Shown here one piece after another: positions 1-64,000 of a stretch of 64,000 bases of DNA. How positions within the stretch are numbered: position 1 is the first letter of the stretch; every line of letters begins with the position of its first letter. Both the position numbers and the translations under genes were made by a program. Under the pieces are notes generated by a model, which saw only the letters and a list, made by a program, of their open reading frames with translations, made no database searches and had not been told where the DNA came from. This DNA is from a virus (taxonomy: Duplodnaviria > Caudoviricetes). The DNA lies in IMG/VR virus record IMGVR_UViG_3300024284_000007, positions 1 to 64,000 of that record; one strand, written 5' to 3'.

Positions 1-475
1 AGCACAGGAGATGATGTGGGGATTTTCTCACATGAGTCATCTCTGACCTGCGGTTTTACTAAGGTTGCTGATGATCTTGATGTTTTTTTTATTTTCCTTT
101 TTCTTTTTTTCAGTTCAAAAGACCCCCCCCCCCCCCCCCCGGGGGGCAGGACGGTGTTTTGCCAGCCGGATCTGTCCCGGAGCGCTGTTCTCGCTGCATG
201 CTAGAAGCTGCGGCAGGAACTCACTACCGCCAGCTTATGGTTCTGCGCCATCCCGTACCAGGTCTGCCTTGAATCCGGGCTGAGCATTCAGCTCTGGTTG
301 ACGTGGGGTTTACCGTTGGCACGGTGCCCTTACCCGGACGCTGACCGGGAGGTTTGGTATCGCAGTTCCACCGGGAGCGTGCTCCTGGGCCTTTGACCCT
401 CTGCGGGCGTTACGACTACGCCATTGACGCCGATCCTGTTGACGGGTAGGATGGACCCTAGGTTGTAGGCTGATT

Positions 476-523
476 AAATTGTAATGGCGCGCTTACTTGA
501 TTGCAAGCGCGCCATTACAATTT
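476..523. terminator. 19-bp perfect inverted repeat (hairpin; probable terminator of the leftward operon)
   Basis: AAATTGTAATGGCGCGCTT-N10-AAGCGCGCCATTACAATTT, just downstream of the last minus-strand ORF (543..788). Confidence 0.6.
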
Positions 524-542
524 GTAGGATCATACAAATGGC

Positions 543-2740
543 TTACAGGATTTCCTTCAGTCCCCTGATCGCCCCGTCACGGATGACCAGCTTCCATCCC
601 CCTGCCTGCACCGTCCAGTCCAGCTCGGGGACTTCGAGGGGGACAGGCGGACCGCAGGCGGGATAGACAGGACAGGGAGGCATCCCGTAGTCCCACGGCC
701 TCCCTGGTCCCAGCTTTATGTTCCCGCCGTTCCACAGGTCATCCAGGGCTGCGGTGATCATCTCCTGCGTCAGGTAGCCGCCGGTCATTCCCTCACCTTC
801 CAGTAGGTCCGCCCGTCCTCCGTCACGACATACGGCAGGCAGCTTTCCTCATCGCAGCAGGGCTGCATGATGAACCTGTCGACATGAAGCCACTGCGTCG
901 CGGGATTCCCGCAGGAGCAGTGCCTGCCTTTCAGGGAGCAGGGGTCGCAGAAGACCCTGGCTCTCCTTGTCTCGCAGTCAGGACAGGTCATTTCATATTC
1001 CACTGGATAGAGGTGAACTCCGGGGTCCGGATGGGAGTGAGATCCCCGCAGGCGATGCACTGGAACTGCCCGCCGGAGACAGTCTCCGTTTCCTTATCGG
1101 CGGTCCAGGTTACCCGGAAGCCTATGTTCTGGCACTTGCGGCAGAAGGAGTGGAACGTAGTGGCTTGATCCGGCATGCGGGACATCCTGGGTCACTCGGA
1201 GGGGACAGGTAGTTCAGCTCGCAGGAAGGGCAGGCAGTCATGTAATACCCCCTGGAATCGCTCCTGCTCCACGGAGACGCCATGTCACAGGCCCTGCGCT
1301 GGTTCCTCCTGCCTCTCGCGGGAATCCAGTCCTGGCGCTTCTGGCAGTGGCTGACCTTCAGTCCCGCAGGAGGCAGGCACCCGAAGCAGGGTGCGGTGAT
1401 GATCATGCAGGAGCAGTCCACGTCATTCCCTCCGTTTTCCCGGCGTAAGTCCAGGTGTCTTCCGCATCGCAGCCCTCGCCGTCGAAGCCGGGGCATGCCC
1501 AGATGGTACTGGTGTAGCCGCTGACGCTGCCCTCCCGGGGCTTCATCTCCCCGTGAAGAGGGCACCGGGGAAGGTAGGGCTTGCAGTACAGGTCCGCCCA
1601 GGTCACCCGCATCTCGCCAGGACCTCCTCGAAGAGCCCCTCGATGGTCTTGCCCCGCATCTCCCGGGTCCGGATGATGATCTTTCCCGGGCATCTTTTGC
1701 ACCCGAACGAGTACAGCAGGTCCTCCTTCGGGCGCAGGACGCTTGTCCGCGTGGGAGCGGTCAGCATCTGCAGGTGGTGATCGCAGCCAGGGGTGAATTC
1801 TTTGCTCATTTCTTCTCCTCGGTCGTGAAGGGGTGGCAGGCGCAGTTCCCGAGAGGGAAGCAGGTCACCTTGACGCCTGTCCCAATATGATGCCGCAGGG
1901 TCTGCAGCCCTCCCGCCCAGCCTTCCCAGAAGCTGGCGAGACCGCTGTTCCCGGCACTGTCTTCCATGTCAGATTCCTTGTCCGCCTCTTTTTCCATGGA
2001 TCTCATCAGGGCAAGGGCGTCATCGAGAGAATAACCCGTCAAGGCTCAGTCCTTTCAGCCCGGATTTCACCAGCGACTGCACGGTCTCCCCGTGGAGCGG
2101 GCAGTCCCGGTAGGCGGTGAAGATGAATCCGAACGAAGTGGTGAACTCGACGGCATCAGGCTCGATTCTCATCTTGCCGAGGACGCACTTGCAGCGGGGG
2201 TCCTTGTTCGGGATGGGGGTCACCAGCAGCACCTGCACTCGCAGGAAGCGCACAGCAGCTGCCCGCAGACCAGGATGTGAGATGTGCAGGGGCACTCCCT
2301 CGTCGCGGGAACGCCGCACCGGCATCTCAGCACCGAGTGCCGGGGACAGGGATCCTCGTTGGTGCACACTCCGATCCACGCGATGCCGAATCCGCAGTCG
2401 GTCATCATTCTCCTTCGCAGGGCAGTGCCAGCGGGCTATCCGGCTTGAAGGCGCAGAAGACGCACTGGTACTCCCAGCATATCCTGCACCGCCAGCCGGG
2501 GTTATGCGGGTCAGCCCCGTCCTCGGTCATCTCGGTGTCGTGAGAAGGATGCAGGGGAACTCCCCGGGTGTTATCGATCATCTGTCCCTGTATTCCCATG
2601 GTACGCGGGGAATAGCAACGCGCTTCTTCCCGCAGTGCCTGCACGTCTCCGGGTACTGCGGGGGATACGAGGTCAGCACGATATTCTCCCGCTCGAAGCA
2701 GTGCCCGCCGTTGCGGACGCATTCTTCCTCGGTCACCTGT
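543..2740 (-). other. Run of about 8 tightly packed short hypothetical ORFs, mostly Cys/His-rich (e.g. 543..788, 785..1060, 1603..1809, 1806..2042, 2220..2408)
   Basis: Overlapping stop/start junctions and GGAG-type RBS; CxxC motifs; individual starts uncertain. Confidence 0.6.
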
Positions 2741-2764
2741 TCTCCCCCTCTGTATCGTAGATCC

Positions 2765-3991
2765 TCAGAAAGGACACCAGCCGTCGCTTGCGTCACCAGG
2801 TGATACGTCACCAGGTGACGTATCGGACATCTTCCGCATCCACAGGTTCTCCCTGCCCCTGCCGTCGATGCATTCCGCCAGCCCTTCCGCGAGAAGGGCA
2901 TTGAGCGCCTGGCTGACCGTGGTGCGCTTGAGGTAGAAGCCATCCTTGTCATGCACCAGCTCGTTGATCTCGTGGTAGCCCTTGGGAACCCCGTCGAGAA
3001 CGGAGTAGACGGCGCGCTTGCTGGGGGAACCGGAGACCTCGCTGGGAGCATCTTCTGCTTCCTCCTGCCGGAACTGCGGGTCGATGACCCCACCGCCGGT
3101 ACCCACGTTCACCCGCCAGTTGCGCGGGAGGTGACCTCTCCGGTCCTTGGAGATGATCACCTTGAGGTCGCCGTCCTGCTGCCGGGTGAAAGGGGTGACC
3201 ATCTCCACCTTGATCTGCACGTCGAGAGCTGCGAGCTTAGCACCGGAACCCCTCGCGTAGCGAGACGCCTCGCTGGACTTGGTGTCGTGGTCTATCACGA
3301 GGACGGCAGCCCCGATGTCCCTGGCGACGGGAGTGAGAACGCGGCTCCACCAGTTGGTGACGGCGGGAGCGGAATTCTCATCCAGCCCAGCCCTGGCAAG
3401 GAACGCGGCGGAGCTGTCGATGAGCATCATGGCGGGCTTGATCTCCTTGGAGAAGCTCATCAGCTCCCCGATGTCATCATCGTCCCAGGACCTTCCCGGG
3501 AAAGGGACGTAGGTCATGAACTCCAGCTCGTCGTGAGAGACCCCTAGCGCGGTCATCTTCTCCACGACGATATCCTCACCTCCTTCCTCATCGAGGAAGA
3601 TGACGGGCTTTCCCTCCCTGAGCAGCTTCACCGCCCAGAACAGCGCCAGCGTGGTCTTGCCGCAGTCGGGAGCACCGGCTATGGAATGCAGCCCCCCCTC
3701 ATAGAGAAGCCCGTCACAGAGCAGCACAGGGGCGGGAACACCCCTTCTCGACGTCTCTGCGAGGGAGACAGTCCGGTATGGCCTCACGCTTCCTCCTGTA
3801 ATCGGTCCCCTGCCGTTGAGCTTCGCCAGTTCGAGGGCGGTCTCGAAGAAAGGACCCAGTGTCCCGCAGCGGTCACAGCTTCCCGCCGGACCCAGCGGCA
3901 TCGGCATGTACCCGTTGATCTCCGTCGAGCAGGCGCAGAGAATCCCGCCCAGGGACCTGACCAGCTCTTCCTGCTCATTGAGGCTACTCAT
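2765..3991 (-). CDS. RepA-like/AAA_25 P-loop ATPase (putative replicative helicase)
   Basis: Walker A GAPDCGKT, Walker B MLIDS, VLVIDHDTK and ARGSGAKLA motifs typical of RecA-fold RepA helicases. Confidence 0.8.
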   Translation of the reverse strand: MSSLNEQEELVRSLGGILCACSTEINGYMPMPLGPAGSCDRCGTLGPFFETALELAKLNGRGPITGGSVRPYRTVSLAETSRRGVPAPVLLCDGLLYEGGLHSIAGAPDCGKTTLALFWAVKLLREGKPVIFLDEEGGEDIVVEKMTALGVSHDELEFMTYVPFPGRSWDDDDIGELMSFSKEIKPAMMLIDSSAAFLARAGLDENSAPAVTNWWSRVLTPVARDIGAAVLVIDHDTKSSEASRYARGSGAKLAALDVQIKVEMVTPFTRQQDGDLKVIISKDRRGHLPRNWRVNVGTGGGVIDPQFRQEEAEDAPSEVSGSPSKRAVYSVLDGVPKGYHEINELVHDKDGFYLKRTTVSQALNALLAEGLAECIDGRGRENLWMRKMSDTSPGDVSPGDASDGWCPF

Positions 3992-4376
3992 CAGCCGCCT
4001 CGATGAGGATCACCATCTGACCTCCCGGAACGATATGATCACCGGGAATGAATTCCAGGCTCCGCACTACCTTGTCATTGTCATCGGTCCACACCCCCGC
4101 GTCAGTCAGCCCGTCGAGAGCCGCCTTGGAGCTGTGGAACAATACGTTAGAGGAATCCCGCCGCTGCTTGTTCGGGGGATAGTAGATGACCTGGACCCTG
4201 ACCTTCTCCATTTGCGGGATCCTGGCTTTCTTCGCAAGGTCGCAGGCTTGCTGCCGGAGAATGGCGGTCACCTTCGCGCGGGCAAAGCGGTTTCCTGCGC
4301 TCACGGCGTACTTGGAAGACCTGCCGTTGGCGTTGATCAGCTTGACGCCAGGAGGGAATTCGAGTCTATAGGTCAC
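3984..4376 (-). CDS. rusA: RusA-like Holliday junction resolvase
   Basis: RRDSSN...KAALDGLTDAGVWTDD acidic motif pattern. Confidence 0.75.
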   Translation of the reverse strand: MTYRLEFPPGVKLINANGRSSKYAVSAGNRFARAKVTAILRQQACDLAKKARIPQMEKVRVQVIYYPPNKQRRDSSNVLFHSSKAALDGLTDAGVWTDDNDKVVRSLEFIPGDHIVPGGQMVILIEAADE

Positions 4377-4732
4377 ACGCCTCGCTCATGGTCGGTCATC
4401 TCAATTTGCAAGCAGATCTCATCCTGGGCATCCAGGTCGTCGTAGGAGACATAGGCATAGTGAGGACTGTCGGACTCCAGCGTCTCCATGTTCAGCCACA
4501 CGTGCTGGTACAGCTCTTCCAGCAGCTCCTGCCTGGTCTTTATCACGACATCTCCTCCAGGATCTCCCTGACCCGCCGCTCGAAAGACAGGGCCGCGTCA
4601 TTGTCATCGAAGGTCACCGAGATATCCACGTCGAACGGGGGGACGGGATCCTGGGCAAGCCGGTCCCCGCTCAGGAAGTACAGCGGGTGCCAGCTCCGGA
4701 CGATCTGAACGGACCATTTCACCAGGTGAGTA

Positions 4733-5020
4733 TCAGAACTCATATTTCACCTCTCCCGGAACAGGAATATCCTCAGGATTCTCCCAGGAATGCACGAGCC
4801 AGCCCAGCTCGTAGGATTCTGCGGGATGGGCGTGGATCCAATTATGGCACCTGCGGCACAGCGAGACCAGGTTCGCCATGCCGCATTCGCGATCATTATC
4901 GGAGGTCCCGCCCATGCCCTTGGCTTTCCTGTGATGACAGTCCGTGGCGGGACGGAAGCATCTCCTGCACATGCCCTCGTCGCGGAGGAAGCAGGCTTGC
5001 TTAGCCGCTTTCCAGTTCAC
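4733..5020 (-). CDS. Small HNH endonuclease
   Basis: RD..MCRRC...ATDCHH...ANLVSLCRRCHNWIH. Confidence 0.85.
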   Translation of the reverse strand: MNWKAAKQACFLRDEGMCRRCFRPATDCHHRKAKGMGGTSDNDRECGMANLVSLCRRCHNWIHAHPAESYELGWLVHSWENPEDIPVPGEVKYEF

Positions 5021-5570
5021 TCACCTCATCCCCCCATGACATCCATCCCTCGCGGGGGTATCGTGCGAACAGCTCAAGACGGGGACCCGGGGAGCAGGAC
5101 TCGATGACCTCATACAGTTCGTCCGGCTTACGGGAATGCTCCCGCTTGCGCGTCTCGATGATGTTCACCTGCCTCCTCCCGGGGGAAAGAGTCCGCATCG
5201 ACCCGCGTACCCCGAACAGCACCAGCTCCGTGGTATTGCGGAAGTAGAACCCCACCCCCCTGCCGTCCGGACCCCCGTCCTTGCGGCGCTTCGCCCAGAC
5301 CAGGTGCGAGACGTACCGGAATCCCCATGCGCCCATGACCTGCAGCGCATCAGGAAGAAGGGCATTAGGGGACCACAGGTAGAGGTGGGAATTTCCTGCC
5401 GCGACCTCCGCGACCGGCAGGCTGCAGATATCCAGTACGGACATGGTGGCATATCTCCTGAGCCTGCCGTGCTCGGGAGATACCTTGCCAGTGCGATGGG
5501 TAAAGCGCCAGGGGGGGTCTGCCAGGATGCAAGCCCAGCCTCCGTCAGTTTCAGGAAGGGCTGTCATCAA
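5001..5570 (-). CDS. MT-A70 family N6-adenine methyltransferase
   Basis: ILADPPW catalytic motif, LYLW, GFRY...WAK, GVGFYFRNTTELVLFG, REHSRKP, LELFAR. Confidence 0.9.
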   Translation of the reverse strand: MMTALPETDGGWACILADPPWRFTHRTGKVSPEHGRLRRYATMSVLDICSLPVAEVAAGNSHLYLWSPNALLPDALQVMGAWGFRYVSHLVWAKRRKDGGPDGRGVGFYFRNTTELVLFGVRGSMRTLSPGRRQVNIIETRKREHSRKPDELYEVIESCSPGPRLELFARYPREGWMSWGDEVSELESG

Positions 5571-5726
5571 TTCGAGAGCTGCCTGATCCTGGCGACGATG
5601 GCATGAGCCAATTCGATTTCCTCGATAGGGATGTCATCCTCAGACTCGACCGCCGCGAGCCAGTCAGACAGGTCTTCCGGACCCACAAGCCTTCCGTCCG
5701 GGAAAGTCAGAACGACATCCACGAGG

Positions 5727-5993
5727 TCATTCATCCAGCCACTCCCAGAGAGTGCCGTACTCACTATGCCCGTGGACTTTCACCAGGTCCGCGAGAGAAC
5801 TCCACAGGGAATGACTGCGGAATTCCGTCAGCCACCTGACGCAGACCGTGCCGTCCGAGAAAACCACGCCCTCGAACTGGACCTCCTCCGGCGGGTTTGC
5901 GGTACCGCTTTCGAGATAGCCCTCCGGCGGATTTGGACGGTAGACCTTGAAGCGCCTCATGATTCTCCTTCTACGGTATGCGAGACCTTGCAC
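5727..5993 (-). CDS. Hypothetical phage protein
   Basis: ORF in operon; QFEGVVFSDGTVCVRW motif; start uncertain. Confidence 0.55.
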   Translation of the reverse strand: MQGLAYRRRRIMRRFKVYRPNPPEGYLESGTANPPEEVQFEGVVFSDGTVCVRWLTEFRSHSLWSSLADLVKVHGHSEYGTLWEWLDE

Positions 5994-6036
5994 CAGGTGG
6001 TATCGGGGAGGTATCCCTCCGGGACCTTGTAGCTCT

Positions 6037-6480
6037 TCAGGTCACGTACTCGCGCCAGGGGATGAACTTCCCCTCCTGCCAGAATCCCCAGCCGCTCCTG
6101 CGGGGACCGGTAAGGACCAGGGTCCACAGAGGGTCAGGGCTGATGCCGGTGATCATGTGCGCAGCTTCCCTGCCCAGTCTCGCGAGGCACCAGCGCTGGT
6201 GATAGCGCAGCTCATGTTCCGCCGGGTTCTTCTTGTCCGGGAAGACCTTCTCCGTATACCCCCCCGCCACCACGAGGGAGATGAATGCCCATGGATGGTC
6301 ATGCGGGTCCCGGTCGCGGTCCTCCCGGTGGATATGGTGCAGGTATACCCCGAACAGCGGGGTCTGGATAATGCGCAGCCGGTCCAGATAGGGGTCCCTG
6401 CCTGCCCCTATGTCCTCTCCTTGCAGGAATGCCCACGGCTTCCGGTCCCCGGGTTTCCCGTCCTGGGTCTTCTCGGTCAT
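6037..6480 (-). CDS. Cupin-fold phage protein
   Basis: LHHIHREDRDRDPHDHPW..ISLVVAGGYTE...H.I...WTLVLTGPR. Confidence 0.65.
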   Translation of the reverse strand: MTEKTQDGKPGDRKPWAFLQGEDIGAGRDPYLDRLRIIQTPLFGVYLHHIHREDRDRDPHDHPWAFISLVVAGGYTEKVFPDKKNPAEHELRYHQRWCLARLGREAAHMITGISPDPLWTLVLTGPRRSGWGFWQEGKFIPWREYVT

Positions 6481-8489
6481 CGCGGCACCTCGCAGACATC
6501 ATTGGCGCAATACATCTCACCCTCCGCCTCGGGGAGATCGGGGCTGCCGTAGAGGGCATCCCAGTCGATGGGCTTCACATTCTCCCGCAGCTTGGTCCAG
6601 GTGTCACGGCTGACACGCTGATACGGGGCTTGTTCGTAGGTTCCCTCCGCCATCGGGAGAAAGGAGATGGACTTGAGCTGACCGTCGTAGGCACGGAGGA
6701 TGGCAGGGATCTCCTTCGCCTCATCTTCAGAGAAAGTCACCGTACAGCTAACGGAGTTATCGCTCCAGAATTTTTGAGCCTGAGCCGCCAGCGCAACCTT
6801 TTCCCAGGCGCTTACCTGATGCTCAGCCCTCATTTCAGGTCCCTCGACCGGAAGATAGATGACGACGGTACTGTCCGGATCCGAGACACTCGGCTCGATC
6901 TTGTAACCGGCATCTTCCATGGCTTTCGCGAACGGGGAATCCTTCATCTCTCGGATTGTGCGAACATAGTAACCAGACTCGCGAGGCCAGTGCACGCCGG
7001 GAGTGACTCCCCACAGGAGGGAGACGGTACCGCTCGGCTTTACCGTGGAGACCCGGATGCTCTCTCTCACGCCCAGCCACTCGCTGTAAACTTTGTCCCA
7101 CTTACGGATCTCCTTGTATCCGGCATCCTGCCAGCGCCGGAGTTCCGCCCAGCCGTGAGACTCGGCAAACTGGGACACTCCGGTCATTGAAACGCCGATT
7201 CTCCGGTTGCGGGTCATGACCTCGTTCGACTCGCCCCACTGAACAGGGAGCAGGGTCACGGATTTTGAAAACAGAAATGCAAATTTGAGAACGCGGAGAT
7301 AATCCTGCAAACTATCGCACCTAGTCGGGAATGTCTCTACCAGATTGCATTTCTCGAAACTTTCCAGTGGGATTTCCCCGCAAGGATTTGATCCCATTGT
7401 CCGGTATTCTTTATGATCCGGCGGGTCGGCAAGCCGTCCGTAATCCCTGACGATATCCAGCCAGAAGATACCAGGCTCTCCATTGAGAATGATTCGCGGA
7501 ACAAGGTGAGAATAATCCCCGCCGCTTTGCGCGATTACCGAATTATTTGACAAATGCCCGTAACCATCAAGGCCATTCCTGACGGGATTCTTCCGGTAAT
7601 CCTTGAGATCCAGGAAGTCTTCATCGTCGGGAAGTCCCAGGGCGATTTCTGCGCTCCTCCTGACATTAGCGCTGACGACGCATTTTCCGAGCATATTATT
7701 CACATCCACGATATCGGTAGACGTGAGGACCTGCCCTCCTCGCTTTCCGAGGAGAGCTATGAGCTGAGCATGCACCTTCACCAGCGGAGCGGGACCGCTG
7801 GCGACGCCTCCGAATCCGTGTATCGGGGAACCGGCAGGGCGCACCTTGCTGTAATCGAAGACGGGAAGCCTGCGATTAGGGAGAAGGAATGCCCGGAGCA
7901 GGTTCGCTACTGATTCCGCCCAGCCTTCCCTACTGTCCGCGATCAGGTGAGGAACGCAGCCCTCCGGTTCGTGCAGAGTGAGCTTACCTGCTCCGAGAGT
8001 ATCGAATCCGACTCCGATTCCCAGCATGCTCTCAGTCATCAGCCGGGCGAAAGGCAGACTCGGATCATCCATGCCTGCAATCTGCGACGTGGAAATAAAC
8101 GAGCAGTTGTAGAGCGCACTTCCGTCGCGCTTTCCATTGACCATTTCCGTACCGCACATCCAGAGACCGCGACCTGGCGGTGACCACTTCCCGGCGAACG
8201 CCAGGGTATAAGCCTCCTGCGCGGAAGCCTGTGCGATGTCGTTACTCCAGGGCAGGCGGTTGTGTATGGCGTGATCGTACTGGATGCTGTAGAAACCCTC
8301 CGTCACCCGGCGGAGTCCTTCGTAAAACCTCTCGCGAGTTCCATCTTCCTTGCGCCTGGCATATTTGCTAACCCAGCTCTGCTCGCCCAGGCTGTTGCCT
8401 GCCCCGATCGGGAACCCCCAGTCGGGACGCTTGTCACGATACTGATTGACGAATTCATCCTGAAGACGGAAACTAAGCCATCCTGTCAC
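6477..8489 (-). CDS. nrdJ: Class II (AdoCbl-dependent) ribonucleoside-triphosphate reductase
   Basis: WSPPGRGLW, NCSF, NVRRSAEI, GSNPCGEIPL..KCNLVE, TVKPSGTVS, C-terminal CANDVC; GTG start after AAGGAG RBS. Confidence 0.93.
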   Translation of the reverse strand: MTGWLSFRLQDEFVNQYRDKRPDWGFPIGAGNSLGEQSWVSKYARRKEDGTRERFYEGLRRVTEGFYSIQYDHAIHNRLPWSNDIAQASAQEAYTLAFAGKWSPPGRGLWMCGTEMVNGKRDGSALYNCSFISTSQIAGMDDPSLPFARLMTESMLGIGVGFDTLGAGKLTLHEPEGCVPHLIADSREGWAESVANLLRAFLLPNRRLPVFDYSKVRPAGSPIHGFGGVASGPAPLVKVHAQLIALLGKRGGQVLTSTDIVDVNNMLGKCVVSANVRRSAEIALGLPDDEDFLDLKDYRKNPVRNGLDGYGHLSNNSVIAQSGGDYSHLVPRIILNGEPGIFWLDIVRDYGRLADPPDHKEYRTMGSNPCGEIPLESFEKCNLVETFPTRCDSLQDYLRVLKFAFLFSKSVTLLPVQWGESNEVMTRNRRIGVSMTGVSQFAESHGWAELRRWQDAGYKEIRKWDKVYSEWLGVRESIRVSTVKPSGTVSLLWGVTPGVHWPRESGYYVRTIREMKDSPFAKAMEDAGYKIEPSVSDPDSTVVIYLPVEGPEMRAEHQVSAWEKVALAAQAQKFWSDNSVSCTVTFSEDEAKEIPAILRAYDGQLKSISFLPMAEGTYEQAPYQRVSRDTWTKLRENVKPIDWDALYGSPDLPEAEGEMYCANDVCEVPR

Positions 8490-9024
8490 AGTACTCCTTG
8501 CGAGCATTGATGAGATTGAAAGCAAATGCCAGCAGATCATCGCCTGACATGTCGCCTTTACGGAGATTGCATTGCATGCAGATAACCCAGATGTTATCTA
8601 TGGTGTAACCCAGAGAAGGATCCCATTTATCCAGGGAGGGACTATCCATTCTCTGCTTTCCGTCACCGCTTATCATCTGGCAACCGCAGACGGGGCAGCT
8701 TTCGGGAATAAGGATATCTTCTTTGGTGATTGAAAAAGGAAGAGACTGCTTCCTGGCCCGGTCACGAGAGTTATAGAACATTGAAACTTCAAGGTGCCTC
8801 TTCAGCCATGCACTGCGAGTAGCTTTCGCCTTCTCGGTTTTCTTGTGCAGCCTCTCGGCGGCGCGTCTGCATTCATTGCACCATGGATGAAAGCCATCTG
8901 CTCTTTTCTTGTCACGACCAAAGGCGTCAATAGGTTTGCCCTCAGGGAACTTATCCTTGCAACGACTGCATATCTTCAGTCCCGTGACAGGGTTAAAATG
9001 CCCTTCACCTCTCTTGTTTTTCAT
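8473..9024 (-). CDS. Free-standing HNH-type (homing) endonuclease abutting nrdJ
   Basis: CSRC/WCNEC, CPVCG, PSLDK.DPSLGYT.DNIWVICMQCN.RKG; lower GC than flanks. Confidence 0.8.
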   Translation of the reverse strand: MKNKRGEGHFNPVTGLKICSRCKDKFPEGKPIDAFGRDKKRADGFHPWCNECRRAAERLHKKTEKAKATRSAWLKRHLEVSMFYNSRDRARKQSLPFSITKEDILIPESCPVCGCQMISGDGKQRMDSPSLDKWDPSLGYTIDNIWVICMQCNLRKGDMSGDDLLAFAFNLINARKEYCDRMA

Positions 9025-9419
9025 GTTTCCCCGACACCAGACAAGCTGATGAGCGCCTTCTCGCGTGACAATAGACTGCGCCCGATCTCGATGCGTTTGT
9101 GAATGGCACTGAGATTCGCCTGCTGGGTCCTCACCCGGGCCTTAGCCCGCTGCCATTCCAGGTAAGCCTCCTGGGAGTCCAGCCGGTATGAGGTAGTAAC
9201 GATCCTCGCCTGCGCCTTGCGGACCTCCACGCTGCCTCCTGAGGCTTCCAGGAAGCACTTGTCCAGCTCGTCATCGAAGGCTGATTCCTTGATCCGGTAA
9301 TGCCCCTCGGCATCGACGGCTTCCTCCTCGTACTGCCCGAGGTTCTTGACTTCATCATCTAGATCCCGTCCCAGCTGTGCCAGCTGGCGTGCCAGTACCT
9401 CGGCATCGAAGGATGTCAT
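9021..9419 (-). CDS. Hypothetical helical protein
   Basis: ORF coupled to both neighbours. Confidence 0.6.
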   Translation of the reverse strand: MTSFDAEVLARQLAQLGRDLDDEVKNLGQYEEEAVDAEGHYRIKESAFDDELDKCFLEASGGSVEVRKAQARIVTTSYRLDSQEAYLEWQRAKARVRTQQANLSAIHKRIEIGRSLLSREKALISLSGVGET

Positions 9420-10159
9420 GTCACCTTCCTCAGGACAGTTTCCGAGCAGTCATGGATCCAGGAGTACAGCTGCCTGCATGCCAAAAAGGCTTTCCAGCTC
9501 TCCTCCACGTGATCGATTTCCGCGATGTGCCAAGAACGGGGGCGGATATGAACTGCCGCGAGGGCGTCAACCTGCGGGATCTCCAGCTCCTCTCCCTCGT
9601 CGGTGAGAATGAAGTCCGCCATGGCAAGAGCGCTGAGCTGAAGGGCAACGTCTGAATGCAGATTACGCCCGCTCTTGAAATCGATTATGAAGGTCCTGTC
9701 CTTCATTATGCAGATGGCATCAGCGGTTCCGGCATAGCCATGTTTCCTGCTCCAGACGGTAACCTCTGAGTGCGAGAACTCCGGTTGCCTGTCCATCATG
9801 AACGAGATGTAGGAGTTCATGTAGGGATTCGTTTCCTTCGCGGGCTCGCAGGGTTCTCCTTTAATCCAGTTCTCGATCATGGCATGCACTTTCGTCCCGA
9901 GATCCCGCGCCTTGCCCCATTCCCGGTCGGAAGCATAGCGGATCAGCTCTACCCGCTCCCAGGAAGGCATCCGGCTCAGCTCCTCCCAGTTCTCGGCAGC
10001 GTATTTCCCCGACAGCCCGGTCGCCGCCTTGGTCAGGAAAGGCTTCCCGATGCCCTCTTTCATGATCGTGGTGACGCTCGGGGCTCTCTCGTCGGTGACG
10101 GGATGTACGTAAAGGCGAGAACCGTCAGGCTGCTCGACGGCAAGTGCAGGGCCGGTCAT
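9416..10159 (-). CDS. PD-(D/E)XK (Cas4/RecB-like) exonuclease
   Basis: PSVTTI, GTKVH, YAGTAD...IIDFKSG, QLSA motifs. Confidence 0.85.
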   Translation of the reverse strand: MTGPALAVEQPDGSRLYVHPVTDERAPSVTTIMKEGIGKPFLTKAATGLSGKYAAENWEELSRMPSWERVELIRYASDREWGKARDLGTKVHAMIENWIKGEPCEPAKETNPYMNSYISFMMDRQPEFSHSEVTVWSRKHGYAGTADAICIMKDRTFIIDFKSGRNLHSDVALQLSALAMADFILTDEGEELEIPQVDALAAVHIRPRSWHIAEIDHVEESWKAFLACRQLYSWIHDCSETVLRKVT

Positions 10160-10888
10160 GGATCTTCTTCGCGGAGATTGCAGTCCGGAATACATTCCGT
10201 CCCGCAGGCGAAACAGGACCCGCAGTCAGCGCAAGGATAATGCCCGTCGTCATAAGTCATGTGCACTGCCTGTCGCAGCCGGAGCAGATATAGCCATCAT
10301 CGAGAGCGCAAACTTCCCCGCCGCAGTCGTAGCAGTACATCGAGCCGTTCCACCATCCGTAGTACCAGTCCAGGTCCATGCCGGGAAGCTTGTCCTGGAT
10401 CCATTCGATACCTGCCATCTCACTCATCTCCAGGGTCCGCGCGGATCCTTGCCCGGGCCGCCTGGCTCGGTAGTACGCAGCGTGACGCGCCACAGCGGCT
10501 GCCGGGGCATGCCGTGATCCAGGTCCCAGTGCCGGGACAGTTCCTGGACGCGGAAACCCTGGGCTTCCAGCAGCCACACTGCCCACAGCCCGGCGTGGTC
10601 ATCGCCGTGGAACAGGATCTCCGGTGCCAGGCAGGTATGCCCCGGTCCGCCCTGGCAGGAGCTGAACGTGCTGATCTCGTAGTCAGCGAGCGCGTGCAGC
10701 GCCCTGGCGATACCGGGATCGATGTCATCCCAGGGAATCTCAGTCATCAAGGTCATCCTGCCCGCAGGTCTCGCAGATCCAGCAGCCCTCGCCGTCAGAG
10801 CGGAGCTTCTCGTCCTCGTAAATGGCATCCCCGCAGTAGTCGCACTCGCTTTGCCATCTGGCGGTAACCCACGGTCCGAAGCTACTCA

Positions 10889-11767
10889 CTAAGAACCTCC
10901 GCCAGCATCCCCATCTGCCTGAGCAGTGCTATCGCTGCCGGGAAAGGAAAGCTCATTGCTCCTACGGAGAAGGTACTTCTCCAGGATCATCTTCTCCCGG
11001 GTCAGCTTGCCTTCTTTGTTCTCCGGGACGGAAATCTGCGTCTTGAGGAACCCCATCTCCCCGGCGAGCTTCCAGGTACTGCGGAGCTTCTCGACGGTAT
11101 CGACGTCAAAGGCATCCTGCGCGAGGACCTGGACGGTGATCTCCGCGCTCTCGCGAGGCTCCTCCTTCTTCGTGGCGGGCTTCCTCGGGACAACCCTGAC
11201 CGGCTCGGGAGCGAACTCGGGCTCGTTCTCCTCTTCCACCTTGATCACGTCGTCGGTGTCGGCGGGCTGGTCGTTGCCGACCAGGGTCCACCTGACGATG
11301 GCATCCATCGAGCCCTTGTTGTACAGGCTCAGCCCGAACTGGTCGCCGAGGTTAATCGCCGCCCGTCGCAGGGCGTAGGTCTCGGAGTTGGTGACGGCGT
11401 TGCCGTGGGCATCCCCCTGGACGGGGTGAGTGGACTCCCCGACGTGGGAGCCATCGTGGAAGCACAGGTGAGATCCGTCAGGGCTGCGCACGGTGAGCCG
11501 CACGGTGGAGCGGTACAGGACGTAGTAAGCGTCGCTGCCGCCCTTGGTCTTGACCTGCCGCTCGCAGAGGAGGTCCTGGCGGAGCAGCTCCTGGTCCCAC
11601 CTGCCGAACCCGAAGACGCGGTTCAGCTCCGCCCGGATGTCATGCCCGGCGACGTACGCCATGTTCTTGAGGCTGAGCACTCTTTGCGGGTGAATGGGCT
11701 TGAGGAGAAGGGCGACCTGCTCGGCGGAAAGGTAATTCCGGGCAGCGTCATCGACAATATACGCCAT
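10889..11767 (-). CDS. Rad52/Rad22-family (Sak) ssDNA-annealing protein
   Basis: YVAGHDIRAELNRVFGFGRW, AVTNSETYALRRAAINLGDQFGLSLY. Confidence 0.85.
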   Translation of the reverse strand: MAYIVDDAARNYLSAEQVALLLKPIHPQRVLSLKNMAYVAGHDIRAELNRVFGFGRWDQELLRQDLLCERQVKTKGGSDAYYVLYRSTVRLTVRSPDGSHLCFHDGSHVGESTHPVQGDAHGNAVTNSETYALRRAAINLGDQFGLSLYNKGSMDAIVRWTLVGNDQPADTDDVIKVEEENEPEFAPEPVRVVPRKPATKKEEPRESAEITVQVLAQDAFDVDTVEKLRSTWKLAGEMGFLKTQISVPENKEGKLTREKMILEKYLLRRSNELSFPGSDSTAQADGDAGGGS

Positions 11768-11884
11768 GGGCTCTCCTGCCTGGGAAGTGTCCCGGAAGGG
11801 ACGGATCTCTCCAGGATAACACCGATGTAATTCACCCGCCAGCTCCTGACCGGCGTGTCGGCGAGGGTTCTGACCTGCGAAAAC

Positions 11885-11921
11885 AAAACAGGACAGCCTC
11901 CATCAAAGGCTGTCCTGTTTT
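11885..11921. terminator. Intrinsic terminator-like hairpin
   Basis: AAAACAGGACAGCCT-N7-AGGCTGTCCTGTTTT. Confidence 0.7.
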
Positions 11922-11930
11922 ACCTGGAAG

Positions 11931-12167
11931 TCAGGCGGGACTCGGGAGGTTCACTTTCGAATGATCAATGTAGTCGATCCGCATGCCACACCACGACCCG
12001 GAGCGGATGGTCCGGGTATGACTGGGGTAATCCCCCCGGTACTCGATGACCTCGCAGTAGTCGCACCAGCCGCCCGAAGGTCCGACCGGGTTCATCACCC
12101 GGTGGCAGGAGAAGCAGGGAATGACCTCCTGTTCCGGCATTGCGGGCAGTTTTCTCCTAGGTGCCAT
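11931..12167 (-). CDS. Small Zn-ribbon hypothetical protein
   Basis: CFSC...CDYC; follows whiB. Confidence 0.55.
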   Translation of the reverse strand: MAPRRKLPAMPEQEVIPCFSCHRVMNPVGPSGGWCDYCEVIEYRGDYPSHTRTIRSGSWCGMRIDYIDHSKVNLPSPA

Positions 12168-12168
12168 T

Positions 12169-12366
12169 TTACACCTTCCTGCGTTCTCGTGCGGGGAGCC
12201 CGCCGAAGATCCCGTGTGCTTCGTTAAACTTCAGGGCCTGCTCCAGGCAGTCATCTCTCACTGCGCATCCGGCGCATATCCTTGTCGCCATGTCCTCGTC
12301 TTCCTTCCGTTCGGGGAAGAAAATCTCTGTGTCAATTCCCAGGCATGCCGCGTCATTAGTCCACAT
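12169..12366 (-). CDS. whiB: WhiB-family Fe-S transcription factor
   Basis: W...AAC....FFP...CxxCxVxxxC...GIFGG...ERR. Confidence 0.92.
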   Translation of the reverse strand: MWTNDAACLGIDTEIFFPERKEDEDMATRICAGCAVRDDCLEQALKFNEAHGIFGGLPARERRKV

Positions 12367-12417
12367 GATTCAATAGTAATATCAGGAGTGCTTCCTGTCG
12401 GGACGTGACACGCCTTG

Positions 12418-12630
12418 TCAGGAAGCTTCCTCGCCGAAAGGGGAGCGGACGATGGCGGTGATTGTTTCCGGGGGCAGCTTCCGGGTCAGCAGCATCCCGG
12501 TCACCAGGTCCACCGCCTCCTCCATGGTGGACACCTCGTTCAGCAGCAGGACCACGGCTTCGATGTCGTTCGCCAGCCAGTGGCTGGTCAGGACGGCTGC
12601 GGCACGGATGCAGGGCTCGCTGACGTTCAA
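12418..12630 (-). CDS. Hypothetical protein
   Basis: 70-aa ORF in the divergence region. Confidence 0.5.
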   Translation of the reverse strand: MNVSEPCIRAAAVLTSHWLANDIEAVVLLLNEVSTMEEAVDLVTGMLLTRKLPPETITAIVRSPFGEEAS

Positions 12631-12793
12631 GGTGCTCCCCGGGGGCTCGGCGCTCAGGGGACTGACTGTAAGGGTCAGCCGAGGCGGGGCGCAACCTGCT
12701 GTCCAGGAAATTTTCCCCGGCCTGCCGGGCGTGTCCAGGCGGGAAATGACAGGAAGCTGCTGCTAGCATTAAACGGAGAACAGAAGGAGAGTT

Positions 12794-13417
12794 TTGGACA
12801 GCAACGTGACACTGCCCCCGATCCCCCCGGACATGGAGCATCATCAGCTCTCCGAGGCTGATTTCTGGGGGAAACTCCTGGCAGAAGCAGATACCGATAA
12901 CGGGCGCAATCCCCGGTGGGCAGAACTTCAGCTCTACGCCATCATCGACACCAATCCCGCGCATGCTTCCTACGGGAAGCAGATGTGGCTGCTCTATACC
13001 ACCGGGCATTCCCTGGTCTACCATGCCCTCGACGGCTGCGGGCTGGGCATCATGGCGAAAGGGGAGGAGTTTCCCTATCTCACCATCGAGAGCGTCGATG
13101 ACCTGGTTCCGTGCCCCGACTGCCATCCGGGAACCTGGGAGGAGAGCCGGGAGTACAGCCTGGAGGTAGCCCGGCACACCTCGATCCCCTGCCAGGGCGC
13201 GGGGAAAGTGATCCGCTCCTTGTGCCGCGAGCCCCGCTGCGAGACCTGCAAGCACTTCTCCCACGCGGACCGCGAATGCGGGCGCTGCGGCTGCGGCGAT
13301 TACGTCGCGGAGCAGCCCACCCTGTCCGGTCCGGGCAGGCAGCTGGTGGAGAAAGCACGTCGTCTCGATCCTGAGATCGACAGGGCGGCAACGGAGATGC
13401 TGGTCAGGAGGTTCTGA
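12794..13417 (+). CDS. Hypothetical protein with several CxxC motifs
   Basis: First gene of the rightward operon, coupled to the next gene. Confidence 0.65.
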   Translation: MDSNVTLPPIPPDMEHHQLSEADFWGKLLAEADTDNGRNPRWAELQLYAIIDTNPAHASYGKQMWLLYTTGHSLVYHALDGCGLGIMAKGEEFPYLTIESVDDLVPCPDCHPGTWEESREYSLEVARHTSIPCQGAGKVIRSLCREPRCETCKHFSHADRECGRCGCGDYVAEQPTLSGPGRQLVEKARRLDPEIDRAATEMLVRRF

Positions 13418-14163
13418 TGGGAAACGTCCCGAACATCCTCCTGCGCGGGATCACCGGCTCGGTTGCCTACGGGCTGAACACCCCGGAATCTGACGTGGAC
13501 CGGCAGGGGGTCTTCGCGGTGCCCACGGAGAAACTGCTGGGGCTGCACCCTCCCGCGCAGACCATCGACGGGCATGACCCGGACATCACCTGCCACGACG
13601 CGGGCAAGTTCCTGTCCCTCGCACTCAAGGCGAATCCCACGATCCTGGAGCTGCTGTGGCTCCCGGAAGACCTCTACGAGATCAGGACCCCCCTCGGAGA
13701 TAAGCTCATCGGGATCAGGCAGTGCTTCCTGTCCCGCAAGATGGTCCGCAACGCCTATCTGGGCTACGCGACCCAGCAGTTCAAGCGCCTGGAAAGCCGT
13801 GGCGACGGGACGTTCTCCTCTGATCTCCGCAAGCGCACGGCAAAGCATGCCCGTCATCTCGCCCGGCTGCTGACCCAGGGATGGCAGCTGTATTCCACGG
13901 GGACTTTCTCCGTCCGCCTGGATGACCCGGAGTGGTACCGCCAGTTCGGGGAGGATGTGGCTGCCGGAGACCTCACCCGCGCGAGGGCGCTGATCGCAAG
14001 TACTGAGAACAGCATGGACATGACCACTTCCCCGCTCCCGGAGAAGCCCCATGAGGAGCAGGCGGAAGAATGGCTGAGGAAGGTACGGCAGGTTTACTAT
14101 CATCCCGTCTGCGGCAGATGCGGCACTGCGGGATGCCTCGAAGACAAGGCGCTGGACTGGTGA
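13417..14163 (+). CDS. RlaP/YcgL-type DNA polymerase-beta-superfamily nucleotidyltransferase
   Basis: GSVAYGLNTPESDVDRQGVF, KANPTILELLW, KHARHLARLL. Confidence 0.85.
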   Translation: MGNVPNILLRGITGSVAYGLNTPESDVDRQGVFAVPTEKLLGLHPPAQTIDGHDPDITCHDAGKFLSLALKANPTILELLWLPEDLYEIRTPLGDKLIGIRQCFLSRKMVRNAYLGYATQQFKRLESRGDGTFSSDLRKRTAKHARHLARLLTQGWQLYSTGTFSVRLDDPEWYRQFGEDVAAGDLTRARALIASTENSMDMTTSPLPEKPHEEQAEEWLRKVRQVYYHPVCGRCGTAGCLEDKALDW

Positions 14164-14597
14164 TGACGAAGCTGTGGATTTTCGACGTGGACGGGACGCT
14201 TGCCCTCATGGACGGGCGCAAGCCCTATGACTGGTCCCGGGTCAGCGAGGACAAGCCGAATATCCCGGTGCTGACAGTAGCCGCTGCACTGATCATGGAC
14301 GGGCACGAGCTGGGATTCGTCACCGGGCGGATGGAGCAGTGCCGTGACGATACCCGGGACTGGCTCTCGGATAACATCGACGTGCACTCTCCCTGGCTGG
14401 ACCGGCACCTGAAGCGGCTGTGGATGCGCCCCGACGACGACTACCGCCCCGACGAGATCATCAAGCGGGAACTTTACGAGACTCAGATCGCCCCGCATTA
14501 CGACGTCCAGGGCGTCTTCGATGACCGGGCTAAGGTCGTGAAGGGATGGAGGACCCTGGGGCTTACGTGCTTCCAGGTCGCGGAGGGAGATTTCTGA
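14163..14597 (+). CDS. HAD phosphatase resembling the Pnkp (PseT) 3'-phosphatase domain
   Basis: FDVDGTLA, FVTGR, LWMRP.DDYRPD..IK, VFDDR..VV..WR.LGL.CFQV. Confidence 0.88.
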   Translation: MTKLWIFDVDGTLALMDGRKPYDWSRVSEDKPNIPVLTVAAALIMDGHELGFVTGRMEQCRDDTRDWLSDNIDVHSPWLDRHLKRLWMRPDDDYRPDEIIKRELYETQIAPHYDVQGVFDDRAKVVKGWRTLGLTCFQVAEGDF

Positions 14598-14766
14598 TGG
14601 ACCAGTCCGATCCGTTCCGGGACTGGCTGGAAGAAACTGATCACGGGGACCTGGATTTCTCCGGGGAGACTTTCACCCTGGAGCACGTGGAAGCCGCGTT
14701 CTATGCAGGAGAGCAGGCTGGTTTCGAGCGGGCGACTGACTATTACGGCAGGGGCGGGTTCTTCAA

Positions 14767-15402
14767 GTGAGGTCCTGGGAGCAGGCTAACCCGGAGGTCA
14801 TGAAATGCATCGAGAAGATGCACGCGGACATGCGGGCTGTTTACGGGATTCTCACGCCGATCCTGGAAGTAAGCGAACTGAAGGAAGCGAAGAAGATGGA
14901 TATAGGACCGCTGACGGTTGCATACAGGCAGGATTTTCCTCCGAAGGGCAAGACGTTGCTGAGCAAGCCGCATCCGCAGGAATGCATCTGCCCTAAGTGC
15001 ACAGCGAAGACCGGGGTTGTCTCCACGGTCCGGCGGATCGGGGACTCCGAGCGGGATGCCTGCCTTGCCCTGCTGCAGGAGCGTCATGTCAGCGGGCACA
15101 TCACTCTCGAAGAGTTCGAGTCTCGCAAGGACAAGGCGCTGGCGGCAAGGACGCAGCCGGAGCTGGACTACCTGACCCAGGACCTGCCTCGCATCCCGGA
15201 GAAGACCGTCCGCCCGGAGCCGCCTCCGGGCAGGGGGGCAGCTGTCGTCGTGTGGGTCGCGAACGTGGTGATGATCGCCTTCCCGCTGATGTCGGCGATA
15301 ACGGTAAGCTTTCACGGATCGCCAGCGGCAGCCATAGCGCTGGCGATCATCGCAGCAGTCGCCGGGGTGCTCGTGACCGTGCTGAGAGACGTCCGGAGCT
15401 GA
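14767..15402 (+). CDS. DUF1707 (SHOCT-like) membrane protein
   Basis: RIGDSERD...L......GHITLEEFESR.DKALAART..EL..L..DLP plus two C-terminal TM segments. Confidence 0.75.
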   Translation: MRSWEQANPEVMKCIEKMHADMRAVYGILTPILEVSELKEAKKMDIGPLTVAYRQDFPPKGKTLLSKPHPQECICPKCTAKTGVVSTVRRIGDSERDACLALLQERHVSGHITLEEFESRKDKALAARTQPELDYLTQDLPRIPEKTVRPEPPPGRGAAVVVWVANVVMIAFPLMSAITVSFHGSPAAAIALAIIAAVAGVLVTVLRDVRS

Positions 15403-15415
15403 TCCGCAGAACCGC

Positions 15416-15444
15416 TTGACGGCACCCCCAGGGGCTACTAGGTT
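15416..15444 (+). promoter_or_regulatory. sigma70/HrdB-type promoter
   Basis: TTGACG-17-TAGGTT upstream of the secreted-protein genes. Confidence 0.7.
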
Positions 15445-15551
15445 CATCCCTGCCGGAAAGTTAAGAACTGGTTCAGCAGGTCACCGGCTGTTCGTGGTAA
15501 CCTGGGCAGGTTAATCAGGTTACTCATTATACCTTCTCGTGAAAGGCACGT

Positions 15552-16319
15552 ATGTCCATCAAGAGCAAGCTATTCGCGGGAGCGGCAGCACTTGCCCTCG
15601 CGGGTGCCGTCAGCGCGGCTGGCGGTCTCACCGCCAGCGCCGCGACCCCGAGCTGCGGTTCTTTCTGTCCCGACGTCTTCAGCCGGGAGTTCGGCACGCA
15701 CCGCACTCCCAATTACGTGCTGGACGTGAAGCAGCAGGGTGCCCGCGTCGGTCAGCCGATCATCCTGTGGCGGACCAGCAATTCCGACCCCGCCGAGGAC
15801 TTCACGGCTGACTTCAGCGGCACGACGACCGCTGACTTCTACGCCGCCGGGCTGGTGCTGCCGCAGGTCGCGCTGCATTACGGCTGCGTCGCCGGGGTGA
15901 ACTTCCCGAACTGCGGCTTCAACGGCACCGATGACTTCGCCACGGAGATCGAGTACTCGCCGTACGGAGTGGGCTCCGGGCTCTGCGTGGGCCTTGCCAG
16001 CACTGCCGTCTCCGGCGAGGGCGTCACGCTGCAGCCGTGCGGGGTCAGCTCGAAGACCGTCTGGATCGTGGACACCAACGATTCCCCGTCCACAATCGGT
16101 CACGGCTACGTGCCACTGATCAACGGCTCCGACACGAACTTCTCGCACCCGTTCGTGCTCGATTACCCGCACAACAGCTTCCCGACCGATAATCCCCGGG
16201 CGCAGCTGTTCGTGAACAACCTGACCGGGTTCAGCCAGGGCAACCTGCCCCTGGGGACCCCGGTCGGCAACGTGAGGGACAGTCAGCTGTGGGGTGCCGA
16301 CTTCGGCATTCTCCGCTAG
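15552..16319 (+). CDS. Secreted ricin-B/beta-trefoil-like protein
   Basis: Sec signal peptide (MSIKSK...ASA), LDVKQQG..VGQPIILW and LCVG...VTLQPCG....VWI repeats. Confidence 0.6.
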   Translation: MSIKSKLFAGAAALALAGAVSAAGGLTASAATPSCGSFCPDVFSREFGTHRTPNYVLDVKQQGARVGQPIILWRTSNSDPAEDFTADFSGTTTADFYAAGLVLPQVALHYGCVAGVNFPNCGFNGTDDFATEIEYSPYGVGSGLCVGLASTAVSGEGVTLQPCGVSSKTVWIVDTNDSPSTIGHGYVPLINGSDTNFSHPFVLDYPHNSFPTDNPRAQLFVNNLTGFSQGNLPLGTPVGNVRDSQLWGADFGILR

Positions 16320-16327
16320 GACCTGCA

Positions 16328-16360
16328 GGCAGCCCCCGGGAACTCTCCCCGGGGGCTGCC
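16328..16360 (+). terminator. 13-bp hairpin after the lectin gene
   Basis: GGCAGCCCCCGGG/CCCGGGGGCTGCC. Confidence 0.6.
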
Positions 16361-16367
16361 TCACGGT

Positions 16368-16397
16368 TTGACAGTGCCTGGATCATGCATGTATGGT
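16368..16397 (+). promoter_or_regulatory. sigma70-type promoter
   Basis: TTGACA-18-TATGGT. Confidence 0.65.
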
Positions 16398-16426
16398 TCA
16401 GGCACCATCTAATGGAAGGAAACACC

Positions 16427-16723
16427 ATGAAGCTGAAGAACATCCTGCAGGCGCTGGCTCCCGTCGCGGTCGGTGCCGCAATGGCGGTCGGGGTAAACGC
16501 CCTGCCCGCCGCCGCGAGCACCCAGCTCACCGCCACCGTGCAGGCCCCGAACCGGATCCTGATCTCGCACGCCCTGCACCGCAACGAGAAGATCACCGTC
16601 GCGGGCTTCCCGGAGGTGGTCACCAGCGTGCAGAACAACGGCGGCGGCACCGTGGCGTGGCTGCAGGTCGCCCTGCCCTCCACCGCCCGGGTTCTGTCCC
16701 CGGTCGCTGTCACCCTCAGTTAG
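16427..16723 (+). CDS. Small secreted protein
   Basis: Signal peptide MKLKNILQALAPVAVGAAMAVGVNALPAAA. Confidence 0.65.
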   Translation: MKLKNILQALAPVAVGAAMAVGVNALPAAASTQLTATVQAPNRILISHALHRNEKITVAGFPEVVTSVQNNGGGTVAWLQVALPSTARVLSPVAVTLS

Positions 16724-16729
16724 GACACC

Positions 16730-17305
16730 ATGAAGCGCACTCTCAGCGCATTCGCGCTGACGGCAACGGCGGTTCTCGCGGCTGCCCTCCCCGCGAGCGC
16801 CAGCGTCCATCACGGGACGTTCGGCAATGCCACTACCATCCTCAAGAACCGCCCCGACAGCGGCAACTACAGCCCGCAGTGGGCAACGGACCAGATCCAG
16901 CGCACCACCAGGGTTACCTCCGATGGCGGGAGCACCTGGACGGTCACCATCACCGACGAGGGTTCCTTTGCGACCATCCCGGGAGGCATCAGCCCCAACG
17001 ACCTGGGCGTCACCCTGACCAGCAGCGTCAAGATGGGCTCCTCTGCGACGATCGCGGGCAGTGACACGTTCACCGTCGTGGCGACGTCAGAGCCCGACCT
17101 GAGCGCCGTCAACGGCAAGACCTTCACCGGCTCCAGCCCGGCTACCTCATCGTGGCCTGAGCTGATCTTCGGCGCGGGGAACGTCATCAGCTCCGTGCAG
17201 GATCCGTGGGGCTGGACGTACCGGCTGAAGTGCCCCTTCCAGGCGGCTGTCCAGACCTGGGTTGACGCCTCCACGGGAAGCACCGGCAACATCTCCGGCT
17301 GCTAG
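16730..17305 (+). CDS. Secreted Ser/Thr-rich beta protein
   Basis: Signal peptide MKRTLSAFALTATAVLAAALPASA. Confidence 0.7.
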   Translation: MKRTLSAFALTATAVLAAALPASASVHHGTFGNATTILKNRPDSGNYSPQWATDQIQRTTRVTSDGGSTWTVTITDEGSFATIPGGISPNDLGVTLTSSVKMGSSATIAGSDTFTVVATSEPDLSAVNGKTFTGSSPATSSWPELIFGAGNVISSVQDPWGWTYRLKCPFQAAVQTWVDASTGSTGNISGC

Positions 17306-17367
17306 AAGCTGCCGCCCGGGGCGCTCCCACACGCTCTCGCCCCGGGCGGTTCCCCTGAAGGGAATGA

Positions 17368-17886
17368 ATGGCAGGCTACATAGGGCTTGCCGCAATCGCC
17401 GGGATCATCTGGCTCCTCCTGAAGGCGGGGAAGAAGAAAAAGGTCACCAGGAAGAAAGGGTTCCTGGGTCCGGTCATCGTCTTGGGAGCAACCTGGTATC
17501 TCCTGTTCACCTACGTCTCGCCGGTAGCCCCCGGTCACGCTGTCCTCGATAAGACCGTGGGTGGCATCGTCCACGGCGGGGACCTGTCCTGCGCCCAGCT
17601 GGAGAACCTGTGGATCAGGGCAGGAGGAAGGCGTTCTGCCGCTTTCATGGCAGCTGAGATCGCCAGGGCGGAATCCGGGGGACGTCAGTATGCCCGGGAT
17701 CCCGCGTCAGGCTACTACGCTGACGGGAATGTGGATATCGGGTACTGGCAGGTGAACACGGTCCACGGGAATATCCCGTATGACCCCGTAGGAAATGCGC
17801 AAGCTGCTATAAGGGTATCGAACAACGGCTCGGACTGGACGCCCTGGGTGACATACAACAAGGGTGCCGAAGTCGGGCAGTGCTGA
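17368..17886 (+). CDS. Membrane-anchored lysozyme-like lytic transglycosylase (SLT-type)
   Basis: SCAQLENLWIRAGG...AAEIARAESGG, DIGYWQVN, NAQAAI.VSNNGSDWTPWVTY; N-terminal TM segments. Confidence 0.85.
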   Translation: MAGYIGLAAIAGIIWLLLKAGKKKKVTRKKGFLGPVIVLGATWYLLFTYVSPVAPGHAVLDKTVGGIVHGGDLSCAQLENLWIRAGGRRSAAFMAAEIARAESGGRQYARDPASGYYADGNVDIGYWQVNTVHGNIPYDPVGNAQAAIRVSNNGSDWTPWVTYNKGAEVGQC

Positions 17887-17901
17887 TAAGGGAGAAGGGA
17901 T

Positions 17902-18312
17902 ATGCATTTTCTCGCGTTTAACGCGCTTCACATGGTCCACGCCGCCCACCCGGGCACGTTCAAGATCTTCGGGTGGACCGCCCCCGCCCTGCTAGGGCAG
18001 GTCCTGCACTGGATCGCCAGGCTGTTCAAGATCCTGGCGATCAGCATCTCGTTCCTGCTGCTGTTCACCCGGGGATTCACCTCCACGGGAGGATGGCGGC
18101 TCATCCAGATGCTCTTCCTGGTGATCATCGGGCTGATCGGGCTGCCGAGCATCACCTCCAAGATCCAGCAGTGGCTCGGAAACATCACCAAGGGAGCCGC
18201 CATCGGGTCAACCGGCGCTTCCATCTGGATCGTGGTGATCCTGTCCGTGATCCTGGGACTGACCATCTTCTCCACGATCATCCGCAACCCCGCCCAGAGC
18301 GGTGAGGTGTGA
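17902..18312 (+). CDS. Multi-TM membrane protein
   Basis: Three hydrophobic segments. Confidence 0.65.
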   Translation: MHFLAFNALHMVHAAHPGTFKIFGWTAPALLGQVLHWIARLFKILAISISFLLLFTRGFTSTGGWRLIQMLFLVIIGLIGLPSITSKIQQWLGNITKGAAIGSTGASIWIVVILSVILGLTIFSTIIRNPAQSGEV

Positions 18313-18542
18313 GCGGGGAAGTCGGCAGGAAATCCGGCAGGCAGGTCAGCATCGGACCGGATTTCCGCAAGCTGAAGACCCCGCTGATCCTGACAGCGGC
18401 AACCGTCTTGCTGGTCATCGATGAATCCCGCTGGCATCTCCTGCGGCACGCTTTCGGCGCGTCCAGCAGCATCGTCGTGGTCGCCGTGGTCATCATCTGG
18501 ATGATCTGGGGCATCCGCAGGTACCGCAGGCGGGGGAAGTGA
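18309..18542 (+). CDS. Small membrane protein
   Basis: Two hydrophobic segments and a basic tail. Confidence 0.6.
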   Translation: MSGEVGRKSGRQVSIGPDFRKLKTPLILTAATVLLVIDESRWHLLRHAFGASSSIVVVAVVIIWMIWGIRRYRRRGK

Positions 18543-18674
18543 CATGAACCTCGCCGGGAAATGCCAGGGCGTCTTCCACTGCCATTCACTGTCTGCATGG
18601 AGCACTAACGATACGGTCGTCGCGGTGATTGTCGTAATCGTGCTGCTGGTCATTGTGGTGGCCAAAAGAGCAAG

Positions 18675-18704
18675 TTGACGTTCCCCCGCACGATGATGTA
18701 CTAT
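18675..18704 (+). promoter_or_regulatory. sigma70-type promoter heading the tRNA array
   Basis: TTGACG-18-TACTAT. Confidence 0.7.
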
Positions 18705-18881
18705 CATACGCATGACTACGCATGCCGCCATCCAGCGAGGGACCTCGCTACCGTGGCACGCGTTCAAGCAGCCTGAAGACCTCTCCGGGTAGACCTGAGG
18801 GAAAACCCGGGGAGGCTCTCCAGCAAAAACAGGAAACTGGTTGCGGGAGAGCCTTTCTCGTTGATACAACTGAAAACACAT

Positions 18882-18953
18882 GGGGGCGATGCCAACGGTA
18901 CGGTCGCCGGATTCCAACCCCGAGCTGTGAGGGTTCAACTCCTTCCGCCCCTG
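18882..18953 (+). tRNA. tRNA-Trp(CCA), imperfect anticodon stem
   Basis: GGGGGCG/CGCCCCT acceptor, G73, loop TTCCAAC, T-loop TTCAACT. Confidence 0.65.
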
Positions 18954-19070
18954 CGGAGCACCACCTCCTCGGAGGGTAATGTGCATGCGGGACAGGACTG
19001 CAAAGGACCTGTTCCATTAAAAACTGCATTGCTTTGAAACAGGCCGGGAGGTAATCTGCTCCCGGTCCAT

Positions 19071-19140
19071 GGGGACGACGCTCGGTAGCGGGCGCGCTTT
19101 GCAAGCGTTGCTGAAGTGGGGTCAGCACCCACCGTTTCCA
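19071..19140 (+). tRNA. tRNA-Ala(TGC), atypical T-loop GTCAGCA
   Basis: G3:U70, A73, loop TTTGCAA, T-stem GTGGG/CCCAC. Confidence 0.7.
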
Positions 19141-19312
19141 CGTAGTGATGATGGAAGGAAGGTAATCATGGAACGAGTCAGGGATGCCAACGGGAACAGC
19201 TTCGGCGGTGACGGCTCCTTCGGGATCACCAGCGGCATCAGACGCCCGGTTCCCCCGTGGAAGTTCGGAGTCAGCCCGGGAAGTCACAACGAAGATCGCG
19301 GCAGCATCTAGC

Positions 19313-19342
19313 TTGACAAGCCTCCAGGGGACCTGATAGGTT
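19313..19342 (+). promoter_or_regulatory. sigma70-type promoter
   Basis: TTGACA-18-TAGGTT, followed by an 11-bp leader hairpin. Confidence 0.75.
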
Positions 19343-19389
19343 TCCTGGTGCACGGTCCTGGTGCCTTCCCCGCTAACCAGGACCGTCAT

Positions 19390-19459
19390 GCCCCTGTCGT
19401 TCAAGACAGGATATCTCTGGCAAAGGAGAAGATGGGGGTACCGAATCCTCCCAGGGGCT
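19390..19459 (+). tRNA. tRNA-like gene with a Thr(GGT)-type body but an irregular anticodon loop (TGGCAAA); identity uncertain
   Basis: GCCCCTG/CAGGGGC acceptor, U73, TCTCT/GGAGA stem, 8-nt T-loop TACCGAAT. Confidence 0.55.
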
Positions 19460-19490
19460 CATTACTCCCCGCCGAGCTGGCGGGGCTTTT

Positions 19491-19561
19491 CTCCGGATCG
19501 TCTAAGCGAGGATGCCGCCCTGATAAGGCGGAGATGGCGGTACCGAATCCGTCGCCGGGGG
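19491..19561 (+). tRNA. tRNA-Ile(GAT), atypical 8-nt T-loop
   Basis: CCGCC-CTGATAA-GGCGG; T-loop TACCGAAT. Confidence 0.6.
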
Positions 19562-19566
19562 CTGAT

Positions 19567-19639
19567 GGGGCTATAGCTCAGCTGGAAGAGCACCTCCATG
19601 GCATGGAGGGGGTCCGGGGTTCGAGTCCCCGTCGCTCCA
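19567..19639 (+). tRNA. tRNA-Ala(GGC)
   Basis: Canonical host-like cloverleaf, G3:U70. Confidence 0.95.
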
Positions 19640-19779
19640 CGAAGGGGTGATGAGAATGAAGCGGAAGTCTTTCAACAGGCTCATGATGGGTGTCATGCTT
19701 GCTTTCATGCTTGGCGTGATACTGCTCTGGGCATTCTTTCCCCCGTGGCGTGTTCGCTGACAAGGGAAGTGAATGAAAG

Positions 19780-19917
19780 ATGATGATAGGGCATGTCTAC
19801 ATCAATGTCGTCTATGTCTGGGAAGCCTTTGCCATCGTGGCTGGGATACCTGCGGGGGTACTCCTCTACGCCATCAGGCGCAAGCGCCGGAAGCAGATCG
19901 GCGATTTATCATGGTGA
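19780..19917 (+). CDS. Single-TM microprotein with in-frame TTA two codons before the stop
   Basis: MMIGHVYINVVYVWEAFAIVAGIPAGVLLYAIRRKRRKQIGD-L(TTA)-SW*. Confidence 0.55.
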   Translation: MMIGHVYINVVYVWEAFAIVAGIPAGVLLYAIRRKRRKQIGDLSW

Positions 19918-20065
19918 CGTTCGTCATCATCGCAGCATTGAGTATCGCATTCATCCTCGTCATGTGGGGGATCGGGCGCAACCGAGACCGAGGAAGACGG
20001 TAATCCGCAGGTTCATCGAATGGATGAAGCTTTCTAAGCGGGACTACCGAGCCCGTGTTAAACTC

Positions 20066-20137
20066 CGGCTTATCGCGTAAGGGTGAGCGCGCCTGTCTCG
20101 GGGACAGGCAGACCAAGTTCGAGTCTTGGTAAGCCGA
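20066..20137 (+). tRNA. tRNA-Pro(CGG)
   Basis: C1-G72, A73, CCTGT-CTCGGGG-ACAGG. Confidence 0.85.
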
Positions 20138-20140
20138 CGA

Positions 20141-20211
20141 GAAGAGAGATGGGGGTTCGAATCCTCCCCTGCCTCATTGAGGCAGGTAGCTTAAGCGGCA
20201 GAGCGCTCTTC
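20141..20211 (+). tRNA. Circularly permuted tRNA gene (3' half precedes 5' half); identity unclear
   Basis: GAAGAG-AGAT-GGGGG TTCGAAT CCTCC-CCTGCCTC-att-GAGGCAGG-TA-GCTT AAGCGGCA GAGC-G-CTCTTC; all four stems pair. Confidence 0.75.
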
Positions 20212-20217
20212 GGTAAT

Positions 20218-20288
20218 CCGGATGTAGTGAAATGGCATCACGCCGTGCCTGGGACGCGGTAGCGGAGGTCCGATTCCTCCCATCTGGA
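20218..20288 (+). tRNA. tRNA-Pro(TGG)
   Basis: CCGGATG/CATCTGG, CCGTG-CCTGGGA-CGCGG. Confidence 0.8.
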
Positions 20289-20450
20289 CGAGGGTTTGCT
20301 GGACGGCATGACCCTACTATGATGCGCATGAAATGATCGGTGCCCGGGAAGAGGACAAGGCCGAACCCGTGCACAGGCTGCGGATGCTGCGCCGTCCCGG
20401 CAGTCCATCTTGAGGAACAGTGATCCCGTATTCGCGTACGGGATCACCTA

Positions 20451-20524
20451 GGTCACTTAGCTCAGCTGGCAAGAGCGCCCGGTTGAAGCCCGGGAGGTCT
20501 TCTGTTCGATTCAGAAAGTGATCA
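20451..20524 (+). tRNA. tRNA-Phe(GAA)
   Basis: Canonical cloverleaf. Confidence 0.92.
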
Positions 20525-20543
20525 CGGCACTATCCCTCTTCAT

Positions 20544-20615
20544 GCGGGTATGGTCTAATGGCTATGACCTCAGCCTTCCAAGCTGATGGTGCGAGTTCGA
20601 TTCTCGCTACCCGTT
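20544..20615 (+). tRNA. tRNA-Gly(TCC)
   Basis: Canonical, U73. Confidence 0.92.
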
Positions 20616-20768
20616 CGCAGTAAGAAAGGATTGCCGTGAAATTCTCACGATGCAAGACTTGCAAGAGGCTGATATCCCGGAAAACCGCCCAGCGCTATTC
20701 CGGGATATGCGGTAAATGCTTCAGGAAAAGTATCTCTTCTCTCGCGAGAAAAATGATTGGTTGACTAT

Positions 20769-20840
20769 CAGGCTGTAGTTCAGCGGGAAGAACGTCGGCT
20801 CGGGGAGCCGGAGGTCGCAGGTTCGAGCCCTGCCAGCTTG
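20769..20840 (+). tRNA. tRNA-Pro-type gene with a 6-nt anticodon loop (TCGGGA)
   Basis: CAGGCTG/CAGCTTG, A73, TCGGC/GCCGG stem. Confidence 0.65.
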
Positions 20841-21023
20841 ACGTGAGAACATGCGTGCACTGCAAGCGCAGCCGCTTCCGGCGGCTGATGGTCCGGTCTA
20901 GCCTGTCCGGGAGCAAGTGGCGCTGCAGGAACGTGCAGGCTTGCGCCAGGTACATAACAAGGAAAAAATAGCAATCCGAGGAGATCATCATGCGAAAGCG
21001 GAACCAGCCCCGAAAGCCTTAAT

Positions 21024-21095
21024 GCTCCGGTAGCTCAGTGGCAGAGCGGCTGGCTCTTAACCAGCGCGTCGCGAGTCCGATTCTCGCTCGGAGTA
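21024..21095 (+). tRNA. tRNA-Lys(CTT)
   Basis: GCTGG-CTCTTAA-CCAGC. Confidence 0.92.
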
Positions 21096-21207
21096 CGAAG
21101 GAAGAATGATGGCTGTATGCCCTAACTGCGGCGGTACCAAGAAACCCGGCAAGACCTGCCCGAGATGCGGAGCAAATCATGAGTAAACCGGACCTGCTTA
21201 AAGGCAG

Positions 21208-21279
21208 GCTCCCCTAGCATAGTGGCCATGCGTTCGACTTTTAATCGAAAAGAGCGGGGTTCGATTCCCCGGGGGAGTA
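21208..21279 (+). tRNA. tRNA-Lys(TTT)
   Basis: TTCGA-CTTTTAA-TCGAA. Confidence 0.9.
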
Positions 21280-21436
21280 CAGTAAGCGAATGCCGGAAAT
21301 AATGTGCCCGAAATGCAAGGGAACGAAGAGATACCGGGGACGCCCGTGCAAGAAGTGCTCGCCGAAGGATAAGGACGGGAAGATCACCGGTCTCCCGCTC
21401 GGAAAGATCTGGGTAGACATGGGCAGCGGAAGCTAA

Positions 21437-21511
21437 GGGCGTCTACGCCAACAGGCAGCAGCGGCTAGCTTCAAAAGCTAGTGGTTCAGGGTTCGAATCC
21501 CTGGTCGCCTA
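21437..21511 (+). tRNA. tRNA-Leu(CAA), short variable region
   Basis: CTAGC-TTCAAAA-GCTAG, A73. Confidence 0.8.
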
Positions 21512-21524
21512 CGGAAGTAAATGA

Positions 21525-21597
21525 TCTCGGGTGGGATGCGGGCATCCCAGCATGGCTCTGAACCATGCCCCCGTTGGTTCGAATCCAGCCCCGAGAG
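21525..21597 (+). tRNA. tRNA-Gln(CTG)
   Basis: U1-A72, G73, CATGG-CTCTGAA-CCATG. Confidence 0.88.
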
Positions 21598-21631
21598 CGA
21601 TCCCAGCTTGCCGGAAGCTAGCTGGGCTCAT

Positions 21632-21700
21632 GCCTGTCGCGTCGGCACGCATCTGTCCCTCGTAGCGACAGATCACCCGGATCGTCCCCGGGGACGGGCT
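21632..21700 (+). tRNA. tRNA-Thr(CGT) with non-canonical cloverleaf
   Basis: GCCTGTC/GACGGGC, U73; GCGT-CGGC-ACGC; ATCTGTCC-CTCGTAG-CGACAGAT; CCCGG-ATCGTCC-CCGGG. Confidence 0.75.
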
Positions 21701-21711
21701 CGGAAGGGAGA

Positions 21712-21993
21712 ATGATGGATACACGCGAACTGATCCTGAAGACCGTGGAGGACCTGGCTGAGGACTTCCTCGGGATAGACCGCCTGGAAGACGCCGAGCT
21801 GCCTCCTGGGGCGACCGAGCGGGCGGTCCTGGACTGGGAGACCAGCATCGGGGAGATTGCTCTCCGGTTTGAGCAGAAGCTCCGCGAGCTGATCCCCGTA
21901 CCCGTCGATGAGCCTGGTGCCCACGTCGGGCAGGCTGGTCATGTCGTCCGCGCGAAGAGGATCCATGCCCAGGTGGAGCAGATGCAGGGATAG
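21712..21993 (+). CDS. Hypothetical protein
   Basis: GGAG RBS; fills the gap between tRNAs. Confidence 0.6.
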   Translation: MMDTRELILKTVEDLAEDFLGIDRLEDAELPPGATERAVLDWETSIGEIALRFEQKLRELIPVPVDEPGAHVGQAGHVVRAKRIHAQVEQMQG

Positions 21994-22000
21994 GTTTCAT

Positions 22001-22074
22001 GCCCAGGTAGCCCAACGGCAGGAGGCACCACCTTGAGGAGGTGGGCAGTACGAGTTCGAATCTCGTTCTGGGTA
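22001..22074 (+). tRNA. tRNA-Leu(GAG), short variable region
   Basis: CCACC-TTGAGGA-GGTGG, A73. Confidence 0.85.
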
Positions 22075-22079
22075 CGGAA

Positions 22080-22146
22080 CGCCGGGAACGCAGCCACGGC
22101 TGGCGTGGTCGGCAGACGATCAGGGTTCGAGTCCTGATCCCGGCGG
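22080..22146 (+). ncRNA. tRNA-like element of unclear identity
   Basis: 8-bp CGCCGGGA/TCCCGGCG stem, T-arm with GTTCGAGT, no canonical anticodon arm. Confidence 0.5.
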
Positions 22147-22150
22147 GAGC

Positions 22151-22218
22151 GCCGCTACTCACGGCTGTGGCTCCGGTCTTGTACACCGGGTGAGACGGGT
22201 CGGCACCGTCTGGCGGCT
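22151..22218 (+). tRNA. tRNA-Thr(TGT), minimal D-arm, T-loop GTCGGCA
   Basis: GCCGCTA/TGGCGGC, CCGGT-CTTGTAC-ACCGG. Confidence 0.75.
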
Positions 22219-22361
22219 CGGGAGGAAGGAAGAAAGATGACGCTCATTTTCACCCTGAAATGCTGCGCTCCTCGCGGAGAGCCGTGCCGCTGCGCTAATC
22301 CGTGCCGCAGAGGACGATTCGGACGCCGCTGCAGGTGTCCCGGATGTCATTAGAGTTTCAT

Positions 22362-22433
22362 TGCGGGGTGGGGTAACGGCAGCCCGCGTGCCTTTGAAGC
22401 ACTGTAGTGCGCGTCCGAATCGCGCCCCCGCAG
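22362..22433 (+). tRNA. tRNA-Gln(TTG)
   Basis: U1-A72, G73, loop CTTTGAA. Confidence 0.85.
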
Positions 22434-22651
22434 CAGGTTGTCTCAAGTGAACGGGAAGGTACATGCCACGGCACGGAGGAAACACGCTGCGCCCTTGCAG
22501 GCGGCATCACAAGAAGATGTCGTCAGGCTCTAAAGGCAACGGCGGGGACGCCAAGATCCGCAAGGCGAAGCAGGTCGCCGGGGAGGCGGCTCACCCCAAG
22601 CCCCGGAAGAAGAACGGCAAGGAAGAGTTCGAGCCTACGTGAGCAGGTCAT

Positions 22652-22720
22652 GCCCTTCGGACCGGCGTCCACGCCTCCTTGGTATGGAGGCGTAGCCCGG
22701 ATCGTCCCCGGGGAAGGGCT
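22652..22720 (+). tRNA. tRNA-Thr(GGT) with non-canonical cloverleaf
   Basis: GCCCTTC/GAAGGGC, U73; GGAC-CGGC-GTCC; ACGCCTCC-TTGGTAT-GGAGGCGT; CCCGG-ATCGTCC-CCGGG. Confidence 0.8.
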
Positions 22721-22804
22721 CAAGAGATGCCGGTCATCCATCTCCTTACCGCGAGTCACCAGGTAGCCAGTCCTGTTCAGGCGTCCAGCGGGTATGATGA
22801 CCAT

Positions 22805-22877
22805 GTGACCGTGGTGTCAGCGGTTAGCATCTGACCTTGCCAAGGTCAGGGGGCGAGTTCGAGTCTCGTCGGTCACT
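22805..22877 (+). tRNA. tRNA-Gly(GCC)
   Basis: TGACC-TTGCCAA-GGTCA. Confidence 0.9.
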
Positions 22878-23002
22878 CTAGCTAGTAGCCCAGCATGAAG
22901 CTTATGGCGACATGCCCCTGAGGGGAAGCGCGGACTGCTAGCCTAGGCGGGACAACACCGGGCGTCGGCGCACCCACAAAGCCGTCCGCTGGTGTCCCTC
23001 AT

Positions 23003-23073
23003 GCGGCTATGGTGTAGAGGTAACATGCGATCTTCCCAAGCTCGTGTCGCGGGTCCGATTCCCGCTAGCCGCT
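23003..23073 (+). tRNA. tRNA-Gly(CCC)
   Basis: Loop TTCCCAA, U73. Confidence 0.88.
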
Positions 23074-23222
23074 CGGAGATGTGCACGATCTCCCGGGAAA
23101 GCTCAGCGCAATACCAGGCAGTCGATTGCGGCAGCCCACTCGCCTGTGAGCGTGCTGAAGTGAAAAGGAATGGGAGCTGTCGTCGCTATTCCCGGAAGCG
23201 GAAGTCAGGGATTTCCCGTCAT

Positions 23223-23307
23223 GCGCGGGTGGTGTAACGGTAGCCACGCACGGCTCAGACCCGTGTGGTCCGGAAGGATCGTGAGGGTTCAACTCCCTCC
23301 TCGCGTA
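23223..23307 (+). tRNA. tRNA-Leu(CAG), long variable arm
   Basis: CACGG-CTCAGAC-CCGTG. Confidence 0.9.
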
Positions 23308-23308
23308 C

Positions 23309-23704
23309 GTGGATAACGTCAAGCAGGTCATCGTCATCAGGAGAGACCTGAAAATGCGCAGGGGCAAGGAGATTGCCCAGGGTGCTCACGCTTCGATCGC
23401 CTGGCTGACTAACAGGATCACGAATTCTTCCAATGCTCTCATGTCGGTTACGCCAGCGGATTTCTCTGCAGCGGAATGGGAATGGCTTCGGGGGAATTTC
23501 CGCAAGATCTGCTGCGTTGTCAGTTCCGAGCAGGAGCTGCTCGACCTGTGTGATGCAGCGAAGGAAGCGGATCTGATCTATGAGCTGATCGAGGACTCTG
23601 GACTGACTGAGTTCAGCGGGGTTCCCACGTTCACCGCAGCGGCATTCGGTCCTGACTTCGATGAGAACCTGGATCCCATTACGGGTCATCTGGTACTCTA
23701 CTGA
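23309..23704 (+). CDS. pth2: Peptidyl-tRNA hydrolase, Pth2 family
   Basis: KQVIVIRRDLKMRRGKEIAQGAHAS...KIC.VV...L...I.DSGLTEF..PT.TA.AFGP...D.ITGHL.LY. Confidence 0.92.
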   Translation: MDNVKQVIVIRRDLKMRRGKEIAQGAHASIAWLTNRITNSSNALMSVTPADFSAAEWEWLRGNFRKICCVVSSEQELLDLCDAAKEADLIYELIEDSGLTEFSGVPTFTAAAFGPDFDENLDPITGHLVLY

Positions 23705-23793
23705 CATGCTCCAAGAAGAAGTCGGCAGGGCGTCGCTGGCGTGACCCTGCTAGTCCGGGCGGATAATAAGTCCTGGGGTAGAGCGCCAGCAAT

Positions 23794-23877
23794 GGAGAGT
23801 GAACGAGCCAGGGTGCTCGGCCTTCCTGCTAAGAAGTGCGCGGGTGATACCGTGGATTTCGAGTATCCCGCTCTCCT
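23794..23877 (+). tRNA. tRNA-Ser(GCT)
   Basis: GGAGAGT/GCTCTCC, loop CTGCTAA, long variable arm. Confidence 0.75.
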
Positions 23878-23878
23878 C

Positions 23879-24223
23879 ATGGCTAAGGAACTCGCGTTCT
23901 CGGTAACCCGCAAGGACCTGAAGATCGAGACTTTTTCTGCGGGCGGACCGGGAGGACAGCATCAGAACACCTCCAACACGGCGGTGCGCATCACGCACCT
24001 CGCGTCAGGGGCGTCAGGAGTGGCGAGAGACTCCCGCAGCCAGCATCAGAACATGAAGAACGCCCTGCGCCGCATGGCGGAATCGGGTAAGTTCAGGGTG
24101 TGGGTGAACCGGCAGCTGCTGGGGAATACCGAGCCGCCGGAGATTGCTGTACAGCGGCAGATGCACCCCTCGAACCTGCTGATCATGGGCAGGGAGGAGG
24201 GGAGATGGAAGATCATCGACTAG
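23879..24223 (+). CDS. Class I release-factor GGQ-domain protein (ArfB/PrfH-like, domain 3 only)
   Basis: IETFSAGGPGGQHQNTSNTAVRITHLASG...DSRSQHQN. Confidence 0.88.
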   Translation: MAKELAFSVTRKDLKIETFSAGGPGGQHQNTSNTAVRITHLASGASGVARDSRSQHQNMKNALRRMAESGKFRVWVNRQLLGNTEPPEIAVQRQMHPSNLLIMGREEGRWKIID

Positions 24224-24232
24224 GAAGAGACG

Positions 24233-24659
24233 ATGAAGAGATTCATGAAAGCAGGACCTCATCCTGCCGTGGGGATCCCGGTCATGACCCTCTGCGGGAT
24301 CGGGGGGATCCTGGAGCTGAGCGACAAGGGTCATTTCACCTTGTTCGGCAAGGTCATCCAGTCGCATGACGCCGCTGTCTTCGCGGTCATCGCCAGCGCC
24401 GGGTACCTTCTGCTGGAGCTGGTCTTGCTAGCCAGGAGGCACTGACATGGGGTGGCTTGCCTTCCTGGTCGTAAGCTCTGTCGCGGTCTTCGCGCTGATG
24501 AAATACGCGGGCAGCAATCGCAGGGCGGCGAAAGTGATCAAGGGGAAAGGGCGCTCATCTCCCCGGATCTGCCCTGACTGTCGCGAGCCGGCGGGCAAAT
24601 GCCAGTACCTGCGCCGTCAGGCTGAGCACCCTGGGGGCATGCTCGGGAAGAAGAAGTAA
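24233..24659 (+). CDS. Two small membrane proteins (24233..24445, 24447..24659)
   Basis: Hydrophobic segments; RBS present. Confidence 0.55.
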
Positions 24660-24664
24660 CTCAC

Positions 24665-24751
24665 GGAGAGTTCGCCTAGAGGCTTAGGGCGCTGCCTTGG
24701 AAAGGCAGTAAGGTGAAATATCCTTCACGAGTTCGAATCTCGTACTCTCCT
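24665..24751 (+). tRNA. tRNA-Ser(GGA)
   Basis: CTGCC-TTGGAAA-GGCAG, long variable arm. Confidence 0.88.
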
Positions 24752-24790
24752 CCGGGGATTAAGCCAGTCAGGGAGCTGGCATCCCCTTCT

Positions 24791-24872
24791 CGGGAGCATG
24801 CTACCGGCGTAGCGCTCCGCCTCGAAAGCGGATACGGGGTAACACCCGGGGGATCGACACCTCTGCTCTCGG
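24791..24872 (+). tRNA. tRNA-Ser(CGA), reduced D-arm, T-loop ATCGACA
   Basis: TCCGC-CTCGAAA-GCGGA, variable arm, G73. Confidence 0.72.
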
Positions 24873-24893
24873 CGCAGAATAGAAAGAAGGAAC

Positions 24894-25136
24894 ATGCCCG
24901 ACAGGAAGAAATGCCCGGCCTGCGGAACGATGATGCACCGGTTCATGAACCCTGAGCGGTATGTCTGCCCTAAAGAGAACACTCACGCAGCTCTTCTCGC
25001 CGAGAAGAGAAGGGCTGAAGGGCGTTCCCGGGGCGGAAAAGCCGCTCAGGCTAAGCGAGCTGCGTCTGGTCGCCAGCGGGAATGGGCGCGGATACTCGGG
25101 AAGAGATTCGGGGGGAAGAACAAGAAGAGCAAGTAA
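24894..25136 (+). CDS. Small basic Zn-ribbon protein
   Basis: CPACG...YVCP; RBS AAGGA. Confidence 0.55.
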   Translation: MPDRKKCPACGTMMHRFMNPERYVCPKENTHAALLAEKRRAEGRSRGGKAAQAKRAASGRQREWARILGKRFGGKNKKSK

Positions 25137-25142
25137 CATCAT

Positions 25143-25216
25143 GGGCATCAGTTCACCTGGTCGGTGGACTCACGCTGATAACGTGATCGCGCAGGGTTCG
25201 ATTCCCTGGGTGCCTA
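25143..25216 (+). tRNA. tRNA-Ile(GAT)
   Basis: TCACG-CTGATAA-CGTGA. Confidence 0.85.
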
Positions 25217-25217
25217 C

Positions 25218-25290
25218 GCCGCAGTAGCCTAACGGTCAGGGCAACTGTCTTATGAACAGCAGATTCCAGGTTCAAGTCCTGGCTGCGGTA
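25218..25290 (+). tRNA. tRNA with UAU anticodon (nominal Ile) on a Leu-like body
   Basis: Loop CTTATGA (G37), GCCGCAG/CTGCGGT, A73, D-region GCCTAACGGTCAGGGC. Confidence 0.75.
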
Positions 25291-25415
25291 CGGGAGGTAT
25301 CATGCTGACAGGAAGCTGGAATCCTCACGACGAGGATGACGAGAATCTCGTGCTGGATGTCGAGTGGGTCTTCATTCGCGGAGGAAAGTACGTTTACTCG
25401 GTGAGAGCCGAGAAT

Positions 25416-25489
25416 GCCCCTGTAGCTTAAAGGACAAAGCGGCTGGCTTCTATCCGGTCCAGATCCGGGTTCGAATCCTGGCAGGGGTG
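25416..25489 (+). tRNA. tRNA-Arg(TCT)
   Basis: Loop CTTCTAT, canonical arms. Confidence 0.85.
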
Positions 25490-25490
25490 C

Positions 25491-25562
25491 GCTCCATTGG
25501 GGAAACGGTATCCCGCCAGCCCCTCAAGCTGGAGATCCCCGGGTCGGCACCGGGATGGAGCA
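25491..25562 (+). tRNA. tRNA-Glu(CTC), T-loop GTCGGCA
   Basis: CCAGC-CCCTCAA-GCTGG. Confidence 0.75.
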
Positions 25563-25724
25563 CGGAGAAAAGATGAGAGAAAGAATGTCCAGCCAGTGTA
25601 CCGCTGCCCCAAAGGCGGTCTTCATCACTGGAAGCGCACTATCACGATTACCGCGATCCTGCGCCTGCGCATCTTCCACGCGCGGTGCACGAAATGCGGC
25701 GGGTATCCTCAGAAGAGGTAACAT

Positions 25725-25796
25725 GCTCTCATCGTCTATGGGATAGGATCTGATCCTTTCAAGATCGGGAACGGAGTTCGAGTCTCCGTGGGAGCA
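25725..25796 (+). tRNA. tRNA-Glu(TTC)
   Basis: TGATC-CTTTCAA-GATCG. Confidence 0.88.
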
Positions 25797-25811
25797 CGGG
25801 AAGGGAAGAAG

Positions 25812-26012
25812 ATGCCGCTCAGCGAGGATGAGCAGGATGCCATGGCAGCCAACTGCCCCTGGTGCTGGGCGGGGATGGGTGAGCGCTGCAAGAGCCGCAG
25901 CGGGAAAGAGCGCCTGCACCCGCATAAACGGCGGATCGCGCGCGCGCGGCGGCGCGGAGGTCTCGGCGGGGTGGGCAGGATGCTGCTGGCGGCGAGAAGG
26001 GGAAGCAAGTGA
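25812..26012 (+). CDS. Small phage zinc-finger protein
   Basis: CPWCWAGMGERC.....H..R. Confidence 0.6.
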   Translation: MPLSEDEQDAMAANCPWCWAGMGERCKSRSGKERLHPHKRRIARARRRGGLGGVGRMLLAARRGSK

Positions 26013-26028
26013 GTAACGGGAAATTCTA

Positions 26029-26065
26029 GCCTGCATGGTGAACTGGCTATCACATCATGTGATAA
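26029..26065 (+). pseudogene. Orphan tRNA 5' half
   Basis: GCCTGCA-TG-GTGA ACTGGCTA TCAC-A-TCATG..., no T-arm or 3' acceptor strand. Confidence 0.45.
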
Positions 26066-26074
26066 ACTAGTCGT

Positions 26075-26147
26075 GGCGACTAAGCTCACTGGTGTGAGCG
26101 GCACCCTCATAAAGTGCACGAGGTGGGTCCGATTCCCGCAGTCGCTA
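26075..26147 (+). tRNA. tRNA-Met/Ile2(CAT), elongator type
   Basis: GCACC-CTCATAA-AGTGC. Confidence 0.85.
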
Positions 26148-26148
26148 C

Positions 26149-26580
26149 GTGGGGAAACCGTATGATCCTGAATATTACCGAAAGTGGCAAGAGGAACGCC
26201 GCATTAAGTTCCTGGCGATAGCTAAAGAACGCCTTGGAGGATGCTGTGTTCGTTGTGGTACTACCGAAAATCTTCAGTTCGATCATATTATTCCAGGTTC
26301 CAGGATTCGTGCGATATCATCAGCAACTAATTGGTCGCTAGCTCGCTTTCTTGCCGAAGTGGACAAATGTCAGCTTCTTTGCGATGCGCATCATCGTGAA
26401 AAATCAAAGGAATGCGGAGAGCAAGGCGGAGGCTGGAATCGTATCGATAACCCAGAACACGGAACAGAGATTTGCTATACACGTGGGTGTCGTTGCGAAC
26501 CATGTCGTCAAGCCCGGCACGACGTGCGGGTAAGACGAGGTGAACTCAATGGCACGCGAGGACATTACAAAAAATCTTGA
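26149..26580 (+). CDS. HNH endonuclease (tRNA-array paralog 1)
   Basis: LGGCCVRCG...LQFDHI.P...EVDKCQLLC..HH; low GC. Confidence 0.88.
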   Translation: MGKPYDPEYYRKWQEERRIKFLAIAKERLGGCCVRCGTTENLQFDHIIPGSRIRAISSATNWSLARFLAEVDKCQLLCDAHHREKSKECGEQGGGWNRIDNPEHGTEICYTRGCRCEPCRQARHDVRVRRGELNGTRGHYKKS

Positions 26581-26606
26581 CATCTCCTCTTCGGAGGAGG
26601 TAAGGT
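26577..26606 (+). promoter_or_regulatory. sigma70-type promoter
   Basis: TTGACA-18-TAAGGT just upstream of tRNA-fMet. Confidence 0.75.
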
Positions 26607-26617
26607 AGATCTACCGA

Positions 26618-26691
26618 CGCGGAGTAGAGCAGCTTGGCAGCTCGGTGGGCTCATAACCCTCAGGTCGCGGGTTCGAATCCCGTCTCCGCTA
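26618..26691 (+). tRNA. Initiator tRNA-fMet(CAT)
   Basis: C1:U72 mismatch, GGG/CCC anticodon-stem pairs. Confidence 0.92.
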
Positions 26692-26721
26692 CCGGTCCCG
26701 ACAGGACCCTAAAGAGTCTAT

Positions 26722-26794
26722 TGGCCTCTAGCTTAACTGGCAGAGTCGCTCCCTGTTAAGGAGTTAGGTCCCGGTTCGAATCCGGGGGGGTCAG
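26722..26794 (+). tRNA. tRNA-Asn(GTT)
   Basis: U1-A72, G73, GCTCC-CTGTTAA-GGAGT. Confidence 0.88.
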
Positions 26795-26919
26795 CGGGAT
26801 GCAGGTGCACGCGATAAACTGGCTTACCTGCGCCTGGCAGATCAGCGCCCTACCCAGGGGGTGCCTCAGACGGAGACAGCGGGTCACGTACGTCCCAGTC
26901 CCCGCCGAGCTGATCACGT

Positions 26920-26975
26920 GGTTCTGTAGCTTAGCTGGTCTAAAGCACCGCCCTGTCAAGGCGGAGGTCAACGGG
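26920..26975 (+). pseudogene. Truncated tRNA-Asp(GTC): T-arm and 3' acceptor strand lost, directly upstream of an HNH gene
   Basis: Intact D-arm and CCGCC-CTGTCAA-GGCGG, then sequence diverges. Confidence 0.75.
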
Positions 26976-26991
26976 CTGATAAGATGACCGG

Positions 26992-27408
26992 GTGCCTTAC
27001 AGGGATCCTGATCGCCAGCGCGAGTATCAACGTCAGTGGGTAGCTAGTCGGCGTGCTGCATGGTTCAAGGATAAATCTTGCGTGATATGCGGGAGTGCCG
27101 AAGATTTGGAACTGGATCATCTTGATCCGGGCAAGAAAGTAAGCCATCGCATCTGGTCATGGTCAGCAACGCGACGCGAAGCTGAACTGCTTAAATGCAG
27201 GGTTCTTTGCGGTAGTCACCATAAAGAAAAATCTGCACTGGAGCATGCAAAAGGTATCGCGAACGGGACGGCGAAGCTAACTGAAGAGCAAGTCCGAGAA
27301 ATTCGTTCTTCAGGAATGGGTCACCGACCCGCCGCTAGGGTGTATGATGTAAATGAAAAAACCATCCGGTTGATCCGGAAGGGTAAAATCTGGGGTTCCG
27401 TGGTGTAA
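26992..27408 (+). CDS. HNH endonuclease (paralog 2) with C-terminal HTH-like tail
   Basis: CVICGS...LELDHLDP...ELLKCRVLC..HH, AKLTEEQVREIR; last codons overlap tRNA-Asp. Confidence 0.88.
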   Translation: MPYRDPDRQREYQRQWVASRRAAWFKDKSCVICGSAEDLELDHLDPGKKVSHRIWSWSATRREAELLKCRVLCGSHHKEKSALEHAKGIANGTAKLTEEQVREIRSSGMGHRPAARVYDVNEKTIRLIRKGKIWGSVV

Positions 27409-27466
27409 AGGTTAGCACACTACCCTGTCAAGGTAGAGGTGGGGGTTCGACTTCCCCTCGGTTCCG
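27394..27466 (+). tRNA. tRNA-Asp(GTC)
   Basis: CTACC-CTGTCAA-GGTAG; two U:U mismatches in the acceptor stem. Confidence 0.8.
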
Positions 27467-27568
27467 CTGGAGGCGTTCATGTGACGCTCATGTGGTACGA
27501 GATGCCGGAGACTGGCATCCTTCCCCGGGGGGTATCCTGGAGGGAGCTGGCGGATCACTGGCTGACCC

Positions 27569-27953
27569 ATGATCCGCTTCCGGAAAGAAGAGATGATGAT
27601 AAGCATGTGCGGGTCGAGTGTCCCGCTGTGGGAATTCCTGGCAGGGATACTGTGCGGACTGGTACTCTCGGTAACCCTGATACGCCTGTTCAAGCTGTAC
27701 GGGCTCCTGATCTGCCTGCTTATCATCATCGCGGGAGCTATCATTGTTAAGACAGCATTCATCAGGTACGGATGCTGACATGTCATTCGACGGGCAGGAC
27801 TATCCCTGGCTCCACCTGTGGATGCTGTCAGCAGTGCCGCTGGTGACATTCGCGGCAGGGGCGCTGTCCTGTAAGATCCTGGGGAAGTGGACCTGGCTGC
27901 TCATCGGGCTGGGAGTCCTGCTGCTGGTCATCCTGCGGGCAGCTGGAGGGTAG
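27569..27953 (+). CDS. Two small two-TM proteins (about 27569..27778 and 27780..27953)
   Basis: Strongly hydrophobic ORFs; starts uncertain. Confidence 0.55.
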
Positions 27954-28067
27954 ATGGCGATAAACAGGAAGTGCCTGGCATGCAGGTGGAACAGCCGCCT
28001 GCTGCGCTGCAGCTGCACCTACCGGTGCTCTGCGCTATGGTGCAAGGGCAGGGGAGTGAAAATATAG

Positions 28068-28140
28068 GGACGCTTAGCTCAGCGGTATGAGCGCTGCCCT
28101 GACACGGCAGAGGGCGGCGGTTCGATCCCGTCAGCGTTCA
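28068..28140 (+). tRNA. tRNA-Val(GAC)
   Basis: CTGCC-CTGACAC-GGCAG. Confidence 0.92.
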
Positions 28141-28143
28141 CTC

Positions 28144-28377
28144 GGCTGGAAGAAAAGGCTGCTAGCGAGCCGGATCTTCCCGCGCCGGGGATAGAGACCC
28201 GGCTCCGGCGGCAGACGTGCCGTGCGTTCCATGAGCACATGGGCAGCTGGACCAAGGGGATGAATGGTTCGACCGGGCTGCAAGACCGCATGCGGAACAG
28301 CCCGGGACCAGGGCTCGGTACCCTGCATCTCCACTGCCGGGGGTTAAGCGGCGCAAGCCTCAAACCCCCGGCGTCCA
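28144..28377 (+). ncRNA. Unassigned highly structured RNA between tRNA-Val and tRNA-Arg
   Basis: Nested perfect stems (CCGGGCTG/CAGCCCGG, GCCGGGGGTT/AACCCCCGGC, GCCGGA/TCCGGC, GGGGATG/CATCTCC) and a GCAA tetraloop. Confidence 0.55.
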
Positions 28378-28449
28378 GCCCCCATGGTGAAAGGGATATC
28401 ATGGGAGATTACGAATCTCCCGGTGCCTGTTCGAGTCAGGCTGGGGGTG
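28378..28449 (+). tRNA. tRNA-Arg(ACG)
   Basis: GGAGA-TTACGAA-TCTCC. Confidence 0.88.
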
Positions 28450-28463
28450 CGGAAAGGAAGAGA

Positions 28464-28670
28464 ATGAAGGCACTGAAGCCGCGTCCGGCAAAACGCGGGT
28501 ACGTCATCATCGGGGGACTGTCAGTACTGGCGGTGTGGGCATGCACGCAGGCTCTCCACGTCACTCCGCTGGTAGCCCTGGTCATCGTCGTCGCGGGCAT
28601 AATCCTGCTCGCGGGAGCATTCTCCCTGCGTTCCCGGGGAATTAACCGGGAGGTGAAACGCAGGAGATAA
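28464..28670 (+). CDS. Small two-TM protein
   Basis: MKALKPRPAKRGYVIIGGLSVLAVW...; RBS AAGGAAG. Confidence 0.55.
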   Translation: MKALKPRPAKRGYVIIGGLSVLAVWACTQALHVTPLVALVIVVAGIILLAGAFSLRSRGINREVKRRR

Positions 28671-28741
28671 GGGCGGCTCGTCCAATGGGAGGGCCTCTGC
28701 GTTACGAGCAGAAGACAAGGGTTCGATTCCTTTGCCGCCTA
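28671..28741 (+). tRNA. tRNA-Val(TAC)
   Basis: TCTGC-GTTACGA-GCAGA. Confidence 0.85.
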
Positions 28742-28742
28742 C

Positions 28743-28896
28743 GGGAATGAGAGAGGGTACGGCAGGGCTACTCAGGGAGTCCGGGTGCGTGCCATCCAGA
28801 GGAGTCCGAAGACGGCAGGACGGTTCCTGAGTCTGTCCTGCTTGCTTGACGGATCGCTCTCACCGAGCCCAGGGTCGTGGGCAGCTCTCATTCTCC
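28743..28896 (+). ncRNA. Unassigned structured RNA between tRNA-Val and tRNA-His
   Basis: Closing stem GAATGAGAG/CTCTCATTC and inner ACTCAGGGA/TTCCTGAGT, GTCC/GGAC, GGGTG/CATCC. Confidence 0.5.
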
Positions 28897-28898
28897 AT

Positions 28899-28973
28899 GG
28901 CGGATATAGCTCAATGGCAGAGCGCTGGCTTGTGGTGCCGGTAATCCGAGTTCAATCCTCGGTATTCGCCCCA
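28899..28973 (+). tRNA. tRNA-His(GTG)
   Basis: G-1:C73, loop TTGTGGT, encoded CCA. Confidence 0.92.
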
Positions 28974-29221
28974 CGCGATCATCCGGAAAGGGTATCATGA
29001 AGATATTCAGGCGCAGGAAGAAGCGCAGTCAGGTGAAATGCTTCATCTGCCATACTCGTACGCCCCCAGAGGGCGCAGCTGTCTGCGCGCACTGCCTGAA
29101 GCACAATATCAGGATGAGGAGTACGCAATGAGAAGTTATTATCCGGGTCAGCATAGCTGTCACTGACCCTGCCGGATCTTGCACTGGGATGCTTTGTGGT
29201 AAGGTATGATATAGTAAAACT

Positions 29222-29818
29222 ATGAACTATACCGCAGAGCAGATGCGAGAGTACCAGAACCGGAGGCGTGAAGCTCTTCGCGCCGAATTGCGCCTGTTGC
29301 TCGGCGGGAAATGTGCTCGTTGTGGCAAGACTGAGGATCTTGAATTTGATCATATAGATCCAAAAACAAAACTTTTCTCGATAGCAAATGGACTGGATAA
29401 GCCGCGTGCTGTTCTTTTGCAAGAAGTGGAAAAATGCCAGCTTCTTTGCACGCCTCACCATATCGAGAAAAACTCCGAAGATGGAACACGTGTCCGAGGA
29501 GAACGACAGTGGAAAGCAAAGCTCACTGTTGCCGATGTCCAGAGTATCAGGGCATCAACTCTTCATTATCGCGAACTGATGAAAATTTATGATATTACCA
29601 AGGCTCATGTATTCGCTATTCGCAGACGTGCGGCTTGGAAGCATGTAGACTTATCCTTGCCAGGGTACTCAAGCGGCCAACGAGATCTGACTGTAAATCA
29701 GATGGCATCGTCCTTCCTAGGTTCGACTCCTAGTCCTGGTACATGTATAACACAGCAAATAAATACGAATTCCCCAATAACACCGAAGTCTGGACCTATG
29801 AGATCATTGCCTATATGA
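29222..29818 (+). CDS. HNH endonuclease (paralog 3); domain ends at WKHVD, then TTA (29651-29653), and the ORF runs on through tRNA-Tyr
   Basis: LGGKCARCG...LEFDHIDP...EVEKCQLLC..HH, AKLTVADV..IR...WKHV. Confidence 0.85.
   Translation: MNYTAEQMREYQNRRREALRAELRLLLGGKCARCGKTEDLEFDHIDPKTKLFSIANGLDKPRAVLLQEVEKCQLLCTPHHIEKNSEDGTRVRGERQWKAKLTVADVQSIRASTLHYRELMKIYDITKAHVFAIRRRAAWKHVDLSLPGYSSGQRDLTVNQMASSFLGSTPSPGTCITQQINTNSPITPKSGPMRSLPI
29659..29741 (+). tRNA. tRNA-Tyr(GTA)
   Basis: TCTGA-CTGTAAA-TCAGA, variable arm. Confidence 0.92.
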
Positions 29819-29973
29819 TCACCGAAGGTAAGACTAGAGCTAGCGTCACTCTCGGATTCTATGGTGAATTGCGCGCTTCCGGAACTGGTGCAATCGTCGG
29901 GAAAGATGTTGGCGATACTGAGCAGCAGGTGATCCTCAAGCTTATCGGTACTGAGGATATCCAAAAGCTCTAA
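29743..29973 (+). CDS. Hypothetical low-GC protein
   Basis: 76-aa ORF. Confidence 0.5.
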   Translation: MYNTANKYEFPNNTEVWTYEIIAYMITEGKTRASVTLGFYGELRASGTGAIVGKDVGDTEQQVILKLIGTEDIQKL

Positions 29974-29985
29974 GGGGAACGTGCA

Positions 29986-30014
29986 GCAGGTTCGATTCCT
30001 GCATCCGGTACCCA
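29986..30014 (+). pseudogene. Orphan tRNA 3' half (T-arm plus acceptor strand)
   Basis: GCAGG TTCGATT CCTGC-ATCCGGT-A-CCCA with no D or anticodon arm upstream. Confidence 0.6.
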
Positions 30015-30299
30015 TTCGCCGATTAAGGACCGACATGAAGACCATTGCCATTCTCCCTTCCGAATGCCATACGATGATGCTCGGCATGCGGCTGTGCGTG
30101 GTATGCTGCCATGCATGCCGGAGGGGATTCCGGTGCGACTGCTGCAGGAGGATGAGAGAAGATGCTTAACGAGCTAGCCGCGACAGGGCATTCCGCCGGG
30201 TTCACTATCGGCGCGATAGTGCTCGGGGCGATCTGCGTCATCATCATCGTGGTGCTGCTGGTCATGACCCGCAAGCGGCGCGGGAAGAAATAAAGTAAT

Positions 30300-30369
30300 G
30301 CCCCCGGTAGCGGATTCTTCCACTGGGTTTCCGAAATCCGGATGCCGTGTTCGACTCACGGCGGGGGTG
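30300..30369 (+). tRNA. tRNA-Arg(CCG), degenerate D-arm
   Basis: GCCCCCG/CGGGGGT, loop TTCCGAA. Confidence 0.7.
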
Positions 30370-30375
30370 CTATGT

Positions 30376-30450
30376 GACGCTGTGGCGAAGATGGCATAAC
30401 GTGCACGTCTGCAAAACGTGTATTCGCGGGTTCGAGTCCCGCCAGCGTCT
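30376..30450 (+). tRNA. tRNA-Cys(GCA)
   Basis: CACGT-CTGCAAA-ACGTG, U73. Confidence 0.92.
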
Positions 30451-30471
30451 CTGATTTCCGGTCTGTTTCAA

Positions 30472-30546
30472 GCCCGAGTATCCCGCCTGTTTCCTAAACA
30501 GAGTCAGGGTAATGGACTGATGGGAGTTCGAGTCTCCTCTCGGGTA
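30472..30546 (+). tRNA. D-armless tRNA with CCT anticodon (nominal Arg) and a large variable-position hairpin
   Basis: GCCCGAG/CTCGGGT, A73; CTGT-TTCCTAA-ACAG; canonical T-arm. Confidence 0.6.
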
Positions 30547-30823
30547 CATGGCTGTCCCCTGGAGGATACGGGTATATTACTGCCCGAAGTGCTGGAAACC
30601 CGGGAGGAAGCCGGGAAAGTGCAAGAATTGCAGCGGAGGATGAGATGAGAAAGAAAGTTGCACGGCAGAGTGAGCGCCGCTCAAACCGCCCGGCGAAGCA
30701 CCTCCCGGAGAAAGGCGAGCGTGTCGTCGTCTGGGGGACCCGGGGCAGGTCAGTCCCGGAACGGGCAGCGTACATCATCATCCCGCTGCTGATCGTCGTC
30801 GTCGCGATCATCCTGCTCTCGCT

Positions 30824-31501
30824 GTGATGGCGGAAGAGGAGAAGAAGCTCAGCCCCCTCGCAGTGGGAGCGGCTGCCCTCGCGTCGGTGACCTCGATGGT
30901 CGTCGGGTCCCTGTTCGGGGACTCCGGCACGCTCCTCGGGGCGGCACTGTCCAGCGTGACCTGCTCCGTGGCGGGGTACCTGTATGAGGACAGAGCCCGC
31001 AGGGCTCACGCGAGGCTCAGGGCGCGGAAAGAACGGGGCAAGAGCGGGGAAGGTTACGCCGCCCGGCTGGAGGACATGCCGCTGGAACGCCATCTCCACG
31101 AGGACAGGGCGCACCGCATCCTGCACGGGTCCTGGGGGCTCAGCCGCCGGATCGGGGTAGCTGCCGGGCTCCTCGCGGTGATGGCGGGATCGTGCGTGGT
31201 GACGCTGACCGCGATCGAGAAGGCTACCGGGCAGACGTTTTCCTCCGATGTCCGCCACGTCACTTTCGGGGCTCCGGTCCAGTACGGCACCACCCTGGGC
31301 AGGCACGGCATCCAGAGCCCTTCTCCGGCTCCCTCTCCCACGGCGAGCCCGTCACAGCGGAGCACCTCTGAAAGTCCCTCAGCGACGCCTACGGCGTCTC
31401 CTGATGCCTCTCCGGACCAGAGCCCTTCCGTCTCTCCGGACGCATCCCCCGATTCATCCCCGGCGACGGAGACTCCCGTTCCTGCCGGATCGGGAATGTG
31501 A
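30824..31501 (+). CDS. Membrane protein with a Pro/Ser-rich C-terminal tail
   Basis: N-terminal TM hairpin, second TM, SPxP repeats. Confidence 0.7.
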   Translation: MMAEEEKKLSPLAVGAAALASVTSMVVGSLFGDSGTLLGAALSSVTCSVAGYLYEDRARRAHARLRARKERGKSGEGYAARLEDMPLERHLHEDRAHRILHGSWGLSRRIGVAAGLLAVMAGSCVVTLTAIEKATGQTFSSDVRHVTFGAPVQYGTTLGRHGIQSPSPAPSPTASPSQRSTSESPSATPTASPDASPDQSPSVSPDASPDSSPATETPVPAGSGM

Positions 31502-31513
31502 GAGGGTAAGGTC

Positions 31514-31954
31514 ATGGCTGACTGGGATGCCCGCTGGCTGGATCTCGCCGGGGAAGTGGCAAAATGGAGCAAGGACCGCTCTACCAAGGTCGGGTGCATC
31601 GTCGTCGGGGACGGGAAGCGGCTGCTGTGCTGCGGGTACAACGGCTTCCCCCGGGGGATTGATGATGATACCGCCGACCGTCATGAGCGCCCGCTGAAAT
31701 ACATGCTCACTGAGCATGCCGAGAGAAACGCCATCTACAATGCCGCCCGGGAGGGCGTGGATCTGCATAACTCGGTGATGTACAGCACCCTGTATCCCTG
31801 TGCCGACTGCGCTCGCGGCATCATCCAGTCAGGAATAGCGGAAGTGGTCACCCGTGAGCCGGACTGGAACCTCCCGATATGGGGCTTCAGCTTCACGGTT
31901 TCCCGGATCATGCTGCAAGAGGCGGGCGTTCATGTCCGTCTCGTCGCGCCTTAG
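31514..31954 (+). CDS. dCMP deaminase
   Basis: SKDRSTKVG, GYNGFPRG, HAERNAI, PCADC. Confidence 0.92.
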   Translation: MADWDARWLDLAGEVAKWSKDRSTKVGCIVVGDGKRLLCCGYNGFPRGIDDDTADRHERPLKYMLTEHAERNAIYNAAREGVDLHNSVMYSTLYPCADCARGIIQSGIAEVVTREPDWNLPIWGFSFTVSRIMLQEAGVHVRLVAP

Positions 31955-32285
31955 TGGTCTCGCAGGCGAGGAGGTTGAAGACGACGGCTGCCGCATGATC
32001 TTCATCTTCTTCCTCGCAGAGCCACTGCATCAGGTGACGGAACGCCGACCCCTTGAAGCGGGTTATCTCTTCCTCTCCTGATGCTTTCTCCCAGTTGCGT
32101 TCCCCGTACTTGACCGCACCCCGTGTCAGCAATGCAGCCAGCCTGGTCAGGAACTGCTCCTTGTAGGGGATTCCCTCCGGGAGGATCAGGTCGAATCTCG
32201 GTTTATCCCCGTTGATGTCCCGGACCATTCCCGAAGCGTATTCCTCGCGACGTCCGGAATCTTTCGTGATGTACTCGCGATTCAT
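31908..32285 (-). CDS. dATP/dGTP diphosphohydrolase domain protein (DUF5664-like)
   Basis: KDSG.R..YASGMVRD...KPRFDL, GAVKYGERNWEK, SAFRHL..W....DEDHAAA..FNL. Confidence 0.75.
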   Translation of the reverse strand: MNREYITKDSGRREEYASGMVRDINGDKPRFDLILPEGIPYKEQFLTRLAALLTRGAVKYGERNWEKASGEEEITRFKGSAFRHLMQWLCEEEDEDHAAAVVFNLLACETTKARRDGHERPPLAA

Positions 32286-32465
32286 GACTTCCAGTTCCCA
32301 GTCAGGTATGAAAGGCTGCCCTGCCGTCATCCGAAAACGATGCTCCATACCTGCAACCCGATGTAAAGACCTCCGGCGAGAATGCACAGCAGGCTCACCC
32401 TCCAGTCACGGGGGAGTTCCTTCCACGCCTGCCAGATGTACTCGAAATCCATGCCTCTCCAATGA

Positions 32466-32504
32466 GAAAAGGTGCCTCCCGTCTCCGGGAGGCATTTCCT
32501 TTTC
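32466..32504. terminator. Bidirectional terminator-like hairpin near the convergence of the two arms
   Basis: AAAAGGTGCCTCCC-GTCTCC-GGGAGGCATTTCCTTTT. Confidence 0.55.
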
Positions 32505-32508
32505 CGCT

Positions 32509-32793
32509 CTATGCGGTCAGCGCCTGTTCCAGGTCCTGGACCAGCTTGGCGATCAGCTGCTCCACATCTGCCTTGACGCCGGGTCCAGCTGCCCCGATCG
32601 CCTGCTCGACGTCGGATTTCGCAGCACTGGCGAGAGTCCTGACCCGCGCCTCGATGTCAGCGGCTTTCGCCTCCAGGACACTGATCTCCGTCCTGGCATC
32701 GGCGAGGGCGGATTCGACCGCTGTCCTGGCGTCTCCGGAGACCTCGGACCACAGCTTGCTCAGCTCGGCTTCGAGTCCTGAGAGAATGCTCAT
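32509..32793 (-). CDS. Hypothetical helical protein in the lysis region
   Basis: 94-aa amphipathic ORF. Confidence 0.6.
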   Translation of the reverse strand: MSILSGLEAELSKLWSEVSGDARTAVESALADARTEISVLEAKAADIEARVRTLASAAKSDVEQAIGAAGPGVKADVEQLIAKLVQDLEQALTA

Positions 32794-32931
32794 GATGTAA
32801 CTCCTATATTTCCTTGATGATGACGCTGGTGCGCTTGCAGTTCAGGCAGCGGATCCAGTTGCACTGACTGTTCTCGCAATGAGCCTGCGTTCTTCCCTCG
32901 TCACCGCAGTGCGGGCATTCCGGGGATTCTG

Positions 32932-33693
32932 TCATCCCCCGACCACCTTGCTCCAAGTATCCGGACCGCAGATCCCGTCGATAGCAAGCTTGTGCCGCCC
33001 CTGGAGCAGCCTGACGGCGTTGACGGTCATCGGGTCGTAGACACCAGTGAGGTTGCAGGGATAACCGTAGACGTAGTTGAGGATCGCCTGGAGCCTGCGG
33101 ACGTACCAGTGCGGCAGGTCCTTGTCTGCCATGCCCTTGCTCAGGACCGGGAGATCGTTCATGATCGCCTCCATTTCCGCCGGGGACAGGAATGCTCCTC
33201 CCGGGATGTCGCTGAAGAAATCCGGCAGCAGCAGGGACTCATCGAGATTGATCCCCCGGGACCTGTCGGTGAACTGGGTGCCGTCTGCGGAGATGTCCAT
33301 CTCCCGGCAGGTGTCCGGACCGCAGATGTGCGCCTGGTCCGTGTAATGCGCGCTCCACAGGCGCAGCAGGCTCCTCGGCACGCCCGCTGCCTTCATGTCG
33401 CTCAGCACTTCCCGCATCACCGAGGCGCTGGCGTACAGGCAAGGGCGCTTCAGCCCTCTCGCGAGCTGCCGGGAAACCCATCCCGCCGCCTGCGCGGGAG
33501 AAGCGTCGCCGGTCTCGATATCGAGGCAGTCCGCGTTATCCCTGGCGAATACCGCGATGGAAAGGACACTGGCATGAGGGAAGCGCGCCCGGATCTGGGC
33601 AGTATTGGCGAACCTGCCGTCAACATACCCGGCATAAGCGAATCCGCCAGGCGGGAGCAATGGCGTGTCCACCGTGTCGAACATGGTGATCAT
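32932..33693 (-). CDS. Endolysin: GH25-like glycoside hydrolase with C-terminal peptidoglycan-binding domain
   Basis: AYAGYVDG, DCLDIETGD, PCLYAS, WSAHYT, then VRRLQAILN...Q.RH.L.IDGICGP.TW. Confidence 0.82.
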   Translation of the reverse strand: MITMFDTVDTPLLPPGGFAYAGYVDGRFANTAQIRARFPHASVLSIAVFARDNADCLDIETGDASPAQAAGWVSRQLARGLKRPCLYASASVMREVLSDMKAAGVPRSLLRLWSAHYTDQAHICGPDTCREMDISADGTQFTDRSRGINLDESLLLPDFFSDIPGGAFLSPAEMEAIMNDLPVLSKGMADKDLPHWYVRRLQAILNYVYGYPCNLTGVYDPMTVNAVRLLQGRHKLAIDGICGPDTWSKVVGG

Positions 33694-33896
33694 GGCACCT
33701 CCTCTTCCGAGGGTAGCGATTCTTTTCCTGGCTGTCCATTGACCGCGCTGGCGTGAGCCCTGCTTTTCTCGTGCTCGGCGGTGATGTGCCTCTTCAGGCT
33801 GAAGTGATGCCACAGGAACATCAGGACGGTCCAGAAACTGATCGCGAACACGTTAGGCCACAGCTGAGCCCAGTCTTCCGCGATAAGCTTGAGCAT
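33690..33896 (-). CDS. Small TM protein (holin candidate)
   Basis: One TM; adjacent to the lysin gene. Confidence 0.5.
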   Translation of the reverse strand: MLKLIAEDWAQLWPNVFAISFWTVLMFLWHHFSLKRHITAEHEKSRAHASAVNGQPGKESLPSEEEVP

Positions 33897-34330
33897 GCTC
33901 ACGCCTCTTCTTCCTGCCATTGCGCAGCGCGCTCGTTAGCCCACGCGACACCGCACGGACCGCACATGCAGGTAAGCGCACACAATTCCGCGAAACGCCC
34001 GCAAGCGTGACAGTAGCCTTCTCTCACGGGTCACCTCGCAATTGCAGCCGGTACATCTATCATGCCACATTCCCGCCAGCGCCCGGATGGAAACCGCTTC
34101 ACTCTTCCCGTGCCACTCGATGCGGGATTCCTCTTCCAGGTACCCGGCGATCTCGCAGGGACGGCAGGTTACGGGACTCTGGGGTGTTCCGAAAGCCACC
34201 AGAACAAGATCCCGAACAGGAACAGGAACTGGTAGCCCCATACGCCGTGATGGACCGACCAGGCAAGGCAGATGATCGAGAGGATGAAGAAGACTCCGGC
34301 AATGACCCAGCTGATCTTCATGGTGCTCCT

Positions 34331-34869
34331 TTACGGATTGCAGTCACGGGGCTTGAACACGGTCTTCAGGTACGCCTCGAACAGGGCGACATTCTGCTTC
34401 TGCTGAGGCGTCTTCGGCGGTGAGGACAGTCCGATGATGTACTGCCACAGCTCGATCTGCTGGGCACGCGCCGTATTGCCCGACTCGCACAGGGCGCGCT
34501 GGTCCTGCTGCGCCACCTGCGCAATCTGGCTTGCCGTGCTGGCCACGCCGAACAGGAAGTACTCGCCGACCAGCGCGCTCGCCACCAGCAGGGCAATCGC
34601 CACGATTGCCAGCACCACCCGGGTCGCCGGACTCGCGTACAGGAAGTTCTTCATCGCTTGAGCCTGTCTTCCAGGACGGAAATGCGCGTCTCGTGATTGG
34701 CGTACATCGCCTTCATGTCGGAGACTTCCTTCGAGAGGTTCTGCACGGCGAGCGTGTTCTCCTCAGTGGCATTGACCTGCTTGAAGATGCCCCTGCCGAT
34801 GACGATGATCGCCGACAGCAAGACCACCAGCCCGCCGAGCCCGCCGATGGCGACCAGTGCGTTCAACAT
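34331..34869 (-). CDS. Two lysis-region membrane proteins (34651..34869 and 34331..34654)
   Basis: N-terminal TM plus coiled coil. Confidence 0.55.
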
Positions 34870-34875
34870 TTCTCC

Positions 34876-35277
34876 CTAGAGCAGGTCGGCGATCATCTCG
34901 ACATCGCGGCGGGCGGTCCCGGTCAGGTCATCCGGACGGGGAGTGAAATCCAGGTCACCCCAGGACAGGGTGTCGGAAGGGTCCCCGTGGAAACCGTGGA
35001 GAAGATACTCCCGCAAGGATGCCTGCCTTTCCTGCGCAGTCTCCCCGGTGATCTCGTGAGGTTCCACCACGACATGATTCCACCTGCCGTGGAACCGCAT
35101 GAAACGGCTGTATCTCTCTTGCTGGAAATGCAGGGGCTTGGGCTCGCCGGAGGCGGTTACTGACGATTCGCAGACGATATGCACCAGCCCGGGAACGCTT
35201 TCGAGGGCTTCCATCCGGGCTTCCAGCTCATCGAGGCGGTTTTCCGCCAGGACGATGCAGTCGAAAACACGCGGCAT
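34876..35277 (-). CDS. Short GT17-like glycosyltransferase domain
   Basis: VFDC...LDELEARM..L......IVCES..T.SGEPKPL...WGDLDF.P. Confidence 0.55.
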   Translation of the reverse strand: MPRVFDCIVLAENRLDELEARMEALESVPGLVHIVCESSVTASGEPKPLHFQQERYSRFMRFHGRWNHVVVEPHEITGETAQERQASLREYLLHGFHGDPSDTLSWGDLDFTPRPDDLTGTARRDVEMIADLL

Positions 35278-35314
35278 ATCAGCTCCAGTAGGACGTGGGC
35301 TCGTGACGGGAGAG

Positions 35315-38300
35315 TTAACTCCAGTATGTAACTGGTTCATAATCGAGCGTGAGGGTGACCTGCCCGGTGACGGGCTGGTTGTGCGTGCCGAAATCGAGAC
35401 GGCGCTTGATCTCCGTCACGCGCATCGTGTAGACGGCACCGCCACCCCCGATGATCCAGTCTTCCAGGGTCACGATGTCTCCCACGTTGATTCCCAGCAC
35501 CAGCGGCCATGCGGCAGGATAGGCGGCGGCATCGATGAAGACGTTCTCTGCCCTTCTCCTGGGGGTGCCGAACGTGGAAAGCAGCCAGTCCGCCTGCGCC
35601 TGCATCTCCACAGGATCCTGCAGCCAGGAAGTGACCTGCAGCGGCTGGGCTCCGTAGCGGATCTGCGAGGCATTCGCGGTCGTCGCGTCAGAGGGGGTGA
35701 TCAGTGGCAGCGCTGCGCCCGTGGGGGACAGCGGGGAGATGGTGATCGCGTTGTATACCCGCTGCGGGTCGGTCACCCAGTTGACCTGCTGGTAGTAGGG
35801 GATCTTCCCGGCAGAAGGACCGATCTGCCAGACCGGGGAGGAGTACTGCGAGGCAAGGTGGGGGCGCTCCCAGTAGGTGAGGTTGCCGCAGTTGTCGATG
35901 AACAGCATGCCGTCATCGGACTCCTGGATCGCCTGGACGGCGGAGCCGGTCTGGGTTCCCCCTCCGGTGCTCCCGGGTGCCTGCACCAGCAGGGGAGCCT
36001 GGTCGATGCATCGCTGCGGGCTGGAGCACCTGCCGCCGCGCATCAGCCGCTCGATCCGCTGTCCCACCGTGTCCCCGATGGAACTCGGCGCGGTCGGAGG
36101 GGAAGACCCGTCCCCGCCGCTGACCTGGCCGACGCCCTGCCCGTTCGCGGAAGCGCCGTAGCCGGAGTTGAAGGAGTCCCCCGCGCCCAGGACCACGGCA
36201 GCCTGCGTCTCGCTGCCCAGCGAGGAGGCGGTGTAGACATCGAAGGTGCTCGCGACCCCGCCCCAGCCCACCCACAGCGCGAACCACTGGGTACTGGACG
36301 GGAAGTACTGGGCACCCGTCGCCCAGGCGGACGGCCCGGAGGTGTACCCGCCGATGTTCGCGACGACCACCGCGCTCGCGGACGGCACGGAGTTCCCTGT
36401 GTAGCCCCCCAGGTTCAGCGAGCCGTCCGGGGTGAAGCTCGCGGAGCCCCCGAGCTGGGCGGGACCCACCCACTGCACGGACGGGGTAGTCGGCGCGGGA
36501 ATCTGCCCGAATGCCGTGGTGGCAGCCCAGTAGTGATCGTAGATGCGGTAATAGGGGAGAATGTAAGGATAGACCGCGATATGAGAGAAAGCGGCATTCC
36601 CCCCGTGCTGGATTCCCGCCGGGGAAGACCCTCCGCCGCTGCCGAAGTCAGCATTGGCGATAAGGCAGGTCCATGCGCTCGTCATTCCCGCGCCGGTACC
36701 GGAGACCTGGGCGGTGGCACCCCCGTTGATCCACACCGTCCACGCGCTCGTCGTGGCGGTCAGGGTGACCTGGAACCAGCTCTCCGAACGGAGGTCGGAG
36801 GCGGTGTAAACGGAATGGGTCGTCGGAGTGGAGCCATTATACGTGATGAGGTTCAGGTGCCCGCTGTTATTCAGCTGGAGAATGGCGACCGGATTGGACG
36901 AGGTAGCCAGTTCCAGCAATGTCAGGCTGGTGAAAGGCTGCTGGCAGGCGCTGGCGAAGCCGCTCTGCCCGGTCGGGACGTATCCGGTGGCGCTGCCGAG
37001 GTACTGGTAATTGAACCAGCCTTCCACGGTGATGCCGTTCGCCAGCGGGGGGAAACTGGCGTCATTGCAGATCAGGTACCAGCCGTAGGAGCCGGTCGTA
37101 CCGGCGTGCCCGGACTGCTGCCAGCTCGCGGAACCGGGCTGGGCGCTGACCGGGTTGCCGGTATCGAAGGAAGCAGGGGACTGCACGGGGTCCCCGAACA
37201 TCCACCCGGAGTTGGTGCCCGCCGCGTAAGTGGCGATGCTGGGCGGCACGATCACTCCCGACCCCGCTCCCAGCGAGTTGCCGTCCGTGTCGTAGATAGC
37301 CTGCGGCAGCGCCCCGTTCGGGGATAGCCTCACGCCGAGGGTCTTGGTGTTCCCTACCGCCGCATTGAGCATCTCGGTCGGCAGGACCCCTGCCGTGCCC
37401 GGCTGGTCATCTAGCGGCCACCAGGCGTAGGGTCCGTCCTCGAAGACCTCGCTGCGGTAGAACGTCGGCGGGGTGGCGCTCAGCGCGTTCCACAGGTCAG
37501 TGCCGGTGATGTTGACATAAGGGCGGAACTGCTCGTCGATCTTCTCGGTCCACTCCTGCGCATTTCTCTGCAGGATGTACCACCGGTTCACGGTCGTTCC
37601 CCCGATGGTGCCCAGTGCCATTCTCAGCCGCAGCGGGGTGCCAGGCTCGATGTTGGGGTAATAGGGAGAAGACGCGTTAGTGGACGTCAGGGCGAGATCA
37701 GGGTTATCTGCCTGGGCTTCGAGGAAGCTAGCCTGCAATTCGCCCAATTGATACTGGATTCCCGTCGTTTCATCCCAGTTCCACAGCCGTGATGTCAGGT
37801 CGGTCCAGGTCAGCTCGGAATTGGGGGTGTTGAATCCCGCCCCGAGCGCCGCCTCGAATTTCAGGTACGGCCAGTTCGCGTTCTGCCCGGCGGGAATGGG
37901 GGTGGCTGCCGACACCTGCACCCCGAGCATGAAGCCGGACATGTCCTCGGCGACGGAGGAGGTCCCGGTGATGCTCTGGGAGAAGACGGTGGACGGGAGC
38001 ACTGCCGCTGACAGGATGTTGTCCGCCAGCGTGTTGCTGCCGTTGCTCTGGGTCTGGGTGTCCAGCGGGAGCCAGCCCGCGCCTGCCTGGTAATGCTGGG
38101 AGACCTGGGTCGCGGTTAGCGCGGTCCCGTAAATCGCGCATTCCGCCATCAGCCCGTTCAGGTAGTTGCTGTTGAAGGTGGAACTGTACCCGATCCCGAT
38201 GTTCTGGGTGCCCGCTGGCATCGACCCGGAGAACGGGACGGCGGTAGCAGCGAGAACCCCCTGCAGGTAGACCTTGATATTAGAGCCGTCCCACGTCCCG

Positions 38301-40138
38301 ACGACGTGCGTCCACCCGGTAGCCGCGATCGGGATGGAGGACTGCACGAGGTTCCAGTTCGTCCCGTTCCCCACCCAGAAAGTCGGGAGATTGTGCCCGG
38401 CTCCTTCCAGCGAGAACATGAAGCCCTTGTTGTCGGCGGTGGGATTGTCATTGCTCATGATGACGGTAGGGCCGGGGGTGAGCCCGTTGTAGTTGACCCA
38501 GGCTTCCGCCGTCACCGCCGACAAGGCAGGATTGTAGGATGTCAGGACGTGGCTGGAACTCGCAACGGAGAACCCGGCGACGGTATTCCCGGGAACGAGG
38601 TCGTTGGTATTCCCGAAAGTCACTCCGGTCGCGGTCCCGGAATGACCGTTGCCGCTGGAGTCGGCGGCGGTTCCCGATCCTGCGGTCTCGTTGAGCTTCC
38701 ACCATGCCAGCGGCGAGGACCCGGAGATCAGCTGGTTGTAGGCGTCGGGGAAAGCCTGCCCGGAAGAGGCGTTGTCCCCGCCGAGCGCTGCGATGATGAA
38801 AGCCGCCTGCGAGGGCGCTCCCAGTGACATGGACAGCGAGGTGCTGGCGGCGTTATATGCTGTGGTCGTGGCGGTGACCGTATCCCAGGGACCCAATCCC
38901 GATATCTCGACCACCAGCACGTTGATGGCGGCGATCTCCATGTCCGGGGCGACGTAGACCCTGTTCACCACCCGGGCGGTATTGGGGGTATAGGCAATCG
39001 AGGTGCGGACGTTCCCGTTCGAGCCCGCTGCGGGGTACTGACGCCAGTAGGAGTGGATGTCATCCCCCACCCCGACGTGGACGTTCGCGATCGCCGGGTT
39101 CTGCGTCCAGGACGCGATGCAGAACAGCCAGTTTCCTGCTGTCGGGGTCCCCGAGCCGGTGCCCACCGAGCTTGCCGGGTTCAGCTGCACGACTGCGGAC
39201 TGCAGGGCGGAGGTGATCGCGGCGAAGGTGGTCCCCTGCCCGTAGCCGCCCGCCCACTGGTTGACTACCGCAGGCTGCGGGGCGGTGCCCAGGGCTGTCA
39301 GCGTGCCCGTCCCGGACAGGGCGGCGCTCGCGGGGATCCTTACCGGGGGCTGAGCAGGCGGCAGGGGGTGGCTTCTGTGCGGGGCGAAGCGCCGGAGCCA
39401 GGTGCGCCCCGGGGCTATCACCGACAGCGTGTTGTTCGCGCCGGGGGCGGCGGAGACGGCGGTGGCAGTGAGGGTGCCTGTCCCGGCGAGGGTCGCGGTG
39501 CCGCTGACCGAGGAGGTGAAAGTCAGGGTGATCTGCCCGGGAGCGCCCGTTCCCCCGGCGTGGTTGATGGAGCCGCCGCTGCCCCCGCCGCCCGCGCCGC
39601 TGCCCGGGGCGTTCCCGTTGCTCCCGGCGGAAGTGTTGCCGCCGCCGGTTCCCCCGGCAGCCCCCCCGCCCGAGCCCGCCGAGCCCCCGGCTCCGCCGCC
39701 GCCGAGTCCTCCGGCACTGCCGGTGCCGCCCGCACCGGAGCTGCCGCCGGAGCCGCCGCCGCCGGAGCCGCCGTCGTTGGATCCGGCAACCCCGGTGCCC
39801 CCGGTGCCCCCGTTGTTGTGGATGGCGTTGGTGCTGCCGGTGCCGCCCGCACCCGCGTTCTGCCCGGAGGCGTTCGCCCCGTGGTGCGCGGTGACGGTGA
39901 CGGAGGTCCCCGGGAAGCTGGTGTCGGTCCCGGTGCCCCCGGAGCCGATGGTGAAGCTGATCGTGCCGGAGACCGCGACCGAGGTGTCTTCCGCGTACTC
40001 GCCGCCGCCGCCGCCGCCGCCGGAGCGGACTCCGTGGGCGGAGGTGCCGCCGTTGCCGCCCTCGCCCCAGGCCTGGCAATCGACGGTGGGAGCAGCCGCA
40101 GCCCACGATCCGGAGGAGGTGAACGTAACGGTAGTCAC
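35315..40138 (-). CDS. Large minor tail protein (Gly-rich N-terminus, LamG/ConA-like domains)
   Basis: GGxG repeats, WWKLNET.G..A.DSSGNG, WTHVVGTWDG LamG signature; follows tape measure. Confidence 0.8.
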   Translation of the reverse strand: MTTVTFTSSGSWAAAAPTVDCQAWGEGGNGGTSAHGVRSGGGGGGGEYAEDTSVAVSGTISFTIGSGGTGTDTSFPGTSVTVTAHHGANASGQNAGAGGTGSTNAIHNNGGTGGTGVAGSNDGGSGGGGSGGSSGAGGTGSAGGLGGGGAGGSAGSGGGAAGGTGGGNTSAGSNGNAPGSGAGGGGSGGSINHAGGTGAPGQITLTFTSSVSGTATLAGTGTLTATAVSAAPGANNTLSVIAPGRTWLRRFAPHRSHPLPPAQPPVRIPASAALSGTGTLTALGTAPQPAVVNQWAGGYGQGTTFAAITSALQSAVVQLNPASSVGTGSGTPTAGNWLFCIASWTQNPAIANVHVGVGDDIHSYWRQYPAAGSNGNVRTSIAYTPNTARVVNRVYVAPDMEIAAINVLVVEISGLGPWDTVTATTTAYNAASTSLSMSLGAPSQAAFIIAALGGDNASSGQAFPDAYNQLISGSSPLAWWKLNETAGSGTAADSSGNGHSGTATGVTFGNTNDLVPGNTVAGFSVASSSHVLTSYNPALSAVTAEAWVNYNGLTPGPTVIMSNDNPTADNKGFMFSLEGAGHNLPTFWVGNGTNWNLVQSSIPIAATGWTHVVGTWDGSNIKVYLQGVLAATAVPFSGSMPAGTQNIGIGYSSTFNSNYLNGLMAECAIYGTALTATQVSQHYQAGAGWLPLDTQTQSNGSNTLADNILSAAVLPSTVFSQSITGTSSVAEDMSGFMLGVQVSAATPIPAGQNANWPYLKFEAALGAGFNTPNSELTWTDLTSRLWNWDETTGIQYQLGELQASFLEAQADNPDLALTSTNASSPYYPNIEPGTPLRLRMALGTIGGTTVNRWYILQRNAQEWTEKIDEQFRPYVNITGTDLWNALSATPPTFYRSEVFEDGPYAWWPLDDQPGTAGVLPTEMLNAAVGNTKTLGVRLSPNGALPQAIYDTDGNSLGAGSGVIVPPSIATYAAGTNSGWMFGDPVQSPASFDTGNPVSAQPGSASWQQSGHAGTTGSYGWYLICNDASFPPLANGITVEGWFNYQYLGSATGYVPTGQSGFASACQQPFTSLTLLELATSSNPVAILQLNNSGHLNLITYNGSTPTTHSVYTASDLRSESWFQVTLTATTSAWTVWINGGATAQVSGTGAGMTSAWTCLIANADFGSGGGSSPAGIQHGGNAAFSHIAVYPYILPYYRIYDHYWAATTAFGQIPAPTTPSVQWVGPAQLGGSASFTPDGSLNLGGYTGNSVPSASAVVVANIGGYTSGPSAWATGAQYFPSSTQWFALWVGWGGVASTFDVYTASSLGSETQAAVVLGAGDSFNSGYGASANGQGVGQVSGGDGSSPPTAPSSIGDTVGQRIERLMRGGRCSSPQRCIDQAPLLVQAPGSTGGGTQTGSAVQAIQESDDGMLFIDNCGNLTYWERPHLASQYSSPVWQIGPSAGKIPYYQQVNWVTDPQRVYNAITISPLSPTGAALPLITPSDATTANASQIRYGAQPLQVTSWLQDPVEMQAQADWLLSTFGTPRRRAENVFIDAAAYPAAWPLVLGINVGDIVTLEDWIIGGGGAVYTMRVTEIKRRLDFGTHNQPVTGQVTLTLDYEPVTYWS

Positions 40139-40178
40139 GCTGTCCTCCAGGAGATCAGGCTGTCAGGCACTCAGGCAC

Positions 40179-40574
40179 CTACACGAGCGATACGGTGATG
40201 CCAGCGGCGCTGACCTGGAACGTGTTGCCCGTCGCGACGTTGACCGGCTGCCCGGTCCAGGTTCCCCACAGGTGGCGCAGGGGGCTTCCCGCCGTATCCC
40301 AGATCTCCAGCCCGACAAGAGACCAGGCGCTTCCCGAATTAGTCCACGACACGGTGCCGGAATTGGATGTGGCAGCGGCGGAGACAGTATTCCAGGTAAT
40401 CGCCGATCCGCCCGTGGTGTATCCCGTGCCCCCGGTCAGCTCCGTCATGTTGGACGTAGCGGTAGGGGCGGTCGTGCCGAGCCGGATCTTCGTCGCGGCG
40501 ACCGTCGTGTAGGCGGTGTTATTGAGGATGGCGGCGAGGATGTTAGTGGCATCCGTCTGGTCGAACATTGCCAT
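40179..40574 (-). CDS. Minor tail protein
   Basis: Ser/Thr/Gly beta-rich; tail operon. Confidence 0.65.
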   Translation of the reverse strand: MAMFDQTDATNILAAILNNTAYTTVAATKIRLGTTAPTATSNMTELTGGTGYTTGGSAITWNTVSAAATSNSGTVSWTNSGSAWSLVGLEIWDTAGSPLRHLWGTWTGQPVNVATGNTFQVSAAGITVSLV

Positions 40575-40586
40575 GGAGATGTCCTT

Positions 40587-41195
40587 TTAGTTCAGCCCGA
40601 GGACGATGAAGCTGTAGACGGTGAGGGAATTAGACGCAGCGCCCCACAATGCCCCGAGTTCCACGTAATACGCAGCCTGAGTCCCCGAGGACCCGATCGA
40701 GACCGTGGTATTGGGGTTAGCCGTCGAGGAACTGCAGCGGGATGCCAGCAAAGTGGACGTGGTGGGATAGACCTTCATGATCCCGTCACTCAGGAACGTG
40801 TTGGTACCCGAGCCTCCGGGAGTCACGTTGGCGATTACCACTTCCAGTTCCCATGGCACGTTCGTCAGGGATGCGGTCTGGTTGACCGCCCCGGTCGTGG
40901 CGAGGATCCCGGCAGTACCGGCGGTCAGGTTCGCTGCGGTGAGGGATCCCTGGGTGGTGTTCGCGGTCACCGCGAGAGTCAGCGCGTTCGTGCCGGTCGT
41001 CGTGGAGAGCACTCCGTGCGCCTTGACGAGCAGGGACTTGCCGGGCGCGCTGTAGCTGGGCAGCCAGAAGTTCGCGGGCAGGAATGCCGCGCCGGTCGGA
41101 AGGATGACGGCAGCAGCGGAAGTTCCGGTGAATGCCGTGCTGTTCGCACTGGCGGAGGACAGTGCCTCCGTCTGGGTGCCCGTAGTCCAGGACAT
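40587..41195 (-). CDS. Minor tail protein
   Basis: Ser/Thr-rich; tail operon. Confidence 0.6.
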   Translation of the reverse strand: MSWTTGTQTEALSSASANSTAFTGTSAAAVILPTGAAFLPANFWLPSYSAPGKSLLVKAHGVLSTTTGTNALTLAVTANTTQGSLTAANLTAGTAGILATTGAVNQTASLTNVPWELEVVIANVTPGGSGTNTFLSDGIMKVYPTTSTLLASRCSSSTANPNTTVSIGSSGTQAAYYVELGALWGAASNSLTVYSFIVLGLN

Positions 41196-41382
41196 GGGAT
41201 GATTTCTCCTTTAAGCGGCGAATGCGGTAATAGTGACGGTGCGACAGCCGCGCCCGGCGTGATCGTGATTTTCGGGGCAGCAATCGCAGGACAGGGCTCC
41301 GTCCGGGTTGCTCCCGTTAAGAGTGCGCGCGGATTCCCCGCAGGAATCGCAGGTGACTTCCAGGAACATGGCGGTCCTTTCC

Positions 41383-44300
41383 CTATGCGGTCTTGCCGGT
41401 CTGCCTGATGCCGGTCTTGCGGTTGCGCTTCGCCTGCTTGAGCAGGGCTGCCTGGATCTTGGCGACCAGCGCGTTCAGTTCCTTGGTGCTCAGGTCAGCC
41501 AGGTCGCCTTTGCCGCCGCCGGACATCGAGATGTGAATCGAGACGTTGTTGTTGACGAACGTGCCGCTCTTGAGATTGGGCGCGAGAGTGCCGCCGTACT
41601 GCCCCATCGCCGCCTGCGCGCCCAGGCCCTTCGAGGCTTTCTGGATCTGCGACCACAGCTTGTTCACCGACTTGACGCCGCCCTGACCGCCGAGGATCGA
41701 CTGGGCGAGGGCATCTCCCTGCTGCGGTCCCGCCGCGATCAGCTGCGCCAGCACTGCCTTATTCAGGTGCCCCTTGCGCAGCTTCGCGATGTCCTTGGCG
41801 AAAGACTGCTCAGTCTTCAGGTAGTCCTTCATCTGGTCCTGCACCGACTGCGCCTGCTGGGTGGGATCGCCCTGCGCATACGCCGCGACGTAGGCGTTCC
41901 AGTCCTTGGCGTTGAACCCCTTCGTGCCGGGGCCTGCGGGGTGCATCTGCGCCGCCGTCAGCCCGGACGGGCTGGTCAGGTTCATGTTCCCGAAGATCCC
42001 GGTCCCCTTGCCGGACGGGTCGTAGCCCTGCCCGTAGGCGGCTGCCTGCGCGACGCCCTGGGCATACTTGATCTCCTGGGAGATCCGGCTCACCAGCTGC
42101 TGCGCGATCTTCTGCGCTCCCGGCCCGATGTTCTTCATGCCCGCCGCGATGCCGTCGATGATGCTGACGGAGATGTTCTTGAGGTCCTTCGAGTTCTTCA
42201 TGTCCCTGCCGAGCTGGCTGATCAGGGTGTCGATCAGGTGCTCGCGCTGCGGGCTTACGCCGTGGACGGGAGCGCCCGGATGGATCCCCAGCGACCTCAT
42301 CAGCGGATGGGGACCGGTCACGGGCATGTGCGGCACTCCGGAGCCGCCCTGGGTGCCCTGCATCTGCTGCTCCAGCATCGCGAGCAGGGCGGGATTCCAC
42401 TGAGCCATGCCGGAGCCCAGCCAGTACCGCATCGGACCGTAGATGGGCAGCCCGGCAAACCCCCCGGCGGCGAAGCCGGGGACATTATGCGCGCCGAGGA
42501 ACGGGGCGACGGCACTGACAAGGTGCTTGGGGACGACAGCCTCGCCGGGTTCGAGCATGGCGGGGAAGATGTCCCCGCCGCCGTAGCCGGGGATTCTCAT
42601 GCCAGCCTGCGCCCCGGCACGGAGCCGCATGTTCGGCGCTCCGGTCCCGGCGAACGTGGCGGGAGCTATTCCCCCTGCTGGCGTCCCGGCGGCTATGACC
42701 TGGTTGATCGTCCGGTTGATCGTGTTAATCTCGATCGTGACGACCTTGTTGTGCAGTGCGGCGATCTCGGCGTTCAATGCTGCTACCGCACCAGCGCCCT
42801 GCGCGTGCGCGGCAGCCTGGACCGTCTTGCTCCTCAGTGCCGCGATGGCGTTGTTCAGGGTCTTGACCTGATCGCTGCCGGACGCCTGGACCTGCGCCTT
42901 GACGACCTTGTTCTGCAGCTTCCCGAGCGCGGACTGCACCTGGGAAGTGTCCGCCTGGACCCTGACCTTCGCATAGGCTCCGCTGACCGCCGAGTTGATG
43001 GCAGCCTGGATTGACGCGGTGCTCCCGGCACCGGAGCGCTGGGCGACTTCTTTCGTCATGTCCAGCCCGGCTGCCTTCGGGATGCCGGAATTCGCCAGGA
43101 ACGTCGCGTAATCCCGCAGCGCTCCGGTATTGACGCTCTTCCCGCCGGAATGCAGGATGCTGTCCATGAACCTGTTCTGCAGGTCCGCCCCGTGCGTGGT
43201 GAGTCCCTGGGCGAGCCCCCCGACGATTCCCGAGCCGATCTGCTGGGTGAACTGCTGGGCGTCGCGGGGAATTTTCGACGCGGCAACCGTCCCCTGGTTC
43301 ATGTTCCTGTTGTAGGCTTTGGCATTCTCCGCGAACTGGTTAGTCCAGTCCGCGACTTTCTTGAAGTCCTGCTGCTGGTTCGTCCCGGAAATGGCGGGAC
43401 CGCCGAATTCCTGGGCGATCGTGGACAGCATCGACAGCCCCGCCGGGGACTTGCGCATCATCGGGAGCAGCTGCTGGATCTGGAATGCCGCCATCTGCGT
43501 GGTCTGCCCGGGTCCCAGTGCCCCCATCGTCTGCATGTTCCGCAGCCAGTCGGTCTGACTTCCCAGCTGCGGGATGAGTCCGCTCTGGGGATTAGTGAGG
43601 ACATTCCACGCCCCCGCGCCCTGCTTGGAGGTGAACGAGGTCAGTGCGTTCGCGAACGCCTTGAAAGCGGGAGGTGCCTGAAGCTTGATGCCGCCCCTGG
43701 AAGAGGTCACCTGAGCACCGCCGAGCGTGCCGAAGAAGCCGGAGGCTCCCGCCGCGCCTCCCGTCACGAGCTGCAGCAGCTGGTCGTAGGCCTGGTTGAC
43801 TGCCCCGACCTCGGAATGCTGCAGTCCCGCCATCGCGGTCTGCGCGCCGACCGCCGCGCCGAACATCCCGCTGCCGTGGACCCCGGTGAAGTTCATCGCC
43901 TGGTAGCCCGCCTGCAGGTTGGCGATCATCGTCTTCGCCTGAGAGGACAGCTTGCCGTTCTTCTCGAAAGCGCTCCCGAGCTGGAGCTGCGCCATGGTGG
44001 CGACGTCGTAGGCCTTGCCCATGTCCAGGGTGGAGCCGGTGATGCCCTTCCACACGTTCGCGACCTGCTGCCCGGCTCCGAGGGCGCTGACCATCGTGCT
44101 GGACAGGTTCTTCAGTTCCTGCTGCGCGACACTGAAGTTACTGGGAGTGCTTCCGCCAAGCCCGATCAGGGAACCGAGCGTGCCGAGCCCCCCGCTGAAG
44201 GCTTCAGTCAGTCCCTGCCATGCTTCGCCGGGCCTTCCTTTCCCGATGCCCGCGCCGATGGCACCGAAGCCCTGGAGGGATCGCTGGACGGGGCTCATGG

Positions 44301-46722
44301 ATCCCGCCGAGGTAGCGGGAACCTTCCCTGCCGCCTGCATCGCCGACAAGATGGAGGGAACCGCCTGCGCGAATCCCATCTGGTTAATGTCCTGCATCGT
44401 CCGGTCGGCGGCGAGCTGCGCCGGGCTCTTCCAGGTGACGCCCTTGTTGATCAGGAAGGCGCTCGCGGCGAGCGCGCCGATGTCCACCGCGCCCAGGCTG
44501 CCCATCGCCCCGGCGACGCCTCTCCCGGCGATCGTCTCGCCTTCCTTCGCGGCAAGACCTGCTGCCACGTCCTCGGCGGTCGCGGTCCTGGCGACCTGCC
44601 CGAACAGCCCGCCGGGGATCCTCGCCAGTCCGCGTGCGGCTCCTCCGACCAGTGCCGGACCCCACCGCGCCCCGCCTTCGAACGACAGGATGGGGCCAAG
44701 CGCGGGACCGAGCCAGCCGGTGAGCTTCGCCAGCCCGCCGGTAGCCCCCTGGAGGGTGGACAGCAGGTCCCCGCCGACGCCGGGAAGGTTCGGGGCGGTG
44801 TGCAGGAAGATGTCGCCGACGTTTGCCAGGACGTCACCGAGCTGCTGGAGGTATCCTGTCCCGCCCGACACGATGTCCCCGAGCTGCTTGCCGAGCCCGT
44901 GCTGGAACTCCTGGGTCATCGTCGCGGCGAACCGGTCGAACATGGCGACGGTGTTCGTGCCGAGCTGGACGAAAGCGTTCCCGGCCCCGGCGCGGAGCAT
45001 GTTGACGCCCGCCCCGGCAAGCTCGAAGGTTCCCCCGGTAGCGAGGTCCTGGGCAGTCTGCAGAGGGCTGTTCTTCAGCCCCCACGCCTGCCCGGTGGTG
45101 ATCCCGAGGGAATCCCCGAGGGATTCCGAGGTAGCGAAAATCGCCTTTGCCCGGGGGATGAGCTGCTCGCCGCCCTGCATGCCGACGAGCGTCCCCATGC
45201 CCGCCGCGACCGTCGCCGGTCCCACGGTCGCCAGCAGTTCGTTGGACAGCATCATCACCCAGTGCGCGACCGGGTACCACTTCTTGATGAACCCGCCGAC
45301 CGCCGCCGACTCGACGGCAGCCCTGCCCAGGTCGAAAGAGCCGCCTCCGGCTGCGTTCCGGACCGCTCCGAGAGCGGAGCCCGCGAGGCTCCCGGCTCCT
45401 GCGGCGGCACCTCCGAGGATCCCGCCGACGCCTCCGGCGTTCCTGACCGCATCCCCGATCCTGCCCGTGACGCCGGAGACTCCCGCGCCTGCGGCGGCGG
45501 TGGCAGCCGCTACCCCCCTGGCGATGCTGCCCGGCAGCGACTTGACCCCGTTGATGAAGTCCCTGCCCATGTCAGGGCGCTCCAGGAGATGCGCCAGGGC
45601 GGCGAACCCGCCCCCGGCGATCATGCCGGGGATCGCCGAGCTGTACCTGCGGCTCTCGTCGATCACCCGCATGACCCTGGCGATGTTCTCGCTGGAACCC
45701 AGGATGTCTTCCTGCTGACCGGGCCTGCGGGGAGGCCACGGGAAACCCGTATAGGTCCCGTACTCCCGGTGGGGGTCCGGTGTCCAGTTCGGGTTCCAGG
45801 CATCTTCCGGCGGCGCGGACCGCCGTCCCCTGCTGACGAGATCTGCCGCCTCCCTCGCGGCGTCTCGCATCTCCTGGATGAGGGACTGCCGGGGCTGCAC
45901 GGTCGCGGCAGTCCGCAGGCGGCTCAGCTCCGCTTCCGCCTGCGCCGCACCGGCATGAGCGCTCGTGGAGCCGGTGCGGAGGATGTCCATGAGCTGGCTG
46001 GAGGTGGCGATCCGCTGAATCCCGGCTTCGGCAGCCTCAGCATCCTGGGTGACGCCCTGCAGTTTCTTCCGGAAGGAGTCGATCCCCCGCTGGGCAATTC
46101 CCGAGGCGAAGGATTTCTCTATGGACTTCCCGGTTGACTCGATCTGCTGCTGCAGCTTCACGTGCTCGGCGGCGACTTCGCCGAGAGCTGTCATCTGGAT
46201 GCTCTTGGACGCCTGCACGACCTTGGCGATAGCCTCGTAGTGGGCTTTCTGCTCGGCGGCTGCTTCCTTCGCTGCCGCTGCCTGGATATTCCTGGAAGCC
46301 TGGGCTACCTTCGCAACCGTCTCGTAGTACTCCTGCTGCGCCTGCTTCTGGATCCCGATCGAGGCAACGGCGATCCTGGAGACATCCTGCTGCGCTTCGG
46401 CGGTGCGCTCGCTGGCGGCAGCGAGGAACTCGTACCCGTTGGCGAGCCCCCTGACCCTTTCGGTATATGCCTGCACGGAAGTGCCGAGGCTGTCGAATTC
46501 CTTCTGGACCCGAAGGAGCCGCTGGTACTGCCCTTCCGTTCCCGCGAGCGCGGCGGTGACCTTGATCTGCATGTCCGCCAGCTCGCCGAAGGACCGGCGC
46601 GCATCTTCATTGGCTCTCGCCATCGCGATGGCGGCGAGAACAGTCTCGTCAGCTCCCCTCTTGTAATCGGAAGCATCGAAAATCGCCTTCTGCTTGACGT
46701 CGGGAAGACCGGTTGCGGGCAT
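41383..46722 (-). CDS. Tape measure protein
   Basis: 1779 aa, Ala/Gly-rich helical, GYGGGD..PAMLEPGEAV motif; position in tail operon. Confidence 0.88.
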   Translation of the reverse strand: MPATGLPDVKQKAIFDASDYKRGADETVLAAIAMARANEDARRSFGELADMQIKVTAALAGTEGQYQRLLRVQKEFDSLGTSVQAYTERVRGLANGYEFLAAASERTAEAQQDVSRIAVASIGIQKQAQQEYYETVAKVAQASRNIQAAAAKEAAAEQKAHYEAIAKVVQASKSIQMTALGEVAAEHVKLQQQIESTGKSIEKSFASGIAQRGIDSFRKKLQGVTQDAEAAEAGIQRIATSSQLMDILRTGSTSAHAGAAQAEAELSRLRTAATVQPRQSLIQEMRDAAREAADLVSRGRRSAPPEDAWNPNWTPDPHREYGTYTGFPWPPRRPGQQEDILGSSENIARVMRVIDESRRYSSAIPGMIAGGGFAALAHLLERPDMGRDFINGVKSLPGSIARGVAAATAAAGAGVSGVTGRIGDAVRNAGGVGGILGGAAAGAGSLAGSALGAVRNAAGGGSFDLGRAAVESAAVGGFIKKWYPVAHWVMMLSNELLATVGPATVAAGMGTLVGMQGGEQLIPRAKAIFATSESLGDSLGITTGQAWGLKNSPLQTAQDLATGGTFELAGAGVNMLRAGAGNAFVQLGTNTVAMFDRFAATMTQEFQHGLGKQLGDIVSGGTGYLQQLGDVLANVGDIFLHTAPNLPGVGGDLLSTLQGATGGLAKLTGWLGPALGPILSFEGGARWGPALVGGAARGLARIPGGLFGQVARTATAEDVAAGLAAKEGETIAGRGVAGAMGSLGAVDIGALAASAFLINKGVTWKSPAQLAADRTMQDINQMGFAQAVPSILSAMQAAGKVPATSAGSMSPVQRSLQGFGAIGAGIGKGRPGEAWQGLTEAFSGGLGTLGSLIGLGGSTPSNFSVAQQELKNLSSTMVSALGAGQQVANVWKGITGSTLDMGKAYDVATMAQLQLGSAFEKNGKLSSQAKTMIANLQAGYQAMNFTGVHGSGMFGAAVGAQTAMAGLQHSEVGAVNQAYDQLLQLVTGGAAGASGFFGTLGGAQVTSSRGGIKLQAPPAFKAFANALTSFTSKQGAGAWNVLTNPQSGLIPQLGSQTDWLRNMQTMGALGPGQTTQMAAFQIQQLLPMMRKSPAGLSMLSTIAQEFGGPAISGTNQQQDFKKVADWTNQFAENAKAYNRNMNQGTVAASKIPRDAQQFTQQIGSGIVGGLAQGLTTHGADLQNRFMDSILHSGGKSVNTGALRDYATFLANSGIPKAAGLDMTKEVAQRSGAGSTASIQAAINSAVSGAYAKVRVQADTSQVQSALGKLQNKVVKAQVQASGSDQVKTLNNAIAALRSKTVQAAAHAQGAGAVAALNAEIAALHNKVVTIEINTINRTINQVIAAGTPAGGIAPATFAGTGAPNMRLRAGAQAGMRIPGYGGGDIFPAMLEPGEAVVPKHLVSAVAPFLGAHNVPGFAAGGFAGLPIYGPMRYWLGSGMAQWNPALLAMLEQQMQGTQGGSGVPHMPVTGPHPLMRSLGIHPGAPVHGVSPQREHLIDTLISQLGRDMKNSKDLKNISVSIIDGIAAGMKNIGPGAQKIAQQLVSRISQEIKYAQGVAQAAAYGQGYDPSGKGTGIFGNMNLTSPSGLTAAQMHPAGPGTKGFNAKDWNAYVAAYAQGDPTQQAQSVQDQMKDYLKTEQSFAKDIAKLRKGHLNKAVLAQLIAAGPQQGDALAQSILGGQGGVKSVNKLWSQIQKASKGLGAQAAMGQYGGTLAPNLKSGTFVNNNVSIHISMSGGGKGDLADLSTKELNALVAKIQAALLKQAKRNRKTGIRQTGKTA

Positions 46723-46745
46723 GTCTCACCTCCTCGCGGGAAAGA

Positions 46746-47246
46746 TCAGGGGTCGTACTTGCGGAACTCGTCCCGTCCCGCATCAGCGAGAGAGCCGTCA
46801 TCGACGGCTTCCTGCGTGGTCGGGCTGAGATAAGGGTGCGCGGGGATCTCCAGGACGTCGTGGAACCAGCCCTTGCGCGGGGAGCCGCTGTCCTTCCAGT
46901 GCAGCTTGTCCCTGTTCAGGGCGCTGACCACGCAGCCGAATTCGGTGACGCGGGAGTAATCGGAGTCGTTGCCGACCCAGGCGAACGCCCGGAGCCCCCC
47001 CCGCGAGGCGGGGATCCAGTACATGGCGTCGGCGAGCTTCCCGGTGGACATCGCGGGCGGCTCTCCCGGGCGGGCGCGGTGCCATGCGCCGGACGGTTTC
47101 TTCGTCCGGCGCAGGGTCACCCGCTGCGCCCGCTGCGCGATGTGCTTCGCCAGGGCGGTGGCAGCTGGCGCAGCTCCCTGGGCGGAGAGCTTGGCGACTT
47201 CCTGCCAGAGCCTGATGTTCTCCTCGAACGAGATCTCGCCGCTCAC
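46746..47246 (-). CDS. HK97 gp10-like tail-completion protein
   Basis: PGEPPA..TGKLADA, Y.RVTEFG, HPYLSP motifs. Confidence 0.6.
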   Translation of the reverse strand: MSGEISFEENIRLWQEVAKLSAQGAAPAATALAKHIAQRAQRVTLRRTKKPSGAWHRARPGEPPAMSTGKLADAMYWIPASRGGLRAFAWVGNDSDYSRVTEFGCVVSALNRDKLHWKDSGSPRKGWFHDVLEIPAHPYLSPTTQEAVDDGSLADAGRDEFRKYDP

Positions 47247-48385
47247 ATCCTGCGCGCCTCCATGCGCTTCAGCAGTTCGCTGACTGCGGGCTTCATGTAT
47301 TTCTCTGAGACGTTCTCCACGGAATACTCCCCGGCGAACTCACGGAGCCTGGCGTGATCGACCTGGTTACGGTCCTGGTATGCTTTCTCGTAGGCGATGG
47401 CGATCTCGGTAACTGACGGTTTCACCCACCATCCTTTGTGGACGCCGTTCCAGAACGGCTCGCCATTGACCTCGGTGCCTAGCGGGTTCAGCTCGCTCAT
47501 CGAGGACGCGGCGGTAGTGATGACCGGGGTCCCGCAAGCCTGCGCCTCCATGATGGGAATCCCGAAACCCTCCCCGAATGCGCAGGCGGAAAGGACATCC
47601 AGCATGCCGTACCATTCCGCGAGTTCCTCCGGGCGGATCAGCCCTGCCGCGTAGCGGTACTGGTCCACCGTCCTCACCAGGTGGGTGATGCCCAGGGACT
47701 CGGCGAGAGCCTCCAGGTCCTGCCCGCCATCGGTGTGCACTCCCGAATGCAGTGCCAGCAGGGCATCCGGGTGGCTCTTCGCGAATCTCGCGAATGCCAG
47801 CATCTGCTCGGGCAGGCCTTTCCTGATCGCGTCGTTGTTGGCACCGTTGATGCCCACCACGAAAGCGTCCGGGTCCACGCCCATCATCTCGCGCAGTTCC
47901 TTCTTGCCTTCCGGGAGGGCAAAGACGTCCAGGTCGATCCCGTGCGGGACGTAGACCGGATCGAAGCCTGCCGCGCGGAACCGGTCGTAGCCGAACCGGG
48001 ACATCGCGATCAGCTGGGCTCCGGAAGCCTCCACGTTCACCCGGTCCGCCGTGGACATCGGGCGGCAGTCCGCCGGGAGCCAGTGCGCTAGCGGCAGTTC
48101 CGAAAGAAGATTCGGGTCGAGGACCCATACGTCACCCAGGGTGATCACCAGGTCAGGACTGGTCATCTTGCAGTGCTGGTGCAGTGACGTCGTGCAGTAA
48201 TTGCTCCCGAAGCCGGGCAGGACGGGCATCCCGTTCCACTGGGTCGGGGATCCGGACAGCCCCCAGTAGGAGCTGATGATCACCTCGTGCCCCATCCTGA
48301 GCAGTTCCTGTGTCCAGACGGCAGTCTGGGTGCCGTAGCCGGACGGTGCCCAGGGGGCACAGGAATGCCAGACGATCTTCGCCAC
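47243..48385 (-). CDS. Glycosyltransferase, GT4 (GT-B)
   Basis: SGYGTQT, EGFGIPIMEAQACGTPVIT. Confidence 0.9.
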   Translation of the reverse strand: MAKIVWHSCAPWAPSGYGTQTAVWTQELLRMGHEVIISSYWGLSGSPTQWNGMPVLPGFGSNYCTTSLHQHCKMTSPDLVITLGDVWVLDPNLLSELPLAHWLPADCRPMSTADRVNVEASGAQLIAMSRFGYDRFRAAGFDPVYVPHGIDLDVFALPEGKKELREMMGVDPDAFVVGINGANNDAIRKGLPEQMLAFARFAKSHPDALLALHSGVHTDGGQDLEALAESLGITHLVRTVDQYRYAAGLIRPEELAEWYGMLDVLSACAFGEGFGIPIMEAQACGTPVITTAASSMSELNPLGTEVNGEPFWNGVHKGWWVKPSVTEIAIAYEKAYQDRNQVDHARLREFAGEYSVENVSEKYMKPAVSELLKRMEARRM

Positions 48386-48397
48386 TCGCGGTTCCTC

Positions 48398-49005
48398 TCA
48401 GTTGTCATGCTGCAGCGGGCGCTGCATTTCCGCCATCGCGCTGAGCGTTCCCAGGGCATCGGTCCTGGCTTGCTTTACCACGGGCAGCCAGAATTCTTCT
48501 TCCAGGGACAGCTCGTCTATCAGCCGGGGATGCCAGTCCATGTCCTGGATGAACTTGTCATAGGTCAGCATCCTCTGCGGGAATCCTTCCGGGAAATCCG
48601 GGGCAAATGCCGGGTCCCGGTTCTGGAAATGATGCAGGAAGACCTTGGCTAGCTGCTCGGCTGCTTTTTTGGGTCCGGGGTCCCGCGTCCGCCGATCTTG
48701 TCCATCAGCGGCTGGACTGCCTCTTCCAGGGCGGCGTAGTCATCAAGGTCCATCACGTCCCCGATGATCACGTCAGCGGCAGCGAAGGAATTCTGCGCCG
48801 GGACGGGGACCGGGTAGCTCCAGGCAGTGATGATCCTGCCGAGCAGGGCATTGCGCATGTCGTTCTGCATCGCCAGGAAGGACGTGGAATTGCTCGTCTC
48901 GCCGATCTGGACTTTCGCCACTTCCTGGACCTCGAAACGGTCCCGGACCTTCAGGTCGGTCCGGTATTCTACCCACGCTCCCGAGGGCAGTTCAATGCGA
49001 GCCAT
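48398..49005 (-). CDS. Tail assembly chaperone (48649..49005) with -1 frameshift extension to 48398
   Basis: Slippery C CCA AAA AAG (A AAA AAG at 48664-48670) just before the stop; the -1 frame is open for about 88 codons. Confidence 0.8.
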
Positions 49006-49035
49006 TCGCGCTCCTTTTTCCTGTGTTCTTGCAGA

Positions 49036-49078
49036 AAAACGCCCTCCCGGGAATCTTCCGATTTCGAGAGGGCGTTTC
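49036..49078 (-). terminator. Terminator after the major tail gene
   Basis: AAACGCCCTC...GAGGGCGTTTTT on the minus strand. Confidence 0.65.
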
Positions 49079-49087
49079 TGCGGGGTT

Positions 49088-50458
49088 TTAGTAAGTCGGC
49101 GTGCCGTTCACCAGCGTGACCGTGCCCGGCCCGAGTCCTCCGGAACCGCCGATGTCCGCGCTGTTCGCGACACCCTCGAACGAGTTCCCGTAGCCGATCA
49201 GGACCTTGTTCCGCATGATCTTGGACTTCACGTTCGCCACCTGGTTCGCGTTGAAGGTGAGCGTGAACGGAGTTCCCGAGTTGGGGATGTTCGCGTTGGT
49301 GATGGAGATGCTCATCGGTGCCTGGGCGTTGAGGAGCATCAGGTCCAGCGGGGTCTCCGAGTTAGTCGGGTCCCACTGGATCGTGCCGTCCATGGTCAAT
49401 GGACCCCTGGCGATGACATAGGGAGTCTGCGTTCCCGCGACCAGCCAGTAAACCTGCGTCTGGCGCTTGAAGGAGACATTGAACTCCCCGATTCCCGCGT
49501 AGCTGCCGGAACTGGAGATGGTATTCCCGGCGACGACAACCGTTGATGCCCAGTTGGGAATGGGGCGGCTGTTGGTGGTCGTGTTGGTGACCGCCTGCGT
49601 CGCCACGGTGGACTGCCAGGAATCGCCGGACATCTTGATTCCCAGGAGCTGCTCGGCGTTCCCGGAGAAGTCAAGGCTCTTCAGTACGGCGCTGGGATAC
49701 TGCCGGGCTCCGAACGTGTTCGTCGGGGCAGTGCCGTATGTCGCCGAGGTGAATACATTGACGATGTTGGTCACGTCGGTGAAAGTGTGCGTCGGCGGCT
49801 GAGCGCCGAATGCGCCGCCGTATCCCAGCTGCGAGTTCAGCGCCGCGAAACGGTGCGTGAACTGCGTTCCGGTCGCCAGGTTAGCGAGCGTGGAACCCGC
49901 GATCGTGGACCCGCTGATTACCGAGGGATGCGGGAAGCGGAGCGGTGTACTGGCGAAGTTGACGACGTTGCTCGCGGCGGTAGAGGAGATCTGGATGACC
50001 TCATTCACGTATGACCCGGGAGTCACGGCAGTGGTCGCCGTGCCGATCTGGAGATATGCGCCTGCTGTATATCCGGCGGGAGGCGCGGCGCTCAGCGTCA
50101 TCGCGATAGCGCCGATTCCCAGGGTTCCCGTAATTGTCGAAGGAGTCCCGATCGCGCTGCAGGTAGTGGACAGGTCTCCGAATACGTTATCGAAGAAGTA
50201 CCCGTGACTGTCGAGGAAGTTAGGTCCCCCGAAGGAAAAGGACGCGGATTCAACGCCGAGGGTCTTGTAGAACAAGTCCGTCATGCTTCCCCTGATTGCC
50301 TTGTCGTCAAGGAATTTCGGGGTGTCCTCGGGCTCGAACTGCGACTGATCGAGGGGATGGGTAATAACAGGGTTGACTACCGTACCGACTGTCAGCTCGC
50401 GGGCAATTCCGAGCCAGGACAGTACGCCCGGGTAGATGTTGGGGCCACCGAGTGCCAC
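49088..50458 (-). CDS. Major tail tube protein
   Basis: Position; LGIARE..GT, HTFT, beta-rich, internal insert. Confidence 0.8.
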   Translation of the reverse strand: MALGGPNIYPGVLSWLGIARELTVGTVVNPVITHPLDQSQFEPEDTPKFLDDKAIRGSMTDLFYKTLGVESASFSFGGPNFLDSHGYFFDNVFGDLSTTCSAIGTPSTITGTLGIGAIAMTLSAAPPAGYTAGAYLQIGTATTAVTPGSYVNEVIQISSTAASNVVNFASTPLRFPHPSVISGSTIAGSTLANLATGTQFTHRFAALNSQLGYGGAFGAQPPTHTFTDVTNIVNVFTSATYGTAPTNTFGARQYPSAVLKSLDFSGNAEQLLGIKMSGDSWQSTVATQAVTNTTTNSRPIPNWASTVVVAGNTISSSGSYAGIGEFNVSFKRQTQVYWLVAGTQTPYVIARGPLTMDGTIQWDPTNSETPLDLMLLNAQAPMSISITNANIPNSGTPFTLTFNANQVANVKSKIMRNKVLIGYGNSFEGVANSADIGGSGGLGPGTVTLVNGTPTY

Positions 50459-50492
50459 ACAGTCCTTTCTTTGCCCTCACGGGCGACAGCCG

Positions 50493-51008
50493 TTATGCGT
50501 TGAAGATTTCCCACATGGAAACGGTCATGAGCGCGTCATAGCGCTTGATGCGCTCATCGGCGGTTGATTCAACCCCGATCCGGTAGCTGATATCCTCACC
50601 GGTATTGTAGATGGTGGAGGTTATCTCGGTACTGGGGTCCGTGATGTACACCGGGTTCGGCATGGAATAGCGCAGCGCGAACATCACCGCGTCCACCATT
50701 CCCGGGAAAACCGGGTCCTGCTGCTTATCTGATCCCGCTGAGAACCAGGTCAGGTAGACATCCATCTTGTGCAGGATGCCCTTGGTCCCCGAGGAAGTCC
50801 CCGGTCCCGTATTGCGGGGAATAGTCCCGCCCAGTTCGGAGGACCGGTTCTCCTCGCCGTCAGAAGGCCAGATGTAGATCGCCGGGACCTTCGCCTGGAT
50901 CCGGGGATCAGGCGGGGTGATGTAGGCTTTCGCGGCAGGCTTCCCGTAAGGCATGGGAAGGTCATCGAGAAGGCTCAGGAGAAAGGACTGGGCATTGACG
51001 ATCGGCAC
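50493..51008 (-). CDS. Tail terminator-like protein
   Basis: GTG start after GAGGGG RBS; PAIYIWP motif; directly before major tail. Confidence 0.6.
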   Translation of the reverse strand: MPIVNAQSFLLSLLDDLPMPYGKPAAKAYITPPDPRIQAKVPAIYIWPSDGEENRSSELGGTIPRNTGPGTSSGTKGILHKMDVYLTWFSAGSDKQQDPVFPGMVDAVMFALRYSMPNPVYITDPSTEITSTIYNTGEDISYRIGVESTADERIKRYDALMTVSMWEIFNA

Positions 51009-51040
51009 AGTTATCCCCTCAGCTTTTATACTAGCATGAA

Positions 51041-51277
51041 TTAAGCTTTCTGCGCCTTTACTGCTTTCACCGGCTTCTGCGGCGTCACTTTCCCGCCGCC
51101 CTGGGGGGCGGTGACATGGTGATTGCCGGGAGCGGCGGTGCGCTTTTTCGCGGCACACTGCCTCGCGTGCGCGGCGGAAGCCTTCTTCGCTTTTGCCGTG
51201 CTGCGCTTCTTCAGCGAGGTAGACCTGCGCTTACCGGCGGCGGACTGCCGCCTGGTCTTGACTGGACCGCAGGACAT
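51041..51277 (-). CDS. Small Lys/Ala-rich basic protein
   Basis: Histone-H1-like composition. Confidence 0.5.
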   Translation of the reverse strand: MSCGPVKTRRQSAAGKRRSTSLKKRSTAKAKKASAAHARQCAAKKRTAAPGNHHVTAPQGGGKVTPQKPVKAVKAQKA

Positions 51278-51285
51278 GAGACCCC

Positions 51286-52276
51286 CTAGATCGTGCGCTT
51301 GTACGGATGGCAGAGCAGTTCCGCCTCCGTGGTGAGCCCTACGACGTCGCCGCCAGTGCTCTGGGAGTGACCGCCGATGTCGTGGATGGTGGTCGTGGTG
51401 GCACCCCTGGTCAGCGCCTCGGCGGTGGCGAAGTGGATGCACGCCTGCTCAATACTGGCGGGCAGGGTGGTGATGATCGTGCCCGCCACGTGCGGGTAGA
51501 CCAGCGGCGCGGACAGGCTCAGGGTCCCCGGTCCCGCCGCCGCCGACGCGGAGTTCGCGTGGACGGTCTCCTGCTGTCCGGAGTCCTTGATCACCCCGGT
51601 AGCCCCCGTGGTGCCCTGGTAGCTGGTGATGCCCCAGCCGGTGACGTCGCTGACGGACAGGGTGGTCGCGCCAGCGAGAGCGCTGGAGGTGATCTCCGCG
51701 TGCGGGAAGCCGTTGATGTAGCTCACCTGGATGACATAGCCGTTGCGCCCGAAGCACCAGTTGATGAATCCCGGTCCGATGATGATCGCCTGCCCGCCGT
51801 AGGCGTCGGTGGCAGGCGCGACCGAGTTGAAGATCCCGAACGGGGGGTACTCCGGCTCCGCCCATCCCGTGGGCAAGGTGGTCCACTGCCGGGGCCACGT
51901 GTTGTTGGGGCACACCTGGACCTGGGTGACTTCCAGGATGGGGAAGCGGGAGAGGATAGCCCTGGCATTGGACCCGGTATTGTTCCAGTAGGGCGTGCGG
52001 GTCGCTCCGCCTGCGCCCGGTCCGACCGTCACCCGGAAATCCGGACCCCGGAGCACCTCGATATCGACGGTGGCTCTCAGGATCTGGTTGCAATAGCTAT
52101 CGACCTTGGCAGTGGCTCTCGCGCACATGTTCCACCACTCGGCTTCGTTCTGCGCGGGAGTGATGTCATCTCCTACGGGAATGCTGGTCCAGTCCTAAAT
52201 CGATACCCGTAGGAGCAGTCAGGAGCGTCACCGGGGAAATGTACGGTGCTGTGATCAGCGGCATCGGGGTAGTCAT
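51286..52276 (-). CDS. Head-tail adaptor, interrupted by a 7-nt coding gap after codon 26 (GAT TTA G GAC)
   Basis: RBS GGAGG and ATGA-coupled start at 52276 give MTTPMPLITAPYISPVTLLTAPTGID; the other frame continues DWTSIP...MCARATAKVDSYCNQ.LRAT.D.E. Confidence 0.75.
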
Positions 52277-52473
52277 CGGGCATCACCTCCCCTCTTTCTC
52301 TCGCATTTGGTGCAGATCCACGCCTCAAGCGCACTGTCCCATACGGAATGCCTCGGGCAGATGTCATCACCGCAAGTGTCCACGGCGCACTGAGCCCACG
52401 GAGCAGCAGTCCTGGCGACACGTCCCCTCTTGGGACCTCCACACCTTCTACAGAGGCCAGGTGCTCTTGACAT
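52273..52473 (-). CDS. Small Cys-rich (Zn-binding) protein
   Basis: CRRC, C....C...IC..H, CTKC. Confidence 0.55.
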   Translation of the reverse strand: MSRAPGLCRRCGGPKRGRVARTAAPWAQCAVDTCGDDICPRHSVWDSALEAWICTKCERKRGGDAR

Positions 52474-52483
52474 GCACCACCTC

Positions 52484-52870
52484 TTAGCTTTTTTCCAGGT
52501 ATGCAGCAAGAGCCCGCAACCTGTCCGGATCGTCGTGAGCCCATCCCAGAAGCCTATTGCAGGTATTGCACAAGATGCCCCTGACGCAGTTCTCACATCC
52601 AAATCTTCCAGGGCAGCAAGAATGATCATGGTCCACGCAGAGCTTTTCAAAAGAACCGCAGACTTGACAGCCTTGCGACGCTGCGTACCCACGCCAGTAG
52701 GCTCTGGTCTTACCGGCGTGGGTTCTCGCATTATCGTGAGGGCGCGTAGCTTCAAGGTAAATCTCATGCGCAGCGCAGCATTCTTCGCATCGGCAGCCAC
52801 GCTTCTTGTATGTAGCGTTCTTGCCGTGACTCCAGACGCCGTTTTTGCAGCCTTCCCGGTGATTGCTCAT
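52484..52870 (-). CDS. Endonuclease VII family (free-standing)
   Basis: CQVCG...LCVDHDH.CC...C..CVRGILC..CNRLLG..DD. Confidence 0.88.
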   Translation of the reverse strand: MSNHREGCKNGVWSHGKNATYKKRGCRCEECCAAHEIYLEATRPHDNARTHAGKTRAYWRGYAASQGCQVCGSFEKLCVDHDHSCCPGRFGCENCVRGILCNTCNRLLGWAHDDPDRLRALAAYLEKS

Positions 52871-52926
52871 CAGGGATACCCTGAATTATCTTGCCTGCAC
52901 AACCCCGGGGCTCGGCTCATAGGCTC

Positions 52927-53304
52927 CTACGTCTTGTACTCGTAATCCGCGAGGGTGTCCTGGGAAACGGGGGTGAATGTCACTCTCGGAGGCCAGCTCC
53001 ACTGACCTTCCTCATCACCCTCATGCCGGGAAGTCGCCCAGAACAGGTCATTGCCGTCGAGGTGGACCTGGAGGTTAACGACGTCATGCGGGTTTCCCGG
53101 GAATATCCTGACGACTATCGCGGGATAAACCTCACCCGGGCGAACGGGATTCCCGAAATGCCCGACGTGACCGGTAGCCCCGGGATTGCCGCCCTCGCCG
53201 TAAGTGCGGGTGAAAGTCATGTAGTCATGACGCCTGCGGTTGATGTCCTGGGCGTCAGCCTCTGCGATCCGGTACTGGACGATGCGTCCTGCCGTGGGAG
53301 TCAT
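52927..53304 (-). CDS. Hypothetical protein
   Basis: PTAGRIVQY...PAIVVR...VNLQVHLDG...WSWPPR. Confidence 0.6.
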   Translation of the reverse strand: MTPTAGRIVQYRIAEADAQDINRRRHDYMTFTRTYGEGGNPGATGHVGHFGNPVRPGEVYPAIVVRIFPGNPHDVVNLQVHLDGNDLFWATSRHEGDEEGQWSWPPRVTFTPVSQDTLADYEYKT

Positions 53305-54002
53305 ACTGCCACCGGAGTAGTCTCCAGGCGCTCGATGAGCGCGGCTTTGCTGCCCTTGTCGGAGATGCCCGCCGTACGGCACATCTTCTTCAGGGTGGCG
53401 ACATGAAGCGCCGTCAGCGAGATAACGCTGTCGTGACCCGGCTCGAACGGGATACTGTCCGCCGGAGCTGTCCCTATTTCCTTCTGCTTCGCCATGGAGA
53501 TGCCGCACTCAGCGCAGAACTTGGCTCCGGCGGCGTTGTCGTGACCGGTGGCGCAGACGGTCTTGCCCTCGATGAAATGAGAGGGAAGCTCGCGCTTCAT
53601 CATCCACTCGGTCTCGAAGGGGATCTCGGTGCCCGCCGCCCGCAGCGCTGCCAGCGCCTGGATCATCTGGATCTGGTGGGTGGCACGCTCGGTGCGGACC
53701 GCGTTCGTGGCCTGCTCGTCGGGGGTCAGCGGGATGGACTCGGGAGTGGAGGACCAGTGCGGGTCCGCATCGGCGACGCGCTCCTGCTTGGCGGGGATGC
53801 CGAGCTTGGGGTCGCCCGGGGTGGTCTTGAGGATCTGCGGCTTGCGGGCTCCCCGGAGGTAAGCCTCGCAAGAAGGGCAGTCCAGCTCCCAGTCTTTCGC
53901 GGGAGCGCCTCTCACTACGGGTCGGCTGTGCGAGTCGCCGCAGCCTCCGCTCGTGGAGGGAATGGATACGCTCATGAGGTCAGAGCGTGCGTACAGGGGC
54001 AT
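53301..54002 (-). CDS. Zn-ribbon plus SAP-domain protein
   Basis: CATGHDN...KFCAECG; LHVATLKKMC...GIS..GSKAALIERL. Confidence 0.65.
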   Translation of the reverse strand: MPLYARSDLMSVSIPSTSGGCGDSHSRPVVRGAPAKDWELDCPSCEAYLRGARKPQILKTTPGDPKLGIPAKQERVADADPHWSSTPESIPLTPDEQATNAVRTERATHQIQMIQALAALRAAGTEIPFETEWMMKRELPSHFIEGKTVCATGHDNAAGAKFCAECGISMAKQKEIGTAPADSIPFEPGHDSVISLTALHVATLKKMCRTAGISDKGSKAALIERLETTPVAV

Positions 54003-54013
54003 TGGCAGTCCTT

Positions 54014-54340
54014 TCAGGGAACATATTGCCCGCTCGGTCGTTCGCGGGACATCTGGGATTCCGGGACGGTCTCCGACCCGCAAGAAGGGCAGGTTCTCGT
54101 CCAGGAATGGTGGATGGTATTGCTCGGGCAGTCCGGGCACCATCTTCCTTCAGGTCCTCTTCTCACGAAATGCTTCTCCGGTCCGGCATCGACAAGTCCT
54201 GCCTGGGCGTAGTTGTTGCCCTTCAGCGCCGCCATGTGATGATCGGCGACATCCACGAACGTTCCCGGCTTGGCGACATAGCGGGTCCCGTCATCCGCCT
54301 TGAATCCCATGCAGCCAGGGGGGAGGTTCACTCTGGTCAT
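54014..54340 (-). CDS. Hypothetical protein with C-terminal Zn ribbon
   Basis: CPDC...CPSC. Confidence 0.6.
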   Translation of the reverse strand: MTRVNLPPGCMGFKADDGTRYVAKPGTFVDVADHHMAALKGNNYAQAGLVDAGPEKHFVRRGPEGRWCPDCPSNTIHHSWTRTCPSCGSETVPESQMSRERPSGQYVP

Positions 54341-54347
54341 TGCGCTC

Positions 54348-54629
54348 CTATGTGCTGATGATGTAGCTGACGGTCGCGGTCTGCCCGTTCTGGGTGACGC
54401 AGAAATTCAGCCCGCCGCCCTTGGAGATCGCAGTGGTCACGAACGACGTGGGAAGCGCATTAGGCGTCAGCAGGAACCCCGTGGAGGAGGTGACTCCCGT
54501 GGCGGGTCCTACCGCCACGGTCGCGGGACCGATGTTCGCCAGGACGATGCTGCACAGTCCGGCAGGGACGGTGCACAGAGCTGTGGGGACAGTGTTGTCA
54601 TAGGACAGCTGCCCGGTGATGATGCTCAT
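54348..54629 (-). CDS. Small beta-rich virion-type paralog A
   Basis: GQ...PT.LCTVP.G...NIG..V.VG...VTSSTGF. Confidence 0.7.
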   Translation of the reverse strand: MSIITGQLSYDNTVPTALCTVPAGLCSIVLANIGPATVAVGPATGVTSSTGFLLTPNALPTSFVTTAISKGGGLNFCVTQNGQTATVSYIIST

Positions 54630-55207
54630 CAGTTCCCGGTAGAGATAATGAAGCAGAATGACGATGCGGTGCCGTTGCCGGTCGTGGCGTAGTACGTAGC
54701 CCCGCCGACCGAGTTGTAGGCTTCCTGGCTGAGCGGGGTCACCGGGACCGGCATGCCGCTCGCGGCGGTGACCCTCGCCGATGTCCCGAGGTAGACCGCC
54801 TGGGGGGTGGTCGGCTGGTAGAGGGTGAAGTTGCTCAGCCCGGCGGGGAGGATGAATACAGTAACCGTGCTGTTAGCAGGCACCGTTGCCGTTCCCATGA
54901 TCACGGACATGATTTTTCTCTGTAACGCCGTAGCAACATAAGTAACTGTCGTACTATTGCCCGTAGCTGCAATGGCATACAGGTCCTGTCCGGGATGCAG
55001 GTGCACCTGAAATCCGTAAGGAGTAATAGTGCTATACGGATTCCCCTGGAAGAACCCCGTTGATGATGTGACGCCGGAGTCACCAAAATAGATTGCACAT
55101 TGCGCGTACAGTGCACTTACTGTAACTTCGGTGATGTGTTCAGAATCTGCGGCGACAATCAAGGCAGGAGCAGAATCCGTTATACTTACCTGACCATAAG
55201 AAAACAT
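54629..55207 (-). CDS. Two small paralogs (B 54629..54910; C ends at TTA 54923-54925) joined in one ORF
   Basis: Each half aligns with paralogs A and D; TTA sits where paralog A has its stop; own ATG at 54910. Confidence 0.7.
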   Translation of the reverse strand: MFSYGQVSITDSAPALIVAADSEHITEVTVSALYAQCAIYFGDSGVTSSTGFFQGNPYSTITPYGFQVHLHPGQDLYAIAATGNSTTVTYVATALQRKIMSVIMGTATVPANSTVTVFILPAGLSNFTLYQPTTPQAVYLGTSARVTAASGMPVPVTPLSQEAYNSVGGATYYATTGNGTASSFCFIISTGN

Positions 55208-55213
55208 GATCCC

Positions 55214-55501
55214 TCACTGATCAGTGACGATGATGTAATTAACGAGTCCAGTGGTTCCGGATGTATTTGCCCCGTAAAGCGTAGCTCCTCGGGAGGAGAC
55301 ATAGCTTGAAAAGCTTGTGGGAATCGAGTGGCATTGCAATCCGTTCAGCCCGGTCACCGCTGTACTCGTCCCGACTGATACGACATTCGTAGCAGAAGTT
55401 GACGAGTTCCAGAACGTGGCATTGCACAACCCGGGAGGAACAGTGAAGAGAGCGATCGTGGATGCGTTCGGCACCGTGATCTGCCCCATGACGTAGGTCA
55501 T
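55214..55501 (-). CDS. Small beta-rich virion-type paralog D
   Basis: GQITVP...LFTVPPG...V.VGTST.VT. Confidence 0.7.
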   Translation of the reverse strand: MTYVMGQITVPNASTIALFTVPPGLCNATFWNSSTSATNVVSVGTSTAVTGLNGLQCHSIPTSFSSYVSSRGATLYGANTSGTTGLVNYIIVTDQ

Positions 55502-55516
55502 CTCAGCTTACTCCTT

Positions 55517-56224
55517 TTATACTTTCTCCAGGATCCACTGGACGTCAGGATTGAATTCCTGCCGGACGCGGGAAACGGTATTCGACAGATGCATCGCGCG
55601 CCATTCCCGGTAGGCGGTGAGATCGGAGCTGCCGCTGGACTCCTCAGCTTCGGCGTAGGTGACGTCACGCTCGGTACCGGGGGTGACGGTGTAGTGCAGG
55701 TGCTCGATGACCGCCTCGGGGACGTACCGGATCAGGTCAGTGCGCTTGCCGATCTCGCTGATGGCGTTGTCGCAGTAGAAGTGCCTGACTGCGGAGAGCG
55801 CGAACCAGCCGAGGAACCTCACGAGGTCGCTGGAGACCGCCCAGATCTCCGGGAAGCCGCTGCGGCGCTTGTCGTCGGGGTAGACCCACCCCGTGCCGCC
55901 CAGGTCTTCCAGGGCGTCCATGAGCGCCTTGTCCCATTGCGGGGTGGTGAACAGGTGATCGTCCCCGACTGTCATGATGGCATCGAAGTCATCAGCATGC
56001 TCCAGCGCGACCCGGTTGAAGATGCCGGTCAGGCAGTCCCTCGGGGAGAGCACCGCGTGCACGGCGGGACCCCAGTCCATATCCTCGTAGGAATCGTCGT
56101 CGTCGTCGGTGATGAACATCAGGACGGTCTCGTCGGCGGGGTCGCTGTCCGCGAAGGACTTGATCAGCCGGGCTGCCTGCTCCCGGCGGTTGCGGGTGGG
56201 AACCATTACCAGGAGGCTCTTCAT
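55517..56224 (-). CDS. Glycosyltransferase, GT2/GT-A
   Basis: VMVPTRNR, TVGDDH DxD-type motif, F.CDN, IEHLH. Confidence 0.82.
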   Translation of the reverse strand: MKSLLVMVPTRNRREQAARLIKSFADSDPADETVLMFITDDDDDSYEDMDWGPAVHAVLSPRDCLTGIFNRVALEHADDFDAIMTVGDDHLFTTPQWDKALMDALEDLGGTGWVYPDDKRRSGFPEIWAVSSDLVRFLGWFALSAVRHFYCDNAISEIGKRTDLIRYVPEAVIEHLHYTVTPGTERDVTYAEAEESSGSSDLTAYREWRAMHLSNTVSRVRQEFNPDVQWILEKV

Positions 56225-56583
56225 GCATCCCTCTCGATCAGCGGCACGGGAAGCCGCACGGTGTCGGATTCGTAGGCTTCGCCGCTTCGCGGGCCTTTCG
56301 TGAAGACCAGGACCCTGGTATCTTCCAGTGCCCGCCAGGCGTGCGGGATGCCCGCAGGCTCCTTCACCAGCTCTCCGGGACCATGAACGTCCTCATGGAG
56401 CCCGTCATCGGCGACACTGGCGAACAGCATCTTCCCGCTGACGACATACGCCCACTGGACGGTGTTGTGATGAACGTGATTACCCCGGACGGCTCCGGCT
56501 TTCGTGAAGATCTCGGTAACGGCATCGATCTCGCCCAGGAGGTCCTGGATGACGCCGCGCTCATCCTCGAATCGGTCAGTCAA
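56221..56583 (-). CDS. Cupin-fold NDP-sugar isomerase/epimerase (WxcM/FdtA-like)
   Basis: FEDERG.I, RGNHVH...Q..YV.SG, IPHA. Confidence 0.75.
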   Translation of the reverse strand: MTDRFEDERGVIQDLLGEIDAVTEIFTKAGAVRGNHVHHNTVQWAYVVSGKMLFASVADDGLHEDVHGPGELVKEPAGIPHAWRALEDTRVLVFTKGPRSGEAYESDTVRLPVPLIERDA

Positions 56584-57700
56584 CGATCCTCGCTTCAGGA
56601 AGGGGGATGATGAACTTGCCTTCGTAGCCTTTTTCGCGGAGCTTCGGGATCAGGTCATCCGCGATATGCCAGGACAGCAGGAGGGCGTACTGGGGCTGAT
56701 CCTCGAAAAGCTTCTTCTCGTCAACGACCGGGATATCCGTGCCGGGAATGCATGTCCCGATCTTCTCGCTGGAAGAGACTTCGCAGACATATTCCAGGAA
56801 GCCCGCGATATCTGCGTAATTAATCAGCGGGGTAGCGCGGGTGGTTGCCCCGATACCGCAGATGCTCCAGCCGTCCCGCCATAGCGGCTGCATCAGGTCG
56901 AACAGGGCATTGCGGGCTTTCCAGGCACGGGAAGCCAGTTTTCCCTGTTCCTTCACTGCCCAGATGCGGAAAGATCCGCCGTGAGTGGGGATCTTCTCGA
57001 TGTCCTCGATGATCAGCCCATGAAAGGCGAGCAGGCGGGACAGGGAGGCTACCGAGTAATAGCGGAGGTGCTCATGGTAGACGGTATCGATCTGCAGCCC
57101 GTTCGCAATGGATGCCCAGTCGTGGTTCTCGGTGACGAAAACGCCGTCGTCGGCAAGCAGGGTCAGCACTCCGGCAAGGAAGTCATGCGGGTCCGGGACG
57201 TGTGCCAGGACATTCGCCGCAGCGATGACTTTCGCCTTGCCATTGTCCCGGCGGATGACCTTCGCGATCTCGGAGGTGAAGAATTCCTGGTACGTGGCGG
57301 TAATGCCCTTACTCAGGCACTTACCCACCTGATTGGTAGGCTCGACGGCTACCGTGGTAAGTGACTTCACCGGGAGCAGTGACAGGAAAGTGCCGTCATT
57401 AGCCCCGATATCCACGACGAGATCATTCATGCACAGCCACGGCTTGACCTTTTCTGCCAGCTCGGCGAAGTGCTCTCGCATCGCCCTGGTATTGCCGGTG
57501 GCGTAAGGGTGATCCTCCGGGAACATGTCGCGCTGATCCGGGATGTAGCTCAGCTGGACCAGCGTGCAGTTCTCGCACTTGAGCAGCTTCAGCGGGTATC
57601 TCTGCCCGTTATCATGCTCCGCGAGAGGCTGCATGCCCATGTCGAGAACGGGAGCCATGTCCCTCTCCCCGCAGGAGCCGCAGCGGAGGATCTCAGCCAT
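56576..57700 (-). CDS. NDP-sugar C-methyltransferase (NovU/TylCIII-like)
   Basis: Zn-binding CGSCG/CENC, VDIGANDG, YHEHLRYYS, GIGA...T.LINY, LLLSWH. Confidence 0.88.
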   Translation of the reverse strand: MAEILRCGSCGERDMAPVLDMGMQPLAEHDNGQRYPLKLLKCENCTLVQLSYIPDQRDMFPEDHPYATGNTRAMREHFAELAEKVKPWLCMNDLVVDIGANDGTFLSLLPVKSLTTVAVEPTNQVGKCLSKGITATYQEFFTSEIAKVIRRDNGKAKVIAAANVLAHVPDPHDFLAGVLTLLADDGVFVTENHDWASIANGLQIDTVYHEHLRYYSVASLSRLLAFHGLIIEDIEKIPTHGGSFRIWAVKEQGKLASRAWKARNALFDLMQPLWRDGWSICGIGATTRATPLINYADIAGFLEYVCEVSSSEKIGTCIPGTDIPVVDEKKLFEDQPQYALLLSWHIADDLIPKLREKGYEGKFIIPLPEARIVD

Positions 57701-58661
57701 TCGCGCGATACCACGATCCGGTGCGGGTGACGCCTTCCTCGAAAGTCACCTTAGGACCGGTCCAGCCCAGCGCGGTGATCTTCGAGATGTCCGGGCACCT
57801 TCTCGGCGGGCTTCCCTGCGGGAGTTTCCCGGGAATGACCTTGATTTCCCGGTCGTAACACCACCAGGCTACCTCGCGGGCTACTCCGGAAATGGTGCGC
57901 TCTTCCAGCGTGCCCATGTGGTAGACGTTCATGTGCTCACCCGCGTCAAGCAGGATGATGAACTGGTCTACGCAGTCATCGATATAGCAGAAGCTGCGGG
58001 TTTCCTCCCCGGAGCCCTGGATCGGGAAGGGAATGGCTCCCTCATGATCCTGGACCAGGGAGTTCATCCGGATGCAGAATTCCGGGATGACGTGTTCCCT
58101 GCCCATGTCGGGACCGTAGATGTTATGCGGTCTCGTGATGATAAGCCTGTCGAGAATGCCTGTTCTCGCCCAGGCGAGGGACATGATCTCGCAGGCGATC
58201 TTCCCTCCGCCGTAGGAATAGCGGGGGTTGAGGACATCCGGAACTACGAGCGGGATGTCTTCCGGCGTGGGCACTTGCGGTGCCACCTGGTACGCCTCCG
58301 AGGAGGAAACCAGGAGGAGTTCGCTGCACCCCGTCGCCTCGCAGGAGGCAAGGACATTAAGCATCCCCCGCATCGCCACGTCGAGCACCTGCCGGGGCTC
58401 GGCGTAGAAGGTCTGCGTTCCCTGGAGATAAGCCAAATGCACGACGGAATCGCATCCGTGCATCGCGGCACGGACATTCTTCTCGTCGCGGATATCACCC
58501 TGGAAGATAGTGCACGGAACGCCCTTGAGGCGGTCCGCCTGCCCTCTGGACATGTCATCGAGGACATTGACCTCGCTCCCGAGGGAAACGAGCTTCTTCA
58601 CGAGATTGCTCCCGATGAAACCCGCTCCCCCGGTCACGAGATATTTCCTGCCGTTTCCCAT
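57693..58661 (-). CDS. NAD-dependent NDP-sugar epimerase/dehydratase (extended SDR)
   Basis: VTGGAGFIGS, SSSEAY, YGGGK (YxxxK), NIYGP, RSFCYIDD, RRCPD. Confidence 0.9.
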   Translation of the reverse strand: MGNGRKYLVTGGAGFIGSNLVKKLVSLGSEVNVLDDMSRGQADRLKGVPCTIFQGDIRDEKNVRAAMHGCDSVVHLAYLQGTQTFYAEPRQVLDVAMRGMLNVLASCEATGCSELLLVSSSEAYQVAPQVPTPEDIPLVVPDVLNPRYSYGGGKIACEIMSLAWARTGILDRLIITRPHNIYGPDMGREHVIPEFCIRMNSLVQDHEGAIPFPIQGSGEETRSFCYIDDCVDQFIILLDAGEHMNVYHMGTLEERTISGVAREVAWWCYDREIKVIPGKLPQGSPPRRCPDISKITALGWTGPKVTFEEGVTRTGSWYRANG

Positions 58662-58680
58662 GAGGAAATGGTAGCAGAAA

Positions 58681-59190
58681 CTAAACCACGCCTGCGGTAA
58701 CCCGCAGGGAGCCCTGCTGCACGACGGCAGTGGAAACGGTAACGCTCGCCGCGTGGTCATACAGCAATCCGGTGGAGACGGTGACAGCAGTCGCGGTAGT
58801 GCCCGCGACGACCGCCAGTTCCTGTCCCTTGCCGGTATTGCCGATGATCAGCGTGGTCCCGGCTGGCATTCCCGAGGTGGTGCCCAGGGTAAAGGAAGTG
58901 GCGCCAGCGGAGAGGGCTACTGCGGTCAGGGTATTGCTGACCGTTCCCGGGACAACGTTAGAGCACGCGTAAAGGGTGCTCGCGGCGTTCTGGAATTCAA
59001 CCGGGCGATTGCCCGGGTAAATCGGGAACCCGTTATATGGCGAGACGTTGCTCTGTCCCACCCAGACGACGTTAGAGCCCAGGTTGAAGAAGCGCACCGT
59101 AGACGGCGCGTTCGGCGTCGGGGTGAAAACCCAGTTGGGGATCGTAGTGGGGTTGACCACCTGATCGACCCCTGCACCGAGGTTAGGCAT
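58681..59190 (-). CDS. Beta-rich virion-type protein related to the small paralogs
   Basis: FNLGSNVVWVG...NGFPI motif, Thr-rich. Confidence 0.6.
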   Translation of the reverse strand: MPNLGAGVDQVVNPTTIPNWVFTPTPNAPSTVRFFNLGSNVVWVGQSNVSPYNGFPIYPGNRPVEFQNAASTLYACSNVVPGTVSNTLTAVALSAGATSFTLGTTSGMPAGTTLIIGNTGKGQELAVVAGTTATAVTVSTGLLYDHAASVTVSTAVVQQGSLRVTAGVV

Positions 59191-59199
59191 GTCGGCTCC

Positions 59200-59514
59200 T
59201 TAGATGACGGAAACGACGCTGCCCTGCCCGACGACGAGGGTTGCCGCCGAGACGCAGGTTGCGTAGATCTGGGTGCTGGCAGCCAGTGGTCCCTGGAGGA
59301 GCATTGACTGACCGGCGGGGATCCCGAAAGCAACCGAAGGCGTGGGCGCGGACGCGGTTGCCACGAAGATCGTGAACGCGGTGCCGGTGCTCGTGTTGGC
59401 GTTGGTCAGGATCAGGTCGCGGAACCCGGTATTAGTGCTGGGCACCGAATAGCAGGTCGTCGTTCCGCCTGCTGCAATCGTGGCAGTAGTCAGCGGAGTC
59501 GCTGCAAGAGGCAC
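59200..59514 (-). CDS. Small beta-rich protein following the capsid gene (decoration candidate)
   Basis: Same fold pattern as paralogs A-D. Confidence 0.6.
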   Translation of the reverse strand: MPLAATPLTTATIAAGGTTTCYSVPSTNTGFRDLILTNANTSTGTAFTIFVATASAPTPSVAFGIPAGQSMLLQGPLAASTQIYATCVSAATLVVGQGSVVSVI

Positions 59515-59541
59515 ACTTTCTCCTTTTTGATTGTGCCCTGT

Positions 59542-59576
59542 ACCAGTCCCGGAGAATCAGCTTCTCCGGGACTGGT
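59542..59576 (-). terminator. 14-bp hairpin after the capsid gene
   Basis: CCAGTCCCGGAGAA/TTCTCCGGGACTGG. Confidence 0.65.
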
Positions 59577-59583
59577 AAGTTGC

Positions 59584-61566
59584 TTAGCTGAAAGGCGTAA
59601 CGTCGCTTACCTGCAGTCCCTGCAGGATTCCGCTGTAGAATGGCGCGTGCGCCACCAGGGAACCGAGCAGGAAAATGGAGTAGCGGAAGGTGGCGTCGAT
59701 TACAGGCCAAGCTACTGAACAGTAGTCCTGTACGACGGTCATTTCCCAGGCATTATCGACCTGGCTCCAGGTCTGCGGCAGCTGATAAGACATCAGCAGC
59801 GCAGTTCCCTGGCTCATCCACGGGTGGACCGTGAGCTTGACGGTGGACCTGGTAACCGGGTTCACGAATTCGGCGACTGCCGCTCCCGCGCGGATCCCGG
59901 AAATCTGGTCCTGGGAGATGTTGAGCAGGTAGTTGAGGCTGTTTCCCTGCAGCAGCATGTCATTTGCCAGCCGCATGAGGTCACCGCCGTCAGCGACGAT
60001 CTCAGACGGGTCAGCCTTGTAGACGCCAGGGCTGACGTTGTTCATGCCGTTGTTCTCCCACATTGCATCCAATGCGGTGAAGATGGCATTCGTGGAAAGG
60101 TGAGTTCCCACGCTGGAGTTGACGTAGCCGCCCTTCCAGACATTGCTCGACCCGCCGAACCCGACATTGCTGTAAGGTCCGCTTCCCGTTGCGGAAAGAC
60201 CGGTCAGGGTGGGGATGAGGCCTTCCATCCGGTTGGAGCTTCCCGTTCCGGTGTCAACGGTGGTCGGGTTGCAGTTCGTGGTGCTCGAACCGGGTCCCGA
60301 GGCGTTGGTGCTCGTGGCGACCGGACCCTGTACGGTGAACCGCAGCCCGCCGATGGAGTTCGCGGTCTGGGTGCCCTGGTACGTGGTGGTACCAGCCGCG
60401 CCGGAGCCGTTCTGCACAGAGGTGCCAGCCTGCAGGAAATAGGTTCCCGCGTTAGTGGTCATGTACAGGTTGTACTGCTGGGCTCCTGCAACTGGCGCAA
60501 TCGTGACATCCACGACCTGCCCGGCGGAAATGGCGACGGCGCTGCCGATTGCCGCAGAGGCAATGGACTCGCCGAAGTAATTCAGCGCGGACACCTTGAA
60601 GTTGACGTTCGTGGTGAACCCGGTGATGGCGGTCTCGTTGGAACCGGCGGTCCGGGCAGTTGCGGTAACTGCTGCCGGGGTTGCCAGGTTCTGCGAGGAA
60701 CCGGCAATCATCTGGTATTCCTCGCCGAGCATCATCTCCTGGAGAAGGACCAGGTTCGCCAGCGCGGAAATGTCCTCGAATCCCTGGGATTCGAACTGGG
60801 CAAGCCACGAGAGCGACTCACTCAACCCGAAGAAACGATAAGGGACATTGAGCTTGTACTCGGTCTGAGTCCCGGTCTTGGGGATATTCAGCGGCCAGGT
60901 GGCGGTGGTCGTCAGCTGACCTCCGGAAGTGACGAGTTCCGGGATGGAAATGTCGATGACGCCCTGTCCGCCGGTCTGGGAACCGCTGATCCCGAGCAGC
61001 CCGTAAACCTGCCGCGAGGAACCCTGTCCCGCAGGGCGCGGGAACTTATTGCGGAAGAGGGTGTAAACCGGGTAAATGAGACGGCTCGGTGCCAGCAGGT
61101 CAAACGGGACCAGCCCGTAGGGGACTCCGGCGGTGCCCATGTTCGTGGCAGTGAAAGACTTCTGCAGCTGCGCGGTCATGGACTTGCGCATCAGGGAGTC
61201 GCGCGACGCCATCGAGTGGATGCCCGCGTACTGCGGGATGGAGCGGGTGGCAGCCCAGAAGTCAGGGGAAATGCGCCCCATGGCATTCTCGGTCTCCCAG
61301 GCACCTTCGTAGGTGGCTGCCCGGACATCGAGAATAGCCTGGTGGCTCTTCGTCATGATGTCGCGGTTGTGAGTTGCCTCAGTCAGGGGAGCGCCGTTGT
61401 TAGTCACATGACCGACGCCCTTGACGAGGCTCTTGGCGAGGGACGTCGCAGTCGCCTCGTAGTTAGACCGGCGCGCTACGCGCTCGGCGAAGGCATTTGC
61501 CCCGCCGAGGGAGGCATTCCCCATGGAAGGGGCTGCGATTCCCTCATCGGTGACGATATCCGCCAC
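59584..61566 (-). CDS. Major capsid protein (660 aa, with internal beta insertion)
   Basis: Follows the scaffold; FDLLAPSRLIYPV.T.FRNKFPR...G, YRFFGLSESLSW, HPW, W..IDATFRYS. Confidence 0.8.
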   Translation of the reverse strand: MADIVTDEGIAAPSMGNASLGGANAFAERVARRSNYEATATSLAKSLVKGVGHVTNNGAPLTEATHNRDIMTKSHQAILDVRAATYEGAWETENAMGRISPDFWAATRSIPQYAGIHSMASRDSLMRKSMTAQLQKSFTATNMGTAGVPYGLVPFDLLAPSRLIYPVYTLFRNKFPRPAGQGSSRQVYGLLGISGSQTGGQGVIDISIPELVTSGGQLTTTATWPLNIPKTGTQTEYKLNVPYRFFGLSESLSWLAQFESQGFEDISALANLVLLQEMMLGEEYQMIAGSSQNLATPAAVTATARTAGSNETAITGFTTNVNFKVSALNYFGESIASAAIGSAVAISAGQVVDVTIAPVAGAQQYNLYMTTNAGTYFLQAGTSVQNGSGAAGTTTYQGTQTANSIGGLRFTVQGPVATSTNASGPGSSTTNCNPTTVDTGTGSSNRMEGLIPTLTGLSATGSGPYSNVGFGGSSNVWKGGYVNSSVGTHLSTNAIFTALDAMWENNGMNNVSPGVYKADPSEIVADGGDLMRLANDMLLQGNSLNYLLNISQDQISGIRAGAAVAEFVNPVTRSTVKLTVHPWMSQGTALLMSYQLPQTWSQVDNAWEMTVVQDYCSVAWPVIDATFRYSIFLLGSLVAHAPFYSGILQGLQVSDVTPFS

Positions 61567-61592
61567 AGTATCTCCTTAGAATCGGAGCGAAA

Positions 61593-64000
61593 TTACTCAG
61601 TGAATCCGTACTTATCGAGTTCCGCCCGCGCAGCTTCCCGCTCGAAGGGGTTCTCGGAAGTGCGCCAGGTACGGTATGCCTGGCGCATGTGCGCTACCTG
61701 AGTACGCTCCGCGTTCTCAGCTACTGTCGTGACACCCGCCGGGCGCACGTTCTTATTCAGCGCAAGACCTGCCCAGGAGGCGGTCTTGGGGTCGGGGAGA
61801 TCAGCAGCGGCCTCCCAGCGAGCTTCCTGCTCGCTGATGGTCTTGTCCTGCTTCTCGATCTTCTCCAGCAGCGGCGCAATCGCGTCCGCTACCGCGTTCT
61901 TGATGACCTCAGGGTCAATTCCGTCCTTGGCGACCTCGGGCTCGGCACCCTTGATCGCAGGCGGCAGGAAGGTAACCTTGCCTGCATACTGCGGGTCGGC
62001 AGCCAGCTTCTCGATAGCCGCCTGAGCCGCCTTGGCGATATCCGCATCCGGGGCATTCAGCGGCTTGAGTCCCAGCTGCGCCCGCGCCTCATCGACGGAC
62101 ATGATGCCCTTCTCGACGGCATCTGCGAGGAACTGCTGCTGCTTCTGCGCACGCATCCTGCCGAGCTTGGAGCGTGCCTCATCGACGGTGAGCTTGCCGC
62201 TGAGGACCTTCTTGGCGAGCTTCTTGCGCATGCCCTTCTCGATGGACTCGTCGGAGAACTCTCCGCTCAGGGCGGCAGCCATCTCCTTCTCCGCGACCGG
62301 CTCCGGCTTGGCGTCTTCCGCCTTGCCCGCGATCGGGGGGACCGGCGGCTTCTGGTCGATGCGGTAGGCGTCCTGCTCGATCATGGGGCAGCCCTGCGGG
62401 AACTGGTGCTGCAGGTGGTCGTGCATCATAACCAGTGCCCGGCGGGCGTTGTCCTTCTCCATGTGCGCGTAGGTCAAAGAAGTCGGCATGCCGGTCTCGG
62501 ACGGGTACTGCCCGCCGCTCTTCATGAACGAGGGGCTCGGGGACTGGTGCCCGGCGCTGAGCGGGGGACGCCCGAAGGAGCCTGCGCTGGGGGGGGTGTC
62601 CGGGATGGTGGCGGACGTGTTCGGGCTGCCGTAGCCGGGGGAGTTCGCGGCGTGACCTCCCGTGATGACCGGGCGCTTGAACTTGCCGGGAGACATCATG
62701 CCCGGGGTCGGGTAGCTGGTCGGACCGGGGTTCGCGTCCCGGAACGCCTTGTGCAGCTCCAGCCTGAAATCGTTGAGGTCAGCGGCGTTAGCGTTCTTCA
62801 GCGTCTGCACCGCCTGCCAGACCCGGGTCATGAGCATGGCGTTCTCGACGGGACCGCTCGCCGCGTCCACTGCCTTGCGCATCCACAGGTCCTCATCGAG
62901 GAGAGTGGCGAAGTCCGCGAAGGGGTGGTACTTGGCTACCTCGTCCGGGTGGAACGCGGCGCAGCTCAGATCGTGGAGCCTGCCCAGGTCCGCGTCCATG
63001 CCGATGTGCTTGAAGCGCAGCAGCGCGGCGCTCTCCGGGGACATGCCCGCACCCTTGTGGTCGGGGGTGTCCCGCCCGGCGGGCATCGGGGAGTTCTGGT
63101 AGACGCTGGGGTTCGGCATCTCGTCCATGGACGCGGCATCAGAAGCGCCGGAAGCGGACTGCGGAGTACCTGACGGCATGCACTTCTCGGAATGCGCGTG
63201 GTCGAGCTTGCAGGACTCGGGAACTGCCGACTTGTCATCGGCGTCACCATCGTCTTTGCTGCCCTTGCCGTCGTCGTCGGACATCCACGGGGGCATCTTC
63301 TTGCCCTTCTTCTTGGATGCCTTCTTCGCCTCGGGCTCGGAATCCTTCTCCGGGTCCTTGGTCACGTCCGGGGAAGCCTCCTTGGGGGTGACATCTTCCG
63401 CCCCGTCCAGCTTGTCATTGTCGGTATCGGAGAGGGGATTTGCCACACCCAGTTCCTTTGCCCTTCTGGCAATAAGCGCTCGTGCGCCTTCTGCATTGCC
63501 GTGACCGGTGGATGCCAGGTGTGCTGCATTCTGCAGGTCCCCTGCATTCGCGATTGGATAAGAGCCATCGCTGAGCGCATGACCCTGGCTTGCGAGACTG
63601 CGGCGCTCCGCCGTGGTGACATCGCGCTTGTACACTTCGGCTTCGGCGTCATAAAGCGCCTTTGCCGCAAGTTCCTCGTAGTGACCCTCGATGATCTTGG
63701 ACTTCAGGATCTTCGCCAGGTCGTTGGGAGTGAACGTGAGAGACATATCCTCAGCCAGAGCAGGCTCATCGTGGTAATTCACCTTGATGACATCAGCGTC
63801 GGTGAACTTGGCGATGACATCGGAATCCCCGAAGACCTTCCCGGTAAATTCTGGAGAACCGTCATCAGCGGACTTGACCAGCTGGATGCCGCAGGACTTG
63901 TTCGCGGGGCGGTCCACCAGGGAGATCTCCACGATCTGCCCTCCGGTGATGATGCCGCCGCGCGCCTTGCCGGTGACGTCCCTCTCGATGGTGGGACGGG
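61593..64000 (-). CDS. Capsid maturation protease/scaffold fusion (5' end outside the window)
   Basis: EISLVDRPAN protease motif, ERR.LA..G.A..DGSYPI....DL.NA domain, acidic/Pro linker, coiled-coil C-terminus; frame open to window end. Confidence 0.8.
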   Translation of the reverse strand, partial: RPTIERDVTGKARGGIITGGQIVEISLVDRPANKSCGIQLVKSADDGSPEFTGKVFGDSDVIAKFTDADVIKVNYHDEPALAEDMSLTFTPNDLAKILKSKIIEGHYEELAAKALYDAEAEVYKRDVTTAERRSLASQGHALSDGSYPIANAGDLQNAAHLASTGHGNAEGARALIARRAKELGVANPLSDTDNDKLDGAEDVTPKEASPDVTKDPEKDSEPEAKKASKKKGKKMPPWMSDDDGKGSKDDGDADDKSAVPESCKLDHAHSEKCMPSGTPQSASGASDAASMDEMPNPSVYQNSPMPAGRDTPDHKGAGMSPESAALLRFKHIGMDADLGRLHDLSCAAFHPDEVAKYHPFADFATLLDEDLWMRKAVDAASGPVENAMLMTRVWQAVQTLKNANAADLNDFRLELHKAFRDANPGPTSYPTPGMMSPGKFKRPVITGGHAANSPGYGSPNTSATIPDTPPSAGSFGRPPLSAGHQSPSPSFMKSGGQYPSETGMPTSLTYAHMEKDNARRALVMMHDHLQHQFPQGCPMIEQDAYRIDQKPPVPPIAGKAEDAKPEPVAEKEMAAALSGEFSDESIEKGMRKKLAKKVLSGKLTVDEARSKLGRMRAQKQQQFLADAVEKGIMSVDEARAQLGLKPLNAPDADIAKAAQAAIEKLAADPQYAGKVTFLPPAIKGAEPEVAKDGIDPEVIKNAVADAIAPLLEKIEKQDKTISEQEARWEAAADLPDPKTASWAGLALNKNVRPAGVTTVAENAERTQVAHMRQAYRTWRTSENPFEREAARAELDKYGFTE

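Follow-up and report, generated by a model that had tools for sequence, protein, structure and literature searches.

Introduction

Ribosomes bypass a 50-nt gap in T4 gene 60, with a UAG codon as the trigger, and Bonocora and colleagues reportedly tied this bypass in 2011 to the homing endonuclease MobA, as part of a mobile cassette. Lang and colleagues are said to have described translational bypassing elements of 27-55 nt in Magnusiomyces mitochondria in 2014, and unassigned codons were reportedly found in high-GC actinobacteria (Micrococcus luteus) by Kano, Osawa and colleagues in the early 1990s. Streptomyces phages are usually without any UUA (PMC10732093). The large terminase gene of phage phiHau3, however, holds two UUA-led inserts of 10 nt (Smith 2013; Antonov et al. 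2023, RNA Biol 20:926, PMC10732093), and UUA-led terminase inserts also occur in the StrepC.1 and S. catenulae prophages (7 nt in S. catenulae; PMC10732093). Smith et al. 2013 suggested that these inserts are bypassed, and Antonov et al. 2023 put this to the test; mass spectrometry supported bypassing for phiHau3 in E. coli, with UAA substituted for UUA, and sensing of the host state is a published hypothesis for the feature (PMC10732093). In the Streptomyces adpA upstream ORF, UUA lies 5-6 nt before the main start codon (PMC10732093).

Here we describe a clade of phages in which UUA is probably decoded hardly or not at all in the host, and in which stalled ribosomes would either hop over short TTA-led inserts or end genes there. 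We analysed a window of 64,000 nt, part of the 87-kb record IMGVR_UViG_3300024284_000007 (61% GC, GC3 about 0.8, ~71% complete), which derives from an uncultured soil actinophage. Its clade consists of uncultured phages of 87-135 kb, most of which carry 35-42 tRNAs; their terminase shares at most 36% identity with that of any isolate. The host is probably an actinobacterium because the record carries a WhiB gene, a marker of such hosts; among 14 control genomes the PF02467 profile matched in Corynebacterium only.

12175..12363, minus strand: WhiB-family gene (PF02467 at 72 bits)

Results

TTA in ordinary coding sequence

TTA is absent from 61 confident genes (17,343 codons), for which different null models predict 0.5 to 43 occurrences. 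Nine low-GC genes (1,822 codons, GC3 0.37-0.65) also lack internal TTA, where composition predicts 11-13 and a CTA/CTG-based null only ~1. TTG is also rare in the genome, and the scarcity of TTA by itself is also compatible with a strong bias scaled from CTA/CTG (expected ~0.5-1).

Six in-frame TTAs were found in the genome: two head frame-breaking inserts, two occupy the stop positions of paralogues and two lie two to three codons before a stop. The first-pass annotation had listed four of these (19906, 29651, 52198 and 54925) and held that TTA is confined to ends and junctions; all four are present as described, the wider count bears the confinement out, and we add two more (2034 and 64817). 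Its remark that TTA tends to follow an Asp codon does not generalise, as only about 3 of about 21 independent TTA sites across the clade have one. Small-ORF TTAs at 26931 and 28344 fall within tRNA or tRNA-like genes rather than protein genes. Among relatives, 96,526 aligned codons (four genomes, 17 loci) contain four TTAs, none of them an ordinary sense codon. After control rare codons (CTA, TGT, CAA, ATA and others), good coding signal continues in 68-88% of cases, whereas it does so after none of the bona fide TTAs. Taken together, the comparative data argue strongly that TTA is no ordinary codon here and would mark points where translation must jump or end.

TTA-led inserts

A virion-module gene, which the first-pass annotation had called a head-tail adaptor, is broken at 52198, where the sequence reads GAT TTA G GAC TGG. 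The relevant features, with a second frame-breaking insert, are:

52192..52198, minus strand: 7-nt TTA-led insert (TTA G GAC)
52199..52201, minus strand: take-off codon GAT
52192..52194, minus strand: candidate landing codon GAC
52189..52191, minus strand: TGG, where the frame resumes
52199..52276, minus strand: 5' coding piece of 26 codons, from ATG 52276 to the take-off GAT, with a strong GGAGGTGA ribosome-binding site ahead
51286..52191, minus strand: 3' coding piece, open from 52194, its first start an internal ATG at 52128
52484..52870, minus strand: Endonuclease VII-type homing nuclease gene (PF02945 at 8.6e-14), ~290 nt upstream of the insert
64817, genome position beyond the window: second TTA-led insert, 5 nt, TAC[TTAAC]ATC

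Six homologues read ...ATC GAC TGG... (APTGIDW) in a single frame, and removal of the 7 nt brings back collinearity. The N-terminal peptide is kept in 12/12 relatives, in frame with the remainder where the insert is absent. The 3' piece is 65-84% identical to its counterparts in relatives and matched no Pfam or PHROG family. At the second site, eight relatives read LP(N/A)Y(I/L)... continuously where our phage has TTAAC.

In independent metagenome assemblies, five distinct TTA-led inserts interrupt the adaptor-like gene: GAT[TTAG]GAC TGG (our phage, L011 and L012), GAT[TTAATGC]GAC TGG (L006), GAT[TTAATCTGGC]TGG (L002), ACT[TT]ACC GGC (G002) and ACA[TTATCGAAATT]GGA (G003). G003 also has a 9-nt, in-frame TTA-led insert in its GT4 gene, so that a glycosyltransferase joins the adaptor-like virion protein and a portal-MuF protein, hit in its C-terminal domain, among the interrupted products. 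The frame-broken genes are conserved virion genes with intact flanks, and one of them is polymorphic at two positions among relatives. Presence of an insert flips between sister sequences (our phage versus L001, L006 versus L007).

Since uninterrupted homologues read straight through, the inserts would have to be skipped. The seven inserts measure 7 and 5 nt in our phage and 5, 9, 10, 10 and 11 nt in relatives, lengths that would need a +1 shift, a -1 shift or none, so a hop fits better than any one kind of frameshift. The take-off codon is synonymous with the landing codon in 3/7 inserts, and the landing match is poor in the other 4/7. Around the adaptor-gene inserts, the search for a conserved stimulatory RNA structure was negative (z-scores -1.5 to +0.8); a hairpin 5' of the take-off codon occurs only at the second site (z -2.2).

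A homing nuclease gene adjoins the interrupted gene in 5/8 insert-bearing loci, and the Endonuclease VII-type gene of our phage is unique to this genome, with no counterpart at this locus among the relatives. Some inserts were probably acquired along with the invasion of a homing endonuclease beside the target gene; the link is no more than suggestive, since one lineage with no insert likewise has a nuclease close by.

TTA at gene ends

The remaining four TTAs of the genome lie at or near gene ends:

54923..54925, minus strand: TTA closing an AT-rich additional paralogue (54926-55207), at the junction with its tandem neighbour, whose ATG (54910) follows 12 nt later
29651..29653, plus strand: TTA at the end of an HNH gene (29222-29650), 5 nt before tRNA-Tyr (29659-29742)
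19906..19908, plus strand: TTA two codons before the stop of a 45-aa membrane-type ORF (19780-19917), 2 nt before the ATG of the next small ORF (19911)
2032..2034, minus strand: TTA three codons before the stop of a small ORF (2020-2238), a weak gene call (score 9-13)

Comparison with homologue C-termini places TTA at orthologous or paralogous stop positions. Paralogues of the gene at 54926-55207 (93-95 aa) carry stop codons at the position of TTA 54925, and the closest relative, L001, is without this copy. If TTA 29651 were decoded as Leu, the HNH ORF would extend 54 more codons across the tRNA gene; two HNH paralogues within the array (143 and 138 aa, phrog_4234) have their stop codon in the corresponding alignment column (...WGSVV-stop versus ...WKHVD-TTA). 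In G003, TTA sits exactly at the stop positions of our phage's glycosyltransferase 55517-56224 and of its gene 40179-40574 (86% identity), and L010 and L002 have TTA at orthologous stop positions, with TTATG overlaps. The ORF at 19780-19917, whose end reads TTA TCA TGG TGA, and the small ORF at 2020-2238 returned no homologues. Where TTA lies two to three codons before a stop, or overlaps a start as TTATG, it could be a neutral by-product of the following gene's spacer and start sequence. Only a small percentage of genes end with TTA (~8/193 gene calls in G003), and the use of TTA in place of stop codons appears to be new to the literature.

tRNA array and peptide-release genes

The tRNA array also encodes two proteins with a possible part in peptide release:

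19491..30451, plus strand: tRNA array with 34 ARAGORN tRNAs, a tRNA(CAU) found by Rfam at 26075-26147 and three HNH genes
23309..23704, plus strand: Pth2-type peptidyl-tRNA hydrolase (PF01981 at 3.3e-26, full length)
23813..24223, plus strand: GGQ-domain-only release-factor-like protein (PF00472 at 5.9e-18; phrog_3122 at 1e-32), with a possible GTG start at 23741

Leu anticodons in the array are CAA, GAG and CAG only. ARAGORN, Rfam and an anticodon-arm scan found no tRNA-Leu(UAA) in the whole 87-kb record, which is ~71% complete, in agreement with the first-pass annotation; its estimate of about 46 tRNA-like genes is above the 35-36 tRNAs that the tools give. tRNA-Leu(UAA) is also absent from two relatives with 35 and 42 tRNAs. 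The GGQ factor and Pth2 that it had placed in the array are both present. Best solved matches of the GGQ protein are domain 3 of RF1 and RF2, and PrfH; it has no basic C-terminal tail, the defining feature of ArfB. Pth2 occurs in the three records with tRNA arrays, our own included. The complete relative G003 has the most TTA-ended genes as well as a TTA gap and carries no tRNAs, no RF-1 domain protein and no Pth2, while G001 has Pth2 and no RF-1 domain match. By these gene distributions, the GGQ and Pth2 genes track the tRNA array rather than the TTA sites.

Discussion

Most likely, TTA is effectively unreadable in these phages, so that ribosomes would stall at it and then hop or end. Host tRNA-Leu(UAA) is presumably scarce or regulated, like bldA in Streptomyces, and the phages' own large tRNA sets omit it. 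A codon read poorly or not at all in the host would be purged from ordinary sense positions, and TTA would persist only where a stall with UUA in the A site is tolerated or used. At inserts, the peptidyl-tRNA would quit the take-off codon, skip 5-11 nt and resume, giving the same protein as in uninterrupted relatives by translational bypassing of the phiHau3 type. At gene ends, TTA would stand in for the stop, often just before or overlapping the next start, and translation would presumably finish by stalling and rescue.

Programmed +1/-1 frameshifting at or after TTA, with the remainder of the insert translated into two to four additional junction residues, seems unlikely. Frameshifting stimulated by rare codons is well established, and a single +1 shift (7, 10 nt) or -1 shift (5, 11 nt) after TTA formally resolves all frame-breaking inserts; however, the direction needed varies by site while the leading TTA stays constant, and the 9-nt insert is in frame. 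In our phage's gene, the shift could occur only after TTA has been decoded, because the +1 codon overlapping it is a stop (TAG). The extra residues would also land in the invariant APTGIDW and LPxY(I/L)xxIA motifs, where uninterrupted homologues show no length variation. For phiHau3, a +1-frame stop left recoding undiminished and mass spectrometry found the bypass junction (PMC10732093). We also doubt the proposal of the first-pass annotation that the phage's own GGQ protein and Pth2 release UUA-stalled chains. The two genes adjoin within the tRNA array, the GGQ protein is a catalytic domain without codon-recognition domains, and release without tagging would make TTA-ended genes productive, but G003 does without either gene and G001 without an RF-1 domain match, both genes co-occur with tRNA arrays, and the GGQ protein, a member of a general phage family (phrog_3122), has no ArfB tail. 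Thus, of the earlier idea that UUA is a stall signal for terminating or hopping, the marking of jumps and ends is upheld by uninterrupted homologues and stop positions, and the part given to the phage's own hydrolases is unsupported.

We regard as very improbable a true code change, in which UUA would be a dedicated stop read by a host release factor and the inserts gene-60-like bypasses over a stop. TTA is a stop in NCBI table 23, it occupies orthologous or paralogous stop positions in several independent assemblies, ~96,500 aligned codons hold no sense TTA, and the G003 pattern, arising without phage tRNA or release factor, would be a property derived from the host. Known release factors nevertheless recognise UAA, UAG and UGA, and a bacterial reassignment from sense to stop is not known to us; the same data can be accounted for, without a new factor, by a codon that is unreadable or has a scarce tRNA, and TTA ends few genes. 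Hardest of all to credit is that nothing special occurs, with a GC-driven bias and the few TTAs being chance events, decayed stops, pseudogenes or assembly errors. At 61% GC and a GC3 of ~0.8, with TTG rare, CTA/CTG scaling predicts <1 TTA in confident genes. Every TTA nonetheless lies at a frame break or gene end, unlike equally rare control codons, TTA is avoided in low-GC genes too, the adaptor-like gene bears its five different inserts in independent assemblies, and the broken genes are conserved virion genes with intact flanks.

Bypassing at an effectively unreadable UUA is closest to the phiHau3 type: both have a short insert that disrupts the frame of an essential virion or packaging gene, an in-frame UUA directly after the take-off codon, flanks contiguous in homologues, UUA otherwise absent, an actinobacterial host (a probable one here) and overlapping lengths (7-10 nt). 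Unlike in the terminase cases, our inserts affect an adaptor-like virion protein, a portal-MuF C-terminal domain and a glycosyltransferase, range over 5-11 nt including an in-frame 9 nt, vary in position within one gene among relatives, and belong to a different clade, in which TTA also replaces stops. T4 gene 60 shares a slow-to-decode codon after take-off, a take-off/landing match (in some of our cases) and a homing nuclease gene beside the interrupted gene; its gap is 50 nt rather than 5-11 nt, we found no conserved take-off hairpin, and its trigger is UAG rather than a sense codon without usable tRNA. Bypass elements of Magnusiomyces mitochondria likewise begin with unreadable or stop codons, although our gaps are far shorter, and in Micrococcus luteus a codon without tRNA reportedly halts ribosomes, as UUA may do here. 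As in the adpA upstream ORF, TTA can lie at the 3' end of an upstream ORF, two to three codons before a stop and overlapping or abutting the next start (19906 in our phage and the TTATG junctions of relatives), but these are phage genes rather than a host regulator, and the spacing is anywhere between 0 and 18 nt. Any sensing of host state, which the first-pass annotation had also raised, may operate here as hypothesised for phiHau3. The clade would extend a decoding trick whose published cases are limited to a handful of terminase genes in Streptomyces phages.

Genome context and host

The virus record is a single contig of 87,379 bp (61.5% GC) whose completeness CheckV puts at ~71%; the window covers its first 64 kb. 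The large terminase is of the T4 type and is no more than 36% identical to that of any isolated phage, and neither megablast nor tblastn against the phage collection found close annotated relatives. The genome encodes nrdJ, sugar-modifying enzymes, glycosyltransferases, and a 1,499-aa portal-MuF-NUDIX fusion. In the structural region the genes are encoded on the minus strand and have a GC3 of 0.8–0.87; the long plus-strand open reading frames (ORFs) of this region were rejected as genes, being shadows of the minus-strand genes. The host is most likely an actinobacterium, because the phage carries a WhiB-family gene (12175–12363) and WhiB matched Corynebacterium alone among 14 control genomes; two WhiB copies occur in one relative. 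A search of bacterial genome contigs with the terminase returned no match that would name the host.

Features of the record beyond the window (genome coordinates, with those of locus L013 in brackets)
64630–64937: gene for the detached portal-MuF C-terminal domain
64974–65642, plus strand (L013:974–1642): EndoVII-type gene between the two portal genes, on the opposite strand to them
65733–70232: portal-MuF-NUDIX gene
78291–79922, minus strand (L013:14291–15922): Ro60 homologue (TROVE and Ro60 vWA domains)

Portal-MuF and its C-terminal domain form a single 1,520-aa protein in G003 and are split without a nuclease in G002, both larger related phage genomes. The first reading of the sequence placed Y-RNA-like genes just upstream of the Ro60 homologue.

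TTA usage in the phage genome

Genes were called with a codon-usage model, and calling was repeated with TTA scored neutral. No TTA occurs in the 61 confident genes (17,343 codons), where 43 would be expected from position-specific base frequencies, 19 from the frequencies of A endings after T, and 0.5 from CTA/CTG scaling; because the expectation ranges down to this last value, the absence alone is not decisive. More telling are the low-GC genes, with 1,822 codons and a GC3 of 0.37–0.65: nrdJ, two genes for endonuclease VII, three for HNH proteins, and others. In these genes AAA is used as often as AAG, and GAA as often as GAG. These contain no internal TTA, against 11–13 expected by composition and ~1 under a CTA/CTG-based null.

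All four in-frame TTAs listed in the first-pass annotation are present in the sequence, and two further ones were found, one at 2034 and the other at genome position 64817. The TTA observation as a whole is confirmed; that TTA follows an Asp codon does not hold as a general rule. Apparent internal TTAs in ORFs 26799–26987 and 28239–28670 were rejected as non-coding, since these ORFs pass through a tRNA-like element and a tRNA-Arg, respectively. A third candidate frame break, at 76989, was a false positive, its TTA being out of frame with a zinc-ribbon gene.

TTA-led inserts in virion genes

The adaptor-like gene of the virion module (minus strand) is broken at 52198. Its 5′ piece, 26 codons long and preceded by a strong ribosome-binding site, ends in ...ATC GAT TTA G GAC TGG..., and the remainder of the gene lies in the +1 frame, where the first start codon is an internal ATG at 52128. 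In a comparison with twelve IMG/VR relatives, the gene runs uninterrupted in a single frame (...ATC GAC TGG..., APTGIDW) in six, and seven homologues, our phage included, are interrupted, the relatives' inserts lying either at the same site or three codons upstream. Deleting each insert restores the conserved protein.

Inserts in the adaptor-like gene and the phages or relatives' loci that carry them
GAT[TTAG]GAC: this phage, L011, L012
GAT[TTAATGC]GAC: L006
GAT[TTAATCTGGC]TGG: L002
ACT[TT]ACC GGC: L008 (genome G002)
ACA[TTATCGAAATT]GGA: L009 (genome G003)

A second site, at genome 64813–64817, interrupts the gene for the portal-MuF C-terminal domain (...AGC TAC [TTAAC] ATC GAA...), which is continuous in eight relatives (LP(N/A)Y(I/L)...). 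In G003, a GT4 glycosyltransferase gene carries an in-frame 9-nt insert 15 codons in, at position 71266 (AGT[TTAAAATGC]GGA, read as TTA AAA TGC; G003, L031–L037), which is missing in the orthologues of our phage and of G001, another larger related genome. An in-frame TTA heads all seven distinct inserts, directly 3′ of the last shared codon. A scan of the four genomes for other N-terminal gaps recovered the adaptor-like gene alone.

Inserts are gained or lost quickly, because their presence differs between sisters on the adaptor-protein tree: our phage (insert) is sister to L001 (none), and L006 (insert) is nested among the near-identical, uninterrupted L003, L005, and L007. Directly upstream of the adaptor-like gene, a zinc-ribbon ORF (52273–52470, minus strand) is kept in 12/12 relatives, and those loci that carry a nuclease have it inserted to one or the other side of this ORF.

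Homing nucleases lie within ~1.3 kb in five of the eight insert-bearing loci (our phage, with EndoVII at both sites; L011; L009/G003, of the LAGLIDADG type; and, weakly, L006); the five adaptor loci without an insert have none. This link is suggestive only, because the uninterrupted L016–L019 lineage also has an EndoVII-like gene ~220 nt from the second site.

TTA at the stop positions of orthologues and paralogues

Four tandem ~94-aa paralogues of unknown family occupy 54348–55501 (minus strand), flanked by the sugar genes and the adaptor-like gene; the number in relatives is three. Within them, ORF 54629–55207 comprises two tandem copies, the first of which is AT-rich and missing in the closest relative. 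This first copy ends at a TTA that lies 12 nt upstream of the next ATG and coincides exactly with the stop codons of the other copies. In the HNH gene starting at 29222, TTA likewise aligns with the stops of two paralogues in the tRNA array (138 and 143 aa), 5 nt before a tRNA-Tyr.

Ortholog C-termini were compared across our phage, G001, G002, G003, and the relatives' loci. In G003, TTA sits precisely at the stop positions of the glycosyltransferase gene 55517–56224 and of gene 40179–40574 (86% identical) of our phage. In loci L010 and L002 it falls on the stop positions of the genes for the paralogue and the glycosyltransferase, and the junction to the following gene reads TTATG or TTA-N-GTG. 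An aligned-codon census was restricted to confident proteins; antisense and off-frame ORFs align by tblastn too. Of the four TTAs that it returned among 96,526 distinct aligned codons, two are insert sites, one is a TTATG junction, and one is an artefact. Ten TTAs fall within confident calls in the four genomes, none of them a bona fide internal sense codon; for control rare codons, good coding signal followed the codon in 68–88% of cases.

TTA occupies conserved stop positions but no conserved sense position, as in a code of the NCBI table 23 type. This pattern would be expected equally of an unreadable codon and of a genetic code in which TTA is a stop. The decoding domain is absent from the phage GGQ protein.

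The base 3′ of TTA is a purine in 5/7 inserts (giving TAG or TAA in the +1 frame) and a pyrimidine in 13/15 gene-end TTAs.

tRNA array, Pth2, and the GGQ protein

Features of the tRNA array
19491–30451: array with 34 tRNAs called by ARAGORN (one more lies at 80 kb)
23309–23704: Pth2
23813–24223: GGQ/RF-1 domain protein
26075–26147: tRNA(CAU), added by Rfam
26149–26580, 26992–27408, and 29222–29650, plus strand: three low-GC HNH paralogues (phrog_4234) among the tRNA genes
~26916–26985, plus strand: tRNA-like element (D-arm, anticodon arm carrying GUC for Asp), uncalled by ARAGORN and Rfam

The last of these supports the earlier impression that the array contains more tRNA-like genes than standard tools list. 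Leu anticodons are CAA, GAG, and CAG. The reported lack of a tRNA-Leu(UAA) holds for the whole record by ARAGORN, by Rfam, and by a hairpin scan that found no anticodon-arm-shaped hairpin with UAA. G001 (135 kb, 57.7% GC, 35 tRNAs) and G002 (complete, 130 kb, 42 tRNAs) also lack Leu(UAA) and Leu(UAG) tRNAs, despite having nearly all other U34 tRNAs.

Both Pth2 and the GGQ protein, noted earlier in the array, were verified. Pth2 matches PF01981 over its full length (profile positions 1–115 of 115; 92 bits vs. a curated cut-off of 23). PF00472 is the sole match of the GGQ protein (136–160 aa), which has the GGQ motif, lacks decoding domains, and finds its best solved matches in domain 3 of RF1 and RF2. 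ArfB (YaeJ) is a rescue factor whose basic C-terminal tail probes the empty mRNA channel. The phage protein resembles ArfB in having a GGQ catalytic domain without codon-recognition domains but differs in lacking the basic tail: lysine and arginine are not enriched in its last 45 residues, which end ...GREEGRWKIID. It belongs to phrog_3122, ‘RF-1 domain peptide chain release factor’, and is better placed there than under ArfB.

The proposal that these two proteins act at UUA is unsupported. TTA-ended genes are most numerous in G003 (complete, 128 kb, 68.7% GC), which carries a TTA insert as well, yet tRNAs, an RF-1 domain protein, and Pth2 are all missing from it. The genes for the phage GGQ protein and Pth2 track tRNA arrays, not TTA sites. 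Because G003 shows the TTA pattern without any of these genes, the putative unreadability of TTA is a property of the host.

Hopping, termination, and known UUA bypassing

That ribosomes would stall at TTA and then hop or terminate is well supported by the sequence comparisons. At the inserts, we favour a hop over a single-base frameshift, because the frame change needed varies (+1, -1, or none) with the leading TTA constant, because the +1 codon overlapping TTA in the adaptor-like gene of our phage is a stop, and because any extra residues from a frameshift would sit within invariant motifs. For three of the seven inserts the landing codon is synonymous with the take-off codon (GAT/GAC twice, ACT/ACC); for the other four the match is partial (GAT/GGC, TAC/AAC, ACA/ATT, AGT/TGC). 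When the RNA around the inserts was folded, no consistent or conserved stimulatory structure emerged at the adaptor-gene sites; the one hairpin found directly precedes the take-off codon of the second site.

UUA is usually wholly absent from Streptomyces phages, and the phiHau3 terminase gene has two 10-nt UUA-led inserts; two prophages have similar inserts, of 7 nt in S. catenulae (Antonov et al. 2023, PMC10732093). Mass spectrometry detected the bypass junction in E. coli when UUA was replaced by UAA, and in the adpA upstream ORF a UUA precedes the main start codon by a few nucleotides (PMC10732093). The inserts reported here are like the phiHau3 gaps in interrupting an essential gene whose flanks are contiguous in homologues, in the in-frame UUA at their head, and in the absence of UUA from the phage genes otherwise. 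By this shared signature they belong with the known phiHau3-type UUA-led gaps, as candidate bypass sites. Beyond the features described in PMC10732093 are TTA in place of stop codons, a wider range of insert lengths, and a polymorphic hotspot; our literature search found no description of TTA serving as a terminator.

Smith et al. (2013) proposed that UUA-mediated bypassing senses the host bldA tRNA (PMC10732093), and host-state sensing stands as a published hypothesis. An extended form of it, which we consider improbable, would make UUA a conditional punctuation mark set by the host supply of tRNA-Leu(UAA). With the tRNA missing, ribosomes would hop the inserts to yield functional virion proteins, and translation would end at TTA-terminated genes; with it present, the same messages would give truncated or extended products. 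The growth state of the host would gate virion assembly, and in tRNA-rich members the phage GGQ protein and Pth2 would provide tag-free release.

Gene callers will split or over-extend such genes in high-GC phages unless TTA is handled specially. UUA-mediated bypassing has until now comprised three terminase genes and one laboratory study, and the same signature is now found in other virion genes of an unrelated clade of uncultured actinophages. Seven natural insert versions, switched on or off between sister phages, offer a ready-made set of mutants from which the rules of short hops could be worked out, and TTA at orthologous stops suggests that a sense codon can act as a practical terminator in bacteria.

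Follow-up and report, generated by a model that had tools for sequence, protein, structure and literature searches.

Introduction

YrlA RNAs (Y RNA-like A) are Y RNAs with a likeness to tRNAs, and Rsr/Ro60 binds them in Salmonella, in M. smegmatis and in 22 phages (Chen et al., 2014, PMC4201824; for the structure see Wang et al., 2018, bioRxiv 10.1101/312249). Next to Ro60 they were reported for 254 bacteria and the 22 phages, in a screen in which matches overlapping tandem tRNA genes were dropped and only those lying at most 4 kb from Ro60 were reported (Chen et al., 2014, PMC4201824). It was shown that the heads of these RNAs fold like a tRNA, and the authors likened them to circularly permuted tRNAs with closed acceptor loops; the nucleotides of both the D stem and the T stem show conservation and were proposed as the site for a yet-unidentified factor (10.1101/312249). 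The YrlA RNA of M. smegmatis, which has a 7-bp acceptor stem, is a substrate of RNase P in vitro and is found in vivo as two halves with CCA added (PMC4201824). Since 2014 no job has been assigned to the tRNA-like head, which has been assumed to act only as a module tethered to Ro60.

Two further systems are close to the locus described here. Circularly permuted tRNA genes are present in a crenarchaeon as well as in the red alga Cyanidioschyzon merolae. The genes of the alga were described by Soma et al. (2007), as cited in 10.1101/312249, where mascRNA from MALAT1 is likewise cited as a tRNA mimic that is released by the tRNA-processing enzymes.

The window analyzed here is a stretch of 64,000 nucleotides of DNA from a soil phage. 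It belongs to a viral record of IMG/VR with a length of 87,379 bp and a completeness of 71%. An earlier, sequence-only reading of the window had taken positions 20141–20211 for a circularly permuted tRNA gene in a phage tRNA array. We consider it probable that this element is a stand-alone, handle-less copy of the YrlA-type tRNA-like domain, i.e., a non-decoding tRNA mimic that fills one slot of the tRNA array.

The Element and Its Place in the tRNA Array

Positions 20141–20211 of the window contain a complete cloverleaf in permuted order, located between tRNA-Pro(CGG) (20066–20137, + strand; ARAGORN; Rfam tRNA model, 52.1 bits) and tRNA-Pro(UGG) (20218–20288, + strand; ARAGORN; Rfam tRNA model, 53.3 bits). 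The element starts 3 nt after the first of these tRNAs, behind the spacer CGA (20138–20140, + strand), and ends 6 nt before the second, ahead of the spacer GGUAAU (GGTAAT in the DNA; 20212–20217, + strand, from sequence reading). The same CGA follows a tRNA-Pro ahead of a sister element in another contig, G001. Neither ARAGORN nor Rfam gives a tRNA-model match to the element itself.

All parts of the element lie on the + strand. The 5' strand of its closing helix, GAAGAG (20141–20146), occupies the place of the 3' strand of an anticodon stem and pairs over all six positions with CUCUUC (CTCTTC in the DNA; 20206–20211), which is the 3' strand of this helix. It is followed by the variable region AGAU (AGAT in the DNA; 20147–20150), the last U of which is the partner of A15 and is invariant in the three alignments A1, A2 and A3, and by the T arm GGGGG/TTCGAAT/CCTCC (20151–20167), as placed by the fold and by the Rfam YrlA alignment. 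Next comes an acceptor-like hairpin (20168–20186) of 8 bp with the triloop AUU, made up of CCTGCCTC (20168–20175), ATT (20176–20178) and GAGGCAGG (20179–20186); as this hairpin is closed by AUU, the element has no free 3' end. The equivalents of U8 and A9 (TA, 20187–20188), which are invariant in alignment A1, lead into the D arm GCTT/AAGCGGCA/GAGC (20189–20204; fold and Rfam YrlA alignment) containing A14, A15, G18 and G19, and the G at 20205 is, from sequence reading, the equivalent of G26.

The four helices of the element are fully paired, i.e., the acceptor helix with 8/8, the closing helix at the place of the anticodon stem with 6/6, the T stem with 5/5 (one G-U) and the D stem with 4/4 pairs (one G-U), and the 8-bp acceptor helix stacks on the 5-bp T stem. 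Moreover, the residues that usually make the tertiary contacts of a tRNA are present: U8, A9, A14, A15 with U48, G18 and G19, U54, U55 and C56, A58, and G26 with A44. The minimum free energy (MFE) fold of 20139–20217 is exactly the permuted cloverleaf with −31 kcal/mol, at a z-score against shuffled sequences that is modest (only −1.98). The parsing given in the sequence-only reading is matched base for base on re-reading, and its statements on the stems (acceptor 8/8, anticodon stem 6/6, all four stems pairing) and on the permuted topology, with the 3' half ahead of the 5' half and four stems formed, agree with the pairing and with the MFE fold.

Two tRNAs of the array, tRNA-Trp(CCA) at 18882–18954 and a tRNA with a CAU anticodon at 26075–26147, were missed by ARAGORN with default settings and were recovered by Rfam (23.8 and 43.8 bits, respectively) or by relaxed ARAGORN. 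With these two counted the tRNAs of the array cover all 20 amino acids, so that there is no missing identity for the element to fill. An intrinsic terminator was also considered for the hairpin and rejected, as no U run follows it and no terminator-like site was called there.

Relationship to the Head of the YrlA RNAs

The Rfam model of YrlA (RF02553) matches the element at 20148–20204 with model positions 28–81 of 114, i.e., with the head only, at 26.7 bits (E 0.0014 in a 501-nt search, E-value scan), which is far below the gathering score of 69. This is the sole YrlA match in the 64-kb window, and the adjacent tRNA pairs of the array give none. The topology is therefore not seen here for the first time in a phage, as might have appeared from the sequence-only reading, which knew of no bacteriophage example: the tRNA-like domain of YrlA has the same topology and is published for 22 phages (PMC4201824).

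The likeness to YrlA extends over the order of the parts, with a variable region, a T arm with a UUCGA loop, an acceptor stem closed by a loop, UA, a D arm with GG, and the two ends of the RNA placed in a helix replacing the anticodon arm, and the A15:U48 pair is present in the element as well. The head of RF02553, in which the T arm is followed by the loop-closed acceptor stem and then by the D arm, is found in the element. However, the handle, i.e., the long stem of 5' and 3' end that carries the Ro60-binding site, is missing: model positions 1–27 and 82–114 are unmatched, and tRNAs are located at distances of 3 and 6 nt. The closing helix of the element is a perfect helix of only 6 bp, whereas YrlA has a kinked stem with a …CUAAA/CUACG tail. 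Moreover, Ro60 is encoded approximately 58 kb from the element rather than at most 4 kb away, and the element is set between two tRNAs. It accordingly lacks three defining features of a Y RNA, namely the Ro-binding stem, a score above the Rfam threshold and the linkage to Ro60, yet judged by its sequence it is clearly homologous to the YrlA head.

This relationship is supported by direct comparisons. The halves of the element align to the head of Y unit 6 of the same genome with a score of 34 and 70% identity, including the common GAGAAGAG, and the element aligns to the sister element L112a with a score of 37 and 74% identity, while none of the 34 tRNAs in the window reaches a score above 18 with its halves. 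That the head of Y unit 6 is closer to the element than any tRNA of the array speaks against the element being a local tRNA that was recently rearranged. For a covariance model, R2, 20 modules were used, all of them taken from other contigs, leaving this genome out. It gives the element 68.7 bits (E ~1e-17), compared to at most 27.7 bits for the best tRNA-tRNA junction of the window, so that the match exceeds chance, in a comparison for which the training sequences had been retrieved with a pattern taken from the T loop and the D arm of the element. The Y heads of this genome score 67 and 63.9 bits with the same model.

Ro60, Y-RNA-Like Units and the Missing Handle

The genome encodes Ro60 with TROVE and vWA_Ro60 domains at 78291–79922 of the record (G000); used as a single-protein query, Ro60 gave one locus only. 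Ahead of this gene and outside the window, six tandem Y-RNA-like units are located on the minus strand (79995–80705 of the record, corresponding to 15995–16705 of the excerpt L009). Each of the six begins with GGGUCGGA...GGUUAUC, and five of them have the exact 5' strand GGUCGGA-N8-GGUUAUC. The same head, consisting of T arm, looped acceptor and D arm, is enclosed by three of the six units. Two head-bearing units reach 34.1 and 32.3 bits with the Rfam YrlA model, which is below the gathering score; at the gathering threshold Rfam reports nothing for the Ro60 region, and the Y units appear at the E-value threshold only. The handle motif GGUCGGA-N8-GGUUAUC is present in five copies upstream of Ro60, and zero copies were found in the 64-kb window with up to two mismatches allowed. 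The element is without the stem that docks to Ro60, and it is predicted not to bind the Ro60 of the phage.

A related arrangement is present in a cultured phage. Streptomyces phage Gilson (NC_048742.1) encodes two unannotated Y RNAs at 66872–66943 and 68070–68141 that have tRNA-like heads and a GGGUCGGAU...GGUUAUC handle, and these are located at the end of the tRNA array directly upstream of the phage Ro60 gene (~68.9–70.4 kb). Since the handle motif and the Ro60 arrangement of the window's phage match those of Gilson, its host is presumably actinobacterial and probably Streptomyces-like. In the cultured Streptomyces phages Daubenski, Gilson and Mildred21 no handle-less copies were found at the threshold used, and only handle-bearing Y RNAs beside Ro60 were seen.

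Heads of the YrlA type also occur in a genome in which no Ro60 gene was detected. The jumbo phage G003 (IMGVR_UViG_3300045988_174371; 360,643 bp, direct terminal repeats, 100% complete) has at least three YrlA-like modules with longer outer stems in its tRNA array (~356.8–360.1 kb), and neither a protein search nor a Pfam search of the complete genome revealed a TROVE/Ro60 homologue. The presence of modules without any Ro60 gene supports the idea that the heads do not need Ro60.

Handle-Less Elements in Other tRNA Arrays

The sequence-only reading had suggested searching for the same permutation with compensatory changes in related phages, and such elements were found in other contigs. With a degenerate pattern that covers the T loop, the gap and the D arm, viral contigs yielded 118 stretches and metagenomes yielded 16; most of these are plain tRNA-tRNA junctions, and approximately 20 are looped-acceptor modules without an overlapping tRNA. 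Scores of covariance models alone cannot tell such modules from tandem identical tRNAs, which reach up to 66 bits, so that an overlay with ARAGORN calls is needed. In 21 modules the acceptor hairpin is 95% paired, with seven of its eight pairs changed on both sides, and the T stem is 100% paired. Most of the modules are classical, i.e., they show a 5' strand of the GGUUAYYUC type, then a small hairpin and the head, followed by a CUAAA/CUACG tail, together with an outer stem that is long, and they are often located beside Ro60.

Five further elements without a handle were identified. They are located in tRNA arrays on four other contigs of phage or metagenome origin, several of them 2–4 nt from a tRNA. 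Two are encoded on the minus strand of L112: one at 1290–1363, directly after a tRNA-Pro(UGG) and the same CGA spacer, and one at 1594–1667, 3 nt after a tRNA-Val and 4 nt before a tRNA-Ala. The others lie in L096 (5624–5695), 3 nt before a tRNA-Phe and with an identical sequence in L160, in L151 (9710–9782), 2–3 nt before a tRNA-Ser, and in L155 (1305–1377), at the end of the array. Together with the element of the window, the two of L112 and those of L096, L151 and L155 all have a YrlA-type head, a closing helix of 5–6 bp, no handle and a slot in a tRNA array. We refer to them provisionally as handle-less tRNA mimics of phage tRNA arrays, a working group and not a published family.

In the alignment of these six elements 96% of the cells pair, and all six pairs of the closing stem as well as seven of the eight acceptor pairs change on both sides; 0/500 shuffles reach the observed values and no slid register comes close. 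These figures are optimistic because of the way the set was selected, as it is small (six elements from five contigs), was partly picked by eye for a short closing stem and was retrieved throughout with the pattern derived from the element.

Between G001, the contig with both L112 elements, and the phage of the window no common protein was found at E 1e-3, yet in blastn the end of the tRNA-Pro of G001, the CGA spacer and the element align at 72% over 104 nt. A common tRNA-Pro/CGA/element junction in the absence of common proteins argues against simple vertical inheritance, and the unit seems to travel with fragments of the array. With the 2-kb neighbourhood as the query, megablast and blastn yielded no relative among cultured phages and only matches to individual tRNAs; blastn of the 71-nt element alone gave no match, and an exact 25-nt motif is absent from the viral contigs. 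Relatives found via a neighbouring lysozyme-like protein were without tRNA arrays.

A description of the handle-less, array-embedded form was not found in the searchable literature. For the head, both topology and family are already known, and the handle-less form in tRNA arrays appears to be a variant for which no describing paper was found.

A Closed tRNA Mimic as the Proposed Product

If the element is a stand-alone YrlA head as proposed, its formation and mode of action might be as follows. The array would be transcribed on the + strand as a precursor; co-transcription is inferred because no promoter- or terminator-like site is present on the + strand within 19904–21140. Among the public sequencing runs, none with RNA is listed as containing the sequence. 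The 3' maturation of tRNA-Pro(CGG) would create the 5' end of the element, and cleavage by RNase P at the 5' end of tRNA-Pro(UGG) would create its 3' end within 20212–20217, so that both cuts at the neighbours would release an RNA of approximately 75–80 nt. Release by processing of the flanking tRNAs had been suggested by the sequence-only reading and is judged a reasonable prediction. The RNA is expected to fold into a tRNA-like L in which the T-loop/D-loop elbow is intact, AUU seals the acceptor helix of 8 bp and an open-ended 6-bp helix takes the place of the anticodon arm; computation and covariation show this L as the predicted fold. An anticodon loop is absent and, as long as the RNA is closed, so is a CCA end, so that the element cannot decode or be charged. 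Most likely, a tRNA-binding factor would take the element for a tRNA at its elbow, T arm or D arm, and the RNA might thereby act as decoy, sponge or adaptor. In that case the YrlA head would be able to function without Ro60. The sequence-only reading had named a pre-nicked decoy or a two-piece tRNA as further options, and either may still apply.

In this respect the element resembles mascRNA, which is also a small non-decoding RNA with a tRNA-like elbow that is cut out by tRNA-maturation enzymes, a step that is predicted for the element. However, mascRNA has the normal 5'-to-3' order and a free acceptor end, whereas the element is permuted and sealed.

Two genes for RNA-related enzymes are located upstream in the window. 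An RlaP-family nucleotidyltransferase gene is found at 13417–14163 on the + strand (Pfam PF10127, 7.3e-23; PHROG 'nucleotidyltransferase'), and a gene with a polynucleotide kinase/phosphatase (PNKP) phosphatase domain at 14070–14597 on the same strand (Pfam PF25109, 2.3e-47; PHROG 'polynucleotide kinase'). As called, both ORFs overlap by 94 nt, and the PNKP ORF matches the phosphatase domain only, with no kinase domain seen. Ro60 with the six Y-RNA-like genes, RlaP and the PNKP phosphatase suggest a toolkit for RNA repair, surveillance or translation. RlaP and PNKP are taken here as genomic context, and no link to the element is claimed.

Alternative Readings of the Element

Instead of staying closed, the RNA could be opened. 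RNase P would cut within AUU, on the 5' side of the acceptor strand, and after trimming of the upstream piece and addition of CCA to it, a two-piece, nicked tRNA body without an anticodon would result. This body could either be charged or be a bait for enzymes acting on the 3' ends of tRNAs. Such a product is unlikely, although it has a precedent in the YrlA RNA of M. smegmatis with its RNase P cleavage in vitro and its CCA-bearing halves in vivo. With this RNA the element shares the probable actinobacterial setting, as indicated by the handle motif and the Ro60 arrangement also seen in Gilson, and an acceptor helix of at least 7 bp, the feature that makes M. smegmatis YrlA a substrate of RNase P and of the CCA-adding enzyme; in the element 8 bp stack on a T stem of 5 bp, and 7–9 bp are seen in the sister elements. 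However, with a loop of just 3 nt the element offers RNase P hardly any leader or trailer, its cleavage is putative, and in the case of M. smegmatis YrlA it is the stem through which Rsr binds. The sister elements moreover vary in the length of the loop (3–7 nt) and in the −1:73 pair (G-C, C-G or U/C mismatch), which indicates that no synthetase identity is conserved, and most YrlA RNAs are thought to stay closed (10.1101/312249).

The element itself carries a G-1:C73 pair. Pairs of this kind are typical of tRNA-His. That the opened, CCA-tailed and anticodon-less body is aminoacylated and provides the phage with a charged, non-decoding tRNA-like molecule is a remote prospect; if true, the two-piece body might be a bait for host toxins or defence enzymes acting at tRNA 3' ends, or an amino-acid donor outside of the ribosome.

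A functionless and harmless remnant, i.e., a Y-RNA head copied into the array without its handle or a tandem tRNA pair that is left without its outer halves, is quite improbable. Arrays of tRNA genes are prone to recombination and mosaic, and the tRNA-Pro/CGA/element junction is common to an otherwise unrelated contig. Furthermore, identical tandem copies would pass on complementary strands without any selection; a tandem pair of identical tRNAs lacking the outer halves also starts with such strands, so that intact helices in one copy are no proof of selection. However, random decay of the stems, which the sequence-only reading had named as the mark of a deletion remnant, is not seen, and no helix and no tertiary-contact residue of the element has decayed. 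The independent handle-less copies keep a closing stem of 5–6 bp by compensatory changes, and the element resembles no tRNA of the array. A diverged strain, represented by a variant contig of run X6 from a third study, shows zero differences in 20134–20212, a single one in the 3' spacer, at 20213, and another in tRNA-Pro(UGG), whereas the nearby spacer at 20334–20407 differs by at least 15 substitutions and 8 indels. In this comparison the element is as conserved as its tRNA neighbour.

For a genuine circularly permuted tRNA gene, the free ends would have to be ligated to an anticodon loop via a circular intermediate and the acceptor loop opened afterwards, to yield a decoding tRNA. The order of 3' half, linker and 5' half with four intact stems and the nearby genes for RlaP and a PNKP phosphatase domain fit this reading, which is nevertheless hardly credible. 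The joined flanks, GGUAAU and (C)GA, would form a loop of 8–9 nt on a 6-bp stem or of 10–11 nt on a 5-bp stem, without U33, and neither the length nor the sequence of these flanks is retained in the sister elements. An anticodon loop of 7 nt can thus not be rebuilt from the flanks, and the joining of the ends, as considered in the earlier reading, is not supported. A bulge-helix-bulge motif would require a further helix next to the closing stem, for which the adjoining tRNAs leave no room. Ligation by the RlaP and Pnk-like genes had been suggested from their position, and both are indeed located approximately 6 kb upstream; RlaP, however, is by Pfam and PHROG a Pol-beta-type nucleotidyltransferase and not a ligase, and no RtcB or Rnl2-type ligase domains were found in the 87-kb record, which is 71% complete. 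In a search for the T4 Rnl1 family the control matched nothing anywhere. Moreover, tRNAs for all 20 amino acids are already in the array, and the homologous head in the Y units of the same genome runs into a Y-RNA handle and not into an anticodon loop. The element thus shares with the permuted tRNA genes of C. merolae that the 3' half precedes the 5' half and that the acceptor stem is first a closed loop, but the algal genes contain a bulge-helix-bulge motif, are circularised by a ligase together with a splicing endonuclease and yield a decoding tRNA that has the normal 7-nt anticodon loop, none of which is available or indicated for the element.

An assembly or chimera artefact, which has to be considered as the record is a metagenome-assembled viral contig, can be practically discounted, since a contig of run X3 from a different study spans 20014–20289 with zero differences and the variant of the third study has the same element, so that misassembly, a concern of the sequence-only reading, does not apply and the element is real DNA.

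Implications

As a stand-alone YrlA-type head, the element would bear on a module that has been regarded as an appendage of Ro60. That a conserved head recurs by itself in the tRNA arrays of phages, with the Ro60-docking stem missing, points to an autonomous activity. With its 71 nt the element could serve as a minimal bait for finding the long-sought partner of the YrlA head. There are also consequences for annotation, as the handle-less form is systematically invisible: tRNA finders skip these elements, and YrlA screens discard matches that overlap tandem tRNAs or lie distant from Ro60.

Further Observations on the tRNA Arrays

In three cases the 3' ends of different tRNA-Pro genes are each followed by a CGA spacer and a handle-less element starting with GA (window, 20130–20146; L112, ~1355–1372 on the minus strand; X6 contig). 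The acceptor 3' strands of these tRNA-Pro are UAAGCCG in the window, CACCCCG in L112 and probably GGUCCCG in the X6 contig, and the junction of tRNA-Pro and element may move as a unit.

In L148, two adjacent tRNA-shaped sequences that are not called by ARAGORN are located at ~900–1000 on the minus strand, one of which has the unusual loop UAAAGAA at the place of the anticodon loop. Finally, directly upstream of the handle-less element of L096 (~5585–5620, + strand), a T-arm-like hairpin composed of GCCGG, UUUUAAU and CCGGC is followed by a 6-bp hairpin with a GUAA cap, and these two hairpins may represent a second, degenerate head.

Follow-up and report, generated by a model that had tools for sequence, protein, structure and literature searches.

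Compact putative tRNA-Thr genes with a non-canonical core in tRNA arrays of soil actinobacterial phages and Actinomycetota

Results

We analysed a window of 64,000 nucleotides, positions 1 to 64,000 of the Caudoviricetes record IMGVR_UViG_3300024284_000007, in which a tRNA array occupies positions 19390–30451 of the plus strand. The array holds at least 37 tRNA genes with small open reading frames interspersed (34 genes found by ARAGORN, more added by Rfam), and its density of ~3.3 tRNA genes per kb places it within the definition of a tRNA array unit, given in PMC4758250 as at least 20 tRNA genes at a minimum of 2 per kb. Its gene order is common to relatives and actinobacterial arrays. Upstream lies an RNA-repair pair (13417–14597), consisting of an RlaP nucleotidyltransferase (13417–14163, plus strand; Pfam PF10127, 82 bits) and a Pnkp-type HAD phosphatase (14070–14597, plus strand; PF25109, 161 bits). 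The phage record, which is 71% complete, gave no match to the class II core of ThrRS/ProRS/SerRS type (PF00587, tRNA-synt_2b) or to the CCA-adding enzyme (PF01743). An anticodon-less tRNA-shaped element is present at 22081–22145, one of several tRNA-shaped RNAs unable to decode in the record and in related phages, and the same arrays contain other relaxed tRNAs, for example reduced-D-arm forms of Arg(CCG), Trp and Ala.

Two 69-nt plus-strand genes within the array, with the anticodons CGU (21632–21700; 72.1 bits with covariance model R3) and GGU (22652–22720; 80.2 bits), share one compact layout, which the first-pass annotation had proposed and which can be read directly from the sequence. The CGU gene runs GCCTGTC / GCGT-CGGC-ACGC / ATCTGTCC-CTCGTAG-CGACAGAT in its 5' half and, after the anticodon arm, CA / CCCGG-ATCGTCC-CCGGG / GACGGGC / T; its parts are the acceptor (21632–21638/21693–21699), D arm (21639–21650), anticodon arm (21651–21673, anticodon CGT at 21661–21663), variable region (21674–21675), T arm (21676–21692) and U73 (21700). 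The GGU gene correspondingly runs GCCCTTC / GGAC-CGGC-GTCC / ACGCCTCC-TTGGTAT-GGAGGCGT and AG / CCCGG-ATCGTCC-CCGGG / GAAGGGC / T, with the D arm at 22659–22670, the anticodon GGT at 22681–22683, the T arm at 22696–22712 and U73 at 22720. Both have a 7-bp acceptor with G1-C72, C2-G71 and U73, a 4-bp D stem attached without an 8/9 connector and closing a CGGC tetraloop, a 2-nt variable region and identical T arms. The anticodon stem spans 8 positions, forming a perfect 8-bp helix in the GGU copy and carrying a C:C mismatch at the loop-closing pair in the CGU copy, and both anticodon loops contain U33 and A37. The T arm had been described as lacking the TTC motif; U54 is indeed absent, but U55-C56 is retained (A-U-C-G...). 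The TCAT leader reported before both genes precedes 8 of the window's 37 tRNA genes, against a background of 0.6% per position.

A positional scan of both strands of the window matched the layout at these two sites only, and at no site in 30 Markov shuffles. For both copies the RNAfold minimum-energy structure is the proposed fold (−33.4 kcal/mol, z = −2.5 for CGU; −42.1 kcal/mol, z = −3.5 for GGU). We rejected a canonical alternative because the gap between the acceptor and the anticodon helix is only 12 nt, too few for U8-N9 and a normal D arm. The genes keep the canonical 7-bp acceptor, discriminator, 5-bp T stem with 7-nt loop and 7-nt anticodon loop, and depart from the class I norm of a 2-nt connector, 7–11-nt D loop, 5-bp anticodon stem and 4–5-nt variable region.

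A descriptor scan revealed a third compact gene on the plus strand, a 68-nt tRNA-Thr(UGU) at 22151–22218 (R3, 66.6 bits), with the anticodon TGT at 22180–22182 and the T loop GTCGGCA. Its D arm reads CTCA-CGGC-TGTG with one U·U pair in the family register, or, taken alone, one connector nucleotide followed by TCAC-GGCT-GTGG. All three Thr anticodons of the window are therefore compact. The first two genes had been thought to complete an otherwise missing Thr set, and ARAGORN found no further Thr gene in the window or the whole 87-kb record; the set, however, includes this third compact member.

Detection by standard tools was uneven. The Rfam tRNA model RF00005 (gathering threshold 29 bits) gave no match at E ≤ 10 over any of the three genes, and the 72 tRNAs returned by the Rfam search of Spirillospora did not include its compact gene at 1420564–1420631. 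The expectation that standard scanners would miss both 69-nt copies nevertheless holds only in part, as ARAGORN found the GGU copy (22652–22721) but not the CGU copy, and it finds some members of the family at large.

We found 68 distinct relatives, spread over 11 contigs of viral origin and some 40 from Actinomycetota genomes, with cultured carriers including Actinoallomurus (A. iriomotensis NBRC 103681), Actinomadura (A. scrupuli KCTC 19488), Spirillospora (sp. CA-294931) and Trebonia (T. kvetii 15TR583). Every relative sits in a dense tRNA array with conserved gene order. The compact tRNA-Thr genes form a large, apparently undescribed family in the tRNA arrays of actinobacterial phages from soil and of some actinobacteria, and their presence in chromosomal arrays means that they are not a phage-only device. 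The architecture is uniform: the 8/9 connector is absent in 66 of the 68, the D loop has 4 nt in 56 and 5 nt in nine and is mostly CGGC, acceptor pairing is 7/7 in 60, and the T stem is paired 5/5 in 67. The 7–9-bp anticodon helix incorporates position 26 along with most nucleotides of the variable region, and 0–3 unpaired nucleotides remain before the T stem. The T arm has the normal 5 bp and 7-nt loop, the latter mostly GUCGGCA, a norm from which the T arm common to the window's CGU and GGU copies departs.

Narrower searches were less productive. A covariance model built from the two copies (R1), the check originally suggested, proved too narrow, with one good match in 50 records. Searching IMG/VR with the exact T-arm pattern gave 13 chance matches in coding DNA, none tRNA-like; a 5'-half pattern gave 21, none of which fold, and no relatives were found through the open reading frame at 17928–18986. 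BLAST against cultured phages matched only the canonical neighbouring tRNAs (in Streptomyces, Mycobacterium and Synechococcus phages). Applied to Streptomyces phages Mildred21 and MulchMansion and Mycobacterium phage Myrna, R3 detected no compact member, matching only canonical 73–75-nt Thr(CGU) genes at 33–36 bits.

Covariation was assessed in ungapped alignments of seven type-A and seven type-B sequences and across 71 distinct rows. Pairing reached 95.8% in type A, where both partners had changed in 16 of 24 pairs and the outer anticodon-stem pair 21:41 was paired in 7/7, and 97.5% in type B (both partners changed in 10 of 23 pairs). Over the 71 rows, 96.5% of cells were paired and 21 of 26 pairs had changed on both sides, a level reached in 0 of 500 shuffles, with slid-partner controls at 32–51%. 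Pairing in alignments A8 and A9 is inflated by their having been fitted to the model; A5 and A6 were not fitted in this way. Covariation extends to all four helices, where 96–97% of cells are paired against 31–52% with slid partners, and includes each of the four D-stem pairs. The ortholog of the GGU copy (L159:12019–12087) carries compensatory changes in the acceptor and outer anticodon stem. Position 19:56 is G-C in 66 members and A-U in two, and both CAAC D loops co-occur with GGU.GCA T loops. The covarying non-canonical fold first seen in two copies is real and conserved across relatives.

Threonine identity elements are confined to the acceptor stem and the anticodon (PMC9976931). The compact genes carry the corresponding ThrRS features G1-C72, C2-G71, G35 and U36. 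The G1-C72/C2-G71 rule also follows from established work on Escherichia coli and Thermus thermophilus. Across the family G1-C72, C2-G71, C3-G70 and U73 are nearly invariant (GCC...GGC-U73 ends in 67 of 68 distinct members, U73 in 68/68) and acceptor pairs 4–7 vary freely. Stand-alone tRNA-Thr genes of Spirillospora carry the same acceptor ends, including U73. By automatic parse, which mis-registers a few rows, the anticodons are CGU in 33, UGU in 19 and GGU in 11 (63 of 68), and several of the remaining five are mis-registered Thr anticodons. A37 occurs in 64 members and U33 in 59, and CCA is encoded directly 3' of 25 of the 68 genes, where about one would be expected.

Comparison of syntenic arrays places the compact genes at the positions of canonical Thr genes. 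The slot of 21632–21700 is occupied by a canonical Thr(CGU) gene in relatives G003, G007, G009 and G012, and 22151–22218 occupies the Thr(UGU) slot of relatives, between Leu(GAG) and Gln(UUG). Compact and canonical copies occur in all combinations among relatives, and at none of 47 array loci was a Thr anticodon present in both forms. Hosts retain canonical tRNA-Thr genes for all three anticodons (Rfam tRNA search, then ARAGORN), so the compact copies are dispensable there.

Discussion

Covariation, identity ends, encoded CCA and slot replacement together favour the prediction that these genes are functional. On this comparative sequence evidence, they are probably working tRNA-Thr genes that replace the ordinary ones in a mobile type of tRNA array. 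Host ThrRS would charge them through the acceptor (G1-C72, C2-G71, C3-G70, U73) and G35-U36, and the core would be free to change because threonine identity elements are known only in those parts. Loss of core layers may be offset by stacking of the long anticodon helix on the D stem. Both G residues of the D tetraloop would pair with U55-C56 of the T loop, thereby keeping the L shape, as in tRNA-Pyl, and the acceptor/T helix would appear intact to RNase P, the CCA enzyme, EF-Tu and the ribosome. Several points count against working tRNAs: with 2–4 bp more than the normal anticodon helix, the distance and orientation between anticodon and CCA end could be wrong; C33 replaces the near-universal U33 in eight UGU members; the window's CGU copy has a C:C loop-closing pair; and the canonical genes kept by hosts make the compact copies dispensable there.

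The closest structural likeness is to the pyrrolysine tRNA, tRNA-Pyl, of the archaeal Methanomassiliicoccales, which qualifies the earlier suggestion of an undescribed structural class: we found no description of the family in the literature on phage or actinobacterial compact tRNAs or under its sequence strings, but the core has tRNA-Pyl hallmarks and is not wholly new. tRNA-Pyl of Methanomethylophilus alvus has the same connector-less D arm (GGUC-CGGC-GACC), and the group shares a lengthened, sometimes bulged anticodon stem and a variable region of ≤3 nt. Such tRNA-Pyl works with bacterial EF-Tu and ribosomes; that of M. alvus works in E. coli, where a tyrosine-identity hybrid on its scaffold suppressed amber codons. 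The compact genes differ in having Thr anticodons rather than CUA, U73 rather than G73, G1-C72/C2-G71/C3-G70 ends, an anticodon helix of 7–9 bp rather than 6 and a T loop that is mostly GUCGGCA, and in being found in Actinomycetota and their phages, probably without a PylRS partner. They therefore resemble the tRNA-Pyl fold but are not members of tRNA-Pyl, and the likeness, a comparison of architecture, may be convergent. Mammalian mitochondrial tRNA-Ser(UCN), a type I mt-tRNA, similarly combines a shortened connector, small D loop, extended anticodon stem and 3-nt variable region with a retained L shape, but is organellar, with one connector nucleotide, a 6-bp stem, serine identity and a dedicated mitochondrial synthetase.

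As the origin of the compact body, neutral drift and resistance to something that affects ordinary tRNA-Thr bodies, such as a nuclease or dependence on core modifications, appear about equally likely. Under drift, a possibility that we would not call probable, functional tRNA-Thr genes would have acquired a compact body of no adaptive value, tolerated because ThrRS ignores the core, and duplication or gene conversion would have carried it from one Thr slot to the others. The position of threonine identity elements outside the core (PMC9976931), the free mixing of compact and canonical genes among relatives and the other relaxed tRNAs in the same arrays, with their reduced D arms, are all consistent with this, and the identical off-norm T arm of the window's CGU and GGU copies suggests conversion between paralogs. 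Drift would nonetheless be expected to scatter layouts, whereas one precise architecture, its helices perfect and its CGGC loop conserved, recurs in 68 distinct sequences and spans phages and several actinobacterial families.

Alternatively, and equally tentatively, the compact form may let threonine decoding continue during attack by an immune nuclease of the host or a rival, or by a toxin directed at the body or anticodon stem of ordinary tRNA-Thr. The PARIS nuclease AriB targets tRNA-Thr(UGU) and tRNA-Thr(CGU), cutting the anticodon stem between positions 40 and 41, and infection is rescued by phage T5 tRNA variants (PMC12409363); phage tRNAs also evade anticodon nucleases (PMC10264068), and tRNA arrays are discussed as anti-defence elements (PMC12803027). 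The RlaP and Pnkp-phosphatase RNA-repair pair beside the array in the phage record fits such a conflict. T5 tRNA-Lys/Thr/Asn acting against AriB and the mycobacteriophage anticodon-loop variants are likewise isoacceptors carried by phages, Thr(UGU) among them; they are distinct from the tRNAs of the host and sustain translation. In those known escapes, however, the cloverleaf stays canonical and its core untouched, with only a few stem or loop bases altered where cleavage occurs, whereas here the whole core is rebuilt. Family members also occur in bacterial chromosomes beside ordinary genes, and, to our knowledge, no tRNA-Thr-specific nuclease is known in actinobacteria.

It is improbable that the genes are non-decoding mimics, never charged or used on the ribosome, that mark the array transcript for processing or act as decoys for a protein that binds tRNA-Thr. 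In favour of this, the compact genes go unrecognised by the Rfam tRNA model, and tRNA-shaped RNAs that cannot decode, such as that at 22081–22145, occur in the record and related phages. A processing signal, however, would need none of what the family maintains: three Thr anticodons in proper 7-nt loops, invariant identity pairs and U73, encoded CCA in 25/68 and a distribution strictly complementary to canonical Thr genes. Decay of ordinary tRNA-Thr genes is least credible of all, for although phage tRNA genes often degenerate and the CGU copy has its C:C mismatch, it is contradicted by covariation with compensatory changes in all four helices and by 68 distinct members with invariant identity positions beside freely varying ones.

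If the compact tRNAs are charged and used, a standard amino acid would be decoded in bacteria and phages by a tRNA-Pyl-type core, and the tRNA-Pyl scaffold would be no one-off tied to pyrrolysine. Their natural, diverse sequences would then be of interest for orthogonal tRNA design, and covariance-model tRNA finders would under-report such genes, such that arrays appear to lack Thr. We regard as rather unlikely the further proposal that phage and chromosomal arrays carry a structurally insulated Thr-decoding set, whose tRNA-Pyl-like bodies need no core modifications for folding and go unseen by a tRNA-Thr-disabling nuclease or toxin; if true, whole-core remodelling, beyond loop-base changes, would be a natural escape route in tRNA conflict, and the set would be a naturally occurring case of a non-canonical tRNA fold reading a standard amino acid in bacteria. 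As the family occurs in cultured strains, these predictions are directly testable.

Long tRNA arrays reported previously (Tran 2016; Morgado and Vicente 2018; Santamaria-Gomez 2021) are likewise dense, with 10–40 tRNA genes, and patchy, being common to chromosomes, plasmids and phages of Actinobacteria; structurally compact members go unmentioned in the abstracts of the tRNA-array papers and under the terms searched in PMC8421152. The allo-tRNAs and tRNA-Sec-like tRNAs (Mukai 2017) are also natural bacterial tRNAs with non-canonical helix lengths that came from genome mining. Their variable arms are long and their acceptor/T helices are of the 8/4 or 9/3 type, whereas compact tRNA-Thr keeps the normal 7/5 acceptor/T arrangement and is changed in the D, anticodon and variable parts.

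Compact tRNA-Thr genes at the array positions of canonical tRNA-Thr genes

Exact reading of the sequence bore out the unusual layout that the first-pass annotation had described for the tRNA-Thr(CGU) gene at 21632-21700 and the tRNA-Thr(GGU) gene at 22652-22720 (both plus strand and 69 nt, the CGU copy with a C:C adjoining the anticodon loop). Both genes have a 7-bp acceptor with G1-C72, C2-G71 and U73, a 4-bp D stem capped by CGGC and joined through a connector of 0 nt, an anticodon stem of eight positions closing a 7-nt loop that contains U33 and A37, and two unpaired nucleotides after it, while the T arm (CCCGG-ATCGTCC-CCGGG) is identical in the two copies. The proposed fold is the minimum-energy RNAfold structure of both, and scanning the window for the layout returned only these two sites (none in 30 shuffles). 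The genes lie in a plus-strand tRNA array at ~19.4-30.5 kb, for which ARAGORN called 34 genes and Rfam a few more; the window is the opening 64 kb of a longer IMG/VR record (87,379 bp, estimated to be 71% complete). That scanners would miss both genes held in part: the CGU copy was unseen by ARAGORN and the Rfam tRNA model reported neither, even at E ≤ 10, but ARAGORN called the GGU copy. The TCAT leader said to precede many tRNA genes here was found before 8 of 37 in the window, compared with 0.6% per position in the region.

A third gene, tRNA-Thr(UGU) at 22151-22218 (plus strand, 68 nt), lies between Leu(GAG) and Gln(UUG) and has the same body type, scoring 66.6 bits with R3, the final covariance model of the compact family. 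Since the UGU slot is also compact, and no further Thr gene occurs in the window or the remaining record, all three Thr anticodons of the phage are on compact genes, in line with the earlier observation that these isoacceptors are otherwise missing. We retrieved 76 related viral contigs via the structural protein at 59584-61566 (PHROG 13692), and those bearing an array keep the order Leu(CAA), Gln(CUG), Thr(CGU), Leu(GAG), Thr(UGU), Gln(UUG), Thr(GGU), Gly(GCC), Gly(CCC), Leu(CAG). All three Thr genes are canonical (72-76 nt) in contigs G003, G009 and G012; contig G007 has canonical CGU and GGU genes, but in the UGU slot a 69-nt gene is built on the window's layout with stems different from the window's (D arm TATC-CAAC-GATA, T loop GGTAGCA). 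These syntenic positions indicate that compact genes sit where other arrays have ordinary tRNA-Thr genes.

Anatomy and evidence for selection on the fold

Of 68 distinct members, 36 are 68 nt long and 29 are 69 nt, 66 lack the connector and 64 have all four D-stem pairs; the D loops are CGGC (47), CGGCT (8), CGGT (5), CAGC (2) and CAAC (2). The 3' side between anticodon loop and T stem spans 9 or 10 nt, matching the spacing of ordinary class I tRNAs (5 + 4 or 5 nt). The variable region is in effect zipped up by two or three additional nucleotides on the 5' side; one member, in locus L170, has a 9-bp anticodon helix and no unpaired nucleotides. The T loop was GUCGGCA in 52 of 68 and canonical UUCGAC- in five. 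AUCGUCC was confined to the window's two copies, and this private T arm common to both suggests gene conversion between them. In the one host examined, the stand-alone tRNA-Thr genes have TTCGA T loops.

Pairing was assessed in two ungapped alignments, A6 (seven type-A members) and A5 (seven type-B members), and in A9 (71 distinct rows), which is fitted to the model and so leans towards structure, as A5 and A6 do not. Paired cells made up 95.8% in A6, 97.5% in A5 and 96.5% in A9, levels reached by 0 of 500 shuffles in each case and compared with 37-52%, 31-49% and 32-51% for slid partners; both sides had changed at 16/24, 10/23 and 21/26 pairs, respectively. The first-pass annotation had staked its structural reading on covariation in homologs, and both the connector-less D stem (all four pairs in A6) and the long anticodon stem covary, the outer pairs of the latter being kept in 7/7 (21:41), 5/7 (22:40) and 6/7 (23:39) members of A6, although the outermost, 20:42, is weak (4/7).

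The loops lend limited support to a retained elbow contact between D and T loops. The 19:56 combination is G-C in 66 members and A-U in the other two, the D tetraloop retains two G and the T loop U55-C56, and both CAAC D loops (one phage, one bacterial MAG) are accompanied by GGU.GCA T loops. The tetraloop G's would contact U55-C56 and keep the L shape. A normal tRNA limb comprises 5 + 1 + 4 pairs plus three or four tertiary layers; the 8-bp anticodon helix and 4-bp D stem would give 12 stacked pairs, which may preserve overall limb length.

Distribution of the family

Searches with IMG/VR pattern scans and covariance models R2 and R3, whose E-values are rough, found relatives in phages and Actinomycetota. 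Compact Thr genes occurred in ten further viral contigs, with all three Thr genes compact in two of these, L159 and L164, and in ~40 Actinomycetota contigs (one genome scanned per prokaryotic species). Cultured carriers include Actinoallomurus iriomotensis, A. oryzae, A. acaciae, Actinomadura scrupuli, Actinomadura sp. 3N407, Trebonia kvetii and Spirillospora sp. CA-294931, the last with a complete chromosome. Some of the bacterial contigs come from metagenome bins, to which phage DNA may have been assigned by mistake, but isolates and one complete chromosome are also carriers. Every bacterial compact gene lies within a dense tRNA array with phage-like gene order. No phage gene was found within 3-4 kb of the arrays in Spirillospora and Actinomadura, where ordinary genes flank them (fasciclin, short-chain dehydrogenase, LysR regulator, EamA transporter, DJ-1/PfpI protein, luciferase-like monooxygenase). 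Among 150 further genomes sampled from the same order, only one more carried a match, a lower bound under strict filters; given this rarity the family is accessory and patchy, resembling the tRNA array units described in Mycobacterium and elsewhere. Two viral contigs have a single compact Thr(UGU), at L167:5738-5805(-) and L171:1812-1879, with no second tRNA in the surrounding sequence retrieved.

Probable threonine identity and possible causes of compaction

G1-C72, C2-G71, C3-G70 and U73 were present in 67-68 of 68 members while acceptor pairs 4-7 vary freely, and these ends are shared by the stand-alone tRNA-Thr genes of Spirillospora. Anticodons were CGU, UGU or GGU, with U33 in 59/68 and A37 in 64/68, and an encoded CCA directly followed 25 of 68 genes (about one expected). 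Across 47 array loci, in which canonical Thr genes were recognised solely from the ARAGORN call and gene length, no Thr anticodon occurred in both compact and canonical form, and each was present once per array with one exception. This complementary distribution of the two forms is as functional replacement of tRNA-Thr predicts. The only known Thr identity elements lie in the acceptor stem and the anticodon (PMC9976931), which would explain how this isoacceptor family can lose its core.

If the genes are functional, escape from a tRNA-targeting defence and neutral drift are about equally plausible explanations of the compact body, each a tentative one. Anticodon nuclease evasion is known for phage tRNAs (PMC10264068), and the PARIS nuclease AriB cuts the anticodon stem of tRNA-Thr(UGU) and (CGU), with phage tRNAs rescuing infection (PMC12409363). 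The phage also carries an RNA-repair pair just upstream of the array, an RlaP nucleotidyltransferase (PF10127, 82 bits) overlapping a Pnkp-type HAD phosphatase (PF25109, 161 bits) at 13417-14597. However, these hosts are not known to have a nuclease of this kind, the family is present in chromosomes as well, and relatives with canonical Thr genes do well.

Relation to tRNA-Pyl and other unusual tRNAs

The published D arm of Methanomethylophilus-type M. alvus tRNA-Pyl, GGUC-CGGC-GACC (PMC6337575), matches that of L159:11861-11929 exactly, and the window's two D arms, GCGU-CGGC-ACGC and GGAC-CGGC-GUCC, share its form. This tRNA, which a review of non-canonical tRNAs describes, also has a lengthened anticodon stem and at most 3 nt in its variable region. 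The window genes differ in anticodon and discriminator, on which grounds tRNA-Pyl membership was rejected. The fold is nevertheless known in kind from this tRNA, so the first-pass annotation's "undescribed structural class" was not sustained; the searchable literature held no description of compact tRNA-Thr, nor of such genes in tRNA arrays. An archaeal-Tyr-identity hybrid on the M. alvus scaffold was charged by archaeal TyrRS and gave amber suppression in E. coli (PMC6337575), indicating that a compact core is compatible with bacterial translation.

Compaction is not limited to Thr, since L159:10929-10997 is a 68-nt tRNA-Trp(CCA) whose connector is a single nucleotide; its 4-bp D stem carries a 3-nt loop, its anticodon stem has 7 bp and its variable region 2 nt, and its T loop is canonical (TTCGAAC). 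In this phage group a tRNA-Arg(CCG) adjoining Cys(GCA) is likewise compact (window 30300-30370; L119:13033-13101(-); L149:2035-2103; L150:17826-17894), with a 0-nt connector, 4-bp D stem with 5-nt loop, 7-bp anticodon stem and 2-nt variable region; its D arm GTAA-CGGAT-TTAC covaries with GTGA-CGGAC-TCGC, and the window copy, the only one ARAGORN finds, has a degenerate D stem.

Elsewhere in the window, 19071-19140 folds as a tRNA-Ala(UGC)-like gene (G3.U70, small D arm CGCT-CGGT-AGCG, T loop GTCAGCA) found by neither ARAGORN nor Rfam, and 22081-22145, between Leu(GAG) and Thr(UGU), is a 65-nt tRNA-shaped element with a 7-bp acceptor, an 8-bp stem capped by a TTCGAG loop of 6 nt and no recognisable anticodon loop. 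An otherwise canonical tRNA-Glu(CUC) at 25491-25563 has the compact family's T loop GTCGGCA (G54/G58), and a good CAU-anticodon tRNA at 26075-26147 (Rfam 43.8 bits) is absent from ARAGORN output.

C33 (loop CCUGUAA or CCUGUAC) replaces the near-universal U33 in eight compact Thr(UGU) genes and is conserved between several arrays, as at L164:7951-8019(-), L186:7171-7238(-), L190:4324-4391(-), L187:3804-3872(-) and L202:879-946. ARAGORN assigned four-base anticodons at L154:12342-12417 ('tagg', relative G012) and L218:2080-2153 ('gagc', Nocardiopsaceae MAG array). At L122 (G038:12233-12295), a tRNA-like gene of 63 nt combines the anticodon arm of an Ile(GAU) tRNA and a normal T arm with an imperfect acceptor, and has only ~9 unpaired nucleotides in place of the D arm. 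A34 anticodons, unusual in bacteria, also occur in arrays (His(AUG), Tyr(AUA), Val(AAC) and Ser(AGA); L166:368-441, L199:4116-4186, L188:1999-2073, L196:6864-6935, L164:8403-8477).
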